From positions 12,648,001 through 12,712,000 of the forward strand of contig OZ249452.1 of assembly GCA_965235115.1 (NCBI GenBank): DNA of 64,000 bases. The letters run 5' to 3'. The DNA comes from Laetmonice hystrix. Lineage: Eukaryota. The notes beneath the pieces were generated by a model. It was not told the DNA's origin. It searched no databases and saw only the letters and a list, made by a program, of their open reading frames with translations. The position numbers and the translations under genes are program-made. Positions 1 to 64,000 of the stretch are shown here, piece by piece; position 1 is the first letter of the stretch, and each line of letters begins with the position of its first letter.

Positions 1-6
1 ACTTAC

Positions 7-276
7 CCTCGACGGAAAGCTTGGCTGAAGTTTTGGTTTTCTTGTAGAAGGCGTGGTATTCCCCAACATCCTCCATGTCAGCCTTCTCAATGACGAGCCG
101 GTGAACCTTTCCGTCAGCAATGATATCGTGGTTCTCACCCCGTCTTAGTTGTTTGTCTCCACGGTACCAGTCTAACTTTAGACCAGACTTGGAGATCTCA
201 CACTCGAAGGTCACAGTCTTATTGGCCTCCGTAATCTTGATGTCTTGAAGATCGCGGGTGAATACAATTGCTTCAA
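7..276 (-). CDS. Exon: Ig domain (first Ig of super-repeat G)
   Basis: ttccag|TTGAAGCA (VEAIVFTRDLQD...KLSVEG)|gtaagt; 270 nt; missed by the ORF track. Confidence 0.88.
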
Positions 277-3200
277 CTGGAATTAGCAAAATAACTAAAT
301 ATTCAACAATCTACTTTCACCTGAGGAAACATGCGACATAACACACCTGAACTCCCAACACACTTCTACCTTTCTAGGTGCGTTTTTTTCTTTATTTGAG
401 ACGAGCTGTTAGTACCATATTTTCATCTAAGAAGAACAAAAATTTTGGATAAAAGTATTTACTCACAAATAGGGAATTTATCAAAAGAAGACTAACCCAA
501 TCCTTTAAAAAAGCGAAAATTCAAAATGATTTTCTGGTTATGCGACTTCCTATTTCCATCTTAATCCTCACAAGTCTATTGGATAATGACCTTTACTTAA
601 TCATTATGGAACCGGTACATTAAAATGTTACAAAACCCTCACCGTATTGAGCGGTTCTTGACGCCGGTGAAGCCTGTCCCTGTCCAGCCTTGTTAACCGC
701 TGCGACCCGGAACTCATACTTGCTGCCCTCCTGCAGCCCTTCGACCTTGTACTCTGTGTCCTTGACCGGTTTTGGTGTCACCTGTTCCCACTTGGCCGCG
801 CCCTCTGGCTTCATCTCCACGACGTATCCAGTGACGGGCGCGCCGCCATCTTTCTCCGGAGCGGCCCAGGTCAAGGTCGCCGTATCCTTGGTGATGTCAG
901 TGACGTCAGGAGCCCCTGGTTTCCCGGGTGCCGCGAACGGATCCTTGGCCTTGAAAACTCCTGTCGTCTGCGACGGCTTCCCGACTCCAGCCTCGTTCTC
1001 GGCACAGACGCGGTACTCATACTCGCTGCCCTCCACAAGGTCGCGGAAGGCCTGGCTGAGTGTTTCGATTGGCTGGCGGTTGACCTTGATCCAGCGCTGG
1101 CTGTAACCGGATGATTTCTCGATGTAATAACCGGTGATAGGGGAGCCACCGTCGAATGATGGTTTCTCCCAGACCAGAGTACACGATGACTTGGTTAGGT
1201 CCTCGATGTGAACGTTCTGCGGTGGACCCGGGGGGTCTGGAATCACAAACAAGCTCTAATCAGTACTTTTATTTACTAACAGCAATATCTATGTATTGCG
1301 TATTCATCAAAAGGAATGAAATCAAGTTTGAGTGATTCCATGTGTGCGTAGCACGTAATGCGTGTTTTCACTGTTTTTATTTACGCAATACGCAATACAC
1401 GTGTTTTCATTGTTTCATTGTTTTACGTGGATTTCTGGCTTAATGCTTCAAAAAAACACTTGACTCACCGAATGGCAACTTGGCCATGACTGGTTCGTCC
1501 AAGCTGACTGGCTCGCTCTGTCCTACAGCATTCACAGCTCGTACTTTAAACAGGTACTCGTTACCCTCGTACAACCTCGACACCTTGAAGGCCAAGGTGT
1601 CCGCCTCAGTCTCCCCAGCGTTCGTGAACGTTTTCCGTTTGACGTCTGCCTTCTCGATGACGTATCCCGTGATGGGAGAGTCGCCATCGTGTTCAGGGGT
1701 GTCCCAGGCGAGACTAATGTGGGTCTTGTAGACTTCAGTCACTCTCAAGTTGCGCGGTGGTGAAGGTTTACCTGAAGTAACAAAGCCAGAATTGACTCAA
1801 GAAAGTCTTAAAGGGCGAATCCAAAAGAGTTTATCCTTGCGACGTCCATCCGATTCCGACGTTGTGATTGTGATTTTGCGTTTAAAGGATGACATTCCTT
1901 TCCAGAATCAGACGGCAGCAAGCCCAGATTACAGAGTGAAGTTCCACCTTTAAATTACCTTTCTATATTTAGAATACCAAATTGAGATACCATAGAAACG
2001 TCCTTTAATACGCACCCTTGACGATGACGTCAAAGTCTGCGCTGGCTTCCCCAGCTTCGTTCGCAGCCACCACCACATATTTCCCAGCGTCCTTTGACGA
2101 CGCCCTCTTGAGGACGACCCGGGAGAATCCCTCTCCGGTCTCTATGGTGACGTCACTGCTGGCTTCGAGTTCCTGTTCTTGCAGGTACCACTTGACCTCG
2201 GGTGTTGGGACGCCAGTGATTGTGACGTTGATGGTCAGTGATCCTTTTTCCTTGACAGACTGTGGTTTCTTCAGACTAGCGTCGTAATCAATGACCGGGG
2301 CACCTGTAACCATGGATAATGAGGGAGTCCATCGGTTTAGTTTCATTGGGGAAGGACAATCTTAAATATAAGTACCTCGAGTTTTATATATAGAAGAATA
2401 AGCACAGTTACTAGTATCCCCCAACATTTTGGATAATTTTCGACTTTCTAGGGGAAACTTCTTGCATTCTTCAAGAAGGATATGAGACTTATAAAAGTAT
2501 CAGGGACTACATGAAAGCAACGTAGGCATCCTTGCAACTTTTCCGTACACATTTAATTGGGGAATGTAAAGTGGACGACCAATAAAAGACACAATGAGGT
2601 GAGATAATTGTGAACTCACTCTGAACTTCCAGTGTACACTGAGTTTCAACTCGTCCCAGTTTGTTGATAGCTTCACACCGGTACCAGCCGCCGTCACTAA
2701 CTGACGTCTCCGTGAAGTCAAGGCTCGCTGTGTCGTCATGGTAGTCGGCCTTGACCTTGCCGCCGCTGTATACCTCCTTGGATTCCTTGTACCACGTGAT
2801 CTTGGCCTTGGGGTCACCGCGGTCAAGTTCGCACTCGAGAGTGGCGCCCTCTGGCGCGATGACCACCATGTCCATCAGTGGCTCAAGAATCTTGGGCGGG
2901 TTTCCAACTGAAATACAACAAGAATACAAGGGTTAGATCTAGAAATGAAAAAACGAGAAGAAGGCTACTTCAAAAACACTATTGTAAAACTCCTTTTATC
3001 ATATGTGAGTAAGAATAAGACCGTTTCTACTTACAGATCTGTTCCTTTGCCTCGACCGGGGTAGTTGGTTCCGAGGGAGGTCCAACGCCAGCCCTGTTCT
3101 CGGCGGCGATACGGAACTCGTAGTCATTGCCCTCTTGGAGTCGTCTGACGGTATACTTGAGCTCGGAGACGTTCTGTTCGTTGGCGCGGACCCACTTGTA

Positions 3201-6200
3201 TCCGCCTTCGATACGGTACTCGATAACGTAATTAAAGATCTCGGCGCCGCCGTCGTCTGCTGGCGGTTTGTACGTCAAGGTGACGCTGTCTCTGTCGGTC
3301 TTGGCGATCTCAGGTGTGTCTGGTTTACCGGGCTTGGCTGGAGATGAAAACAAAAAAATGAAAACCAAATAAGTCCTATTCATATCAATCTTGTCAAAAA
3401 ATAAGGAACAAAGAGTCTATGGCAGAATACCAAGCCTCACTGAAAAATTACATGTCTCTTTTGTGTAAAGTGCTTTAAACGGTTGCTATGGTTGTCGCCA
3501 TGGTAACCAAATCATTACTTACACCATGGGTCCTTGGCAACAGCTGGTTTTGTCGGTGAACTTGGAGGTCCTTGGCCTACTTTGTTCACTGCCATGATCC
3601 TGAATTCATACTCGTTGTCCTCGATTAAATCGGTGACTGAGTAAGTTGTCTCCTTAACGGTTTCCCTGGTAACCGTCATCCACCGAGAACTTGATGTTTG
3701 TCTTCGTTCTATGACGTAACCCGTGACGGGAGTGCCGCCATCTTCGGCTGGTGGTTGCCATGACAACTCGGCATGGTCCTTGAAGATTTCGGTGATTTCT
3801 GGTGATTCAGGAGCTCCGGGAAGGTCTGTGAAATTGTAATGTACGCGCATGAAAAATGTTTTTACCATATTTCTCCGATTTGTAAGTTTTTAAGTATTAT
3901 CTCAACAATTTATCATCAATACATTCAGAAAATTCCCTTTACCTTGAGTCGACATGGAACATACAAGACTTTAGTGGAGAGAAAACAGATTCATTAACAC
4001 TTACCAAACTGACTCTTTGGTGTGACAGATTTAGAAAGTTCCGCAAACTCTCCCAGGCCGCATTCGTTCTCAGCAGCCACTCGGAACATGTAGGCTGAGC
4101 CCTCCTGAAGTCGTTCAACCGTTGTCTCCAGCTCCTTTGTCTTTGTCACGCTCTGCCATGTCCGTTTTCCAGGCTCGCGTTTCTCTATGACGTAACCGGT
4201 GACGTCACATCCGCCGTTGTCGTTGGGTTCGTCCCATGATAGGCTAACAGTGTCTTCCGTCACTGCCGTGACCTCAAAATCTTCTGGCGGTCCTGGTTTG
4301 TCTGAAATATTTCACAAATAAATAACGGTTCTGATGTTTGCAAAGTAATTTGGTACAATTAAAAAAATATTATAATTATAGCAAAGACTTTAGTAAGTTT
4401 GTTTCTTCCTTGTTTTTTTTATTGCTCTAAGTCAATATCTCTCCCTGCGCACTACGACCTTGACCTACTCACCAATGACCGTGACCTTGATGGTAATGGA
4501 GGCCTTGCCAAACTTGTTCTCCATGGTAACGGCGTACTTGCCGCTGTCCTTGCGGGTGACCTTGGCCATGGTCAGTGACGTCATACCAATGATGGTTTCG
4601 TCCTTGAAACGACGGGTGTCATTATATGGACCGTTGTTAAAGGTCCACTTCACCTTAGGCATAGGATTGGCACTGAAGGGAAGCCCGATGGCTGTTGAGC
4701 TACCGGCGCGTAGTATGATCTCATCCTCGATATCCTTCAGGAACATGGGAGGAGCTGCTCACAAAAACAAAACAATCTCATGAACATTGCGTTTTACTTT
4801 TTGTATATAAAACAATGTTATATATCACTGTAAAGGGGCGAAGCCATTACTGGAGGACCGTGATGTGACAATAGATGGTTATCAATGTGTTCTTAATATA
4901 TTGGCTGGAGTCCTCCTTTAAGAAAAATACAATAATTTGGAAAGTTTACCTTTAATTGTGAGGTTGGCGGTGGAGGTGACGTCCCTGAACTTGACAGAGT
5001 ACGCTCCCTCGTCCTCAACCTGCGACTCCTCTATGATGAGCGTGTGTTTCCCGTTATCTGAAGTCTTGTCGTATTTCTCCGACCTCTTGATGAGTTTGTC
5101 TCCACGGTACCAATCCGGTTTCAGATCTAGCTTGGAGATCTCACACTCAAACACAGCCTTCAGTCCGACCTGCTCCAGGTCAACGTCCTGGAGTGGTGTC
5201 ACGAAGATGATGGGCTCAACTGGAGGAGTGAAGTCAAGATCAGGTTATATACTGGGATAGGTAATAGATAATAGATAATCTCCGGTAGGGGGCGCTGTAC
5301 GCGCTCAATATCTTACAGTAGGTAATTGAGAAATAATTTGAGAGATGAACGCCCTTACCATATTTGGAGGGTAGAGATGGGTCAGACGGCGGCCCGAGAC
5401 CAGCCTTGTTCTCAGCTGTCACCCGGAACTCATACTCCGTCTCCTCCTTCAGGTCCTTGACGGTGAAGGTCAGATCAGTGACCTTGACCTCCTTATTGAC
5501 GACCTTCCACTTGATGTCTCCCGCCTGCCGCATCTCCACTGTGTAGTTAAAGATGGCAGCGCCTCCGTCACTGTCCGGAGCCGCCCAATTGATGGTAGCA
5601 GAATCTGGTTTGAGGTCTGTGACCTCTGGGCGACCTGGTTTACCAGGAAGGTCAAATGGATCCTTGGCGATGAACTGTCCACAGGTTTCTGACGGTTTGC
5701 TCACTCCGGCCGCGTTCACGGCACTGACCCGGTAGTTGTACTCCGTGCCCTCCACCAGATCGGTGAAGGTCATCTCAAGGTCGGGGATAGGGTCGCGGTT
5801 AACCTTGACCCAGCGGCTGCTGTAGCCGGAGGCTTTCTCCACGATGTAACCTGTCACTGGGGAGCCGCCGTCAAACGATGGTGGTTCCCATGACAACACG
5901 CATGACGTCTTTGTGACGTCATTCACCTGTGGGTTTCTCGGAGGATCAGGTGGATCTGAAATAGTACAATTATGGCTTACTTAACATTTTAACCATGTTT
6001 CTTTACTGAAAATGACAAATTACGCCAAATGTCTCATGAACCAAGGGGGAAATTAATCTAAATCGCATACTGGAAACATATATCACTCACCAAACGGTAA
6101 TCTGGCCTTGACTGGTTCATCCAGTTCCGTCCAATCAGAAGTACCAATGGCATTCTCTGCACAAACACGCACCATGTACGTGTTACCCTCGACCAGTTTG

Positions 6201-9200
6201 GGAACCTTGAGGGTCAGCTGATCGGCGCGCGTCTCATCGACCTTGATGAACGCTGCTCTCTTCATATCACGTTTCTCCACGGTATAACTCGTGATCTCAG
6301 ATCCTCCGTCACGCTCGGGTACATCCCATTGTACCATGACGTAATCCTTGTACACCTCAGTCACGCGCAGACTCCGAGGTGGGGATGGCTTGTCTGAAAA
6401 CGTGCAAAACGAATGTTATGAAGAGGACTAGGAGGAAGAGGGCTGAGGCACATAGTTCCCACAGTCAAAGAATCCTCCAATATTTACCTATAAGCCGAAA
6501 ATGAAAAGGCCGTCCAAACGTTCCTTGAAGTGAAGGAGGAAAAGAAGGGCTGGGTCCTATTCCAATTTTATTTTTAAGGCAGAACCTCTCATATTAAGGC
6601 ACATATTTCAGCAAAACGCCCACAGCGTATTTATTTTACATTTTTGGGGTCTAAGTCTGTCTCTGTTATAGCATGCTGTTCTATGACTACCCACCTTTGA
6701 TGACGACAGAGAAGTCCTCTGAGACACTGTCCACAACGTTCTCCGCCGTGACCTTGTAGTCTCCCGAGGTCACAGCTGACGTGCCCTTGATGGTCAAGGT
6801 TGAGAAGGTTTCGGTTGTCTCAATGGTAATGTCTTTGGTCTGTACCACTGTCTGTCCGTTATGTTGCCAGGTAACGGTCGGCATGGGGATACCAGAGATG
6901 TTGACGTGGATCACCAAGGTCGCACCGGCCTTCAAACTCTGGTCCTTCATGTTGGCATCGTAGTCGATCTTTGGTCCAACTGAGAATGAGAAATTCAAAT
7001 TTTTATATAATGCCGGCCGGTCGTCTCTCACTCCTTTCACCGAAAATAAAATACTGGACAGGATAAACTTTACGTTTTAAGCCGTACGGAGGCTTAAAAA
7101 GGGGGTGCAAGGGCGTTTGGGGGTATTTGGGTTTTTCTAAAAGCCACCTGCTTGCAAAAACGTCACTTTTCTAGAATTACTGGCGTGGAACCAATCAGAA
7201 GCAAGGGAAGAATCCATGCTAGCAAGATCTTGAGACTCACCATGGACTGTGAGTGAGGCCTCAGTGTCACAGGTACCGATCTTGTTACTCGCCGAACACA
7301 TGTAACTCCCGGCGTCTGAGGGACCGCTCTTCTTGATAGTGAGTGACGCTGTCTCCTCATCGTACGTCATGGCGTATCGGTCACTTGAACTGATTTCACG
7401 GCCGTCCTTGTGCCTGAGTAAACCCGCCAAAAATAATATCATGTCAATGGTTATCCTGACGCAGTTAAGAAGAAAAGAAGAAAATGAAAGGTCAGAAAAT
7501 TTAAGGCTTTGTACACGTTAGAAACATTTGATTTGACAACAGTTGCTGTGTCAAGTTGTTAATTGACCCACCATTTGGTTTTGGCTGTGGGTGTTCCTGG
7601 GTCGATTTCACAGGTCAGCACAGCGTCGTCAGGGGCAACAACTGTCTCATCAGTCAACTCCTCAACAATGGTCGGGGCGGTGCCCACTGAAAGTGACCAT
7701 ACAAAAAACTCTAACCCTCCACCAACATCGTCTTCTGTTTTTGATCAAATAAAGTAATCTGGGATAGTCTTTATTTTCAGTATCTTTTCATTTTGGATTG
7801 GGCTGATGCACTTCCAATGTCAGAAACTGCTTCGTTATGGAGGTTTTTGAGAGAGACTCACCGATTGGTTCCTTTGCTTGTATCTGCATGCTGTTTTCTG
7901 AACAGGGTCCAACGCCAGCCTTGTTCTCTGCGGCGACTCTGAATTCATACAACGCCTCTTCATCCAGACCTGTCATGGTGTACTTGCCCTGAGGAATCGG
8001 GCTTGTGACCTTGACCCACTTAAAGGCGCCCTCGACACGGTACTCAAGGACGTAGTTTGTGATTTCAGCTCCACCGTCATCCTCAGGTGGTGACCATGAC
8101 AACGGTATCTGGCCATCCTTGATGGCTCCGATTTTAGGAACTCCAGGCTTTCCTGGTTTCTCTGCAAGAGGCAAATCATATTTGTTAATGCCCTGTTTAA
8201 TATCAGTCCTTAAATGAACACTGATGCTATCAAATATAAAAATATATTAACTTTTTTAGGTATTGCTGGGAACTTACGCCAAGGGTCCTTAACAACAACT
8301 GGTTTTGTTGGCGAGCAAGGTGGCCCGACCCCGACTTTGTTTTCTGCCATGATTCTGTATGAGTACTCATTGTCCTCGATGACATCTGTGTCTGAGTAAG
8401 TTAACTCAGTGATGGCGTCCTTAGTGACCTTCATCCAGCGTGTTGACGTTGCCAGGCAACGTTCCACGTAGTATCCGGTTATTGGGCTTCCCCCGTCAAA
8501 CGCAGGCGGTTGCCATGTGAGTGTGACGTAATCCTTGAAGCTCTCTTCAATCTGAGGATTCTCTGGCGGCCCCGGTGGATCTGTAGACAACAAAGAGTAT
8601 GTCAAGAGAATGTGGAGATGAAGCCAAATATATCAGCATATTCCAGTAAATTTTTATCCATGACATGAACAGAATCACAGATTGTGCGTGTTGTCAGCAA
8701 AGTTGTATAGTACAGTGGGGGATCCAGGATTTTGATAAGGGGGGCCCACCTAAAAAAAAAAATTTGCCTCGCTACGCTCGGCATGATTTTGTTATGATTA
8801 TGACCATTTTGGCCCCCTTTTGGTCTATTTCAATGCTGCATGAGTTCGGCCTATGTTGCTCCTGGATGACTGAGGAGGCCCAAATTTTGGGCCCAATGTT
8901 ACTATCACGTACAATATAGGAGGCTTTTTTTAATGAATTTTGTTGGAATCCTGGTTTCAGGGTCCAAATAATGCATCTTCTTAAAAAAAGGTTGGGGAAA
9001 GGAAAATTCAAGGGGGGCCCGGGTCCCTTGGGCCCCCTGGATCCCCCAGTGTAGTACCTTGCCCAAATCTGCAGAATAAATTGTTCATTTTTTTAGTAAA
9101 GCTTACCGTGTGGGCTTTTCGCTGTTACTGCTTGCGACAGTTCGGCAAATTCTCCAACTCCGACCTCGTTCTCGGCGGCGACCCGGAAGAGATAGCTGGT

Positions 9201-12200
9201 ACCCTCCTTGAGGTCAGCCACTAGATACCCCAGGTCCTCCGACGTGGCGCCCTTCTTCCACTGACGTTTTGACGCGTCACGTTGTTCCATGACGTAACGT
9301 AAGATCTCGCAACCTCCGTCATCCTCCGGGATGTCCCATTTGAGACCCACGGTGGATTCGGAGACGCTCGTTACGGCTAGGTGGGTCGGAGCGCTTGGTT
9401 TGTCTAAGGGAAGAACACAATGAAATGCTTATTTGGACTACTGCAGGTATCTTTTATTTCGCGCGTGTGCTTAATTTCGCAGTTCGTAACCTGTTGCTCT
9501 TACCCTCAAATACTATCTGTTGCAAGTGCCTGTTAGAATTGCATGTTGGGGAATTAATTCTGTCTTTCACTTTTTTGATGGAGATGCCATTGTCCAAACG
9601 CCAATTTAGGAAGTGCCAAACCAGCGAAAATGAATGTTAATTCCGCCAAATTAAAGTGACTTAAAATATTTTAAAGATTCATGACATCATCTATCATGTA
9701 GTATATAATATTAAGCTGTCTTCAGGATGCCTTAGTCAGCAGCTTTCTATTAAAAGCGCCAGTTTAGGCTGACAAAGGGTTACCCTTGCTCACAGCTGAA
9801 CTGGGTCAACCCCCTATATCAACATTAAGGAATACCTGTTGTGTCATTCTCAGTTCTGCACATATACAATGTACTATTGTTGTGCACCTTTAATTAAAGG
9901 CTCGCCAGACGAAAATAATCCGCTGGGTGACATAAGAAAGCTTTGAGGGGTTTAATTTTATGGTTTAACTTGGAGCGTTTTAACAATGCCAAACAATTGC
10001 TGTGTGCCCAATCTGCTGGACGACAGATGAAAGCTTTGAGGTTATTGTCATATCTCTATTATTTTGTAGCGTTTCAACAATAGCGGCAGGACGGCCATTG
10101 TCACACAATGTCTCCAACCCCTTGTATTGTTTGGACAGCTGGCTGTCTGAGCGCCGGGATGTCAAGGTGCCAGTCACGGTCAATGAGCACCTAGCTGCCA
10201 ACGCGTCTGCCACACTAATGAGCATACCTGGCACTGCCCGTCAGTTAAAGTATAATTAACACCTTAATCTCTCGCGAGCTGTCAATAGACAGTTTTAACC
10301 AATGGCCGGGCAGCATCGCTTTCTTTGACGTCATTGGTCAATTGACATCATCCTCGCCTATATATACTCAGTTCTGAGAGGCATTCAGACATTACACTGC
10401 ACCTGGCTTGGTTCGCCATGACTGGCACCCAGTCACTGGCCACGGACACTGGAACTGTTAGCCGGACATAACGTCTGGTTTAATTCATCTGCTGCTAAAA
10501 GTACCACCTTTAGCGGAACTTCCACCACTCTGGACAAGAACTCGGTGAGTGTCAATTTGACTCAGAACTTTGAGATGCACTTTGAATCCCATTTCCTTCA
10601 GCTAAACTGCATTTGGAACCAACCGTTTATTTTAATATTTGCTATGCGTGATATGTGCACGCATACTTACCCTTAACGATGACCTTGATAGTCAATGACG
10701 CAGAGCCGTAATCGTTCTCCAAGGTGACCTTGTAGTTACCGGAGTCCGACCTGACGACCTTGGCCATCGTCATAGAGGTCATCCCATAGATGGTTTCGTG
10801 CTTGATCCTCTTGACGTTCGGCATGCTGGGTTTACCATTGTATGTCCACTTCACGTCAGGCATTGGGTTGGCCGAGAAAGGCAGCTCAATGGCCGTCGAC
10901 TGACCAACGTTCAGGCGTAAAATGTCCTCACGATCTTCGAGGAACTTTGGTGGAGCTGTAGCGCGGAATAGCGATTTTTTTAGTTTCAATTTTAAAAAAA
11001 TTTGCTTTCGCCTATATTTACCGTGACAGATTCTATTGCATGAGACAATATTTCAAAACTATCAAATAATCTAATGTTATGTAGGGAGAAGCCACATATA
11101 AGTCAATATTTTCATTGCGGAAAACGAGATAGATGCAAAAACTTCTATGTATATAAGTCCAGAACTCACCATGGATGGTCAAACTTGCTGATGATTTGAC
11201 CTCAGCCTCCTTAAAGATCACAGAGTAGGTTGCCTCATCTTCAGCGTATGCCTTCGGGATTGTGAGTTTGTGAGTTGTTGTTGCAGAAACAATCTCATAT
11301 TTGTCACTTGGTTTGAGAAGTGAGTCACCCTTGTACCATTCTGGCTTGAGTCCAGCCTTGGAGATCTCACACTCAAAGGTCGCCGTCAGGCCAACGTCAT
11401 CCAAAGTCACATCTTCCAGTGGAATCAGGAAGCTGATTGCCTCAACTGAAATTTGGGTTTGAAGAATGTAGTTTTAATTTATGATTTGATATAAGAAATC
11501 GCTGAACTATTGTAAGCAGTGCTTCCCACCCGGCAAAGTAAATTCATGTGGTCAATTCTGATATGTGAGGCCTCTGTTGGATTTTATTTACACAAGGTTT
11601 AGTTGCTTTATTGCAGCTCCAATGCCTTTTTTATTATAAAATGCATTGCAGAAAATACAACAAAGGTATTTACATTCAAAAATGCATCCAAATTTGAATG
11701 GGACAAGTTGTTCTATTTAGAACGAGAAAAGACCGTACACTCACCATATTTGGCTGTCTTAGAAGGTTCTGATGGTTCTCCTGGGCCAGCCTTGTTTTCA
11801 GGCGTCACCCGGAACTCGTACTGAGTCTCTTCTTTCAGGTCAGGAACCTCGTATGTCAGATCCGTCACATCCTCCTTGTTCACTCTCTGCCACCTCTTCT
11901 CTCCAACAACCCTCTTCTCAATGATGTAGTTTGTGATCGGAGATCCGCCATCACTGTCTGGGGGTTGCCAGGTGATGGTTGCCATGTCCGCCGTAATTTC
12001 CTCCACATCTGGGCGGCCGGCTTGACCGGGTTTGTCAAACGGATCCTTGGCGACAAAGCTGATAGGGGCACACGGGCTACCCTGGCCTGCATCGTTCTCA
12101 GCGAACACCCTGTACTCGTAGGTGGTTCCCATGTCAAGGTCATCCAAGGTGATAGTTGTCTCTTTCTGGGCCTTCTTGAATACCTTCACCCAGCGAGATC

Positions 12201-15200
12201 CAGACTTCCTCTCCACGTAGTAACCAGTGACTGGAGAGCCACCGTCAAACTCTGGCGGTTCCCAGGTCAGAACGGCTGACTCCCTCGTCACGTCCACTGC
12301 CTTCAGGTGTATCGGAGGTCCAGGTGGGTCTAAAATACCGAAAGTATCCACATCACTTAACTCTAGGACATCAAGCATGAACATATTGGCGCTGACAGCA
12401 CCCATTGTATATATTTGTTCCTTTAGGTCTGTATATTATGGGGTAGGTATCATATTTCTCGAGCATGATTATGGGCAGTGACCCAGAAGGTAAATCAGTA
12501 GTTTGGGAGCAGAGTATTTGTGCCTAACATTATGACAGGAGATCTAAGGAACAGGAAAGTATCGTCCACGCCGAGGTAAGGATATACAAGAAGTGTTGCT
12601 CACCAAACGGCAGTTTGGCGGTGGCTGGCTCAGCAGTAGCTGTGGGTTCACTCTCACCAACTTCATTGACTGCCTTCACTCTGAACAAGTACTGGTTGCC
12701 CTCAACCAGTTTCGTGACCTTGAAGTTCATCTCAGTGTCCTTGACCTCACCGGCCTTGACCCATGCCTCACGCTTGACGTCACGTCGTTCCACGATGTAA
12801 CCAGTGATCGGAGAACCCCCGTCACTTTCAGGTTTGTCCCATGCTACGACGATGAAGTCTTTGTAAACTTCAGTGGGGCGAACATTTTGTGGTGGTGAGG
12901 GGCGATCTAGAAACCAGAATTTAGACATTTAGATAAGTGGCAATACAAGGAATGTTGTATAATGAAGCCTGACTTCCTTAATAATGTTTCATAGTATATC
13001 AACCATAAAACTTCCGAAATCTTGACAAAATCTCAGCGTCCTTCCGTACCTTTGACTGTGACTGTGAATTCAGCACTGTCGTCACCAGCGACGTTTTCAG
13101 CCGTGATCTTGTACAGACCAGCGTCCACTGCTCCAACATCTTTGACAGTCAACCTTGACGAGTTCTCTTTCGTTTCAATTGTGACGTCATCACCAGCTTC
13201 AAGGACGTCATCATCCTTGTACCACGTGACTGTAGGAGTAGGCGTTCCTTTGACATTGACGGGAAGGGCCAAGGTCGCACCACCCTTCAGGGCCTGTGTA
13301 TCTTCATACTTGTCATCATAAGTGATTTCAGGTGACACTGAAACCGCAAACATTCACAGTTACCCCTCATCTTTCAGGTAACATCAGTCATAGATCCATA
13401 CTGCAATCAGAATTTATCATGAAAATGCATACGTACCATGTACAATGAGGTTACAACTTGTGTCAACCTTGCCCAGCTTGTTACTGGCCTCACACTTGTA
13501 AACCTGTTCGTCCTTGGGCCCAACCGTTTTAATGGTCAGAGTGGCCACCTCATCCTTGTAGATCATCTTCACTCGTTTCTCGGCTGTTATTTCCTTGGAG
13601 TTTCTGAACCTATAAAACATAAACCAAGTTTGTTTTAGACTCTTTGTTAAAAACATATGCATACTTTCTGACTTAACTCTACCAATTATCTTAGTCTATT
13701 AGTAGAAACCTAGGATTAGTCTTAAACAGTTACTAAGTACCCACCATTTTATCTTTGCAACAGGGTCTCCTGGAGCGATAGAACACTCAAGAGTCGCTGT
13801 GTCTAGAGAAACGACAGTCTGATCCTCCAAAGGTTTGATCAACTCCGGTGGATGGCCGACTGCAACAAATATACAACATATTAAATATGTAAACGCCGAA
13901 GCAACATAACACGAATTAAATGAGAGAATTAAATGTGTTTAAACTAGTATTTGACACGATATCTGATCAGAGGTCCTCAGACAGAACATACTTCTCGAAG
14001 ATTAAAAAAATATCTTTTCTTTGAAATGCATCTAGCCATAAAACCACGAAGCTAAAGACATTTACCGATGGGTTCCTTCAGAGTGACCGGTGGGTCACTT
14101 GGGTCAGACCATGGTCCCTGTCCAGCCTTGTTGACGGCTGCCACGTGGAACTCGTAGGTGATGCCCTCACCCAGTTTGGTGGGTTTGTATTCCGGTTTGT
14201 CTGTCTTGGTGTCAGTGGTGACGGTTGCCCACATCAATGTTCCTTCAATACGGTGTTCGACAACATAATGCGTGATGGGCGAGCCACCGTCATCCTGTGG
14301 GGACTCCCAGTTCAGCTGCACGGACCGGCCCCGGATGTCACTACACTGGGGTTGGCCAGGTTTCCCTGGTTTTTCTGCAAGTTAACCACATTCACGATTT
14401 ATAACACGATGAAGACTGCAACTCACTGATACAATTCTTCTGGGCCTTAAACAAATGGCACCTAACTTGAAAATGGTAACTTCACTTTAATGTAAACGTG
14501 AAAAAAAAGGTTACTGACCTAAGATAATTTATTCTGAGGAAAGAAATAATTTGACATGGTGGTGCTAAATACCTAAATACCACTGGTCACAGATTGTCAA
14601 GGTGTGTATATTTACCATAGGGGTCCTTTGCAGTGAACGGTTTGGTTGGAGAACTTGGCGGACCAACTCCAACCTTGTTTTCGGCCATCACCCGTAGTTC
14701 ATACTCGGTGCCTTCAATAAGGTCAGTCACCTTCAGTTCAAGGTCAGTCATGATCTCCTTGGTAACCTTTATCCAGCGAGAACTGGCTGTGTCACGACGT
14801 TCCACATGGTATCCAAGGACGGGAGAGCCTCCATCAAACGCTGGTGGTTGCCATGTAAACATGCAGGTCTCCTTGGTAACGTCAGAGACTTCTGGAGATT
14901 GTGGTGGACCTGGTGGGTCTGTGACAAATAAATAAAGGTAAAGTCAACATTTGCAATATGTGGTCTTCACATAATAATGTTACAAATGGCAGCCATCAAC
15001 TATTTGTAATAATATTACCGTGCACCCAACACAATTGTTAATTGTTTAGTCTATGAAAAATTAAACTTTTATTACAAAGATTTGCCAAGCCTTGGAAATC
15101 AGATAGGTTGAAAAAAAACTCACCATATGGACTCTTACAGGTGACCGGATCTTTAAGTTCTACAAAAGGTCCGACTCCACACTTGTTCTCAGCCGCCACA

Positions 15201-18200
15201 CGGAACACATACTCTTTGTCCTTGATCAGCTTTGTGGCTTTGTAATCTAGGTCAGGAGAGGTCATCTTGTTACCCCAGGTGCTGCGTGATTTCTCACGTT
15301 TCTCCAGTACATATTGAGTAATGTCACATCCTCCATCGTCCTCCGGTTCCTCCCACTTCAGACTCACTGTCGACTCACTGTACTCAGTTACAGCCAGCTC
15401 ACGAGGAGCACTTGGTTTGTCTGGTGCAGATTGGAAACAAATGTATCAGTCATGGTTTCCAAGTAAATATATGAATTTTGTAACAAAAATGAAATATACA
15501 ATGTATCATTATGCAAAACAAAGATTAAACTTAAAATGTAGACTTTATTTTGTATTTTGCCAGAATGTTATTTTACTTTTACCAGGAGTACAAACTTTAT
15601 GTAAGAAAGCAGTGGTTTCTGGTACTCACCAATGACTATAACCTTGACGGTAAGGGTGCACTCTCCATACGGGTTCCTGACGGTAACATTGTAATCACCG
15701 CTGTCAGACCTGACAACTTTTTTCAGACGCAGACACGTCATGCCATATATGGTTTCTTCTTGGAACCGTTTGTCAGAGATTGGCGCGTCCTTGAACGTCC
15801 ATTCTACATCCGGCATTGGATGAGCATTGAAGGGAAGTTCCATGACAGTTGCCGTTCCCGCTTTAAGTGTTCGGACGTCTTCAAACTTCTCAAACGTCCA
15901 CGCAGGCGGAACTAGAAACCAAAAATAGATGTGTTTATTTTACAGTGCAAATGCAAGGTACAGTATATACCTTGGAAAATTTGTGCGTCTCCTGACAAAT
16001 TTCTTCCAAAGTAAAGAGAACTCCTACCTTTAACTGCCAGGTTAGCTGTGGATTCGACGCCTTCCTCGAAGAAGATAGTGTAGTCATCTTCATCCTCTCC
16101 GATGACGTCATTAATGACCAGACGATGTTTTCCACCATCCACCGAGATCTTGTATTTCTTGTCGGCGGAGATTGGTTTTCCTCCCCTGCGCCATTCAGCT
16201 TTCATGTTCTTCTTGGAGATCTCACACTCAAATGTCACTGTACCGGGGATCTCATCGATCTCCTGGTCTTCCAGAGGAATTAGGAAGTCAATCGGCTCAT
16301 CTGGAAGTTAAGAGGAAAAGTTGAAAGCAAAATACAGATGAAACCTCTACTGCCGGAGCATTGTCACCGACAACTCTTGCTAATATAATATTATTGCTTC
16401 AAAACTGGTTTACTTCATTGTGCGCGCTAGGAAAATTTACGTAATGTAGTAAAATGCCCTTTATATATCAAGGGGGATAAAGATGGAGCATATTCAGAGA
16501 AATAAGAGAATATGTGTACCGTATTTGGCTGTTTTTGAAGGTTCTGATGGTTCTCCTGGGCCAGCCTTGTTTTCAGCCGTCACCCGGAACTCGTACTGAG
16601 TCTCTTCTTTCAGGTCAGGAACCTCGTATGTCAGATCCGTCACATCCTCCTTGTTCACTCTCTGCCACCTCTTCTCTCCAACAACCCTCTTCTCAATGAT
16701 GTAGTTTGTGATCGGAGATCCGCCATCACTGTCTGGGGGTTGCCAGGTGATGGTTGCCATGTCAGCCGTAATTTCTTCTACCTCTGGGCGGCCGGCTTGA
16801 CCGGGTTTGTCAAACGGATCTTTGGCGACAAAGCTGATAGGGGCACACGGGCTACCCTGACCTGCATCGTTCTCAGCGAACACCCTGTACTCGTAGGTGG
16901 TTTCCATGTCAAGGTCATCCAAGGTGATAGTTGTCTCTTTCTGGGCCTTCTTGAACACCTTCACCCAGCGAGATCCAGACTTCCTCTCCACGTAGTAACC
17001 AGTGACTGGAGAGCCACCGTCAAACTCTGGCGGTTCCCAGGTCAGAACGGCCGACTCCCTCGTCACGTCCACTGCCTTCAGGTGTATCGGAGGTCCAGGT
17101 GGGTCTAAAATACCGAAAGTATCCACATCACTTAACTCTGGGACATCAAGCATGAATAGATTGGCGCTGACAGCACCCATTGTATATATTTGTTCCTTTA
17201 TGTCTGTATATTATGGGGTAGGGTATCATGTGTCTTAACCAGGTTATGGGCAGTGACCCAGAAGGTAAATCAGTAGTTTTGGAGGGCAGAGTATTTGTGC
17301 CTAACATTATGACAGGAGATCGAAGCAACAGGAAAGTATTGTCCACACCGAGGTAAGGATATACAAGAAGTGTTGCTCACCAAACGGCAGTTTGGCTGTG
17401 ACTGGCTCAGCAGTAGCTGTGGGTTCACTCTCACCAACTGCATTGACTGCCTTCACTCTGAACAAGTACTGGTTGCCCTCAACCAGTTTTGTGACCTTGA
17501 AGTTCATCTCGGTGTCCTTGACCTCACCAGCGTTGACCCATGCCTCACGCTTGACGTCACGTCGTTCCACGATGTAACCAGTGATCGGAGAACCCCCGTC
17601 ACTTTCAGGTTTGTCCCATGCTACGACGATGAAGTCTTTGTAAACTTCGGTGGGGCGAACATTTTGTGGTGGTGAGGGGCGATCTAGAAACCAGAATTGA
17701 GACATTTAGATATGTGGCAATACAAGGAATGTTGTATAATGAAGCCTGACTTCCTTGATAATGTTTCATCGTATATCAACCATAAAATTTCCGAAATCGT
17801 GACAAAATCGCAGCGTCCTTCCGTACCTTTGACTGTGACTGTGAATTCCGCACTGTCGTCACCAGCCACGTTTTCAGCCGTGACCTTGTACAGACCAGCG
17901 TCCACTGCTCCAACATCCTTGACAGTCAACCTTGACGAGTTCTCTTTCGTTTCAATTGTGACGTCATCACCAGCTTCAAGGACGTCATCATCCTTGTACC
18001 ACGTGACTGTAGGAGTTGGCGTTCCTTTGACATTGACGGGAAGGGCCAAGGTCGCACCACCCTTCAGGGCCTGTGTATCTTCATACTTGTCATCATAAGT
18101 GATTTCAGGTGACACTGAAACCGCAAACATTCACAGTTACCCTTCATCTTTCAGATAACATCAGTCATAGATCCATACTGCAATCAGAATTTATCATGAA

Positions 18201-21200
18201 AATGCATACGTACCATGTACAATGAGGTTACAACTTGTGTCCACCTTGCCCAGCTTGTTACTGGCCTCACACTTGTAAACCTGTTCGTCCTTGGGCCCAA
18301 CCGTTTTAATGGTCAGAGTGGCCACCTCATCCTTGTAGATGATCTTCACTCGTTTCTCGGCTGTTATTTCCTTGGAGTTTCTGAACCTATAAAACAGAAA
18401 CCAAGTTTGTTTTAGACTCTTTGTTAAAACATATGCATACTTTCTGACTTAATACTATCAATAATCTTAGTCTAAAGTAGAAACCTAAGAGTTGTCTTAA
18501 ACAGTTACTAAGTACTCACCATTTTATCTTTGCAACAGGGTCTCCTGGAGCGATAGAACACTCAAGAGTTGCCGTGTCTAGAGAAACGACAGTCTGATCC
18601 TCCAAAGGTTTGATCAACTCTGGTGGATGGCCGACTGCAACAAATATACAACATATTAAATATGTAAACGCCGAAGCAACATAACACGAATTAAATGAGA
18701 GAATTAAATGTGTTTAAACTAGTATTTGACATGATATCTTATCAGAGGTCCTCAGACAGAACATACTTCTCGAAGATAAAAAAAAAAATCTTTTCTTTGA
18801 ACTGCATCTAGCCATAAAACCACGAAGCTAAAGACATTTACCGATGGGTTCCTTGAGAGTGACCGGTGGGTCACTTGGGTCAGACCATGGTCCCTGTCCA
18901 GCCTTGTTGACGGCTGCCACGTGGAACTCGTAGGTGATGCCCTCACCCAGTTTGGTGGGTTTGTATTCTGGCTTGTCTGTCTTGGTGTCAGTGGTGACGG
19001 TTGCCCACATCAATGTTCCTTCAATACGGTGTTCGACAACGTAATGCGTGATGGGCGAACCACCGTCATCCTGCGGGGACTCCCAGTTCAGCTGCACGGA
19101 CCGGCCCCGGATGTCACTACACTGGGGTTGTCCAGGTTTCCCTGGTTTTTCTGCAAGTTAACCACATTCTCGAATTATAACACGATGAAGATTGCAACTC
19201 ACTGATACAATTCTTCTGGGCCTTAAACAAATGGCACCTAACTCGAAAATGGTAACTTCACTTTAATGTAAACATAAAAAAAAAGTTACTGACCTAAGAT
19301 AATTTATTCTATGGAAAGAAATAATTTGACATGGTGGTACTAAATATCACTGGTCACAGATTGTCAAGGTGTGTGTACTTACCATAGGGGTCCTTTGCAG
19401 TGAACGGTTTGGTTGGAGAACTTGGCGGACCAACTCCAACCTTGTTTTCGGCCATCACCCGTAGTTCATACTCGGTGCCTTCAATAAGGTCAGTCACCTT
19501 CAGTTCAAGGTCAGTCATGATCTCCTTGGTAACCTTTATCCAGCGAGAACTGGCTGTGTCACGACGTTCCACATGGTATCCAAGGACAGGAGAGCCTCCA
19601 TCAAACGCTGGTGGTTGCCATGTAAACATGCAGGTCTCCTTGGTAACGTCAGAGACTTCTGGAGATTGTGGTGGACCTGGTGGGTCTGTGACAAATAAAT
19701 AAAGGTAAAGTCAACATTTGCAATATGTTGTCCTCACAAAATAATGTTACAAATGGCAGCCATCAACTATTTGTAATAATATTACCATGCATTCAACGCA
19801 ATTGTTAATTGTTTAGCCTATTACAAATTGAACTTTTATTTCAAAGGTTTGCCAAGCCTTGGATCAGATGGGTTGAAAAAAAAACTCACCATATGGACTC
19901 TTACAGGTTACTGGATCCTTAAGTTCTACAAAAGGTCCGACTCCACACTTGTTCTCAGCCGCCACACGGAACACATACTCTTTGTCCTTGATCAGCTTTG
20001 TGGCTTTGTAATCTAGGTCAGGAGAGGTCATCTTGTTACCCCAGGTGCTGCGTGATTTCTCACGTTTCTCCAGTACATATTGAGTAATGTCACACCCTCC
20101 ATCGTCCTCCGGCTCCTCCCACTTCAGACTCACTGTCGACTCACTGTACTCAGTTACAGCCAGCTCACGAGGAGCACTTGGTTTGTCTGGTACAGATTGA
20201 AAATAAATGTATAAGTCATGGTTTCCAAGTAATAATATGGATTTTGTAACATAAATGAAATAAACAATGTATCATTATGCAAAACAAAGGTTAAACTTAA
20301 AATGTAGACTTTATTTTGTATTTTGCCAGAATGTTTCTTTACTTTTACCAGGAGTACAAACTTTATGTGAGAAAGCAGTGGTTTCTTGTACTCACCGATG
20401 ACTATAACCTTGACGGTAAGGGTGCACTCTCCATACGGGTTCCTGACGGTAACATTGTAATCACCGCTGTCAGACCTGACAACTTTTTTCAGACGCAGAC
20501 ACGTCATGCCATATATGGTTTCCTCTTGGAACCGTTTGTCAGAGATCGGTGCGTCCTTGAACGTCCATTCTACATCCGGCATTGGATGAGCGTTGAAGGG
20601 AAGTTCCATGACGGTTGCCGTTCCCGCTTTGAGGGTTCGGACGTCTTCAAACTTCTCAAACGTCCACGCAGGCGGAACTAGAAACCACAATTAGATGTCG
20701 TTATTTTACAATGGCAAAAGGGCAAGTGTAAAACGTGAATATTTTAGCAATGTCTTATTTGACATTTTTTAACACCACAGGCCTACCTTAGAAGACAGAT
20801 TCTAGATTTCTTTTCTCAAAATCCCTCTGATATAAAGAGAATCCTTACCTTTAACTGCCAGGTTAGCCGTGGATTCGACGCCCTCCTCGAAGAAGATAGT
20901 GTAGTCATCTTCATCCTCTCCGATGACGTCATTAATGACCAGACGATGTTTTCCACCATCCACCGAGATCTTGTATTTCTTGTCGGCGGAGATTGGTTTT
21001 CCTCCCCTGCGCCATTCAGCTTTCATGTTCTTCTTGGAGATCTCACACTCAAATGTCACTGTACCGGGGATCTCATCGATCTCCTGGTCTTCCAGAGGAA
21101 TTAGGAAGTCAATCGGCTCATCTGGAAGTTAGGAGGAAAAGTTGAAAGCAAAATATGGATGAAACCTCTACTGCCGGACCATTGTCGCCGACAACTCTTG

Positions 21201-24200
21201 TTAATATAATATTATTGCTTCAAAACTGGTTTACTTCATTGTGCACGCTAGGAAAATTTACGTAATGTAGTAAAATGCCCTTTATATATCAAGGGGGATA
21301 AAGATGGAGCATATTCAGAGAAATAAGAGAATATGTGTACCGTATTTGGCTGTTTTTGAAGGTTCTGATGGTTCTCCTGGGCCAGCCTTGTTTTCAGCCG
21401 TCACCCGGAACTCGTACTGAGTCTCTTCTTTCAGATCAGGAACCTCGTATGTCAGATCCGTCACATCCTCCTTGTTCACTCTCTGCCACCTCTTCTCTCC
21501 AACAACCCTCTTCTCAATGATGTAGTTTGTGATCGGAGATCCGCCATCACTGTCTGGGGGTTGCCAGGTGATGGTTGCCATGTCAGCCGTAATTTCTTCT
21601 ACCTCTGGGCGGCCGGCTTGACCGGGTTTGTCAAACGGTTCTTTGGCGACAAAGCTGATAGGGGCACATGGGCTACCCTGACCTGCATCGTTCTCAGCGA
21701 ACACCCTGTACTCGTAGGTGGTTCCCATGTCAAGGTCATCCAAGGTGATAGTTGTCTCTTTCTGGGCCTTCTTGAATACCTTCACCCAGCGAGATCCAGA
21801 CTTCCTCTCCACGTAGTAACCAGTGACTGGAGAGCCACCGTCAAACTCTGGCGGTTCCCAGGTCAGAACGGCTGACTCCCTCGTCACGTCCACTGCCTTC
21901 AGGTGTATCGGAGGTCCAGGTGGGTCTAAAATACCGAAAGTATCCACATCACTTAACTCTAGGACTTCAAGCATGAACATTTTGGCGCCAACAGCATCCA
22001 TCGTATTTTTCTTTTAGGGCTGAATATTACGGGGTTGGGTATCATGTTTCTTGAATATGGTTATGGGCAGTGACCCAGAAGGTGAATCAGGAGTTTGGGG
22101 GCTGAGAATTTGTGCCTAATATTATGATAAGAGATCGAAGAAACAGGAAAGTATCGTCCACACTGGGGTAAGGATATACAAGAGGTGTTGCTCACCAAAC
22201 GGCAGTTTGGCTGTAACTGGCTCAGCAGTAGCTGTGGGGTCACTCTCGCCAACTGCATTGACTGCCTTCACTCTGAACAAGTACTGGTTGCCCTCAACCA
22301 GTTTCGTGACCTTGAAGTTCATCTCAGTGTCCTTGACCTCACCGGCCTTGACCCATGCCTCACGCTTGACGTCACGTCGTTCCACGATGTAACCAGTGAT
22401 CGGAGAACCCCCGTCACTTTCAGGTTTGTCCCATGCTACGACGATGAAGTCTTTGTAAACTTCCGTGGGGCGAACATTTTGTGGTGGTGAGGGGCGATCT
22501 AGAAACCAGAATTGAGACATTTAGATATGTGGCAATACAAGGAATGTTGTATAATGAAGCCTGACTTCCTTAATAATGTTTCATAGTATATCAACCAAAA
22601 AACTTCCGAAATTTTGACAAAATCTCAGCGTCCTTCCGTACCTTTGACTGTGACTGTGAATTCAGCACTGTCGTCACCAGCGACATTTTCAGCCATGACC
22701 TTGTACAGACCAGCGTCCACCGCTTCAACATCCTTGACAGTCAACCTTGACGAGTTCTCTTTGGTTTCAATTGTGACGTCATCACCAGATTCAAGGACGT
22801 CATCATCCTTGTACCACGTGACTGTAGGAGTTGGCGTTCCTTTGACATTGACGGGAAGGGTCAAGGTCGCACCTCCCTTCAGGGCCTGTGTATCTTCATA
22901 CTTGTCATCATAAGTGATTTCAGGTGACACTGAAACCGCAAACATTTACAGTTACCCCTCATCTTTCAGATAACATCAGTCATACATCCATACTGCAATC
23001 AGAATTTATCATGAAAATGCATACGTACCATGTACAATGAGGTTACAACTTGTCTCCACCTTGCCCAGCTTGTTACTGGCCTCACACTTGTAAACCTGTT
23101 CGTCCTTGGGCCCAACCGTTTTAATGGTCAGAGTGGCCACCTCATCCTTGTAGATCATCTTTATTCGTTTGTCGGCTGTTATTTCCTTGGAGTTTCTGAA
23201 CCTATAAAACAGAAACCAAGTTTGTTTTAGACTCTTTGTTAAAACATATGCATACTTTCCGACTTAACTCTACCAATTATCGTAGTCTAAAGTAGAAACC
23301 TAGGAGTTGTCTTAAACAGTACTCACCATTTTATCTTTGCAACAGGGTCTCCTGGAGCGATAGAACACTCAAGAGTCGCCGTGTCTAGAGAAACGACAGT
23401 CTGGTCCTCCAAAGGTTTGATCAACTCCGGTGGATGGCCGACTGCAACAAATATACATGCATATTAAACATCTAAACGCTGAAGCAACATAACACGAATT
23501 AAATGAGAGAATTAAATGTCGTTAAACAAGTATTTGACACAATATCTGATCAGAGGTCCGCACACAGAACATACTTCCGGAAGATTAAAAAAATATCTTT
23601 TCTTTGAAATGCATGTAGACATAAAAGCACGAAGTTAAAGACATTTACCGATGGGTTCCTTCAGAGTGACCGGTGGGTCACTTGGGTCAGACCATGGTCC
23701 CTGTCCAGCCTTGTTGACGGCTGCCACGTGGAACTCGTAGGTGATGCCCTCACCCAGTTTGGTGGGTTTGTATTCTGGCTTGTCTGTCTTGGTGTCAGTG
23801 GTGACGGTTGCCCACATCAATGTTCCTTCAATACGGTGTTCGACAACATAATGCGTGATGGGCGAGCCACCGTCATCCTGTGGGGACTCCCAGTTCAGCT
23901 GCACGGACCGGCCCCGGATGTCACTACATTGGGGTTGGCCAGGTTTCCCTGGTTTTTCTGCAAGTTAACCACATTCTCGATTTATAACACGATGAAGACT
24001 GCAACTCACTGATACAATTCTTCTGGGCCTTAAACAAATGGCACCTAACTTGAAAATGGTAACTTCACTTTAATGTAAACGTGAAAAAAAGGTTACTGAC
24101 CTAAGATAATTCATTCTGAGGAAAGAAATAATTTGATATGGTGGTCCTTAATGCCTCTGGTCACAGATTGTCGGGGTATATATACTTACCATAAGGGTCC

Positions 24201-27200
24201 TTTGCAGTGAACGGTTTGGTTGGAGAACTTGGCGGACCAACTCCAACCTTGTTTTCGGCCATCACCCGTAGTTCATACTCGGTGCCTTCAATAAGGTCAG
24301 TCACCTTCAGTTCAAGGTCAGTCATGATCTCCTTGGTAACCTTTATCCAGCGAGAACTGGCTGTGTCACGACGTTCCACATGGTATCCAAGGACGGGAGA
24401 GCCTCCATCAAACGCTGGTGGTTGCCATGTAAACATGCAGGTCTCCTTGGTAACGTCAGAGACTTCTGGAGATTGTGGTGGACCTGGTGGGTCTGTGACA
24501 AATAAATAAAGGTAAAGTCAACATTTGCAATAATTATGTTGTCCTCACAAAATAATGTTACAAATGGCAGCCATCAACTATTTGTAATAATATTACCGTG
24601 CACCCAACACAATTGTTAATTGCTTAGTCTATGAAAAATTAAACTTTTATTAGAAAGATTTGCCAGGCCTTGGAAATCTGATGGGTTGAAAAAAAACTCA
24701 CCATATGGACTCTTACAGGTGACCGGATCCTTAAGTTCTACAAAAGGTCCGACTCCACACTTGTTCTCAGCCGCCACACGGAACACATACTCTTTGTCCT
24801 TGATCAGCTTTGTGGCTTTGTAATCTAGGTCAGGAGAGGTCATCTTGTTACCCCAGGTGCTGCGTGATTTCTCACGTTTCTCCAGTACATATTGAGTAAT
24901 GTCACATCCTCCATCGTCCTCCGGCTCCTCCCACTTCAGACTCACTGTCGACTCACTGTACTCAGTTACAGCCAGCTCACGAGGAGCACTTGGTTTGTCT
25001 GGCGCAGATTGAAAATAAATGTATAAGTCATGGTTTCCAAGTAATAATATGGATTTTGTAACATAAATGAAATAAACAATGTATCATTATGCAAAACAAA
25101 GATTAAACTTAAAATGTAGACTTTATTTTGTATTTTGCCAGAATGTTTCTTTACTTATACCAGGAGTACAAACTTTATGTGAGGAAGCAGTGGTTTCTGG
25201 TACTCACCGATGACTATAACCTTGACGGTAAGGGTGCACTCTCCATACGGGTTCCTGACGGTAACATTGTAATCACCGCTGTCAGACCTGACAACTTTTT
25301 TCAGACGCAGACACGTCATGCCATATATGGTTTCCTCCTGGAACCGTTTGTCAGAGATTGGCGCGTCCTTGAACGTCCATTCTACATCCGGCATTGGATG
25401 AGCATTGAAGGGAAGTTCCATGACGGTTGCCGCTCCCACTTTAAGCGTTCGGACGTCTTCAAACTTCTCAAACGTCCACGCAGGCGGAACTAGAAACCAA
25501 AAATAGATGTGTTTATTTTACAAATGCAAGGTACACTATATACCTTGGAAAATTTGTGCGTCTTCTGTCAAATTTCTTCCAAAGTAAAGAGAACTCCTAC
25601 CTTTGACTGCCAGGTTAGCCGTGGATTCGACGCCTTCCTCGAAGAAAATAGTGTAGTCATCTTCATCCTCTCCGATGACGTCATTAATGACCAGACGATG
25701 TTTTCCACCATCCACTGAGATCTTGTACTTTTTGTCAGCAGAGATTGGTTTTCCTCCCCTGCGCCATTCAGCTTTCATGTTCTTCTTGGAGATCTCACAC
25801 TCAAATGTCACTGTACCGGGGATCTCATCGACCTCCTGGTCTTCCAGAGGAATTAGGAAGTCAATCGGCTCATCTGGAAGTTAAGAGGAATCATAAGTTT
25901 CAAAAGAGAAATCCTATACCACATGAAGTTTTGCGATGTCACTATATTAGACGTTTAGGCATTAATTTTTTACGTTACTCTATAAACTTTACATAGAATC
26001 ATTATAACGATAATGCCAAGAATGAGCAGCCTAAAGTTTTGTTTTCGAAGGGCCACACTGCCTTCCTTACCGTATTTTCTTGGCAGAGACGGGGGCGAGA
26101 ATGGACCAACGCCCGCTTTATTTTCTGCGGCTACTCTGAACTCGTACTCCTTCTCAGTCACCAAACCAGACACGGTAAAGCTTAATTCAGACACAGTCTT
26201 GCCCTTGCTGCCCTGCTTCCACGCTTTATCACCATGGAGACGGTATTCGATGACGTAGTTGAAGATTTCGGCACCGCCGTCGTTCTCTGGCGGGGTCCAA
26301 GTGATAGTGGCATCATCGGCCGACATTTCAGTGACCTCAGGGCGACCTGGAGCCTCGGGGACGTCTACAATAGATACAGTAAGGTCAGCGTACCAGTGAG
26401 CATCCTATTGCAGGGCGGTCAGATACAACAGGCAAATCTCAAAAACAAGAACAGAACATCCATAGGGGTTAAGTAAGAAAATGTTTGTGTCTCACAAACA
26501 AGGGGTCCGGATCCCCTCACTACACTAGTGGCCGTCTGCAAGAACATTTTGTGAAGTTAATTCCAAGAATGGCTTAACTTAGTATCTATCCTAGATTTAA
26601 GGTTGTTTAATGGAATTCTTTTGTGCTTGGCCAGCGAAATAAGGGCCAGTCTCCAAGAATGAGAAAAGGCTAGAAAATTATGACTTTCTGGCAACTGAAA
26701 ATATGTGTAAATCCACAGATTTAGTTAATCTTGAGATTAACTATGTCCTTGCAGTTTAATGTTACTTGATATCAAATAATTTGGTATCACAAGAGTAACC
26801 CCTACTCTGCCCCTGGTCAATGCTCCAATACGGTTATTTAGCAGTGTAAAGTGTTTGTTATGATTGGTCTTACCAAATGGATCCTTGGCAATGATGCTGA
26901 TTGGCTCACAGGGCTCGCCCACGCCTGCAGCGTTCTCTGCGGCGACCCTGAACTTGTACTCGGTGCCCTCCTCAAGGTCACTAATCTCCAAGGTCAGCTC
27001 CGAGATGACCTTCTTGTTGACCTTAGACCAGCGGGAGCTGTAGGACGCCATGCGTTCGACGTAGTAACCTGTGACCGGACTGCCACCGTCTGACTCAGGA
27101 GGTTCCCAAGTCAGGACAGTCGATTTCTTGGTCGTATCATTGGCCGCCAGGTTGATGGGTGGACCAGGCTTATCTGTAAAAGAGACAGCATCGGGTAAGT

Positions 27201-30200
27201 CAAGGATTTGCATCTCTAGGTTTGATATTTGTATTAGGAAGGCAACGGGGGTATTTTCACGGTCCTGGTGATGAAAATATCCAAAAAAATATCTTAACAT
27301 GGCTACTATCCTCTCTGTGCAAAGGAGAACAAATTCCCTTTGTATCTTTATTTATCAATACAAAGGTGATTATCATTATTTATCATCATTCATGGAAGGA
27401 AAAGAATTAAACTGTTTTGCGTAACTAAAATATAAACTACCTCATTTCGGTACAGAATATGGTACAATTATTGTCTTGGACGTACCGTAGGGAAGTTTAG
27501 CTGTGACTGGTTCGTCCATTTCGCACGGGTCACTGACGCCAATGGCGTTTTCAGCGACGACCCGGAAGTAGTACTGATGACCTTCGACCAGCTTGGTGGC
27601 CTTGATGGTCAGCGTGTCGGCGGTCGTGTCACCGACCTTGGTCCACGTGTTCTTGGTGGCGTCCCGTTTCTCCACCTTGTAGCCTCGGATTGGTTCTCCA
27701 CCGTCGTCCTCGGGGGTTTCCCAGGCAACCACGATGAAGTCCTTGAAGTACTCGGTGGCGTGAAGGTTACGTGGAGGCGACGGCCGGTCTGAAACCAATC
27801 AGATGCGCGCAGATTTAAAGGATACCCTTCCTTAAAGGATAACCTTCCATAAAAGATCATTTTCCGTAACAGACTGTCAGACAATATATCTTGCGCATCC
27901 CATCTGTTTCTAGCCTACAGTGCAAAGTCTTCCTTTCTCCATAATCCCCCTAATCGACCTAATCTACCATGGGCTGTGACCAGTCTCACCTTTAACAGCG
28001 ACATTGAAGTCAGCCAAGGCAGACCCGACCACGTTTTTGACGGTCAGGTTGTATTTGCCGGTGTCTTTAGTTGAAGCCTCCAGGATGGTGACCCGGCTGT
28101 AGGTGGCGTTCGACTCGATGAAGACGTTGTCAGACGGTATGAGAGTGACGTCGTCAAGCGTCCACGCTACTGATGGTTTAGGAACGCCACTGATCTTGGT
28201 GTCAATGGTGACCTTTTTACCGCCTTTGACCTGGATTGTGTCCTTGAGTTCGTCAGCGTAGTCGATTGTCGGGTGTACTGCAAGGTGAGGAGGTTGGATA
28301 TTCATGAGGAGAGAGTATCTAAAGTAGATTATTGTTTCACTTTTGTAGTACCGGTAGATCTAAAATTATCATCTTTCTGTCCGTCTTTCAAAAGATGGTT
28401 ACATAATCAATATCATTCAATGTTGTTGTCATTCAATGACTCGGCATTTATTTCCGCTCATTGAATGGGTCAATATTTCCCTCGATGACTCAGCACTAAA
28501 ATATCCGTTCATAGACAAAGTTGCAATGTTTAAAATGCTGCCAACATAACGCTGAGTCAGCATTCAATGGTCAATCCCGCCCACCAAACGCTGAGTCAGC
28601 ATTCAATGGTCATTCCCACCCACATAACACTGAATCAGCATTCAATGGTCCCCACCTACATAACGCTGAGTCAGCATTCAATGATCAATCCCACCCACAT
28701 AACGCTGAGTCAGCATTCAATGGTCAATCCCACCCACATAACGCTGAGTCAGCATTAAATCCATCTTACCATGTACAGTGAGTATGGCGTCACTCCTGAC
28801 TTCACCCAGTTTGTTAGACGCCTCTACACGGTAGTCCGTGGCGTCACTCGGTTCGCACTCGATGACCTCTAGCTTTGCCACATCCTCTTGGAGGGAAATC
28901 TTGTGCTTGTCGTTATCGTGGATCTGAACTCCTGCCTTGAACCATCGAATCTCAGCGGCCGGTTCACCGAGGTGCATGCGGCATAGGAACTCGGCATTGG
29001 AAGGCGAAACAACGGTCAGATCAGAGATAGGCTCGAACATCTGCGGCGCGTCTCCCACTGCGAGAAGGCAAAGAGCATTTGGTTAGTATGACGTCATTTT
29101 ATGGAATTATCACATAAATATTGGAGGTCTAGTGTTCAGCCTGGAGCACAAAACTAGGGCTAGTTGACTAACGTCTCTACCGTTATCATGTAGGCCTTTA
29201 TCATAGTTCGTAATTAGACATTGGCCTTTTTACATGCAATGCTATTATGTCATCCATTAGCAATACAAGTAAATTATGTTTGACTGAATAGAAAACTAAC
29301 CAACGAGGGTTTTCACTGGTTCGCTTGGGTCGGAATACGGCCCAAGTCCAGCTTTGTTTTCTGCAGCGACGCGGAACTCGTAGTATGTGTCCTCAGTGAG
29401 ACCCTTCACGGAGTATTTGGTATCGGGGCATGTTTCATCCTTCTGATATTTCTCCCACTTGGGAGTGCCCTGGATTCGGAACTCGATCTCGTAATTGACA
29501 ATTTCTGCTCCTCCATCAGACTCAGGAGCAGTCCATTCAAGATCAACAGTGTGGCCTGTTACATTGCTTGTTTCTGGGCGCCCAGGTTTTCCTGGTTTCT
29601 CCCATGGATCCCTGGTTGTGATTGGCTGCGATGGCGGGCTGAATTCTCCAATGCCTGCCTTGTTCTCGGCGGCAACGCGGAACTCATACTCATTGGCTTC
29701 GACCAGTTCGGTGACGTTTAGTACGAGCTCTGTGATTGGCTCCTTGTTAACGCGCAGCCAATGCTTGCTGCCGACAGTCCGGCGTTCCAGGTGGTAGCCG
29801 GTGACTGGAGAGCCGCCATCTTCGGTTGGTGGTTGCCAGGATACCAAACAGTTGTCAGAGAAGATGTCGCTGACAGTTGGTGCATCTGGGGCCCCAGGGA
29901 CAGCTGCAAAAAGCATAAGATATACATATTTTGTATATACTAACTTTAACTGCTTTCTGAATTTTTCAACACTGAAATATTAAAGAGGATGCATGGATTT
30001 CAGGGGATACCCTCAAGTACATACAGTTAGTGGACTCCTCTGTAATCGTTATAATGGACACACATAGCATGTGTGCATAGCTGTGGATAGGTAACCTAAA
30101 TGTAAACAATACAGTTATAATGCTGATGTTACATACTGTATGGATGCTTGGCCACCACAGGTTCCGTGGTCTGTACCGGTTCGCTGACGCCGTACTGGTT

Positions 30201-33200
30201 CTCGGCCGACACCCTGAATAGGTATTCATTGCCGTCGATCAGTTTGGGTACAGTGAAGGCCAGTTCTGTGGTTTTGCCTGCTTCCTTCCACGAGCGCCGG
30301 TTCACGTCCTTGACCTCGATGACGTAACCCGTCACGGGACTGCCTCCGTTGTCTTCCGGTTCCTCCCAGGTCAAGTCGGCGCTCTCCGCCGTGATGGCGA
30401 CTACGTCCAGGTTCCGTGGTGGTGAGGGTTTGTCTGTGGTGGGTGGGGGAATTGTTCCGGAATAGTTATTTATGCATGTATGTAATTGTTCTTGGTACCT
30501 GTTCCCCTTGTGTCACTACTGACCAAGAGAGATGAACAAGACAATTCGTATATTACAAAGCTAGGGTCCCTCCCGTGGTTAAGCCAAGAATTTACATATT
30601 TTTGAGGGAGTCGCCCAGTCATGCTAGCTGAATCTAGGTGAGCGCCATCCACCTTATATAATTGTTCATATAAAAGATTTAGTTTAATATCCATTTTGCT
30701 TTCCATAGTCAAGTTAATATGCCACTTTTTCCCTAGCATATGCAATGGCCCTTCCCCAGCCTCCCTAGCCTTTTTGAAATTCTCGATCCCACACTGGATA
30801 AGTCCTCTGGCCCACGAGAAGAAACGACAAGTACGTACCAAGCACCACCAACTTGATGAGCATCGTCGCCTCCCCAAACTCGTTACTCAATGTCAGCGTG
30901 TACTCGCCAGCGTCCGTTCTCTCCGCGTCGTGGATTTCAAACGTCGTCTTGTTGTCGACCGTGGTCGGTTTGATGCGTTCCCCGTCTGGCACGTCTCCGC
31001 CGTCGTTGTAGGTCAATGAGACGCTCGGTTGTGGGTACGCCGTGAAGGGCATCTCTCTTGTTGCAGAGCTTCCAGCTTTCATGATTATCGTGTCCTCAAA
31101 CGAATCATCCAGGACGAACTTGGGGCCAGCTGAAAGATACAAATCATAGTTAGTGTTGCATATATGCTACATCTTGAACCGCTTAAAGGTAACGTTCAGC
31201 CAGTGTATATAATCTATTGTCTTACTTGTAAGGGATTGGCAATGCTATCATGTAGTATTGGTATATACAGATGAATCCTGGTTGCTAACTGAGTAGTAAC
31301 TTCTGTTTAAAAAAAACTTGAAACCTACCCTCAACCAAAATCTTGGCCGTTGAGGTTTTGCCCCTGGCGATTGCGGTGTAGTTGCTTATATCATCGCCAG
31401 TCGCCTCGTTGATGGTCAGCCGATGGACAGCGCCGTCGGCCACTGTGACATACTTGTTACTGGGCAGGATGGCTTCCTTCCCACGCTGCCACTGGACCTT
31501 GACGTTAGCCTTGGTCAGTTCGCATTCAAACGTCACATAGCCTGGGATCTCTGTCAGGCGCTGGTCTTGTAGGTGACGCACAAAATCTACAGGCTCTTCT
31601 GCAATGGACATCATTGTTTGTTACTATTGTGGCATTCCACTAAATATTGGTTAGTAAAATATTCATGCTTAATACGCCCCCGATTACGCCTCCCTTTATT
31701 GAAACAGATCTTCTTTTTTTAACATTTTAGTAAAGTCAAAAATGATGCTGTACCTTCCACATAGACAGTGGCGGCTGATTTCTTCTCGCCGATAACAATG
31801 GTGTATTCAGCCTGGTCGTCGAGGTGTGCATCCTGGATGATAAGCGTGTGTATTGTTCCTTCAACCCTGATCTCGATCCTGCCTGCCGTTGGCCGGACCT
31901 CCTTGCCTGCCTTCAGCCAGGTGGCTGTCTGGTCAGGTTTGGAAACCTCACAACTCAACGTGGCAGTCTCAGTCTCCATTACTTCAACGTCACTCAGTGG
32001 AGTCAGGAATTCCAAAGGCTCCTCTGTTGGTAACAAAATGGCAGTTTAATTAAATAGATGTTTTTTTTAAATTACAGTTATTACTTAGGCCCTATTAAGG
32101 AAACAGTACAGTTGCAAGGTTTGTCTCAAGACAATGTCAAGTTTCACCCCCCCCCACCCCCTTTTTTTTGGGGGGGGGTACGAATGCATTCTTTGCACAA
32201 TCCCTTAAACCAACCTTCCCAGTCGTGTGTAAAGCAGTAAAGATACAATCAAATGAATGTTACTAACCGAGGACGGTGAGTTTTGCCGATGTCTTTTTAT
32301 CGCCGATGGAGCAGGAATATTTCATCGTGTCCTCCAGCTCGGCGTCGACGATGGTCAGGCGGTGTACGGTACCGTCCACCTCCGGTGTGAACCGTGTGAA
32401 CTCGGCCCCGCTGATCTCTGTACCTGCCTGTAACCATCGAGCCGTCTGGTCGGCCTTGGAGACTTCGCACTCGAATACTGCGGTCTGTTTCTCGTAGATC
32501 TCAAGGTTGGACAAAGTCCGGACAAATTCTACTGGGAGCTCTGGCAAGGAAATCAAGGTATTGAATGAAATAATGACGTTCCAGTGTTACCTACAGTAAA
32601 ATAAGCGTCAGTACCGACTACATGTAGTATAGCCTACATCTAATATAGACATAAAAAAGGCATATACAACGTATTATTCTACGTAGTATGATTTTTGTCT
32701 GCGACGGTTAACTATAATAATTATACAATGTATATTTTATCGGCACGAAGTGAATATGGTGCCTAAGTAGTATAGTAAAAGTAAGAATTGCAAGGGGTTG
32801 TCAGCTATATCAAGGTGGAAACCAGGTGCAATGTGTGAACTCGGGGAACCACACTGGAGTAAAGAATGAAGAGAGGCAGAGATATACGGTGCTAACCTTC
32901 AACAGTGAGTTTGGCTGTACTCTCTACTCCTTCTTCCACCACAATGGTGTATTTTGATTGGTCGTCCAGCTGGCATTCCCGGATGGTCATCAGGTGTTTG
33001 GTTCCCATGGAAACCATTTCGAAACGACCTCCGGTCTTAATTTCCTGTTCGTCCTTGAACCATTTGACCTTGAGGCTGTCCTTACTGATCTCACACTCAA
33101 AGGTCGCCTTCTCCAGTTCTTTGACCTTCTGGTCCGTCAAGGGCTTCAGGAACTCTGCTGGAGCCTCTGTTTGAAGGGAATAATTTAAAATTCAGAAACA

Positions 33201-36200
33201 CAGATTTCCCTCACTAAAATCACCAAATATGGACAGTCCAAGCTAAGGGCAATGAAAGGGTCATTCCCCGTGGCAACACCCCCCCCCCCCCCCCCTTCTA
33301 GATTTTGTCGGAATATCACCATGGGGGGATCTGCAAAGAACATGACTGTGACAAGAACAGTTAAGGGCCAGTAACCAGGATGATGTCTTACCTTCCACGA
33401 CAAGCTTGGCAGTGGACTCCTTGCCGTCCACCTTGATGGTATACTTCGACTCGTCATCCAGCACACAGTCCCGGATAGCAAGGATGTGTTTGGTTTGCTC
33501 ACATCTCACATCAATCCGGTCTGAGGGCTGTAGTGGTTTCCCATCCTTCAGCCAGGTGGCGGGACGGTCGGCCTTGGATAACTCACAGTCCAAGGTGGCG
33601 GTCTCCTTCTCCATGACCTTCGTGTCCTTCAGTGGTGTCAGGAACTCCGTGGGCAGCTCTGCAACGGCGCCAAATTACCAGTTAATCTCATTTTTACACT
33701 CAGACATTGGTTTCCTAGCAACGAAGCAGTTTGATTTATCCAGGGGTACTATCTTTAAAAGTTACATTAGTAACATCTGATCAAGTTTTTCAGTTACACT
33801 AAAATGTAACTTTTAGAAGGTCTTTCTCAGAGGATTACTACTGGCAATATGGGCCTAAATAATTTTTTTGCAGGGGGCGGTGGTTCTGCCCTCCCCTTGT
33901 TAGATCCGCCACTCTTGTAATAGTTATGGAATCAGGAGAATGAACGCTCTTCGTAAAAGCGGAAATGGGTAGAAAATCTCACACTGCTATGTACTATAAT
34001 TCACGGTTTCAAGGTCAGAAAAAGCGGAAATCCAATTTGATGTCTGTTAAATTACAGAAACCACCGCACCTTCTACAAGAAGAGTTGCCTCAGTCGAAGC
34101 CGTCTCGACAGAGTATGACACCGGACCGCGGTCTTCTAACGAAACGTTGACAATCGTCAAAGTCTGCGTAACGCCATCAGTTCCGATCTGGAACCGTTCG
34201 CTGACGGTAACGTCTTGGCCCAGGAATGTCCATGTGCCGTTCGTACGGTCTGGCTTGGACAACTCGCACGAGAAGGTCACTGTATCCTTCTCAAGGGCAT
34301 CGATGTTCTTCAGTGGCACGACGATCTCGAGTGGTGCTTCTGTCAAATCAGAAACCTGCTGTTAACGCCTATATCTTTCCACACTCTACACTTCCGCCAG
34401 ACCATCATAGAAGCGCACGTCAAAGGCTAGGAGTTTCCCCAGAGATAAGTCTACGATCAATTCGTTTAAAACTAAGTCAGATAGAGATAATAGACTAATT
34501 TTTCCAATAATACAGACAGAGTGAATTTGATTTGAAACTTTCTACTGACCCTTTACGGTGACGTTGCATGACGTTGTTTTGACGCCATACTTGTGGTCAT
34601 CAATTTTCACGGAGAACTCGGCGTTCTCGTCCATTGTGACGTCACTGATGGTTAGTGTGAATCGTAAGCCGGTTGAGTCGACGTCCATCTTGAAACGGTC
34701 AGATTCGCCGATCTCGTCACCATCCTCAAACCACGTGACCTCTCGCGGTTTCGTGATCTCCAGAATGAGGGTCACTGTCTCGGTTTCCATGGTTGTCACA
34801 TCCTCCAGGGGTCGTTTGATCTCACATGGAGACTCTACAAATGGCAACATTGATGGAGTCATTCAACTTTATGTAAGTACGTAGCTAGGATTTCTGAAGG
34901 GGTGATTGGTATTTGGGAAAAAGTGGGCATTTTAGAAAGAAAATGGAGCATTATTTGGAAAAGGAATGGGCCTATGATGTAAAAAGGAAGTAGAACAAGG
35001 ACTGCCAAAGGAGGCTTTGCCCTTCAATGAAAACCAGCCAAGAAACAAAACCCAGTGAGAGAGTTTGGACCCCCCGCGATGATCTTGAGATGTGGGACCT
35101 TCCGGTTTTAGCCTCGTTCGTTAACAACTCTCTGCCATCATGCCGCCACCATTGACGTAAGTTGTTACTGATTAGCGTACCTTCGACGGTGAGCGTTGCG
35201 CTGGTGCTGACGTCATCAACCCTGAGTGTGTACTCGGCCGTGTCGCCAAGTGTACAGTTGACGACAGTCAGTGAGTATGTGTACTCATCCGTGGACACCT
35301 TGTAATGTGTGTCCGCCATGTCCAGCTCGACTCCATCTCTCAACCACGTCACCTTACGGTTCGGCTTGGAGAGTTCGCACTCGAAAGTTTCTGTCTTCGT
35401 CTCAACCGTCGTGATGTCAGAAAGAGGCGATGTAACCTCGATAGGCAACTCTGGAACGCAGACGACAGAAACGACCTTGAACTCATGGTATATGTTTTTA
35501 ATCTTATTCTGAACTGTATAACATAGGGACCACTATGATACACTATGAAAACGTTTCCGCTACTGGCTTTAAACAAATATTTCTTGTAAATATAGTAAAC
35601 GAAGAGGAAAAGTTATATGTTGTAAGCAAACGAAATGGATAAAGAAATACATCTTAAATTTATCATTGTAATGAGCTCATTTCTTTATGTATAAAATACA
35701 TAATAGACTACAATGACCTTGTAATCACACAGTCACTGGAACAGAAAACATGGTGGGATTGAAAATATCATCATGCTATCAACATCGACCCAGTCATTGT
35801 TTGTCACATTAGAAATCACCAGAGGACGACAGCAATGACAAAAATTTAGCAATCATACAAAGTCGACAGTATTATTCATTTGATCACAAGAAAGGATAGT
35901 TGGTCGGTGGTTGTCAGATATAGAGAGTGAGAGAAAGGATATTTGGTTCGGTGGTTGTAAGATATAGAGAGTGAGAGAGGTAAGTTGATACGGGTGCGAA
36001 AGATAGATAAAGAGTGAAAAAGAGAAAGAAAGACCTTACATTTTCAAACTTGTGGTAATAACATGCAGGAGTTTGTTTTTAGGTTGATGTTAACCCTATT
36101 ATTTAGACAGAGCGACAAGGATCACCAGAGTCGTGGGATATGTATGTCGGGAGGTTTCCTACATTATACGAGTCAAAGTGTTGACCTCCTTCAACCTGTC

Positions 36201-39200
36201 TTCACAAAGTATCGTTAAAACGACATTCACTTCTCTTTAATTTCATCGCTGGGATTTCAATTTTTATCTTTAGATATACTCTGAAAATATATACGACTGT
36301 TATAAGTTATCACAGATAAATCTCGGCTAAATAATTAAAGTTCCATATCAAATTGTATTCATTTTGTTATTGTTATCTGTGAAAACAGATAGGTGGTCAC
36401 TTTGACGTGTATTTAGAAGCAGGCGATCACTCCACCGCAGCCAAAGTCTGTGTGTACCTTTCACTGTTAGAGTGCCCTTGGTTGTGGCTTCACTCCTGAC
36501 AATCTTACACGTGTAGGTGTGAGTGTCAGTGAGTGTACTCTTGAGAACCGTCAGCCGACATTCGCAGCCTTCACCGTTAATTTTGTACCGGAGACCGCTA
36601 ATTATCTCCTCGCCATTTTTGTACCATTTAACCTCGACGTTCGGTTTGGAGGTCTCACAAAGCAACAAAACTGTTTCCTGCTCAAAGCATTCCATGTCTT
36701 CTAGCTCCTTGGTAAATGTTATAGGCGTTTCTGAAACGTCACATGGCATGAGAACATTAATCCGTAATTATCAATAATTATCTGCCCCTGCTGTAATGAG
36801 AAGATTGTTAATAAACTTAACGTAGGCATAACATAAATGAACTTGAACTGAACTGAACTTTAAAGAACAGAATATGCAAATATTAATCTAAACCTCAAAA
36901 ATCTGCGAGGCGCTTACCAATCGATAACTAAGACGGAAGCGTTGATGTATAAATGCGTGTACAACTAAGAAAGAGTGCCAACTAAATATCCTAAAGCTTG
37001 AACAAATATGTAGTGAACTTTAGAATATGTATAAATTCTAGAGTAAAACAAGGTGTTTTTTCACAGGGCGAGATACCCCGTCAAATGAACATGCAAATTA
37101 AACATGTAAATATGCGAAGCAAAGCAATCTGAACGACAATGTATATATGGAAACCCCCCTAAAAATCCGTTGAAAAAGTAAACAAACAAAGTAGAAAGTA
37201 AATAATAAGAAGCACTCCTTTCTAAAATGCTGCCGTGCTATATAATCTACAAGTTCTACACAATAAGCCGTATGAAAACAAGCTGCTTACAAACAAGTAA
37301 TGATTTTTTTCTGTTTTATAATTACCTTTCACTGTAAGCGGAGCAGCAGACTTGCAGTCCGGTCCAGCTATCGAGACCTCAGCCGTGTCGTCGAGTTGAC
37401 ATTTTTTGATGGTCAGTTTGTAGGTACAGCCATCCGATTCCACGACATACTTGCTGCTGGGTTTGATATTCTTCCCTGCTACGGACCACGTGACTTGCTG
37501 GTCTGGCTTGGAGAGTTCACAGACAAATGTGGCGTCTTCTTCCTCCATGACCTCTACAGGGGTCAAGGGTACAGTGACCTCTACGGGTAGTTCTGAAAAT
37601 ACCGGTAGTTCAGACTTTTGTTAATCCTCAGGGTAAAGCAACAGAGGCGACTTTATTGGATAAGACTGGAATTAAGGCTGCTAAGGTCAATAGATTTGAC
37701 AGATTTTTCACTTTTTTCCTCAGGGGGTGTTGCAGGAAGAGAAAAACAAAAGTCAAAGAAGTGAACTTGGTATTAGTCGACAGGATCCGTTCATTCTACC
37801 GTTCGCAGATTTGGCGTCTGAGACAACACGTGATAACCCAATGGTAGCCCCGCCATGAGGAACTACATTGTATATGCCACAGATCGACCCACTGACGGGG
37901 AACGGGAGGTAGGCTATACCTTCATTTAGAATAGTCGCACTATTCTCAGCCTTGCACCCTCCCGGCTCCAATTGGACACTGTATGCCTCATCACGCGTTG
38001 TCAGACTACGACCGAACGTGGACCGATGCAAAATAGGCGGAAGGAAACGAGAACCCGCACCCGCTGTTACTTTTGGCCCGTCACTGTTAGTGAAACACCC
38101 TCCGGGTTGTGCCCCTACAATCTACTCCTTACCTTCGACAGTGAGTTTGGCAGTGGATGTCTTGCCACTGGGTAGTTGGATGGTATACTGATCAGCGTCC
38201 GTCAGGTGAGCGTCCGTGATTACCAGTTTGTAGGAGGTGCCGTCACTGACCATCTGGGTGCGGTCATCCACCGTCAGTTCCTCCTTGTTCTTCAACCATT
38301 TGACCTGGAGGGGTCAGGGGTTAAAGGTCAAGTACATGGTTAGCTATTATTACGAAATATACTACTATGTAGGCCTACAATCTCTGATCGTTATGTTCAC
38401 GTTTCGATCGCAGCGTCACATGGCGGTAGCTAGGTTACTCTATAGACGTAACTTATATATTTTACACAATATTTTAAAATCTAAACGTCTAATCTACCAG
38501 GGAAGCCAAAATGTCCAAAACGGTGGCAGTTCCAAACGAAGGACACCATGTGAGAGGTCATAATCATCGAATATTGACTTCGCGAGTGAAATAGGTACCG
38601 GTTCTTTCTCACTGACGTCATGAATTGACCACGCTTTACCAGCCTACCACAGCATGGCGCTGCGATCGCAGTACGCTCTGACCCACACTCTTTTACAAAT
38701 AAGACATGCTCTTTTGAAGGTTCTACTTTGGGCCATCTACTCTTGAACTGTGGAAGAGTTCTAGAATCTACATTATTAAAACACATGTGTATGATACTAG
38801 GGAGTATGTTTTCACCTCATTTTGCGTATATTTCCTTGCGAAATTTGCGGGTGACACCAAATATTTGCCATTGAATTGGAAAAGACGATCACCTTTTACC
38901 ATGTTGGCCAACAACTAGATGTTCATACATGAGGTAGAAGTATTTTTTTCTATATTTTCGGCACATTATAATGTTTAACCGTCATTTTAAGCTGTGACAC
39001 CGAACGTTGATAACGACCCTAGAACCATTTACCCCACGTCATCCTACACGTACCTGGATGTGGGATTTGTTAAGCTGAATGCTGAACTCAGCCGTCTCTT
39101 TCTCCTTGACGTGGACATCTCGGAGCTTGGACTTGAAATCAGCGGGCTTCTCTGTTAGTGGTAACAACGACATTGATCTAACTGACTCAGGTGAGGCGCA

Positions 39201-42200
39201 TAGAATCGTATCATGTGGAATTTTTATTCATAATATTATGTAGGCTTCAAACCTGTTTCTGACCCTCCTTTAATGCCCTTTTTTATCATCAGATTCCGAC
39301 AACTTCCCCAGCTTACGCACGCTCAAGTTCCAGTGTTCATCACTATTTGTCTTATGTTGAAGTCAGTGTTCAGCTCACATATTGGAAAGGACCTGGGGCT
39401 CGTTTTACTAAGACTGTACGAGCTCGTATATGGCCTTATAGCTCGTAAACGAGAAAAAACTCGTACATTTTGCTATGCTGAGCTACAGAAAATACGAGCT
39501 CGTAAAATACGAGTGTTTAGTGAAACGGTCCCCTGGCACGATTTAAAATGAGAAGGGAGCCTAAAGGTCAAATTGGTTATCGAGATCTACAAGGGGGTGA
39601 AGCCATTCAGAATACACCTATACGACTACATCATTACACGTTTGGATGGGGCAGGTTTTTGGGGGTCATCGGCAGGGGACCGGCTAGGCCCGAAGGTACC
39701 ATTAGTACACGCTTAAAGTATATATAAAAGTAGGCCTAACTGTTGGGTAATACTTCATGCAAGTGAGTAAAACACTTGATCTATCAACACTTAAGTTATT
39801 AGAACGTAACAAGAACACACACAACATGCACATAATGTTCTGAAGATCTTTATTGGTACCACCTTTAACTCCCAGTGAGTAGCAATAGCACCAATTTTTT
39901 CTCATCGGAATGATGCGCACGCATTCAACAGCAATTTTATTGTTTATGAATACGCGCAAGGAATCACAATATGCAGCAATTATATTGCTCCAATGAACCA
40001 TTGTATGGATTAGCTGATGATATCACAATTCGCATTTATCGGAATGCGGAGGAATTATATGGAATCTTATCTTTATTATTGTGAATGAAGCTAAATTACT
40101 ACTTTTAAAGAGAAGCCGGTGTCAAATGATGTGTCGTAGGCTATTGCAATATACACTAGACGTGATATGTAAGAAATATATATAATGTGATAACGTTAGA
40201 TTGGTCCAGTAGCAGGTGTCGAAATTCCGTCGTATTTTTTATTTTTCTTAAATATCCATAACCAGAAAGAGCAGGCTACACAAGGAAAAAAACCCGGAAA
40301 TTTGGGCGTGTAAGGCATTGTTTCGAGAACGCAACTAATGACGTCATCGTGCTATAGTGCATAGGGGGTGTTGTTGTAGATGGCATACTGATGGGAATAC
40401 GCGCTGTCGACTGTCACCTCACAAGACACTCTTTTCCCGTTGTTGACAAGAATACACGTATACAGTCCAGCGTCTGATAGCGATGCTTCCATGACAACCA
40501 AATTCCGTGTGTGACCGTCCGTTTCCATGGCAACCCGGTCGGTCTGCCTGACAGGGTAAGCATTGCGCAGCCATATCACCTCAGCTCTGGGGTCAGACAC
40601 GTGACATTCAATGTCCAGAAGGTCACCTTGAACTAGGTGAAGGTCATGCAATATGTTAGTGAAACATGCTTCTGAAATCAAACAGGAACGAAAAACAATC
40701 AACGCATGCAATTTTAATGACAACGAATTGTACGGTTAGGGTTGCTTAGCTTTCAAAATTTGATGTGCTATCCTAAAGGCTATACTTCAAGTAAGCACAT
40801 AGAATTTAGACAAATTATATTAGTGGGCTATCTGAGGTAGGTCCTCTACTATCAATAGGAACACGGGCTGTAAAATAGAGCAAGCATGCTTCTGTTATAG
40901 GTTGTATTAAAGTTAAAATCTAAACAAAACTCGGAACTCAACTATCCAGTACCACTCTTAACATAGCATGAGCGTACCGTCAACAATAAGTTTTCCAGTC
41001 GAAGTCAGATCGCCGGCGGTGAAGGTGTAGTCTGCTTGCTGGTTGACCTTCGTTTTCAGCACAGTCAGACTGTAAGTTGTGTCGTCACACTTGACCTCGT
41101 ATCCGTCCTCGGGTTTGACCTCTGCGCCGTCCTTGAGGAACTTGAAGGGCACGTTAGGTTTGTTGAGTTCGACCGTGAAGGTCACAGTCTCGTTTTCCAT
41201 GCACCGGATGTCCTTCATGGGCGTCTTGATCTCCAGTGGCATTTCTGGCGGAAGTACAAAACAACACGTTGATGACGTCATCGAGATGGACGATAATGGG
41301 TGATGTTACGGATGCACACCACCCGTAGTGGATGGAGAGCAGAGGAGACACATATACATATAGATCTGGAGCAAAAGTGTTTTGCACAGTAAAAAAGGTT
41401 CGGTGGACTTTTATACTTTCAAAAATGCTTTTAAAAAATCACTACCAAAGTCATTACTGCCTTAAATCACTTTCATTTCATTTTCTGGGATCTTTCAAGA
41501 AAAAGTTAAATAATTGTTTACTTTATGAAGATGAGGCCCACATTGAGACAAGGTACATAGACAACCCAGTATTCTAAGATAACCTTCCTATATAAGTTTG
41601 CAAAGTTCATTTAAAACATGCTTTTGGTGCAGATCTGAAGAAAATTAAACCTAACATAATAAAGGATGAAAATACGGGAGAATACTAAAAGCTATCCCAA
41701 TACAACATAAACCACGGTTCTAACTGTAATGGAAGTCCTAATAAAATCAAAATAGTAAATAAATATGACGGAAAGGAAGAGAAAGAATGTTCTACAATAA
41801 TTTTTAAAAACCGATCATAATCACTCGAAATTATGGAACACAAGAAAAAATCCAGCCTTTGTAATCTTGGACCGGGTCCTATGATAAATCCTGTGCAAAA
41901 TGGGGAATAATAAACAAAAGTAAATAAAGTAAAAATTAAACAATATTTAAAATGAAGGTAGGTGCTGACTCCATCGCGCAAAATAATGTTCATACCCTGC
42001 CAAGTGACCGACATCTATCTTGAAAGACCCCTTCCAATATCCAAGAAGGAATCTCAAGATAGCCAAAACAAAAATTGGAATAACCACATGCCAATACTGT
42101 TTCCAAACAAAATTACCCTTGACCGTAAGGGTTCCTTTGGTGGTTTCCTTGCCAACCTTCGCAGAATACTCAGCCGCCTGAGGCAGCGTCGCACCAGATA

Positions 42201-45200
42201 TCACCAACTTATGAACAGTGCCTTCTTTGACAATTTTTAGTTTTTTGCCAGTGCCCTTCAGCAGTTTTCCATTCTTGTACCATTTGACCTCGGCTTGAGG
42301 GTTATTAACCTCGCATACAAGTGTGACGTCATCATCAACAAAAACAGTCTCGTCGGAGAGGGGCTTTGTAAACTTTGGCGCGCTCTCTGAAAATTGTAAA
42401 TCCGGGGAAAAAGGGGGTCAACACCGATAGTTATCAGGAGAAAAAAATGGCAGAAACATTCCAAAAACACAAAAGGTTCCAACATGTCTAAGACGACCCT
42501 CCTATATGAAGGTGCATTCAACAATAATTGTTGAAGAAGCATCTTGATAGATGATTGCAGGCGCTTGAGGAACGATTTCCAGACCAGCTCATCAAAATTA
42601 CAAGCTCAAAATGCATGTTTGGGGGACCAGTTAAATAACTTTGGGGTCTGCAATATACCACATCCTAACAGTTCCTAACATACCAAATTCTGACTGTTTT
42701 CCCTTTCAGTTGGAGTTCCACAGATATTGACACGTACCGTCGACAGTGAGTGTAGCTGAGGTGGTTTGGTCGCCGATCTTGGCCGTGAACTGACCGGCCT
42801 CGTCCAGCGGGACGTCCCGAATGGTCAGCCGGTGGATACATCCGTCCACGGTCACCTCATGCCGATCGTCTGGCTTCACCTCCGTCCCGTCCGCCCGGTA
42901 GAAAGTGACCACCTTATCCGGCTTGGACACCTCGCACTCGAAGGTGACCGTCTCTTTCTCCTGGCAGCGCTGGTCTGTGAGCGGTTTGGTGAACACTGTG
43001 GGTAGTTCTGTGGGAAACAGGACAAAACAACCATCAGCAACAAATTCCATCTTCAACAACGAAACTGGGTAAATCTCATATTAACATCTCCATGAGATCT
43101 GGTGGTAAGGACTCAAATCTATCACTAATCCTAACCCTAATCTTAATCCTAACTCCTGGCCCCGGTTTCAGAAAGGCTCTTAGCAGGGCTACGGTGGCCC
43201 AGAGGACACAGACACTTTAACTTTCTACAAAGCAAATACAAGGAGGACTCCCTAAGATTCATTTCGTGACTTTTTTCCTGAAATAATCCTAACAAATTAC
43301 AATGTAGTATCATACTTTGTAAAGCAACTAAAAGAAGTGCATGAACTAAAATAATCGCTTTTCCCACCGAAGATTGGCTTATTCAGGAATGATTTTTCAA
43401 AGCAGAATTCTGGTGTTAACATTCGATCAAAGTGAAACATGCCGGTTTTATCTTATCTCACGAAATCGCTTCTTATTTTCTAATACACAGAAGAACACAG
43501 TAACAAGAAGAGGGCTGAGAAGATTGCCTACCTTCGACTGTGAGGGGAGCCTCACTCATGACAAGACCTACGGTGACTTTGTACAGGCCCTCGTCAGTGA
43601 GAACTGCCGACTTGATGTGGACTTTGTGCACACATCCCTCGATGAGGACATCGATTCGGTCGTCTGGGGAAACGTCGTGACCGTCTTTAAACCACTTCAA
43701 GGTCACGTTGGGCTTGTTGACCTCGACCTCCAAGGTCACGGAGTCTTTCTCCATAACGGTCTTGGGTTCCAGTGGAATGATGAATTCAATTGGGATTTCT
43801 GCAAATCAAAGAGTACAATATGAAGTTAAGAAACTGACAGACCTGTCGCTAATTGTTAAATTCATCAGTGTTGCTTGGCTTGCTTTGAGATGTTCTGGCA
43901 CTTGGGGGACAACAAACTGATTTACAAACTTTTCCACAAAAATAAAAGTCATTACAAAAGTCAATATTTCTTTATCGCAACACTTCAAGAAACTTGGTGG
44001 TCTGGTTCTTGAGACGTACCCTCGACGTGGAGCCTGGCGGTTGACGACTGGTCACCAATCTTGACGGTGTACTCAGCGTCGTCATCAAGCTGAGCGTCGT
44101 GAATGACCATCCTGTGGTCGCAGCCGTCCACCGAGATCTTGATTCGGGCATCCACTGCGGGAATCTCCTGACCATCCTTGAACCAGATCAACTCGCGGCC
44201 CGGCTTGGAGACGGAACACTGCATGGTTACTTCGTCTCGTTCCATGACCGTCATGTCCTTGAGAGGCACCAGGATGGTGACTGGTTCTTCTGTCAACGAA
44301 TCACGTCAAATTGGCATTAGGGAATGTAACTATGAAACCCTCTGAAACCAGGATTTTCACTGGTTCTTCTGTCAACGAATCCGTCAAACTGGCATTAGGA
44401 AAAGTTACTAAGGAACTCTCTGAAACCACGATGGTCACTGGTTATTCTGTCAATCACGTCACATGCACGTCGCGTTACTAAGAAACCACTTGGATACGCA
44501 GCTGCTTTTGTAGTGATCGGTTCCCACCGGAAGAAGAAACGCGCCTTAAACAATATTTGACGTCACAACTATGTACGAGACGAGTGAAAAGTACGTCTAA
44601 TAAAGAAGAAGACTAAGCTTTTAGATATCGTAAATTGGCATTATATAAAACGTTATATCTTGTAGAACTCCTTCTCACCGGAGGAAAAAAACACAAAAGC
44701 TTTTCTGAAAAGAAACCAAACGTAGGACAAATCTACGACCAAACAAACAAAAAACAAATGAGATCAGACATATGCAAGGTTAGGTAAAGAAAAAGCTATA
44801 ATCTACGCTACCCATCATGACATAACTCTGTCATAACCAATTTTCTCGTGTCATATTAATTAAAACAAATAAAAAGAGGACAAAAACCATAGTATTACAC
44901 CCCCACCCACCCACATACTACACTCAAGTACAGGAAGGGTAAAACTATTATAGGATCGGTGGTCAGTGAGTAACACACAATAGAAAAAAATCATATTTTC
45001 GTGATCATCTCCCATCTTTCAGGCAATTATAGAATCATTTCAGGATCATCCATGCACCCCACAGAAGTATGTAGAAATAATACAGAATGCAGGCTGAAGA
45101 AAGTGTATTGTGAAAACAAAAATAAGGAATGATGAACAGAGTATACGAAATTAAGAGGTACACATAATCGCATCAGCGCCATATTCAATATCAGGTGCAC

Positions 45201-48200
45201 ATATTCCTAGGTCTACTTTTGATGCACAGCTTGAAATATATAAGTGTCACTAGGGTCTTTATCTCAAACGTGCGATGTATACAATAAAGAACGCCGTGAC
45301 AATAAATTTGTTGACCCTGGAGATACTTATTATCTCGCGGTGATCGTGACATGATGCATGTATCCCATAATGCATCATACCCTCGACAGTGAGCGTCCCT
45401 TTCGTGGTCTCCTTGCCGACGGTGGCAGAATACTCGGCTGCCTGAGCTTTGGTGGCGCCAGAGATCACCAGCTTATGTTTAGTGCCATCTTTGATGATCT
45501 TGAGTTTCTTTCCTGTTCCCTTCAGGAGCTTTCCGTTTTTGTACCATTTGACCTCAGCCTTCGGATTAGTGACCTCTAACTCAAGTGTGACGTCACCGTC
45601 CTCTATGACGGTTTTGTCACATAATGGTACTTTAAACGCTGTTGGGGCCTCTGTAAACAACGCAATGCAACGCTCGATTTCAGGTGATTTTCTAAAGGCT
45701 TTAGGGTAAACAGAAAACAGCCAGCAGGTTCAATGAATAGCACAAAGCGTCAATATGGAGTTTGTAGGTTTACTTTAGGAACTATAACTGAAAAAGAACA
45801 GAACACTGTGCCCCAACCAGGAGCCATGAGAGAACGTTACTAAGCAACAACCAATACCAACCTTCAACATAAAGTTTGGCGCTGGTCTCGGCGTCATCGA
45901 TCTTGGCTGTGAAGGTCGCCTGGTCGGCCAAGGTCGCGTCCTGGATGATGAGGCGGTGTTTAGTGCCCTCCACGACGACCTTGAACTTGTCGCTAGGGAC
46001 AATCTCCTTGCCATTCTGGAACCACTTCACCTTGCGGTCAGGTTTCGAGAGCTCACACTCAAACGTAACGGTCTTGTGTTCTGGTGTCGTCTGCTCCTTC
46101 AACGGCTTCGTAAACTTTACAGCCGCTTCTGTAAATGACAAAAGGACACGTCACACATGCGCGTTGCTAAGGTGTACCTAGCAACCTACTACTGAGATCA
46201 ACCACTGAACGTAATCTTAAACCTATATAAACTATATTAAGGAACAAAATTGGCTACAGAACGGAGTAGACTAGACGTTGTCTGGGGAATGTAGAAGGTA
46301 CATAACGTAACAGAGCGGAACCATATGCAAACAGACATAAGTAATATAACTGTAAAAAGCGTGTGAAACAGAAAGTAATAATATGATAGTGATACAAGGA
46401 ACATGAACGCAAATGATCATAAATGACATTCAAAAATTGTAACTGTAAAGTAAGACTAAAGGTGAGAATCGTGAAAAGGGAACCATGTATGCTACTGAGG
46501 AGACTGGAAGAGAAAAAGAACTTGTGGTTAGCGTTTTCAAACATTGAAACCTACCTGAAAATGCATTCCAAACATAAAGGTACTTCATAGAGTCATGCGT
46601 TGGGAACAAATAAAAGGTTCCACCTACCTTCATATCCGGGATTTATTACATGATTTGTACGTATTTACTATCGTAGTATTTTTTAAGAAGTTAACTCCTA
46701 ACGATTACCAGTTATGACCGGAGTAAAAATAGCATGAATGTTAACGTCTTTTCCGACAATTAACGTCGCAAAAAACGACAGCATTCGGTGGGACTCGTCC
46801 TTCATTTTTGACCTACCTTCGACCCACAAGGTCGCTGCAGTGACTTCTTCGCCAACCTGAACAGAGTACTCAGACTCATCCTCCAATGTGGCACCTTTGA
46901 TCACCAATTTGTGAACCGGACCGTCAGACACTAACTCATGCCATTCGTCAGGCACGACCTCAAGGCCCTCTTTATACCAGGTGACCTTTTCCCCTGGCCT
47001 GGACACCTCACACTGGAGTGTGACGTCATCGTTTTCAAAGACGGTCATTTCTTCCAGGGGGGAGGTGAAAACGACGGGCGGGCCTGGAATACATGTGGTT
47101 ACCTCCCGTCAGGAATATCAGGTTATTAAACACCCTCTAAACTGGGACCGAGGAGTAATTGAAAGTGGCGGCCAATGCAAAATGAACAAGGTCAACCCAA
47201 GGTCAACGGACCAAACTCATGCAGGTCTTCCTTCTGAATTGAATACAGCAGGTGTGTCACAGTGAGGAATGTAGATAACCAAGTAGGCTACGAAGTCGGC
47301 CTAAGAGAACATAACCATAGTTTAAACACCAGAAATGGTACTACCACTCTGTGCAGTCAAACAATCCTTCAAAGACTGACCGAAAAACCAAATCGCTATG
47401 GAAACAGAACAAAATATACTGAGCAAAATTGAGAACTTGGGGGAACAGAGGAATAACCGACTCCAGCGTGCATAAGAAACGAGAAATAGTACTTAAAGGA
47501 AAGCTATGAGACTACGCCTAAGAAATATTTGACGAAAAAATACATAATAAAAATCAATACCACGTATAATACGCAAAAAATGGCGGCTGGACTAAAGACA
47601 ACCAGAGAAAAGTGTTTGGTGATAGCCAAAGGTAAGGTGAAGGAGTGCCGAACTCAACAAACCGAACGTGGAAATGCCTAACTACGGTACATCATCAGAG
47701 TACATTGGCTGAGTTATTAAATTAACGTAAACAACTGTCTACGCCATTTCTAAATGTACTACAACATGGATACTGTAATATGACGTAACATGTGCCATAG
47801 TTCCTTGCCTTTCATGTGTTGGCGAAGCCATTACTTATCAGGCAAGTACTAAGCAACATTACGTATTACACATCAAAGGACCTATAACTCTACAGTATAG
47901 TAATTAGTGGTCTGCAATCATGCCTAGGTTAACTGCATGTTTTCCAGTGCTCCTTTCTTGATGTATATTTGTAATGACCAGATGGAGCTGATAATAGTTT
48001 CCCTTCAACTGATGGCCTCAACCTACCTTCCTTTCCCAACATATGGGAACGTTTCACCCCAGAACGTTCGTCATCCGAGCTGGCAATCTCTAATGGACTA
48101 TCGCTTCCATCTTCTGGTGAATCATCTCGGGCAAAGACATCCCCGGCTTTCTCTGGTTTATCTCTGAATGTTTTCATTGCCTCTGGCTTATCCTTGGGCG

Positions 48201-51200
48201 GTTTCACTGCCTCTGGCTTATCTTTGGACGGTTTCACTGCCTTTGGCTTGTCTTGGGACGGTTTCATTGCCTCTGGCTTGTCTTTGGATGGTTCCATTGC
48301 CTCTGGCCTGTCTTTGGACGGTTCCACTGCCTCTGGTTTGTCTTTGGACGGTTCCACTGTCTCTGGTTTGTCTTTGGACGGTTCCATTGCCTCTGGTTTG
48401 TCTTTGGACGGTTCCATTGCCTCTGGCTTGTCTTTGAATGGTTCCATTGCCTCTGGCTTATCCTTTGATGGTTCCATTGCCTCTGGTTTGTCTTTGGACG
48501 GTTCCACTGTCTCTGGTTTGTCTTTGGACGGTTCCACTGTCTCTGGCTTGTCTTTGGACGGTTTCATTGCCTCTGGCTTGTCTTTGGACGGTTTCATTGC
48601 CTCTGGCTTGTCTTTGGACGGTTCCATTGCCTCTGGCTTGTCGTTGGATGGTTCCATTGCCTCTGGCTTGTCTTTGGACAGTTCCATTGCCTCTGGCTTG
48701 TCCTTGGACGGTTCCACTGCCTCTGGCTTGTCTTTGGACGGTTTCATTGCCTCTGGCTTGTCTTTGGACGGTTTCATTGCCTCTGGCTTGTCTTTGGACG
48801 GTTTCGCCGCCTCTGGCTTGTCTTTGGATGGTTTCATTGCCTCTGGCTTGTCTTTGGACAGTTTCATTGCCTCTGGTTTATCTTTGGATGGTTTCATTGT
48901 CTCTGGCTTGTCCTTGGACGGTTCCACTGCCTCTGGTTTATCTTTGGACGGTATTACAGACTCTGATTTGTCTTTCGATTGATCTTTTTTCTTTCCAAAT
49001 TTCTTAAATTGACCCTCATCTTTTAGCCCACTTTCCGGGGTAGATGGCCCATATTCCTCTTCCTTCCCTCGCAGTGAAGTTCCTGGTTTTTCATCAAGTT
49101 CACGTTGTCTCTCCATCTCCGAAGCTCCTGTTGGGGAGCCATCTTTCTGTGCGTGATCTCTGAACAGGGCGTCTTTCTCTGGTGTTTCTGGAGTTTGGTC
49201 CTCCTTCGGTGAACGCGCGTCCAGTGACGTGTCTGCTTTAAGCTCCTCCACAGTTGAACGATCTTTTTCTGCCTTATCTTTTGGCAAAGCTCGATCCAGC
49301 GGCTTATCTTTAGATGGACTATCCTGCTTGGATATATCTTTCGATAGAGCATCTTTCTTGGGAATATCTTTAGATGGGCCTTTCTTTGGCACATCTTTTG
49401 AGGAAGCATCTTTCTCAAGCACATCCTCAGATAGACCATCACGTTCTGGCTCTTTTCTAGGTGGCGAGCCTTTATCGAAACATTCCTTGGACTTATCTTC
49501 TTCCTTTGTGTCCTCTTCTGTAGTAGCATCTGGCTTCTGTCCACCCTTCTTAGGTAGGGTTTTGGATTGGCCTTCTTTTTGGCTTACCTCTTTAGATGGA
49601 CTGCCTTTCTTTGGTTCATGAACGGAATCCCCTGTGCTTGAATCTGACTCATCTTCACATGGAGCGCCTTTCTCTGGCTCGTCCCTGGTCGGGCTGACTG
49701 TTTTTGGTCTATCTTCGGACTGGATGCCCATTTCCGGCTTCTCTTTAGATCGATCATCTGCCTTTGGTTTATCTTCAGGTGGAGTGTCTGTGGACTCGTC
49801 TCCTGACAGATTATCTATAATTGGCACATGTTTGGTCGGAGCCTCTGGCTTCTGTTTATCTTTTGACTTGTCTTTGAATGAAGGGGCTGTCTTGTCGTCA
49901 TCCATCGGCACGGTGCCTGTCTTTTGTTTATCTTTAGATGGAATATCTATCTTTGGTTCATTCTCTGACAATGTATCTGTCCTTGGTTTATCTTTAGATG
50001 GAGTCACACTCTTTGTCTTATCTCTTGTATCTGTTTTGGGCTTGTCTTTTGACGAAGGGACTGTTTCCTGGACATCTTTAGGCACGGTATGTACCTTTTG
50101 TTTATCTTTGGATAGAGTATCCGTTTCTGGTTCGTCCTTGGATGGAGTGACTACCTTGGATTGGATGCCCCTCTTTAGTTTTTCCTCAGATGGACCGTCT
50201 GTCTCAGGCTTATCTTTAGATGGAGGACCCACCTTTGAACCATCTTTAGATGGAATGTCCATCTTTTGGTCATCTTCAGATTCAACGTCCTCTTGCGATT
50301 CAGCTTTAGATTTCGGTGGAGTGACTGTGTCTGGCTTATCTTTGCCTGGAATTGCTTTACCTTTATCTTTTGCTGGTATTGTTGTCTTATCTTTAGATGG
50401 AGTACCCATCTTTTGTTCATCTCGAGATGGAGTGTCTCTTACAGATGCATCTTGAGGCGCAACATCTATCAGTTCGCTCGGAGTCACCGTGTCTGGCTTA
50501 TCTTTGACTGAAACTGTTTTCTTATCCTTATCTTTTGATGCACTATCTTTTGTTTTCTTATCTCTGGGTGGTGTGAATGTCGTTGGCTTATCATTAGATG
50601 GACTGTCCATCATTTGTTCATCTTCAGATGAAATGTCTGTTTGGGATTCATCTTCGGGAGCCTCTCCCGATTTGGCAGGAGTCAGTGTATCTGCTTTAGC
50701 TTTACCCGGAATATCTTTATCTCTATCTTTTGCCGCAGTGTCTGTTCTTTTAATGCTTGGAGTAACTGTCTTATCTTTGGGTGGAATGTCTTCCACTCCT
50801 GTTTCTCTCAATGGACTTTCTTTGTCTCTGACACCTTTCAGTCGACCTTTGTCTGACTGGCTTTTAGAAAGGATTTCCTTTCCTTCAAGTTCTGGAGCTC
50901 TATCCTCCTGTGAATCATCAACACCTGTCTGGTGCAGCTGTGTACCGTTACCAACTGATGCTCCTACATGGACGATAAACCAAATCACCAAACAAGGTTA
51001 GCTACGTTAGCTATATCCACTGGTTAAGCTACAAGAAAATAGCTATGACCAACAAACTACCAAAACGGGAACCTGTGTTAGCAGAGTCGTTAACATCAGG
51101 CGTGTCAGACTAGCACCATTAGTGAGGCACAATATTATCCGACCATTGGCCTGGATTCTATGTATTCCGTATCTGTACATTATAACAACGAACAAGTACA

Positions 51201-54200
51201 TGTACATCTTCTGGAAGATTTTGGAGAAAGTCTCTATAAAAATGGAGAAATAAATAACAAATGATAACAGCATGCAAATAAAAAGATTCCCTGAAAGCAA
51301 GCTCTGAAGAGCTCACTATGTAGGAAGTCCGGGTAGGACGTGTAGGACACTGATTTAAACTGACATGTCACGTTTTATACAGTCCTCACCTTCATCCAGG
51401 GGTTGGCCGCTGTAAGAAACATAAGTATGAAGATAATAACAACGCGAAAAGAATATCATACCTGCTTCCACGGTTAGGTTAGCTGAGGTGGAATCATCAG
51501 GAACCTTTGCCGTGTATTCAGACGTGTCATCAGGCTTTGTCCCTGTAAGGATCAATCGGTGCTTTGTGCCATCGACAACCACCTTGGTGCGCTTGTCTGG
51601 TTTGATCTTTTTACCGTTTTTGAACCACTCGACCTTTTGGTTAGGTTTGGACAGTTCACACTCAAGGGTGACAGACTCGCCTTCAGGGCACGACGTGTCC
51701 TTGAGAGGTTGGGTGAAGGTCACCTTGGCTTCTGTAGGAGACACACATTCAAGGTTTGGTGAGGATGGGGACACACAATTACTCTAATTGTACATTGGTC
51801 TGGATGCACACATTAAAGGGAACAACACTCTATTTCTAGGCCTTGAAAGCTTACTCTGCGCATATTATAGGACTCTTGACTGATTCAAGGGGTTTACATA
51901 GAGACAATAATAACTTTAATTTAAAGCGATGACCCACTATGTAATTATTTTAAGACTCATTTGACTTTTTTTACAAGGTGAATTTAGTTTCAAAGGGTAC
52001 AGAAATGGTTGATGTCTCATAATATTTCATTCTAAAGATTTGTCAAAATTACTTTGCCTAAAAAGTGGCCAGCATTTTGATTCACAAATATCATAAGGAG
52101 CTAGTGGATCATTGCCTTAGTATTCACATAAAGGAAGGACTCAGACAGACAGAGGGGCCTGTGATGTCTTTGGTACTGTCACAGGGTTGTTAAGTACATT
52201 GTGTGAAGTCAGCTGGGAGGCATACCTTCCACATTGAGTTTAGCTGAGGTGGAATCATCAGGAACCTTTGCCGTGTATTCAGACGTGTCATCAGGCTTTG
52301 TCCCTGTAAGGATCAATCGGTGCTTTGTGCCATCGACAACCACCTTGGTGCGCTTGTCTGGTTTGATCTTTTTACCGTTTTTGAACCACTCGACCTTTTG
52401 GTTAGGTTTGGACAGTTCACACTCAAGGGTGACAGACTCGCCTTCAGGGCACGACGTGTCCTTGAGAGGTTGGGTGAAGGTCACCTTGGCTTCTGTAGGA
52501 GACACACATTCAAGGTTTGGTGAGGATGGGGACACACAATTACTCTAATTGTACATTGGTCTGGATGCACACATTAAAGGGAACAACACTCTATTTCTAG
52601 GTCTTGAAAGCTTAATCTGCGCATATTATAGGACTCTTGACTGATTCAAGGGGTTTACATAGAGACAATAATAACTTTAATTTAAAGCGATGACCCACTA
52701 TGTAATTATTTTATGACTCATTTGACTTTTTTAACAAGGTGAATTTAGTTTCAAAGGGTACAGAAATGGTTGATGTCTCATAATATTTCATTCTAAAGAT
52801 TTGTCAAAATTACTTTGCCTAAAAAGTGGCCAGCATTTTGATTCACAAATATCATAAGGAGCTAGTGGATCATTGCCTTAGTATTCACATAAAGGAAGGA
52901 CTCAGACAGACAGAGGGGCCTGTGATGTCTTTGGTACTGTCACAGGGTTGTTAAGTACACTGTGTGAAGTCAGCTCGGAGGCATACCTTCCACATTGAGT
53001 TTAGCTGACGTGGAATCATCAGGAACCTTTGCCGTGTATTCAGACGTGTCATCAGGCTTTGTCCCTGTAAGGATCAATCGGTGCTTTGTGCCATCGACAA
53101 CCACCTTGGTGCGCTTGTCTGGTTTGATCTTTTTACCGTTTTTGAACCACTCGACCTTTTGGTTAGGTTTGGACAGTTCACACTCAAGGGTGACAGACTC
53201 GCCTTCAGGGCACGACGTGTCCTTGAGAGGTTGGGTGAAGGTCACCTTGGCTTCTGTAGGAGACACACATTCAAGGTTTGGTGAGGATGGGGACACACAA
53301 TTACTCTAATTGTACATTGGTCTGGATGCACACATTAAAGGGAACAACACTCTATTTCTAGGCCTTGAAAGCTTACTCTGCGCATATTATAGGACTCTTG
53401 ACTGATTCAAGGGGTTTACATAGAGACAATAATAACTTTAATTTAAAGCGATGACCCACTATGTAATTATTTTAAGACTCATTTGACTTTTTTTACAAGG
53501 TGAATTTAGTTTCAAAGGGTACAGAAATGGTTGATGTCTCATAATATTTCATTCTAAAGATTTGTCAAAATTACTTTGCCTAAAAAGTGGCCAGCATTTT
53601 GATTCACAAATATCATAAGGAGCTAGTGGATCATTGCCTTAGTATTCACATAAAGGAAGGACTCAGACAGACAGAGGGGCCTGTGATGTCTTTGGTACTG
53701 TCACAGGGTTGTTAAGTACATTGTGTGAAGTCAGCTGGGAGGCATACCTTCCACATTGAGTTTAGCTGAGGTGGAATCATCAGGAACCTTTGCCGTGTAT
53801 TCAGACGTGTCATCAGGCTTTGTCCCTGTAAGGATCAATCGGTGCTTTGTGCCATCGACAACCACCTTGGTGCGCTTGTCTGGTTTGATCTTTTTACCGT
53901 TTTTGAACCACTCGACCTTTTGGTTAGGTTTGGACAGTTCACACTCAAGGGTGACAGACTCGCCTTCAGGGCACGACGTGTCCTTGAGAGGTTGGGTGAA
54001 GGTCACCTTGGCTTCTGTAGGAGACACACATTCAAGGTTTGGTGAGGATGGGGACACACAATTACTCTAATTGTACATTGGTCTGGATGCACACATTAAA
54101 GGGAACAACACTCTATTTCTAGGTCTTGAAAGCTTAATCTGCGCATATTATAGGACTCTTGACTGATTCAAGGGGTTTACATAGAGACAATAATAACTTT

Positions 54201-57200
54201 AATTTAAAGCGATGACCCACTATGTAATTATTTTATGACTCATTTGACTTTTTTAACAAGGTGAATTTAGTTTCAAAGGGTACAGAAATGGTTGATGTCT
54301 CATAATATTTCATTCTAAAGATTTGTCAAAATTACTTTGCCTAAAAAGTGGCCAGCATTTTGATTCACAAATATCATAAGGAGCTAGTGGATCATTGCCT
54401 TAGTATTCACATAAAGGAAGGACTCAGACAGACAGAGGGGCCTGTGATGTCTTTGGTACTGTCACAGGGTTGTTAAGTACATTGTGTGAAGTCAACTGGG
54501 AGGCATACCTTCCACATTGAGTTTAGCTGAGGTGGAATCATCAGGAACCTTTGCCGTGTATTCAGACGTGTCATCAGGCTTTGTCCCTGTAAGGATCAAT
54601 CGGTGCTTTGTGCCATCGACAACCACCTTGGTGCGCTTGTCTGGTTTGATCTTTTTACCGTTTTTGAACCACTCGACCTTTTGGTTAGGTTTGGACAGTT
54701 CACACTCAAGGGTGACAGACTCGCCTTCAGGGCACGACGTGTCCTTGAGAGGTTGGGTGAAGGTCACCTTGGCTTCTGTAGGAGACACACATCCAAGGTT
54801 TGGTGAGGATGGGATAACACAATTACTCTAATTGTACATTGGTCTGGATGCACACATTAAAGGGAACAACACGTTATTTCCAGGTCTCAATAATTTACTG
54901 TACTAGGGATTCTTGACTGATTCAAGGGGTTTAAACATAGAGACAATATATTAACTTTAATTTAAAGCGATGACCCACTATGTGTTGTATGGCTCATTTG
55001 ACATATTTTTTAACATGGTGAATTTAGCTTAAAAGGGTACATAAATGGTTGATGTCTCTTAATATTTACTTCCAAAGATTTGTCAAAATTACTTTACCTA
55101 AAAAGTGGCCCGCATTTTGAGTCACAAAATATCATAAGGAACTATAGTGGGTCATTGCCTTAGTATTCACATAAAGGAAGGACTCAGACAGACAGAGGGG
55201 CCTGTGACGTTTTTGGTACTGTCACAGATTTGTTAGGTACATTGTGTGAAGTCAGCTGGGAGGCATACCTTCCACATTGAGTTTAGCTGAGGTGGAATCA
55301 TCAGGAACCTTTGCCGTGTATTCAGACGTGTCATCAGGCTTTGTCCCTGTAAGGATCAATCGGTGCTTTGTGCCATCGACAACCACCTTGGTACGCTTGT
55401 CTGGTTTGATCTTTTTACCGTTTTTGAACCACTCGACCTTTTGGTTAGGTTTGGACAGTTCACACTCAAGGGTGACAGACTCGCCTTCAGGGCACGACGT
55501 GTCCTTGAGAGGTTGGGTGAAGGTCACCTTGGCTTCTGTAGGAGACACACAGGATGAGGGTTCAGATGAGTATGTTCAAGGACATGAGTAAACTACCAAC
55601 ACTTACAAATTAAAAATCACAGTCACATGGGTTATACATCATTCCCTAATAATCACAGACATAACCCCTCTGACACACACAGGTCACATTCATTCACACA
55701 TAAAGATATTCGTCTCTCATTCAAAAATTTAACAGCTGGTACATATTATATGTAATTATAACACAGGTCACAAGAAACCCTACCTTCAACAATCAGGGCC
55801 GCTGAGGTAGAGTCATCAGGAATTCTGACTGTGTACTGAGCCTTATCATCCGCCTTGGCCTGTGTCAAAGTCAACCTTTGAACAGGGCCATCAGCGGTGA
55901 TCTTCATTCTTTTGTCAGGCTTGATCTTTTTACCATCTTTTAGCCATTCCACACTCTTGACTGGTTTAGAGAGTTCACACTCGAAGGTGACTGTGTCCTC
56001 TGTTGCACACTTAGTGTCCGCTAGGGGTTTGGTGAAGGTCACCTTGGTTTCTGTAGGGGTAACAACACACACAGGAAGTGAGAAGGGACTTGTATTACGA
56101 ACCGATATTGTACAACTATAACAACAACAACATTGGACATCAATTTTTCCTCGTGCACATGCATTTGACGTCCGAACAAAATCTTTATCTTGAATAGGAC
56201 GTTTTCTAATCCTTTGACATGCGGTGTTTTTGATCCTTGGCTGGTGTGAAGGTGAGCTGCATTTTGGTCATTTGGTAAACGTTAAACCATTCAACGTTTT
56301 ACCTGGGCTTTGAGCATGAATTAAGTGTCTTTGTGGCAGACTCGATGGAACCAAGCGCAGTTATCCAACAGTTACAATTACCTTTGACGGTAAGTTTGCC
56401 GGTCGTTGTGTCACTAGGGATCTTAGCCATGTATTCAGCTGTATCATCGACCTTGGATTGTATCAAGGTCAACTGATGGACAGTTCCTTCAGACTGGACC
56501 TGAGTATGTTTGTCAGGTTTGATTTTTTTGCCATCTTTGAACCATTCAACCTTCTGGTTTGGTTTGGATGTTTGACAGGCCAAGGTCACAGAATCTTCCT
56601 CGGTACACTCGGTGTGTTCAAGTGGTCTCGTGAAAACGACAGGGGATTCTGAGCAGAAACACAATTAGAGGTTTGCTTAGTCAGAAGGAAACTATTAAGT
56701 CTATGTCTCTTAACATTAGTAAAGTCACAGAAAGACATAAGGATGGACACCCTAGTGAGCTCTATTATAAAGACCATCTTACACCTAAGGTATATTAGAC
56801 ACCATTAAAAACGTTTTCATGCATAATGTGCTAATTATGAAAGGGTGAGGTATACCTTCCACTGTCAGTTTGCCTGATGTTTCATCAGTGGGAATCTTGG
56901 CAGTGTATTTGGCTGTGTCGTCGACCTTGGATGGTGTGAAGGTCAACTGCTGGACAGTGCCTTCAGCCTTGACCTTGGTACGTTTGTCAGGTTTAATCTT
57001 TTTACCATCCTTTAACCATTCAACCTTCTGGTTTGGCTTGGACGTTTCACAGGTCAAAGTGACAGAATCTTCTTCAGTACATTTAGTGTCTTCAAGTGGT
57101 TTGGTGAACTTGACAGGGGATTCTGTACAAACACACAATTGGGGAGGATGGATGTCTCAGGGCGGTTCACTGCAGATACCTTTTACATCACTGCTAATTA

Positions 57201-60200
57201 CAAAGCAGGATTGCATGCACTTCAGATTATGTTAAGTTTATCATTTGGGGTCATGCAAACGTCGGATGTCAAATTAAGTTTTGGAGTGACTGCGGCTTAT
57301 TTATGATGTTGAATTCATGATATCCCTATTTTTTCTGTTCTTCCAAAGCATCTTTGATTGTTGCCGTACAATCCAGACAAATCAACATCGATTGACTTGC
57401 AAATAAAAGCGCCATGCACATGAAAACGGCAGGCTATACCTTCCACTGTAAGTTTGGCCGATGTTTCATCAGTTGGAATCTTGACAGTGTATTTGGCTGT
57501 GTCATCGACCTTGGATGGTGTGAAGGTCAACTGATGAACAGTGCCTTCAGCCTTGACCTTGGTACGTTTGTCAGGTTTGATCTTTTTACCATCCTTCAAC
57601 CATTCAACCTTCTGGTTTGGCTTGGACGTTTCACATGTCAGAGTGATAGACTCCTCCTCTGTACATTTAGTGTCTTCAAGTGGTTTGGTGAACTTGACAG
57701 GGGATTCTGTACAAACACACAATTAGGGAGGATGGATGGACATACAGCTAAGGGTGGCTCACTCTGAATATCTCTTACAACATGACTAATCAAGGATATA
57801 CATTGCATGCAGTTCATATTATGTTAAAGTTTATAAATTTGGGGTCATGCGAATGGTGGAAGTCACAAAGTCTATCACTGACTGAGGCTTATTGATGATG
57901 TTGAATTATTTTTATCCCTTCCATTGCTGTTCCAACAAAACACCTGTTGCTGAAAACAAGCCAGGCAACTCAACATGGTCTGACTTGCAGAGAAAAGAAC
58001 CATGCATATTCGTAAAAACGGCAGGATATACCTTCCACTGTCAGTTTGCCTGAAGTTTCATCAGTTGGAATCTTGGCAGTGTATTTGGCTGTGTCATCGA
58101 CCTTGGATGGCGTGAAGGTCAACTGATGGACAGTGCCTTCAGCCTTGACCTTGGTACGTTTGTCAGGTTTAATCTTTTTACCATCCTTCAACCATTCAAC
58201 CTTCTGGTTTGGCTTGGACGTTTCACAAGTCAAAGTGACAGAATCTTCTTCAGTACACTTAGTGTCGTCAAGTGGTTTGGTGAACTTGACAGGGGATTCT
58301 GTACAAACATACAATCGGGGCGGATGGATGTCTTAGGGCGGTTCACTGCAGATACCTTTTACAACACTGCTAATTACAAGGCAAGATTGCATGCAGTTTA
58401 GATTATGTCAAGTTTATCATTTGGGGTCATGCAAATGTCGGAAGTCAATGTTTCTTAGTGACTGAGGCTTAGTTATGATGTTAAATTCTTGATATCCCTA
58501 TTTCTTCTGTTCCTTCAAAGCATCTTTAATTGTTGCCGTACAATCCAGACAAGTCAACATTGAATGACTTGCAAATATAAGCGCCATCATGCACATAAAA
58601 ACGGCAGGCTATACCTTCCACTGTCAGTTTGGCTGATGTTTCATCAGTTGGGATCTTGGCACTATATTTGGCTGTGTCATCGACCTTGGATGGCGTGAAG
58701 GTCAACTGATGGACAGTGCCTTCAGCCTTGACCTTGGTACGTTTGTCAGGTTTAATCTTTTTACCATCCTTCAACCATTCAACCTTCTGGTTTGGCTTGG
58801 ACGTTTCACAGGTCAGAGTGATAGACTCCTCCTCTGTACATTTAGTGTCTTCAAGTGGTTTGGTGAACTTGACAGGGGACTCTGTACAAACACACAATTG
58901 GGGAGGATAGATGTCTAAGGGCGGTTCACTGCAAATACCTTTTACAACACTGCTAATTACAAGGCAGTATTACATGCACTTCAGATTATGTTAGGTTTAT
59001 CATTTGGGGTCATGCAAAATGTCGGAAGTCCATGTTTCTCAGTGACAGAGGCTTATTTATGATGTTGAATTCTTGATATCCCTACTTTTGCTGTTCCTTC
59101 AAAGCATCTATGTTTGTTGCCGTACAATCCAGACAAATCAACATTGATTGCCTTGCAAATAAAAGCGCCATGCACATATGAAAACGGCAGGCTATACCTT
59201 CCACTGTCAGTTTGCCCGATGTTTCATCAGTTGGGATCTTGGCAGTGTATTTGGCTGTGTCATCGACCTTGGATGGCGTGAAGGTTAACTGATGGACAGT
59301 GCCTTCAGCCTTGACCTTGGTACGTTTGTCAGGTTTGATTTTTTTACCATCCTTCAACCATTCAACCTTCTGGTTTGGCTTGGACGTTTCGCAGGTCAAA
59401 GTGATAGACTCCTCCTCTGTACATTTAGTGTCTTCAAGTGGTTTGGTGAACTTGACAGGGGATTCTGTACAAACACACAATTGGGGAGGATGGATGGACA
59501 TACAGCTAAGGGTGGCTCACTCTGAATATCTCTTACAACATGACTAATCAAGGACATACATTGCATGCAGTTCATATTATGTTAAAGTTTATAAATTTGG
59601 GGTCATGCGAAAGGTGGAAGTCACAAAGTCTATCATTGCCTGAGGCTTATTGATGATGTTGAAATCTTTCTATCACTAACTTCTCTTGCTTTTCCAACAA
59701 AACTCCCACGATTGTTGCTATAAACAATCAGACAACTCAACATGGTCTGACTTGCAAAGAAAAGAACCATGCACATTGACAGAAATGGCAAGGTATACCT
59801 TCTACTGTCAGTTTGCCTGATGTTTCATCAGTTGGGATCTTGGCAGTGTATTTGGCTGTGTCATCGACCTTGGATGGCGTGAAGGTCAACTGATGGACAG
59901 TGCCTTCAGCCTTGACCTTGGTACGTTTGTCAGGTTTAATCTTTTTACCATCCTTCAACCATTCAACCTTCTGGTTTGGCTTGGACGTTTCACAGGTCAG
60001 AGTGATAGACTCCTCCTCTGTACATTTAGTGTCTTCAAGTGGTTTGGTGAACTTGACAGGGGATTCTGTACAAACACACAATTGGGAAGGATGGATGGAT
60101 ATACAGCTAAGGGTAGCTCACTGTGAATATCTTTTACAACATGACTAATCAAAAATATGCATTGCATGCAGTTCAGATTATGTTAACATTTCCAATTTGG

Positions 60201-63200
60201 GGTCATGCAAATGGTAGACGTTAACATTTTGTCATTGACTGAGGCTTCCTTATGACGTAGAATTCCTGATATCAGTTATCTTGCTGTTCCAACAAAACTT
60301 CCATGACTGTTGCTATAAACAAGTCAGACAAGCAGCATGGTCTGACTTGCAAATAAAAGCGCCATGCACATATAAAAACGGCAGGCTATACCTTCCACTG
60401 TCAGTTTGCCTGATGTTTCATCAGTTGGGATCTTGGCAGTGTATTTGGCTGTGTCATCGACCTTGGATGGCGTGAAGGTCAACTGATAGACAGTGCCTTC
60501 AGCCTTGACCTTGGTACGTTTGTCAGGTTTGATCTTTTTACCATCCTTCAACCATTCAACCTTCTGGTTTGGCTTGGACGTTTCACAGGTCAAAGTGATA
60601 GACTCCTCCTCTGTACACTTAGTGTCTTCAAGTGGTTTGGTGAACTTGACAGGGGATTCTGTACAAACACACAATTGGGGAGGATGGATGGACATACAGC
60701 TATGGGTAGCTCACTCTGAATATCTCTTACAACATGACTAATCAAGGAGATACATTGCATGCAGTTCATATTATGTTAAAGTTTTAAATTTGGGGTCATG
60801 CAAATGGTACAAGATAACATTTTGTCCTTGACTGAGGCTTCCTTGTGACGTAGAATTCTTGATATCGGTTATCTTGCTGTTCCAACAAAACTTCCATGAC
60901 TGTTGCTTTAAACAAGTCAGACAACTCAACATGGTCTGACTGACAAAGAAATGAACCATACACATTGATTAAGGAGGCAAGCTATACCTTCCACTGTAAG
61001 TTTGGCTGATGTTTCATCAGTTGGGATCCTGGCAGTGTATTTGGCTGTATCATCGACCTTGGATGGCGTAAAGGTCAACTGCTGGACAGTGCCTTCAGCC
61101 TTGACCTTGGTACGTTTGTCAGGTTTAATCTTTTTACTATCCTTCAACCATTCAACCTTCTGGTTTGGCTTGGATGTTTCACAGGCCAATGTGACAGAAT
61201 CTTCTTCAGTACACTTAATGTCTTCAAGTGGTTTGGTGAACTTGACAGGGGATTCTGTACAAACACACAATTAGGAAGGATGGATGGGCATACAGCTAAG
61301 GGTGGCTCACTCTGAATATCTCTTACAACATGACTAATCAAAAAGATACATTGCATGCAGTTCATATTATGTTAAAGTTTTCAATTTAGGGTCATGCAAA
61401 TGGTAGTCGTTAGCATTTTGTCATTGACTGAGGCTTCCTTATGGCGTAGAATTCTTGATATTAGTTATCTTGCTCTTCCAACAAAACTTCCATGACTGTT
61501 GCTATAAACAAGTCAGAGAACCCAGCATGGTCTGCCTTGCAAATAAAAGCGCCATGCACATAAAAACGGCAGGCTATACCTTCTACTGTCAGTTCAAATT
61601 TTGGGGTCATGCAAATGGTGGAAGTCACAAAGTCTATCACTGACTGAGGCTTATTGATGATATGTTGATTTCTTTTTATGCCTTCCATTGCTGTTTCAAC
61701 AAAACTTGAACATCTGTTGCTGTAAACAAGCCAGACAACTCAACATGGTCTGACTTGCAGAGAAAAGAACCATGCACATTCGGAAAAACGGCAAGGTATA
61801 CCTTCTACTGTGAGTTTGCCCGTTGTTTCATCAGTTGGGATCTTGGCAGTATATTTGGCTGTGTCGTCGACCTTGGATGGTGTAAAGGTCAACTGATGGA
61901 CAGTGCCTTCAGCCTTGACCTTGGTACGTTTGTCAGGTTTGATCTTTTTACCATCCTTGAGCCAGTCAACCTTTGTTCCTGGTTTTGACACTTCACATGT
62001 CAACGTTATGGTCTCCTCTTCCACACATTGTGTGTCCTCTAGTGGTCTTGTGAATTTGACACTCGGTTCTGTACAAAATCGAACATAAAAATTGGGATAC
62101 CACACCAAAAAGGGTGAGCCACACCAGGAGAGTTTCTCTTAGGATACAGGTATACATTTGTACAGGTATGTTATAGCTAATGAGGCAATATTACATCCAT
62201 ATACACTTACTAGTAAGGTTTACTCATGGATAATTAACAGGCATGCAAAGGAGGACTGTAGTTAGCATACCTTCTACAGTCAATTTTGCTGTAGTGGAAT
62301 CCTCAGGAACCTTAGCCGTATAATCAGCCGTGTCATCCACCTTGGATGGTGTCAAGGTCAACCGATGCACTGTACCATCAGCGCTCACCTTGGTGCGTTT
62401 GTCAGGCTTGATCTTTTTGCCATTTTTGAACCACTCAACTGGTTGATCAGGTTTGGAAAGTTCACACTCAAAGGTAACTGATTCATCTTCAGTGCATTTG
62501 GTATCCTTGAGAGGTCTGGTAAACTTCACTGGGGCCTCTGCATTAATAGGAAACATACAGCACTCAGGATAGGGTGAAGGACTGGGGGGGGGAACACTTT
62601 ACAATAGGAGGTGACAAGTGGAAATATTGTTGCGGCCCAACAACAAATTAAATATGATGTCTGGACATAGGACTTTGGTCCCCATACTGTCAGTTCAATG
62701 TAGGAGTATGAATGATGAAAAGTAATGATGTTTAGAGTCCATGCATTTATTTAGTACCGGGTACAATAGTATTATTGAAAGGATATCCTTCAATACCTTG
62801 CACGGTTAGCTTTCCTGACGTGGTATGCTCGGAAACTTTGGCTGTGTACTCTGCCATGTCATTGACTTTAACTTGTGTCAAAGTTAACTGATGTTTTGTG
62901 CCTTCAGCTGTCACTTTGGTGCGTTCGTCTGGCTTTATCTTTTTGCCATCTTTCAACCAGTCAACTGTTTTATCAGGTTTGGACAGTTCACAATCAAAGG
63001 TCACTGATTCGTCCTCTGTGCACTTTTTGTCCTTGAGAGGCACAGTGAAGGTCGCTGTTGCTTCTGTTACAAAGAATTGTAGGGATTCGGGATATGTTAT
63101 TTCTACACAATATAATATACTCGCAGCATCCGTTTATATTTTTACTACTGGCATGCACTTTCCAAACCAGATTTAAAATAAAAGTCTAATGGGTCTTAAA

Positions 63201-64000
63201 TTATAAATGGCAAACAAAATAAATAAATAAATAAATGAAAGCGTGACAATAAGTAGTATATGTCACAAAGGTTGCTACATAAAGTGTTAGTCTCACAGTT
63301 AAGCAGTATTATAAAGGACATTTATACCTTCCACCGTCAGATTGGCAGAACTCGCAGCATCTGGTGTTTTAACAGTATACTCGGCCGTGTCATCGATTTT
63401 AACTTGTGTCAAAGTTAACTGATGTTTTGTGCCTTCAGCTGTCACTTTGGTGCGTTCGTCTGGCTTTATCTTTTTGCCATCTTTCAACCAGTCAACCTTT
63501 TTATCAGGTTTGGACAGTTCACATTCAAAGGTCACTGATTCGTCCTCTGTGCACTTTTTGTCCTTGAGAGGCACAGTGAAGGTCGCTGTTGCTTCTGTTA
63601 CAAAGAATTGTGGGGTTCGGGATATGTTATTGCTATACAATATAATATACTCGCAGCATCCGTTAATATTTTTACTACTGGCATGCACTTTCCGATCCAG
63701 ATTTAAAATAAAAGTGTAATGGGTCTTAAATTATAAATGGCAAACAAAATAAATAAATAAATATATAATTGAAAGCATGACAATAAGTAGTATATGTCAC
63801 AAAGGTTGCTACATAAAGTGTTAGTTTCACAGTTAAGCAGTTTTATAAAGGACATTTATACCTTCCACCGTCAGATTTGCAGAACTCGCAGCATCCGGTG
63901 TTTTAACAGTATACTCGGCCGTGTCATCGACTTTGACTTGTGTCAAAGTTAACTGATGTTTTGTGCCTTCAGATGTCACTTTGGTGCATTTGTCTGGCTT
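7..64000 (-). CDS. Giant titin/connectin-like (twitchin family) muscle protein gene, internal fragment of about 100 exons with about 64 Ig and 36 FN3 domains plus a PEVK-like segment
   Basis: Minus-strand ORFs translate to Ig-I-set motifs (ECExSKP..V.W.K.G...D...Y) and titin-type FN3 motifs (PxPP..W..P..DGG..I..Y.VE..W..Y.FRV.A.N..G). Each is bounded by AG/GT, and the exon lengths keep frame. Both gene ends are outside the window. Confidence 0.95.
643..1236 (-). CDS. Exon: FN3-FN3 (super-repeat F)
   Basis: DPPGPP...TAQYG|gtgag; 594 nt. Confidence 0.9.
1469..1771 (-). CDS. Exon: FN3 (F)
   Basis: GKPSPP...KLPFG|gtgagt; 303 nt. Confidence 0.9.
2016..2303 (-). CDS. Exon: Ig (F)
   Basis: APVIDY...VIVKG; 288 nt. 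Confidence 0.9.
2620..2907 (-). CDS. Exon: Ig (F), unsplit
   Basis: VGNPPKIL...LEVQ|gtgag; 288 nt. Confidence 0.9.
3035..3337 (-). CDS. Exon: FN3 (F)
   Basis: AKPGKP...KEQI|gtaagt; 303 nt. Confidence 0.9.
3523..3825 (-). CDS. Exon: FN3 (F)
   Basis: DLPGAP...KDPW|gtaagt; 303 nt. Confidence 0.9.
4005..4301 (-). CDS. Exon: FN3 (F)
   Basis: DKPGPP...KSQFG|gtaagt; 297 nt. Confidence 0.9.
4473..4754 (-). CDS. Exon: Ig (F)
   Basis: APPMFL...VTVIG|gtgagt; 282 nt. Confidence 0.9.
4950..5219 (-). CDS. Exon: Ig (first domain of F)
   Basis: VEPIIF...LTIKG|gtaaa; 270 nt. Confidence 0.9.
5359..5955 (-). CDS. Exon: FN3-FN3 (super-repeat E)
   Basis: DPPDPP...SKYG|gtaag; 597 nt. Confidence 0.9.
6091..6393 (-). 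CDS. Exon: FN3 (E)
   Basis: DKPSPP...RLPFG|gtgagt; 303 nt. Confidence 0.9.
6695..6979 (-). CDS. Exon: Ig (E)
   Basis: VGPKIDY...VIKG; 285 nt. Confidence 0.9.
7241..7413 (-). CDS. Exon: 3' part of split Ig (E)
   Basis: phase-2 acceptor, HKDGREI...LTVH|gtgagt; 173 nt. Confidence 0.88.
7572..7686 (-). CDS. Exon: 5' part of split Ig (E)
   Basis: VGTAPTIVEEL...KTKW; 115 nt; 115+173=288, same as the unsplit paralogs. Confidence 0.88.
7862..8161 (-). CDS. Exon: FN3 (E)
   Basis: EKPGKP...KEPIG|gtgagt; 300 nt. Confidence 0.9.
8278..8580 (-). CDS. Exon: FN3 (E)
   Basis: DPPGPP...KDPW|gtaagt; 303 nt. Confidence 0.9.
8713..9051. mobile_element. Putative MITE (non-autonomous DNA transposon), 339 bp
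   Basis: Left end cagtgggggatccagg (8713-8728) matches the reverse complement of cctggatcccccagtg (9036-9051) at 15/16. It is flanked on both sides by TAGTA (or TA). No ORF; intronic. Confidence 0.7.
9107..9403 (-). CDS. Exon: FN3 (E)
   Basis: DKPSAP...KSPHG|gtaag; 297 nt. Confidence 0.9.
10299..10550 (+). promoter_or_regulatory. Candidate intronic Pol II core promoter and first exon
   Basis: CCAAT 10299-10303, TGACGTCA 10326-10333, TATATATA 10359-10366, Inr-like TTCAGAC about 28 nt after TATA, gccATG 10418, donor G|GTGAGT 10545. Motif-only prediction. Confidence 0.35.
10671..10955 (-). CDS. Exon: Ig (E)
   Basis: APPKFL...VIVKG|gtaagt; 285 nt. Confidence 0.9.
11170..11445 (-). CDS. Exon: Ig (first domain of E)
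   Basis: VEAISFL...LTIHG|gtgagt; 276 nt. Confidence 0.9.
11745..12329 (-). CDS. Exon: FN3-FN3 (D)
   Basis: DPPGPPIHL...AKYG|gtgagt; 585 nt. Confidence 0.9.
12604..12906 (-). CDS. Exon: FN3 (D)
   Basis: DRPSPP...KLPFG; 303 nt. Confidence 0.9.
13050..13337 (-). CDS. Exon: Ig (D)
   Basis: VSPEITY...VTVKG; 288 nt. Confidence 0.9.
13437..13609 (-). CDS. Exon: 3' part of split Ig (D)
   Basis: FRNSKEI...LIVHG; 173 nt. Confidence 0.88.
13745..13859 (-). CDS. Exon: 5' part of split Ig (D)
   Basis: VGHPPELIKPL...KIKW; 115 nt. Confidence 0.88.
14066..14374 (-). CDS. Exon: FN3 (D)
   Basis: EKPGKPGQP...KEPIG; 309 nt. Confidence 0.9.
14616..14918 (-). CDS. Exon: FN3 (D)
   Basis: DPPGPPQSP...KDPYG; 303 nt. 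Confidence 0.9.
15124..15420 (-). CDS. Exon: FN3 (D)
   Basis: DKPSAP...KSPYG; 297 nt. Confidence 0.9.
15630..15911 (-). CDS. Exon: Ig (D)
   Basis: VPPAWTF...VIVIG; 282 nt. Confidence 0.9.
16028..16300 (-). CDS. Exon: Ig (first domain of D)
   Basis: DEPIDFL...LAVKG; 273 nt. Confidence 0.9.
16520..17104 (-). CDS. Exon: FN3-FN3 (C)
   Basis: copy of 11745-12329; 585 nt. Confidence 0.9.
17381..17683 (-). CDS. Exon: FN3 (C)
   Basis: DRPSPP; 303 nt. Confidence 0.9.
17827..18114 (-). CDS. Exon: Ig (C)
   Basis: VSPEITY; 288 nt. Confidence 0.9.
18214..18386 (-). CDS. Exon: 3' part of split Ig (C)
   Basis: 173 nt, phase-2 acceptor. Confidence 0.88.
18520..18634 (-). CDS. Exon: 5' part of split Ig (C)
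   Basis: VGHPPEL; 115 nt. Confidence 0.88.
18842..19150 (-). CDS. Exon: FN3 (C)
   Basis: EKPGKP; 309 nt. Confidence 0.9.
19383..19685 (-). CDS. Exon: FN3 (C)
   Basis: DPPGPP; 303 nt. Confidence 0.9.
19890..20186 (-). CDS. Exon: FN3 (C)
   Basis: DKPSAP; 297 nt. Confidence 0.9.
20396..20677 (-). CDS. Exon: Ig (C)
   Basis: VPPAWTF; 282 nt. Confidence 0.9.
20849..21121 (-). CDS. Exon: Ig (first domain of C)
   Basis: DEPIDFL; 273 nt. Confidence 0.9.
21341..21925 (-). CDS. Exon: FN3-FN3 (B)
   Basis: DPPGPPIHL; 585 nt. Confidence 0.9.
22196..22498 (-). CDS. Exon: FN3 (B)
   Basis: DRPSPP; 303 nt. Confidence 0.9.
22642..22929 (-). CDS. Exon: Ig (B)
   Basis: VSPEITY; 288 nt. Confidence 0.9.
23029..23201 (-). 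CDS. Exon: 3' part of split Ig (B)
   Basis: 173 nt, phase-2 acceptor. Confidence 0.88.
23327..23441 (-). CDS. Exon: 5' part of split Ig (B)
   Basis: VGHPPEL; 115 nt. Confidence 0.88.
23649..23957 (-). CDS. Exon: FN3 (B)
   Basis: EKPGKP; 309 nt. Confidence 0.9.
24190..24492 (-). CDS. Exon: FN3 (B)
   Basis: DPPGPP; 303 nt. Confidence 0.9.
24702..24998 (-). CDS. Exon: FN3 (B)
   Basis: DKPSAP; 297 nt. Confidence 0.9.
25208..25489 (-). CDS. Exon: Ig (B)
   Basis: VPPAWTF; 282 nt. Confidence 0.9.
25601..25873 (-). CDS. Exon: Ig (first domain of B)
   Basis: DEPIDFL; 273 nt. Confidence 0.9.
26071..26364 (-). CDS. Exon: FN3 (super-repeat A)
   Basis: DVPEAPGRP...RKYG|gtaag; 294 nt. Confidence 0.9.
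26874..27173 (-). CDS. Exon: FN3 (A)
   Basis: DKPGPP...KDPFG|gtaag; 300 nt. Confidence 0.9.
27486..27788 (-). CDS. Exon: FN3 (A)
   Basis: DRPSPP...KLPYG; 303 nt. Confidence 0.9.
27990..28277 (-). CDS. Exon: Ig (A)
   Basis: VHPTIDY...VAVKG|gtgag; 288 nt. Confidence 0.9.
28545..28756. repeat. Intronic minisatellite, ~39-bp unit x5.5
   Basis: Consensus cataacgctgagtcagcattcaatggtcaatcccaccca; one unit is 36 bp. Confidence 0.92.
28770..29057 (-). CDS. Exon: Ig (A), unsplit
   Basis: VGDAPQMF...LTVHG|gtaag; 288 nt. Confidence 0.9.
29301..29903 (-). CDS. Exon: FN3-FN3 (A)
   Basis: AVPGAPDAP...KTLVG; 603 nt. Confidence 0.9.
30137..30433 (-). CDS. Exon: FN3 (A)
   Basis: DKPSPP...KHPY|gtatg; 297 nt. 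Confidence 0.9.
30839..31129 (-). CDS. Exon: Ig (A)
   Basis: AGPKFVL...LVVLG; 291 nt. Confidence 0.9.
31329..31598 (-). CDS. Exon: Ig (first domain of A)
   Basis: EEPVDFV...ILVEG; 270 nt. Confidence 0.9.
31754..32023 (-). CDS. Exon: tandem Ig
   Basis: EEPLEFL...VYVEG; 270 nt. Confidence 0.9.
32268..32540 (-). CDS. Exon: tandem Ig
   Basis: ELPVEFV...LTVLG; 273 nt. Confidence 0.9.
32897..33166 (-). CDS. Exon: tandem Ig
   Basis: EAPAEFL...LTVEG; 270 nt. Confidence 0.9.
33392..33658 (-). CDS. Exon: tandem Ig
   Basis: ELPTEFL...LVVEG; 267 nt. Confidence 0.9.
33870..33913. mobile_element. Possible one-ended MITE remnant
   Basis: Ends in tagatccgccact, which resembles the right terminus of the 8713-9051 element. 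No partner end found. Confidence 0.3.
34070..34339 (-). CDS. Exon: tandem Ig
   Basis: EAPLEIV...LLVEG; 270 nt. Confidence 0.9.
34550..34834 (-). CDS. Exon: tandem Ig
   Basis: ESPCEIK...VTVKG; 285 nt. Confidence 0.9.
35181..35450 (-). CDS. Exon: tandem Ig
   Basis: ELPIEVT...LTVEG; 270 nt. Confidence 0.9.
36458..36730 (-). CDS. Exon: tandem Ig
   Basis: ETPITFT...LTVKG; 273 nt. Confidence 0.9.
37326..37592 (-). CDS. Exon: tandem Ig
   Basis: ELPVEVT...LTVKG; 267 nt. Confidence 0.9.
38133..38304 (-). CDS. Exon: 3' part of split tandem Ig
   Basis: phase-0 acceptor ccag|GTCAAATGG (VKWLKNKEEL...LTVEG); 172 nt; not in the ORF track. Confidence 0.85.
39054..39151 (-). CDS. Exon: 5' part of split tandem Ig
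   Basis: EKPADFKSKL...KSHIQ|gtacg; 98 nt; 98+172=270. Confidence 0.85.
39396..39532. mobile_element. Putative PIF/Harbinger-type MITE, 137 bp
   Basis: TIRs GGGCTCGTTTTACTAA and GGGACCGTTTCACTAA match at 13/16. CTG 3-bp direct repeats on both sides. Two internal TACGAGCTCGTA palindromes. Confidence 0.7.
40352..40671 (-). CDS. Atypical Ig exon with no GT donor, reading to a TAG stop: candidate alternative terminal exon
   Basis: Strong acceptor (tttttcgttcctgtttgatttcag|AA). Ig motifs ECHVSD..V.W...D.GLY.C. Ends ...VTVDSAYSHQYAIYNNTPYAL*. AATAAA on the minus strand at 40243-40238 and further downstream. Confidence 0.6.
40978..41244 (-). CDS. Exon: tandem Ig
   Basis: EMPLEIK...LIVDG; 267 nt. 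Confidence 0.9.
42117..42386 (-). CDS. Exon: tandem Ig
   Basis: ESAPKFTKPL...LTVKG; 270 nt. Confidence 0.88.
42738..43007 (-). CDS. Exon: tandem Ig
   Basis: ELPTVFT...LTVDG; 270 nt. Confidence 0.9.
43532..43798 (-). CDS. Exon: tandem Ig
   Basis: EIPIEFI...LTVEG; 267 nt. Confidence 0.9.
44020..44289 (-). CDS. Exon: tandem Ig
   Basis: EEPVTIL...LHVEG; 270 nt. Confidence 0.9.
44268..44460 (-). repeat. ~79-bp tandem triplication spanning a 3' splice site
   Basis: The motif ctggtt(c/a)ttctgtcaa recurs, with AG acceptors giving exon starts at 44289, 44368 and 44446. Confidence 0.85.
45381..45650 (-). CDS. Exon: tandem Ig
   Basis: EAPTAFK...LTVEG; 270 nt. Confidence 0.9.
45862..46128 (-). CDS. 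Exon: tandem Ig
   Basis: EAAVKFT...LYVEG; 267 nt. Confidence 0.9.
46817..47083 (-). CDS. Exon: tandem Ig
   Basis: GPPVVFT...LWVEG; 267 nt. Confidence 0.9.
48027..50963 (-). CDS. Giant exon encoding ~979 aa of low-complexity K/D/P/S/E/T-rich (PEVK-like) sequence
   Basis: The 1020-aa ORF trimmed to catgtag|GAGCATC and GAAG|GTAGGT gives 2937 nt, phase 1-1. An alternative in-frame acceptor lies at 50954. Confidence 0.8.
48149..48952 (-). repeat. Coding minisatellite, 30-nt unit: (PSKDKPEAM[E/K]) x26 plus a partial unit
   Basis: Counted from the translation; plus-strand unit ctctggcttgtctttggacggttccattgc. Confidence 0.95.
51462..51731 (-). CDS. Exon: tandem Ig (761-bp array)
   Basis: EAKVTFTQPL...LTVEA|gtatg; 270 nt. 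Confidence 0.88.
52226..52492 (-). CDS. Exon: tandem Ig (761-bp array)
   Basis: EAKVTFTQPL...LNVEG; 267 nt. Confidence 0.88.
52987..53253 (-). CDS. Exon: tandem Ig (761-bp array)
   Basis: same peptide; 267 nt. Confidence 0.88.
53748..54014 (-). CDS. Exon: tandem Ig (761-bp array)
   Basis: same peptide; 267 nt. Confidence 0.88.
54509..54775 (-). CDS. Exon: tandem Ig (761-bp array)
   Basis: same peptide; 267 nt. Confidence 0.88.
55269..55535 (-). CDS. Exon: tandem Ig (761-bp array)
   Basis: same peptide; 267 nt. Confidence 0.88.
55784..56050 (-). CDS. Exon: tandem Ig
   Basis: ETKVTFTKPL...LIVEG; 267 nt. Confidence 0.9.
56382..56648 (-). CDS. Exon: tandem Ig
   Basis: ESPVVFTRPL...LTVKG; 267 nt. 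Confidence 0.9.
56856..57122 (-). CDS. Exon: tandem Ig (ESPVKF family)
   Basis: 267 nt, AG/GT bounded. Confidence 0.88.
57440..57706 (-). CDS. Exon: tandem Ig (ESPVKF family)
   Basis: 267 nt, AG/GT bounded. Confidence 0.88.
58032..58298 (-). CDS. Exon: tandem Ig (ESPVKF family)
   Basis: 267 nt, AG/GT bounded. Confidence 0.88.
58615..58881 (-). CDS. Exon: tandem Ig (ESPVKF family)
   Basis: 267 nt, AG/GT bounded. Confidence 0.88.
59198..59464 (-). CDS. Exon: tandem Ig (ESPVKF family)
   Basis: 267 nt, AG/GT bounded. Confidence 0.88.
59799..60065 (-). CDS. Exon: tandem Ig (ESPVKF family)
   Basis: 267 nt, AG/GT bounded. Confidence 0.88.
60392..60658 (-). CDS. Exon: tandem Ig (ESPVKF family)
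   Basis: 267 nt, AG/GT bounded. Confidence 0.88.
60988..61254 (-). CDS. Exon: tandem Ig (ESPVKF family)
   Basis: 267 nt, AG/GT bounded. Confidence 0.88.
61580..61594 (-). pseudogene. Remnant of a deleted Ig exon (LTVEG plus orphan donor)
   Basis: aaCTGACAGTAGAAG|gtatagcc lies 592 bp from the previous exon start but is fused directly to intron sequence; no acceptor. Confidence 0.8.
61802..62068 (-). CDS. Exon: tandem Ig, chimeric
   Basis: EPSVKFTRPL...KLTVEG; 267 nt. Confidence 0.88.
62271..62537 (-). CDS. Exon: tandem Ig
   Basis: EAPVKFTRPL...LTVEG; 267 nt. Confidence 0.9.
62797..63063 (-). CDS. Exon: tandem Ig (EATATF family)
   Basis: EATATFTVPL...LTVQG; 267 nt. Confidence 0.9.
63328..63594 (-). 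CDS. Exon: tandem Ig (EATATF family)
   Basis: EATATFTVPL...LTVEG; 267 nt. Confidence 0.9.
63862..64000 (-). CDS. Exon: tandem Ig, truncated by the window edge
   Basis: ...KPDKCTKVTSEGTKHQL...LTVEG|gtat; 534 bp from the previous copy. Confidence 0.85.

Follow-up and report, generated by a model that had tools for sequence, protein, structure and literature searches.

The window analysed here, a stretch of 64,000 nucleotides from Laetmonice hystrix, carries on its minus strand part of a gene built of Ig and Fn3 domains. Between positions 7 and 31598 it holds six complete ten-domain units of the order (Ig-Ig-Fn3-Fn3-Fn3)x2 and the first exon of a seventh (Table 1). The gene model was made by splice-aware dynamic programming on the minus strand; three acceptor sites were reset by comparison with paralogous units, and an AG is present at 3/3. 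The exon sums of the six units and their end coordinates match exactly those of an earlier note on this DNA. Below the window the array runs on to a total of ten units, each of 975-987 aa. Unit J is followed by an Ig pair and 14 Fn3 domains, and a protein kinase lies still further downstream.

Table 1. Super-repeat units and neighbouring Ig domains, with window positions unless a contig is named
Feature	Position	Strand	Size and description	Basis
Four single-exon I-band-type Ig domains	31754..33658	-	directly upstream of unit A	gene model
Unit A	26071..31598	-	9 exons, 2934 nt, 978 aa; first unit in gene direction	gene model, Pfam I-set/fn3, position HMMs, trees
Unit B	21341..25873	-	10 exons, 2928 nt, 976 aa; opens a tandem run of three near-identical copies	gene model, Pfam, spliced contigs
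Unit C	16520..21121	-	2928 nt, 976 aa	gene model, acceptor corrected to 17104 (AG)
Unit D	11745..16300	-	2928 nt, 976 aa	gene model, acceptor corrected to 12329
Unit E	5359..11445	-	10 exons, 2934 nt, 978 aa	gene model, first half-exon of Ig-6 placed at 7572-7686 (115 nt, AG)
Unit F	643..5219	-	9 exons, 2928 nt, 976 aa	gene model
Unit G, first Ig exon	7..276	-		gene model
Units G-J	contig C29, 12618200-12648276, below the window	-	G 2934, H 2925, I 2940, J 2961 nt	

The four Ig domains ahead of unit A all classify with unit position 1 (margins 29-40 bits), and the stretch that they occupy is the junction between the I-band-type and the A-band-type part. Same-strand Ig exons lie at 31754-47000 and 51358-63730, and a PEVK-like exon at 47932-50997 encodes 1,022 aa with 45% P+E+V+K. 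At the other end of the gene, four exons of the kinase region (L009:3146-4070, same strand) were tested, and Pfam Pkinase was found in three; Fn3-Ig-Ig-Fn3 lies ahead of them. As modelled, the super-repeats and this kinase, 55 kb downstream, would lie on one transcript. The gene thus shares with the titin/connectin type its Ig/Fn3 arrays, an upstream tandem-Ig and PEVK-like part and, as modelled, a Ser/Thr kinase near the C-terminus.

Domain order and position identity of the units

In the extended gene, an uninterrupted frame of 11,751 aa contains 120 domains, which purpose-built Ig/Fn3 HMMs read as IIII+(IIFFF)x20+II+Fx14. Pfam detects I-set and fn3 in the spliced units A and B, and in unit B it does so in all exons except the first half of Ig-6. 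Intron positions differ among the units, as the earlier note had described: Fn3-4/5 are fused in one exon in unit A and Fn3-9/10 in units B-F, and Ig-6 is split by an intron in units B-E and unsplit in A and F.

Domain trees bear out the ten-domain super-repeat with its five-domain substructure. Labels for position within ten can be placed on the trees with the fewest possible changes (5 for Fn3, 3 for Ig), and the same is true of labels for position within five (2 for Fn3, 1 for Ig); unit labels need 42 and 28 changes, respectively. Clustering by unit position is thus perfect, and positions five apart are sisters. The three Fn3 classes that had been read from short motifs in each half-unit (D[K/R]P[S/G]xP, DPPGPP-like and KPGKP-like), with a 5-mer as the basic module, are upheld by the same position-of-five labels. 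Furthermore, the nearest neighbour has the same unit position in 75 of the 80 domains; domains that share a position are 38-51% identical, and Fn3 domains five positions apart 42-44%.

The array may have arisen in three steps. A further Ig would first have been added ahead of a titin-type Ig-Fn3a-Fn3b-Fn3c module; duplication and divergence of this 5-mer would have given a 10-mer, which would then have been amplified in tandem. Units G-J would already have existed when this lineage parted from those of three other worm genomes, and units B, C and D would have been triplicated recently.

In these three genomes (L018, L019, L020), units G-J have one-to-one orthologues at about 45-70% identity, and unit length is nearly unchanged. 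Across the genomes compared, unit H has 2925, 2925 and about 2928 nt (L020 has frameshift errors, and only an approximate unit H length was used) and unit I has 2940, 2937 and 2934 nt. In addition, a metagenome contig (L016) carries a variant ten-domain array of about 973 aa per unit, with an Ig in place of the last Fn3 and with positions 1-9 of the same classes as in this gene. On the question of independent amplification, a tree of the L016 units and those of the present genome has long branches and gives no resolved order. The best 150 matches of the representative library hold no full-length orthologue; the pattern occurs among them in fragments only (P0031, P0054), and the variant in P0016/P0034/P0113. 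The closest relative is P0156, at 85% identity.

Relation to vertebrate titin and to twitchin-type proteins

The best PDB matches are chains of the human cardiac titin C-zone super-repeat (8g4l and 8q6t, 529-534 bits), and titin C-zone chains also top the search with the Fn3-9/10 exon of unit F. The A-band part of vertebrate titin shares with this gene a linker-free Ig/Fn3 array that lies between the Ig/PEVK part of the I-band and the C-terminal kinase, super-repeats in tandem whose domains are conserved by position, and Ig-Fn3-Fn3-Fn3 modules with the same Fn3 class order and similar junction motifs of the SPY/DPW/EPI type. The vertebrate modules classify as Ig class 2/7, then Fn3 classes a and b, then b or c. 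However, vertebrate titin has 7 domains per period in the D-zone and 11 in the C-zone, whereas this gene has 10, with a unit of about 977 aa against 1079-1084 aa. A second Ig stands before every Ig-Fn3-Fn3-Fn3 module, and the Ig-Fn3-Fn3 module is missing. The 11-domain order Ig-Fn3-Fn3-Ig-Fn3-Fn3-Fn3-Ig-Fn3-Fn3-Fn3 does not occur in this gene. Moreover, it has ten units, three of them recent duplicates, whereas the copy number of the vertebrate C-zone is fixed, and most of its domains are single phase 1-1 exons, whereas those of vertebrate titin are parts of giant exons.

Twitchin and projectin are likewise invertebrate Ig/Fn3 proteins of thick-filament type with a kinase. Their repeat, however, has three domains (Ig-Fn3-Fn3) and not ten, no such module occurs in units A-J, and the repeats are followed by Ig-Ig-Fn3-Fn3-Ig-Ig-Fn3 before the kinase; the Ig pair ahead of that kinase falls into the classes of positions 6 and 7 in the present unit. 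The earlier statement that the pattern is unlike the vertebrate 7- and 11-domain repeats and the Ig-Fn3-Fn3 repeats of twitchin and projectin therefore held, the domain string being (IIFFF)x2 and that of vertebrate fragments in the same analysis IFFIFFFIFFF. The same genome carries a separate twitchin-type gene with the Ig-Fn3-Fn3 pattern on contig C11, and the titin-type gene is therefore not the twitchin orthologue. Both genes fit the account of lophotrochozoan 'mixed' titins in PMC12063666, the text of which gives no super-repeat pattern, period, ten-domain unit, 5-mer origin or conservation of it. Among the open-access papers searched, none describes the ten-domain pattern in a titin. Overall, positions 7-31598 probably make up the initial 60% of the A-band-type segment, of ten tandem ten-domain units, in a full-length titin/connectin-type gene, where they would form a lophotrochozoan periodic scaffold.

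Unit length and a possible role along the thick filament

The earlier note had seen in the nearly equal unit totals a compensated conservation of length. Our results do not support compensation: the variance of unit totals is not below that obtained by shuffling the lengths within each position (p = 0.20, 0.24 and 0.77). Each position keeps a constant length, and the unit totals are therefore constant. Strict constancy does not hold either: unit J, with 987 aa, exceeds the others by 9-12 aa, and the L016 variant array includes a unit of about 888 aa, some 85 aa short.

All ten positions have retained a sequence character and a length of their own, as is also the case in the C-zone of vertebrates. 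The segment would therefore most likely lie along the myosin/paramyosin thick filament, with binding sites at a fixed axial period, and act as a periodic template or scaffold. In vertebrate titin, the unit of 11 domains is about 43 nm long and fits the myosin/MyBP-C repeat (PMC10665226). When scaled from 43 nm per 1079-1084 aa of vertebrate titin, the present unit, and with it the fixed period, would measure about 39 nm, or about 43.5 nm if each domain takes 4.35 nm. By the same scaling from vertebrate titin, the whole segment of roughly 116 domains comes to about 0.45 µm. Thick filaments of the polychaete Glycera are about 3 µm long (PMC2107334), and the segment would cover about one third of a half-filament of 1.5 µm; a ruler for the whole filament is therefore unlikely in such muscle. 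A molecular ruler, in the sense proposed for titin and nebulin, has a unit length fitted to a filament period and a total length fitted to the filament; the ten-domain array may act as one. A bolder and less likely reading is that the unit is a true template matched to the thick-filament period of annelid (lophotrochozoan) muscle. This period would be either the universal repeat of 43.5 nm (3 x 14.5 nm), reached here with 10 domains rather than 11, or a distinct one of about 39 nm, and the number of units, raised from 8 to 10 by the triplication of B, C and D, would tune the length of a defined filament zone.

It is also possible, though we doubt it, that constant unit length is passively inherited from fixed-size Ig and Fn3 folds, a common ancestor and young duplicates, with no ruler or periodicity constraint; the segment may then bind the filament without a matched period. 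The shuffling result, the 98% exon identity of B, C and D, and the deviating lengths of unit J and the L016 unit all agree with such inheritance. However, position identity and length are kept across units only 38-51% identical and lengths also between species, and the L016 variant exchanges an Fn3 for an Ig and yet stays at ten domains. Vertebrate titin, moreover, shows a like position-specific constraint where a matched period has been demonstrated.

A role of the Ig-Ig-Fn3-Fn3-Fn3 modules away from the filament shaft, either as a cross-linker like myomesin or as an extensible element of the I-band, appears improbable. Myomesin begins with Ig-Ig-Fn3x5 (PMC3279349), and myomesin and M-protein share the local string Ig-Ig-Fn3-Fn3-Fn3; myomesin chains are among the PDB matches, and the Ig domains at position 1 resemble the gene's own I-band Ig domains. 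However, the arrangement in myomesin and M-protein is single and unrepeated, in M-band proteins of about 1,500 aa, and the myomesin chains match far more weakly (90-110 bits) than those of the titin C-zone. The Fn3-rich, linker-free part has the Ig/PEVK part of the I-band on one side and the kinase on the other, which is the A-band position in titins, and known elastic segments have no Fn3 domains (PMC10665226).

The idea that a protein serves as template for thick-filament architecture rests mainly on the super-repeats of the titin A-band, which to our knowledge have so far been known in detail only from chordates. A protostome titin with a different but equally position-conserved period, found in several worm genomes and accompanied by a variant with one domain exchanged, offers a natural comparison. 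A match between its period and the filament repeat of annelids would make the template idea a general one; a mismatch would mean that super-repeats conserved by position can evolve with no ruler behind them. Should the template reading be true, rulers of titin type would be an ancestral bilaterian principle with lineage-specific periods. For titin evolution, the locus adds a protostome with a full-length titin-type gene, having I-band, A-band-type and kinase parts, beside a separate twitchin-type gene.

The young copies B, C and D and their transcripts

Among units B, C and D, identity amounts to 98% over the exons and 88-92% over the introns (98% and 92% for C against B), and the copies follow one another at a period of 4.75-4.86 kb. 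As judged from this divergence (dS about 0.07, dN/dS about 0.1), they are a lineage-recent triplication. The six units of the window had been counted as separate instances of the constant length; because B, C and D are near-identical, only four of the six are independent. A dN/dS of 0.05-0.12 (0.10 for unit C; 0.05-0.12 for unit D against B and C) indicates purifying selection on the young copies. That the repeated units, B, C and D above all, are an assembly artefact or non-functional duplicates is hardly credible: the three copies are near-identical in exons and evenly spaced, but their introns differ by 8-12% with indels against 2% in exons, dN/dS is low, all frames are intact, and spliced contigs cover the unit.

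In these contigs, from run X4, eight predicted introns with GT..AG ends are removed in unit B or near-identical copies; the junction of exon 1 and exon 2 is also present, and nine junctions of a unit are confirmed in all. This confirms the exon structure, and the gene is therefore expressed. Contigs of runs X1-X3 contain intron sequence and were left out as RNA evidence. One X4 joint, reported as "goes back 4641", had the appearance of a back-splice; it is better read as a contig from unit C or D that was aligned to unit B, its near-identical copy.

Gene model and the ten-domain super-repeat

In window 1-34000, every long domain-bearing open frame lies on the minus strand. The gene was modelled by splice-aware dynamic programming, using codon log-odds and GT/AG scores, and the exon chain obtained was mainly phase 1-1, usually with one domain per exon. 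Three acceptors that the model had placed too far upstream were reset against the paralogous units, with AG and frame kept at all three. The exon sums and end coordinates (7 and 31598) read earlier from the sequence alone were reproduced exactly, and the proposed domain types were borne out by Pfam, which gave I-set and fn3 on exons of units A and B. The window corresponds to G000:C29:12648001-12712000, and the 120 kb below it on the same contig were run through the same gene model, in which the stop-free frame then reached 11,751 aa. Ig and Fn3 HMMs were built from Pfam-typed exons of the gene itself, and with them the extended gene gave the domain string IIII + (IIFFF)x20 + II + Fx14; the gene therefore holds ten 10-domain units (A-J).

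The domains of eight independent units (A, B, E-J) were compared. The nearest neighbour in another unit had the same position of ten in 75/80 domains and the same position of five in 78/80. Mean Fn3 identity was 47-51% at the same position, 42-44% five positions apart and 32-40% for other Fn3 pairs; the corresponding Ig values were 38-45%, 25-26% and 16-21%. On maximum-likelihood trees, the position-of-10 label needed 5 changes (Fn3) and 3 (Ig) and the position-of-5 label 2 and 1, all the minimum possible, and the unit label needed 42 and 28. Thus, both the nearest-neighbour counts and the minimal label changes show clustering by position, and the super-repeat proposed in the earlier note is a true one. 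As judged from these sequences, the ten-domain unit appears to be an old duplicated Ig-Ig-Fn3-Fn3-Fn3 5-mer.

The lengths at single positions were very stable: position 8 was always 101 aa, and positions 3 and 4 were 99 aa and 101 aa, respectively, each in 9/10 units. The earlier note had also suggested that unit length is held by compensation. Per-position lengths were shuffled among units, and the totals varied as little as the real ones in a fraction of 0.20 of the shuffles for the four independent window units, 0.24 for A, B and E-I, and 0.77 when J was added (compared by variance). Shuffled totals were equally tight, so this test gave no evidence for compensation of indels between domains, and that part of the proposal was dropped; the total is constant because each position is constant in length.

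Among units B, C and D, exons diverge by 2% and introns by 8-12%, the latter with indels; dS is about 0.07 and dN/dS 0.05-0.12. This intron divergence and the dN/dS values speak strongly against an assembly artefact. The three units are real, selected, lineage-recent copies and do not count as independent observations. Two units have thus been gained recently, and the number of copies can evidently change in evolution.

Layout of the gene and its transcripts

Further downstream on the same strand, beyond the Fn3 run, there follow unique sequence with a lone Fn3, then Fn3-Ig-Ig-Fn3, kinase exons and more Ig domains. Twitchins and vertebrate titin carry Ig-Ig-Fn3-Fn3-Ig-Ig-Fn3 before the kinase, whereas the present gene has Fn3-Ig-Ig-Fn3. 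The upstream part within the window consists of single-Ig exons and one 1,022-aa exon, which is probably a PEVK-like spring. This exon carries short 'KDxP/SKD'-type repeats, and its sole Pfam match is a weak Extensin. The I-band part also contains young duplications, namely the tandem single-Ig arrays, with six copies at a 761-bp period and then a series that is more diverged and spaced at about 530-650 bp. On sequence grounds, the overall layout would be that of a full-length titin/connectin. A second giant gene on contig C11 has the twitchin/projectin pattern, and therefore the titin-type gene of the window is not the twitchin orthologue.

Features of the titin-type gene, its orthologous units and the twitchin-type gene
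Feature	Position	Strand	Details
Exon sums, units A-F	in window	minus	A 2934 nt; B, C, D 2928 nt each; E 2934 nt; F 2928 nt (gene model)
Unit lengths, G-J	below window	minus	G 2934 nt; H 2925 nt; I 2940 nt; J 2961 nt (gene model)
Ig-Ig, then unbroken 14 Fn3	L007:1396-9654 (G000:C29:12609396-12617654)	minus	mainly one exon each; directly after unit J
Kinase-region exons	L009:2569-4577 (G000:C29:12590569-12592577)	minus	Pfam Pkinase on 3/4 tested; Fn3-Ig-Ig-Fn3 precedes
1,022-aa low-complexity exon	window 47932-50997	minus	K 18%, P 12%, D 12%, E 11%, S 11%; P+E+V+K 45%
Near-identical single-Ig exons in tandem	window 51358-55575 and 56302-63730	minus	two arrays
Twitchin-type gene	L021-L026 (G000:C11:4708001-4768000)	minus	IFF, IFFF ... 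IIFF-IIF, ending ...IFFIFFFIIFFIIF
Unit H after curation			present genome 2925 nt; L019 2925 nt; L020 about 2928 nt (frameshift in assembly)
Unit I after curation			present genome 2940 nt; L019 2937 nt; L018 2934 nt

In the contigs of a public sequencing run (X4), eight predicted introns of unit B are spliced out at GT..AG ends, and the exon 1-exon 2 junction of this unit is also present. Since these contigs skip predicted introns, the exon structure is in use in RNA-type data; the 98% identity among B, C and D prevents their assignment to a single copy. In the Ig/Fn3 part (window 7-33658 and below), the exceptions to phase 1-1 are split domains, including some unit J exons, and the frame would survive skipping of most single domains or of any whole unit; among the few contigs to hand, no exon skipping was seen in this part. 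Two introns of unit G are unusually long, at 6.6 kb and 2.5 kb (G000:C29:12635340-12641967 and 12644470-12646992), and those of the other units are mostly 0.1-0.8 kb.

Relatives and relation to known titins

When the Ig-Ig-Fn3 exon of unit I was searched against its own genome, all strong matches fell inside the present gene. Among named proteins, its best relative is "Titin" from the annelid Ridgeia piscesae (53% identity), and an unnamed protein matches at 85%, in keeping with an annelid genome. In the 150 top-ranking representatives of 1.84 billion proteins, the pattern occurs only in fragments and in no full-length protein; also among them are vertebrate titins (IFFIFFFIFFF), twitchin/projectin types (IFF)n and obscurin-like runs of Ig. 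On L018 (ENA assembly), L019 (NCBI GCA_022702875.1) and L020 (ENA), units G/H to J and the region after them have one-to-one orthologues, with per-domain identities of mainly 45-70%. Unit length does not vary freely among these orthologues, since the curated lengths are near-equal for H (L019, L020) and I (L018, L019).

Two other contigs carry variants. The metagenome contig L016:1-18506 (ENA, ERZ23486787 scaffold_2190) carries an array of six or more ten-domain units with almost no introns, ordered Ig-Ig-Ig-Fn3-Fn3-Fn3-Ig-Ig-Fn3-Fn3. Its positions 1-9 classify 1:1 with those of the present unit, and Fn3-10 is replaced by an extra position-1-like Ig. Unit spacing is 966-974 aa, with one interval of 987 aa across an ORF break and one unit of about 888 aa, without about 85 aa. 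In L017:1-16840 (Logan SRR8185553 contig 787), 31 Ig are followed by a single 10-domain unit, Ig-Ig and 14 Fn3. The ORF then stops and unrelated called genes are next; no kinase was seen after the Fn3 run in this contig. The single unit groups with unit A (support 96/96, long branch). The Ig-Ig and Fn3x14 tail is common to the present gene and L017/P0031 (the latter from the protein search), and hemichordate 'twitchin-like/titin-like' proteins (P0028 Ptychodera, P0006 Saccoglossus) have Fn3 runs of 15-18.

The best solved-structure matches were two chains from the C-zone super-repeat of human cardiac titin, 8g4l_bm (1084 aa) and 8q6t_I (1079 aa), and MyBP-C and myomesin structures scored far below them. 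Vertebrate fragments were scored with position-specific HMMs of the annelid unit. In the vertebrate Ig-Fn3-Fn3-Fn3 modules, the Ig was always class 2 or 7 and never 1 or 6; the first Fn3 was class a (positions 3/8) in 43/57, the second class b (positions 4/9) in 55/57, and the third class b or c. By small score margins, the position 1 Ig resembles the gene's own I-band Ig domains, and position 6 the first Ig of the pairs before the kinase in twitchins and titins. These assignments suggest, as a lead and not as proof, that each 5-mer may be a titin-type Ig-Fn3a-Fn3b-Fn3c module that has gained one leading Ig. The vertebrate repeats are derived from the same Ig-Fn3-Fn3(-Fn3) modules (PMC10665226). 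In the open-access literature searched, including the text of PMC12063666 on lophotrochozoan 'mixed' titins, no description of the (Ig-Ig-Fn3-Fn3-Fn3)x2 super-repeat was found; literal matches for related domain strings were only myomesin and the pre-kinase P-zone of titin.

Filament scale

In vertebrates, one 11-domain unit is about 43 nm long, in register with the period of myosin and MyBP-C (PMC10665226). Since position-specific conservation and fixed lengths, the sequence signature of that arrangement, are present here, we infer that units A-J may form a periodic scaffold bound to the thick filament. For the template hypothesis, the ten-domain repeat serves as a second and independent test case. 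Scaled from 43 nm per 1079-1084 aa, the predicted span per unit is about 39 nm; alternatively, 4.35 nm per domain would give 43.5 nm for ten, equal to three 14.5-nm crowns. Roughly 116 A-band-type domains would extend over about 0.45 µm. In the polychaete Glycera, thick filaments measure about 3 µm (PMC2107334), and because the predicted segment is so much shorter, it is unlikely to act in such muscle as a whole-filament ruler; a template role for one defined zone of the filament is more plausible.
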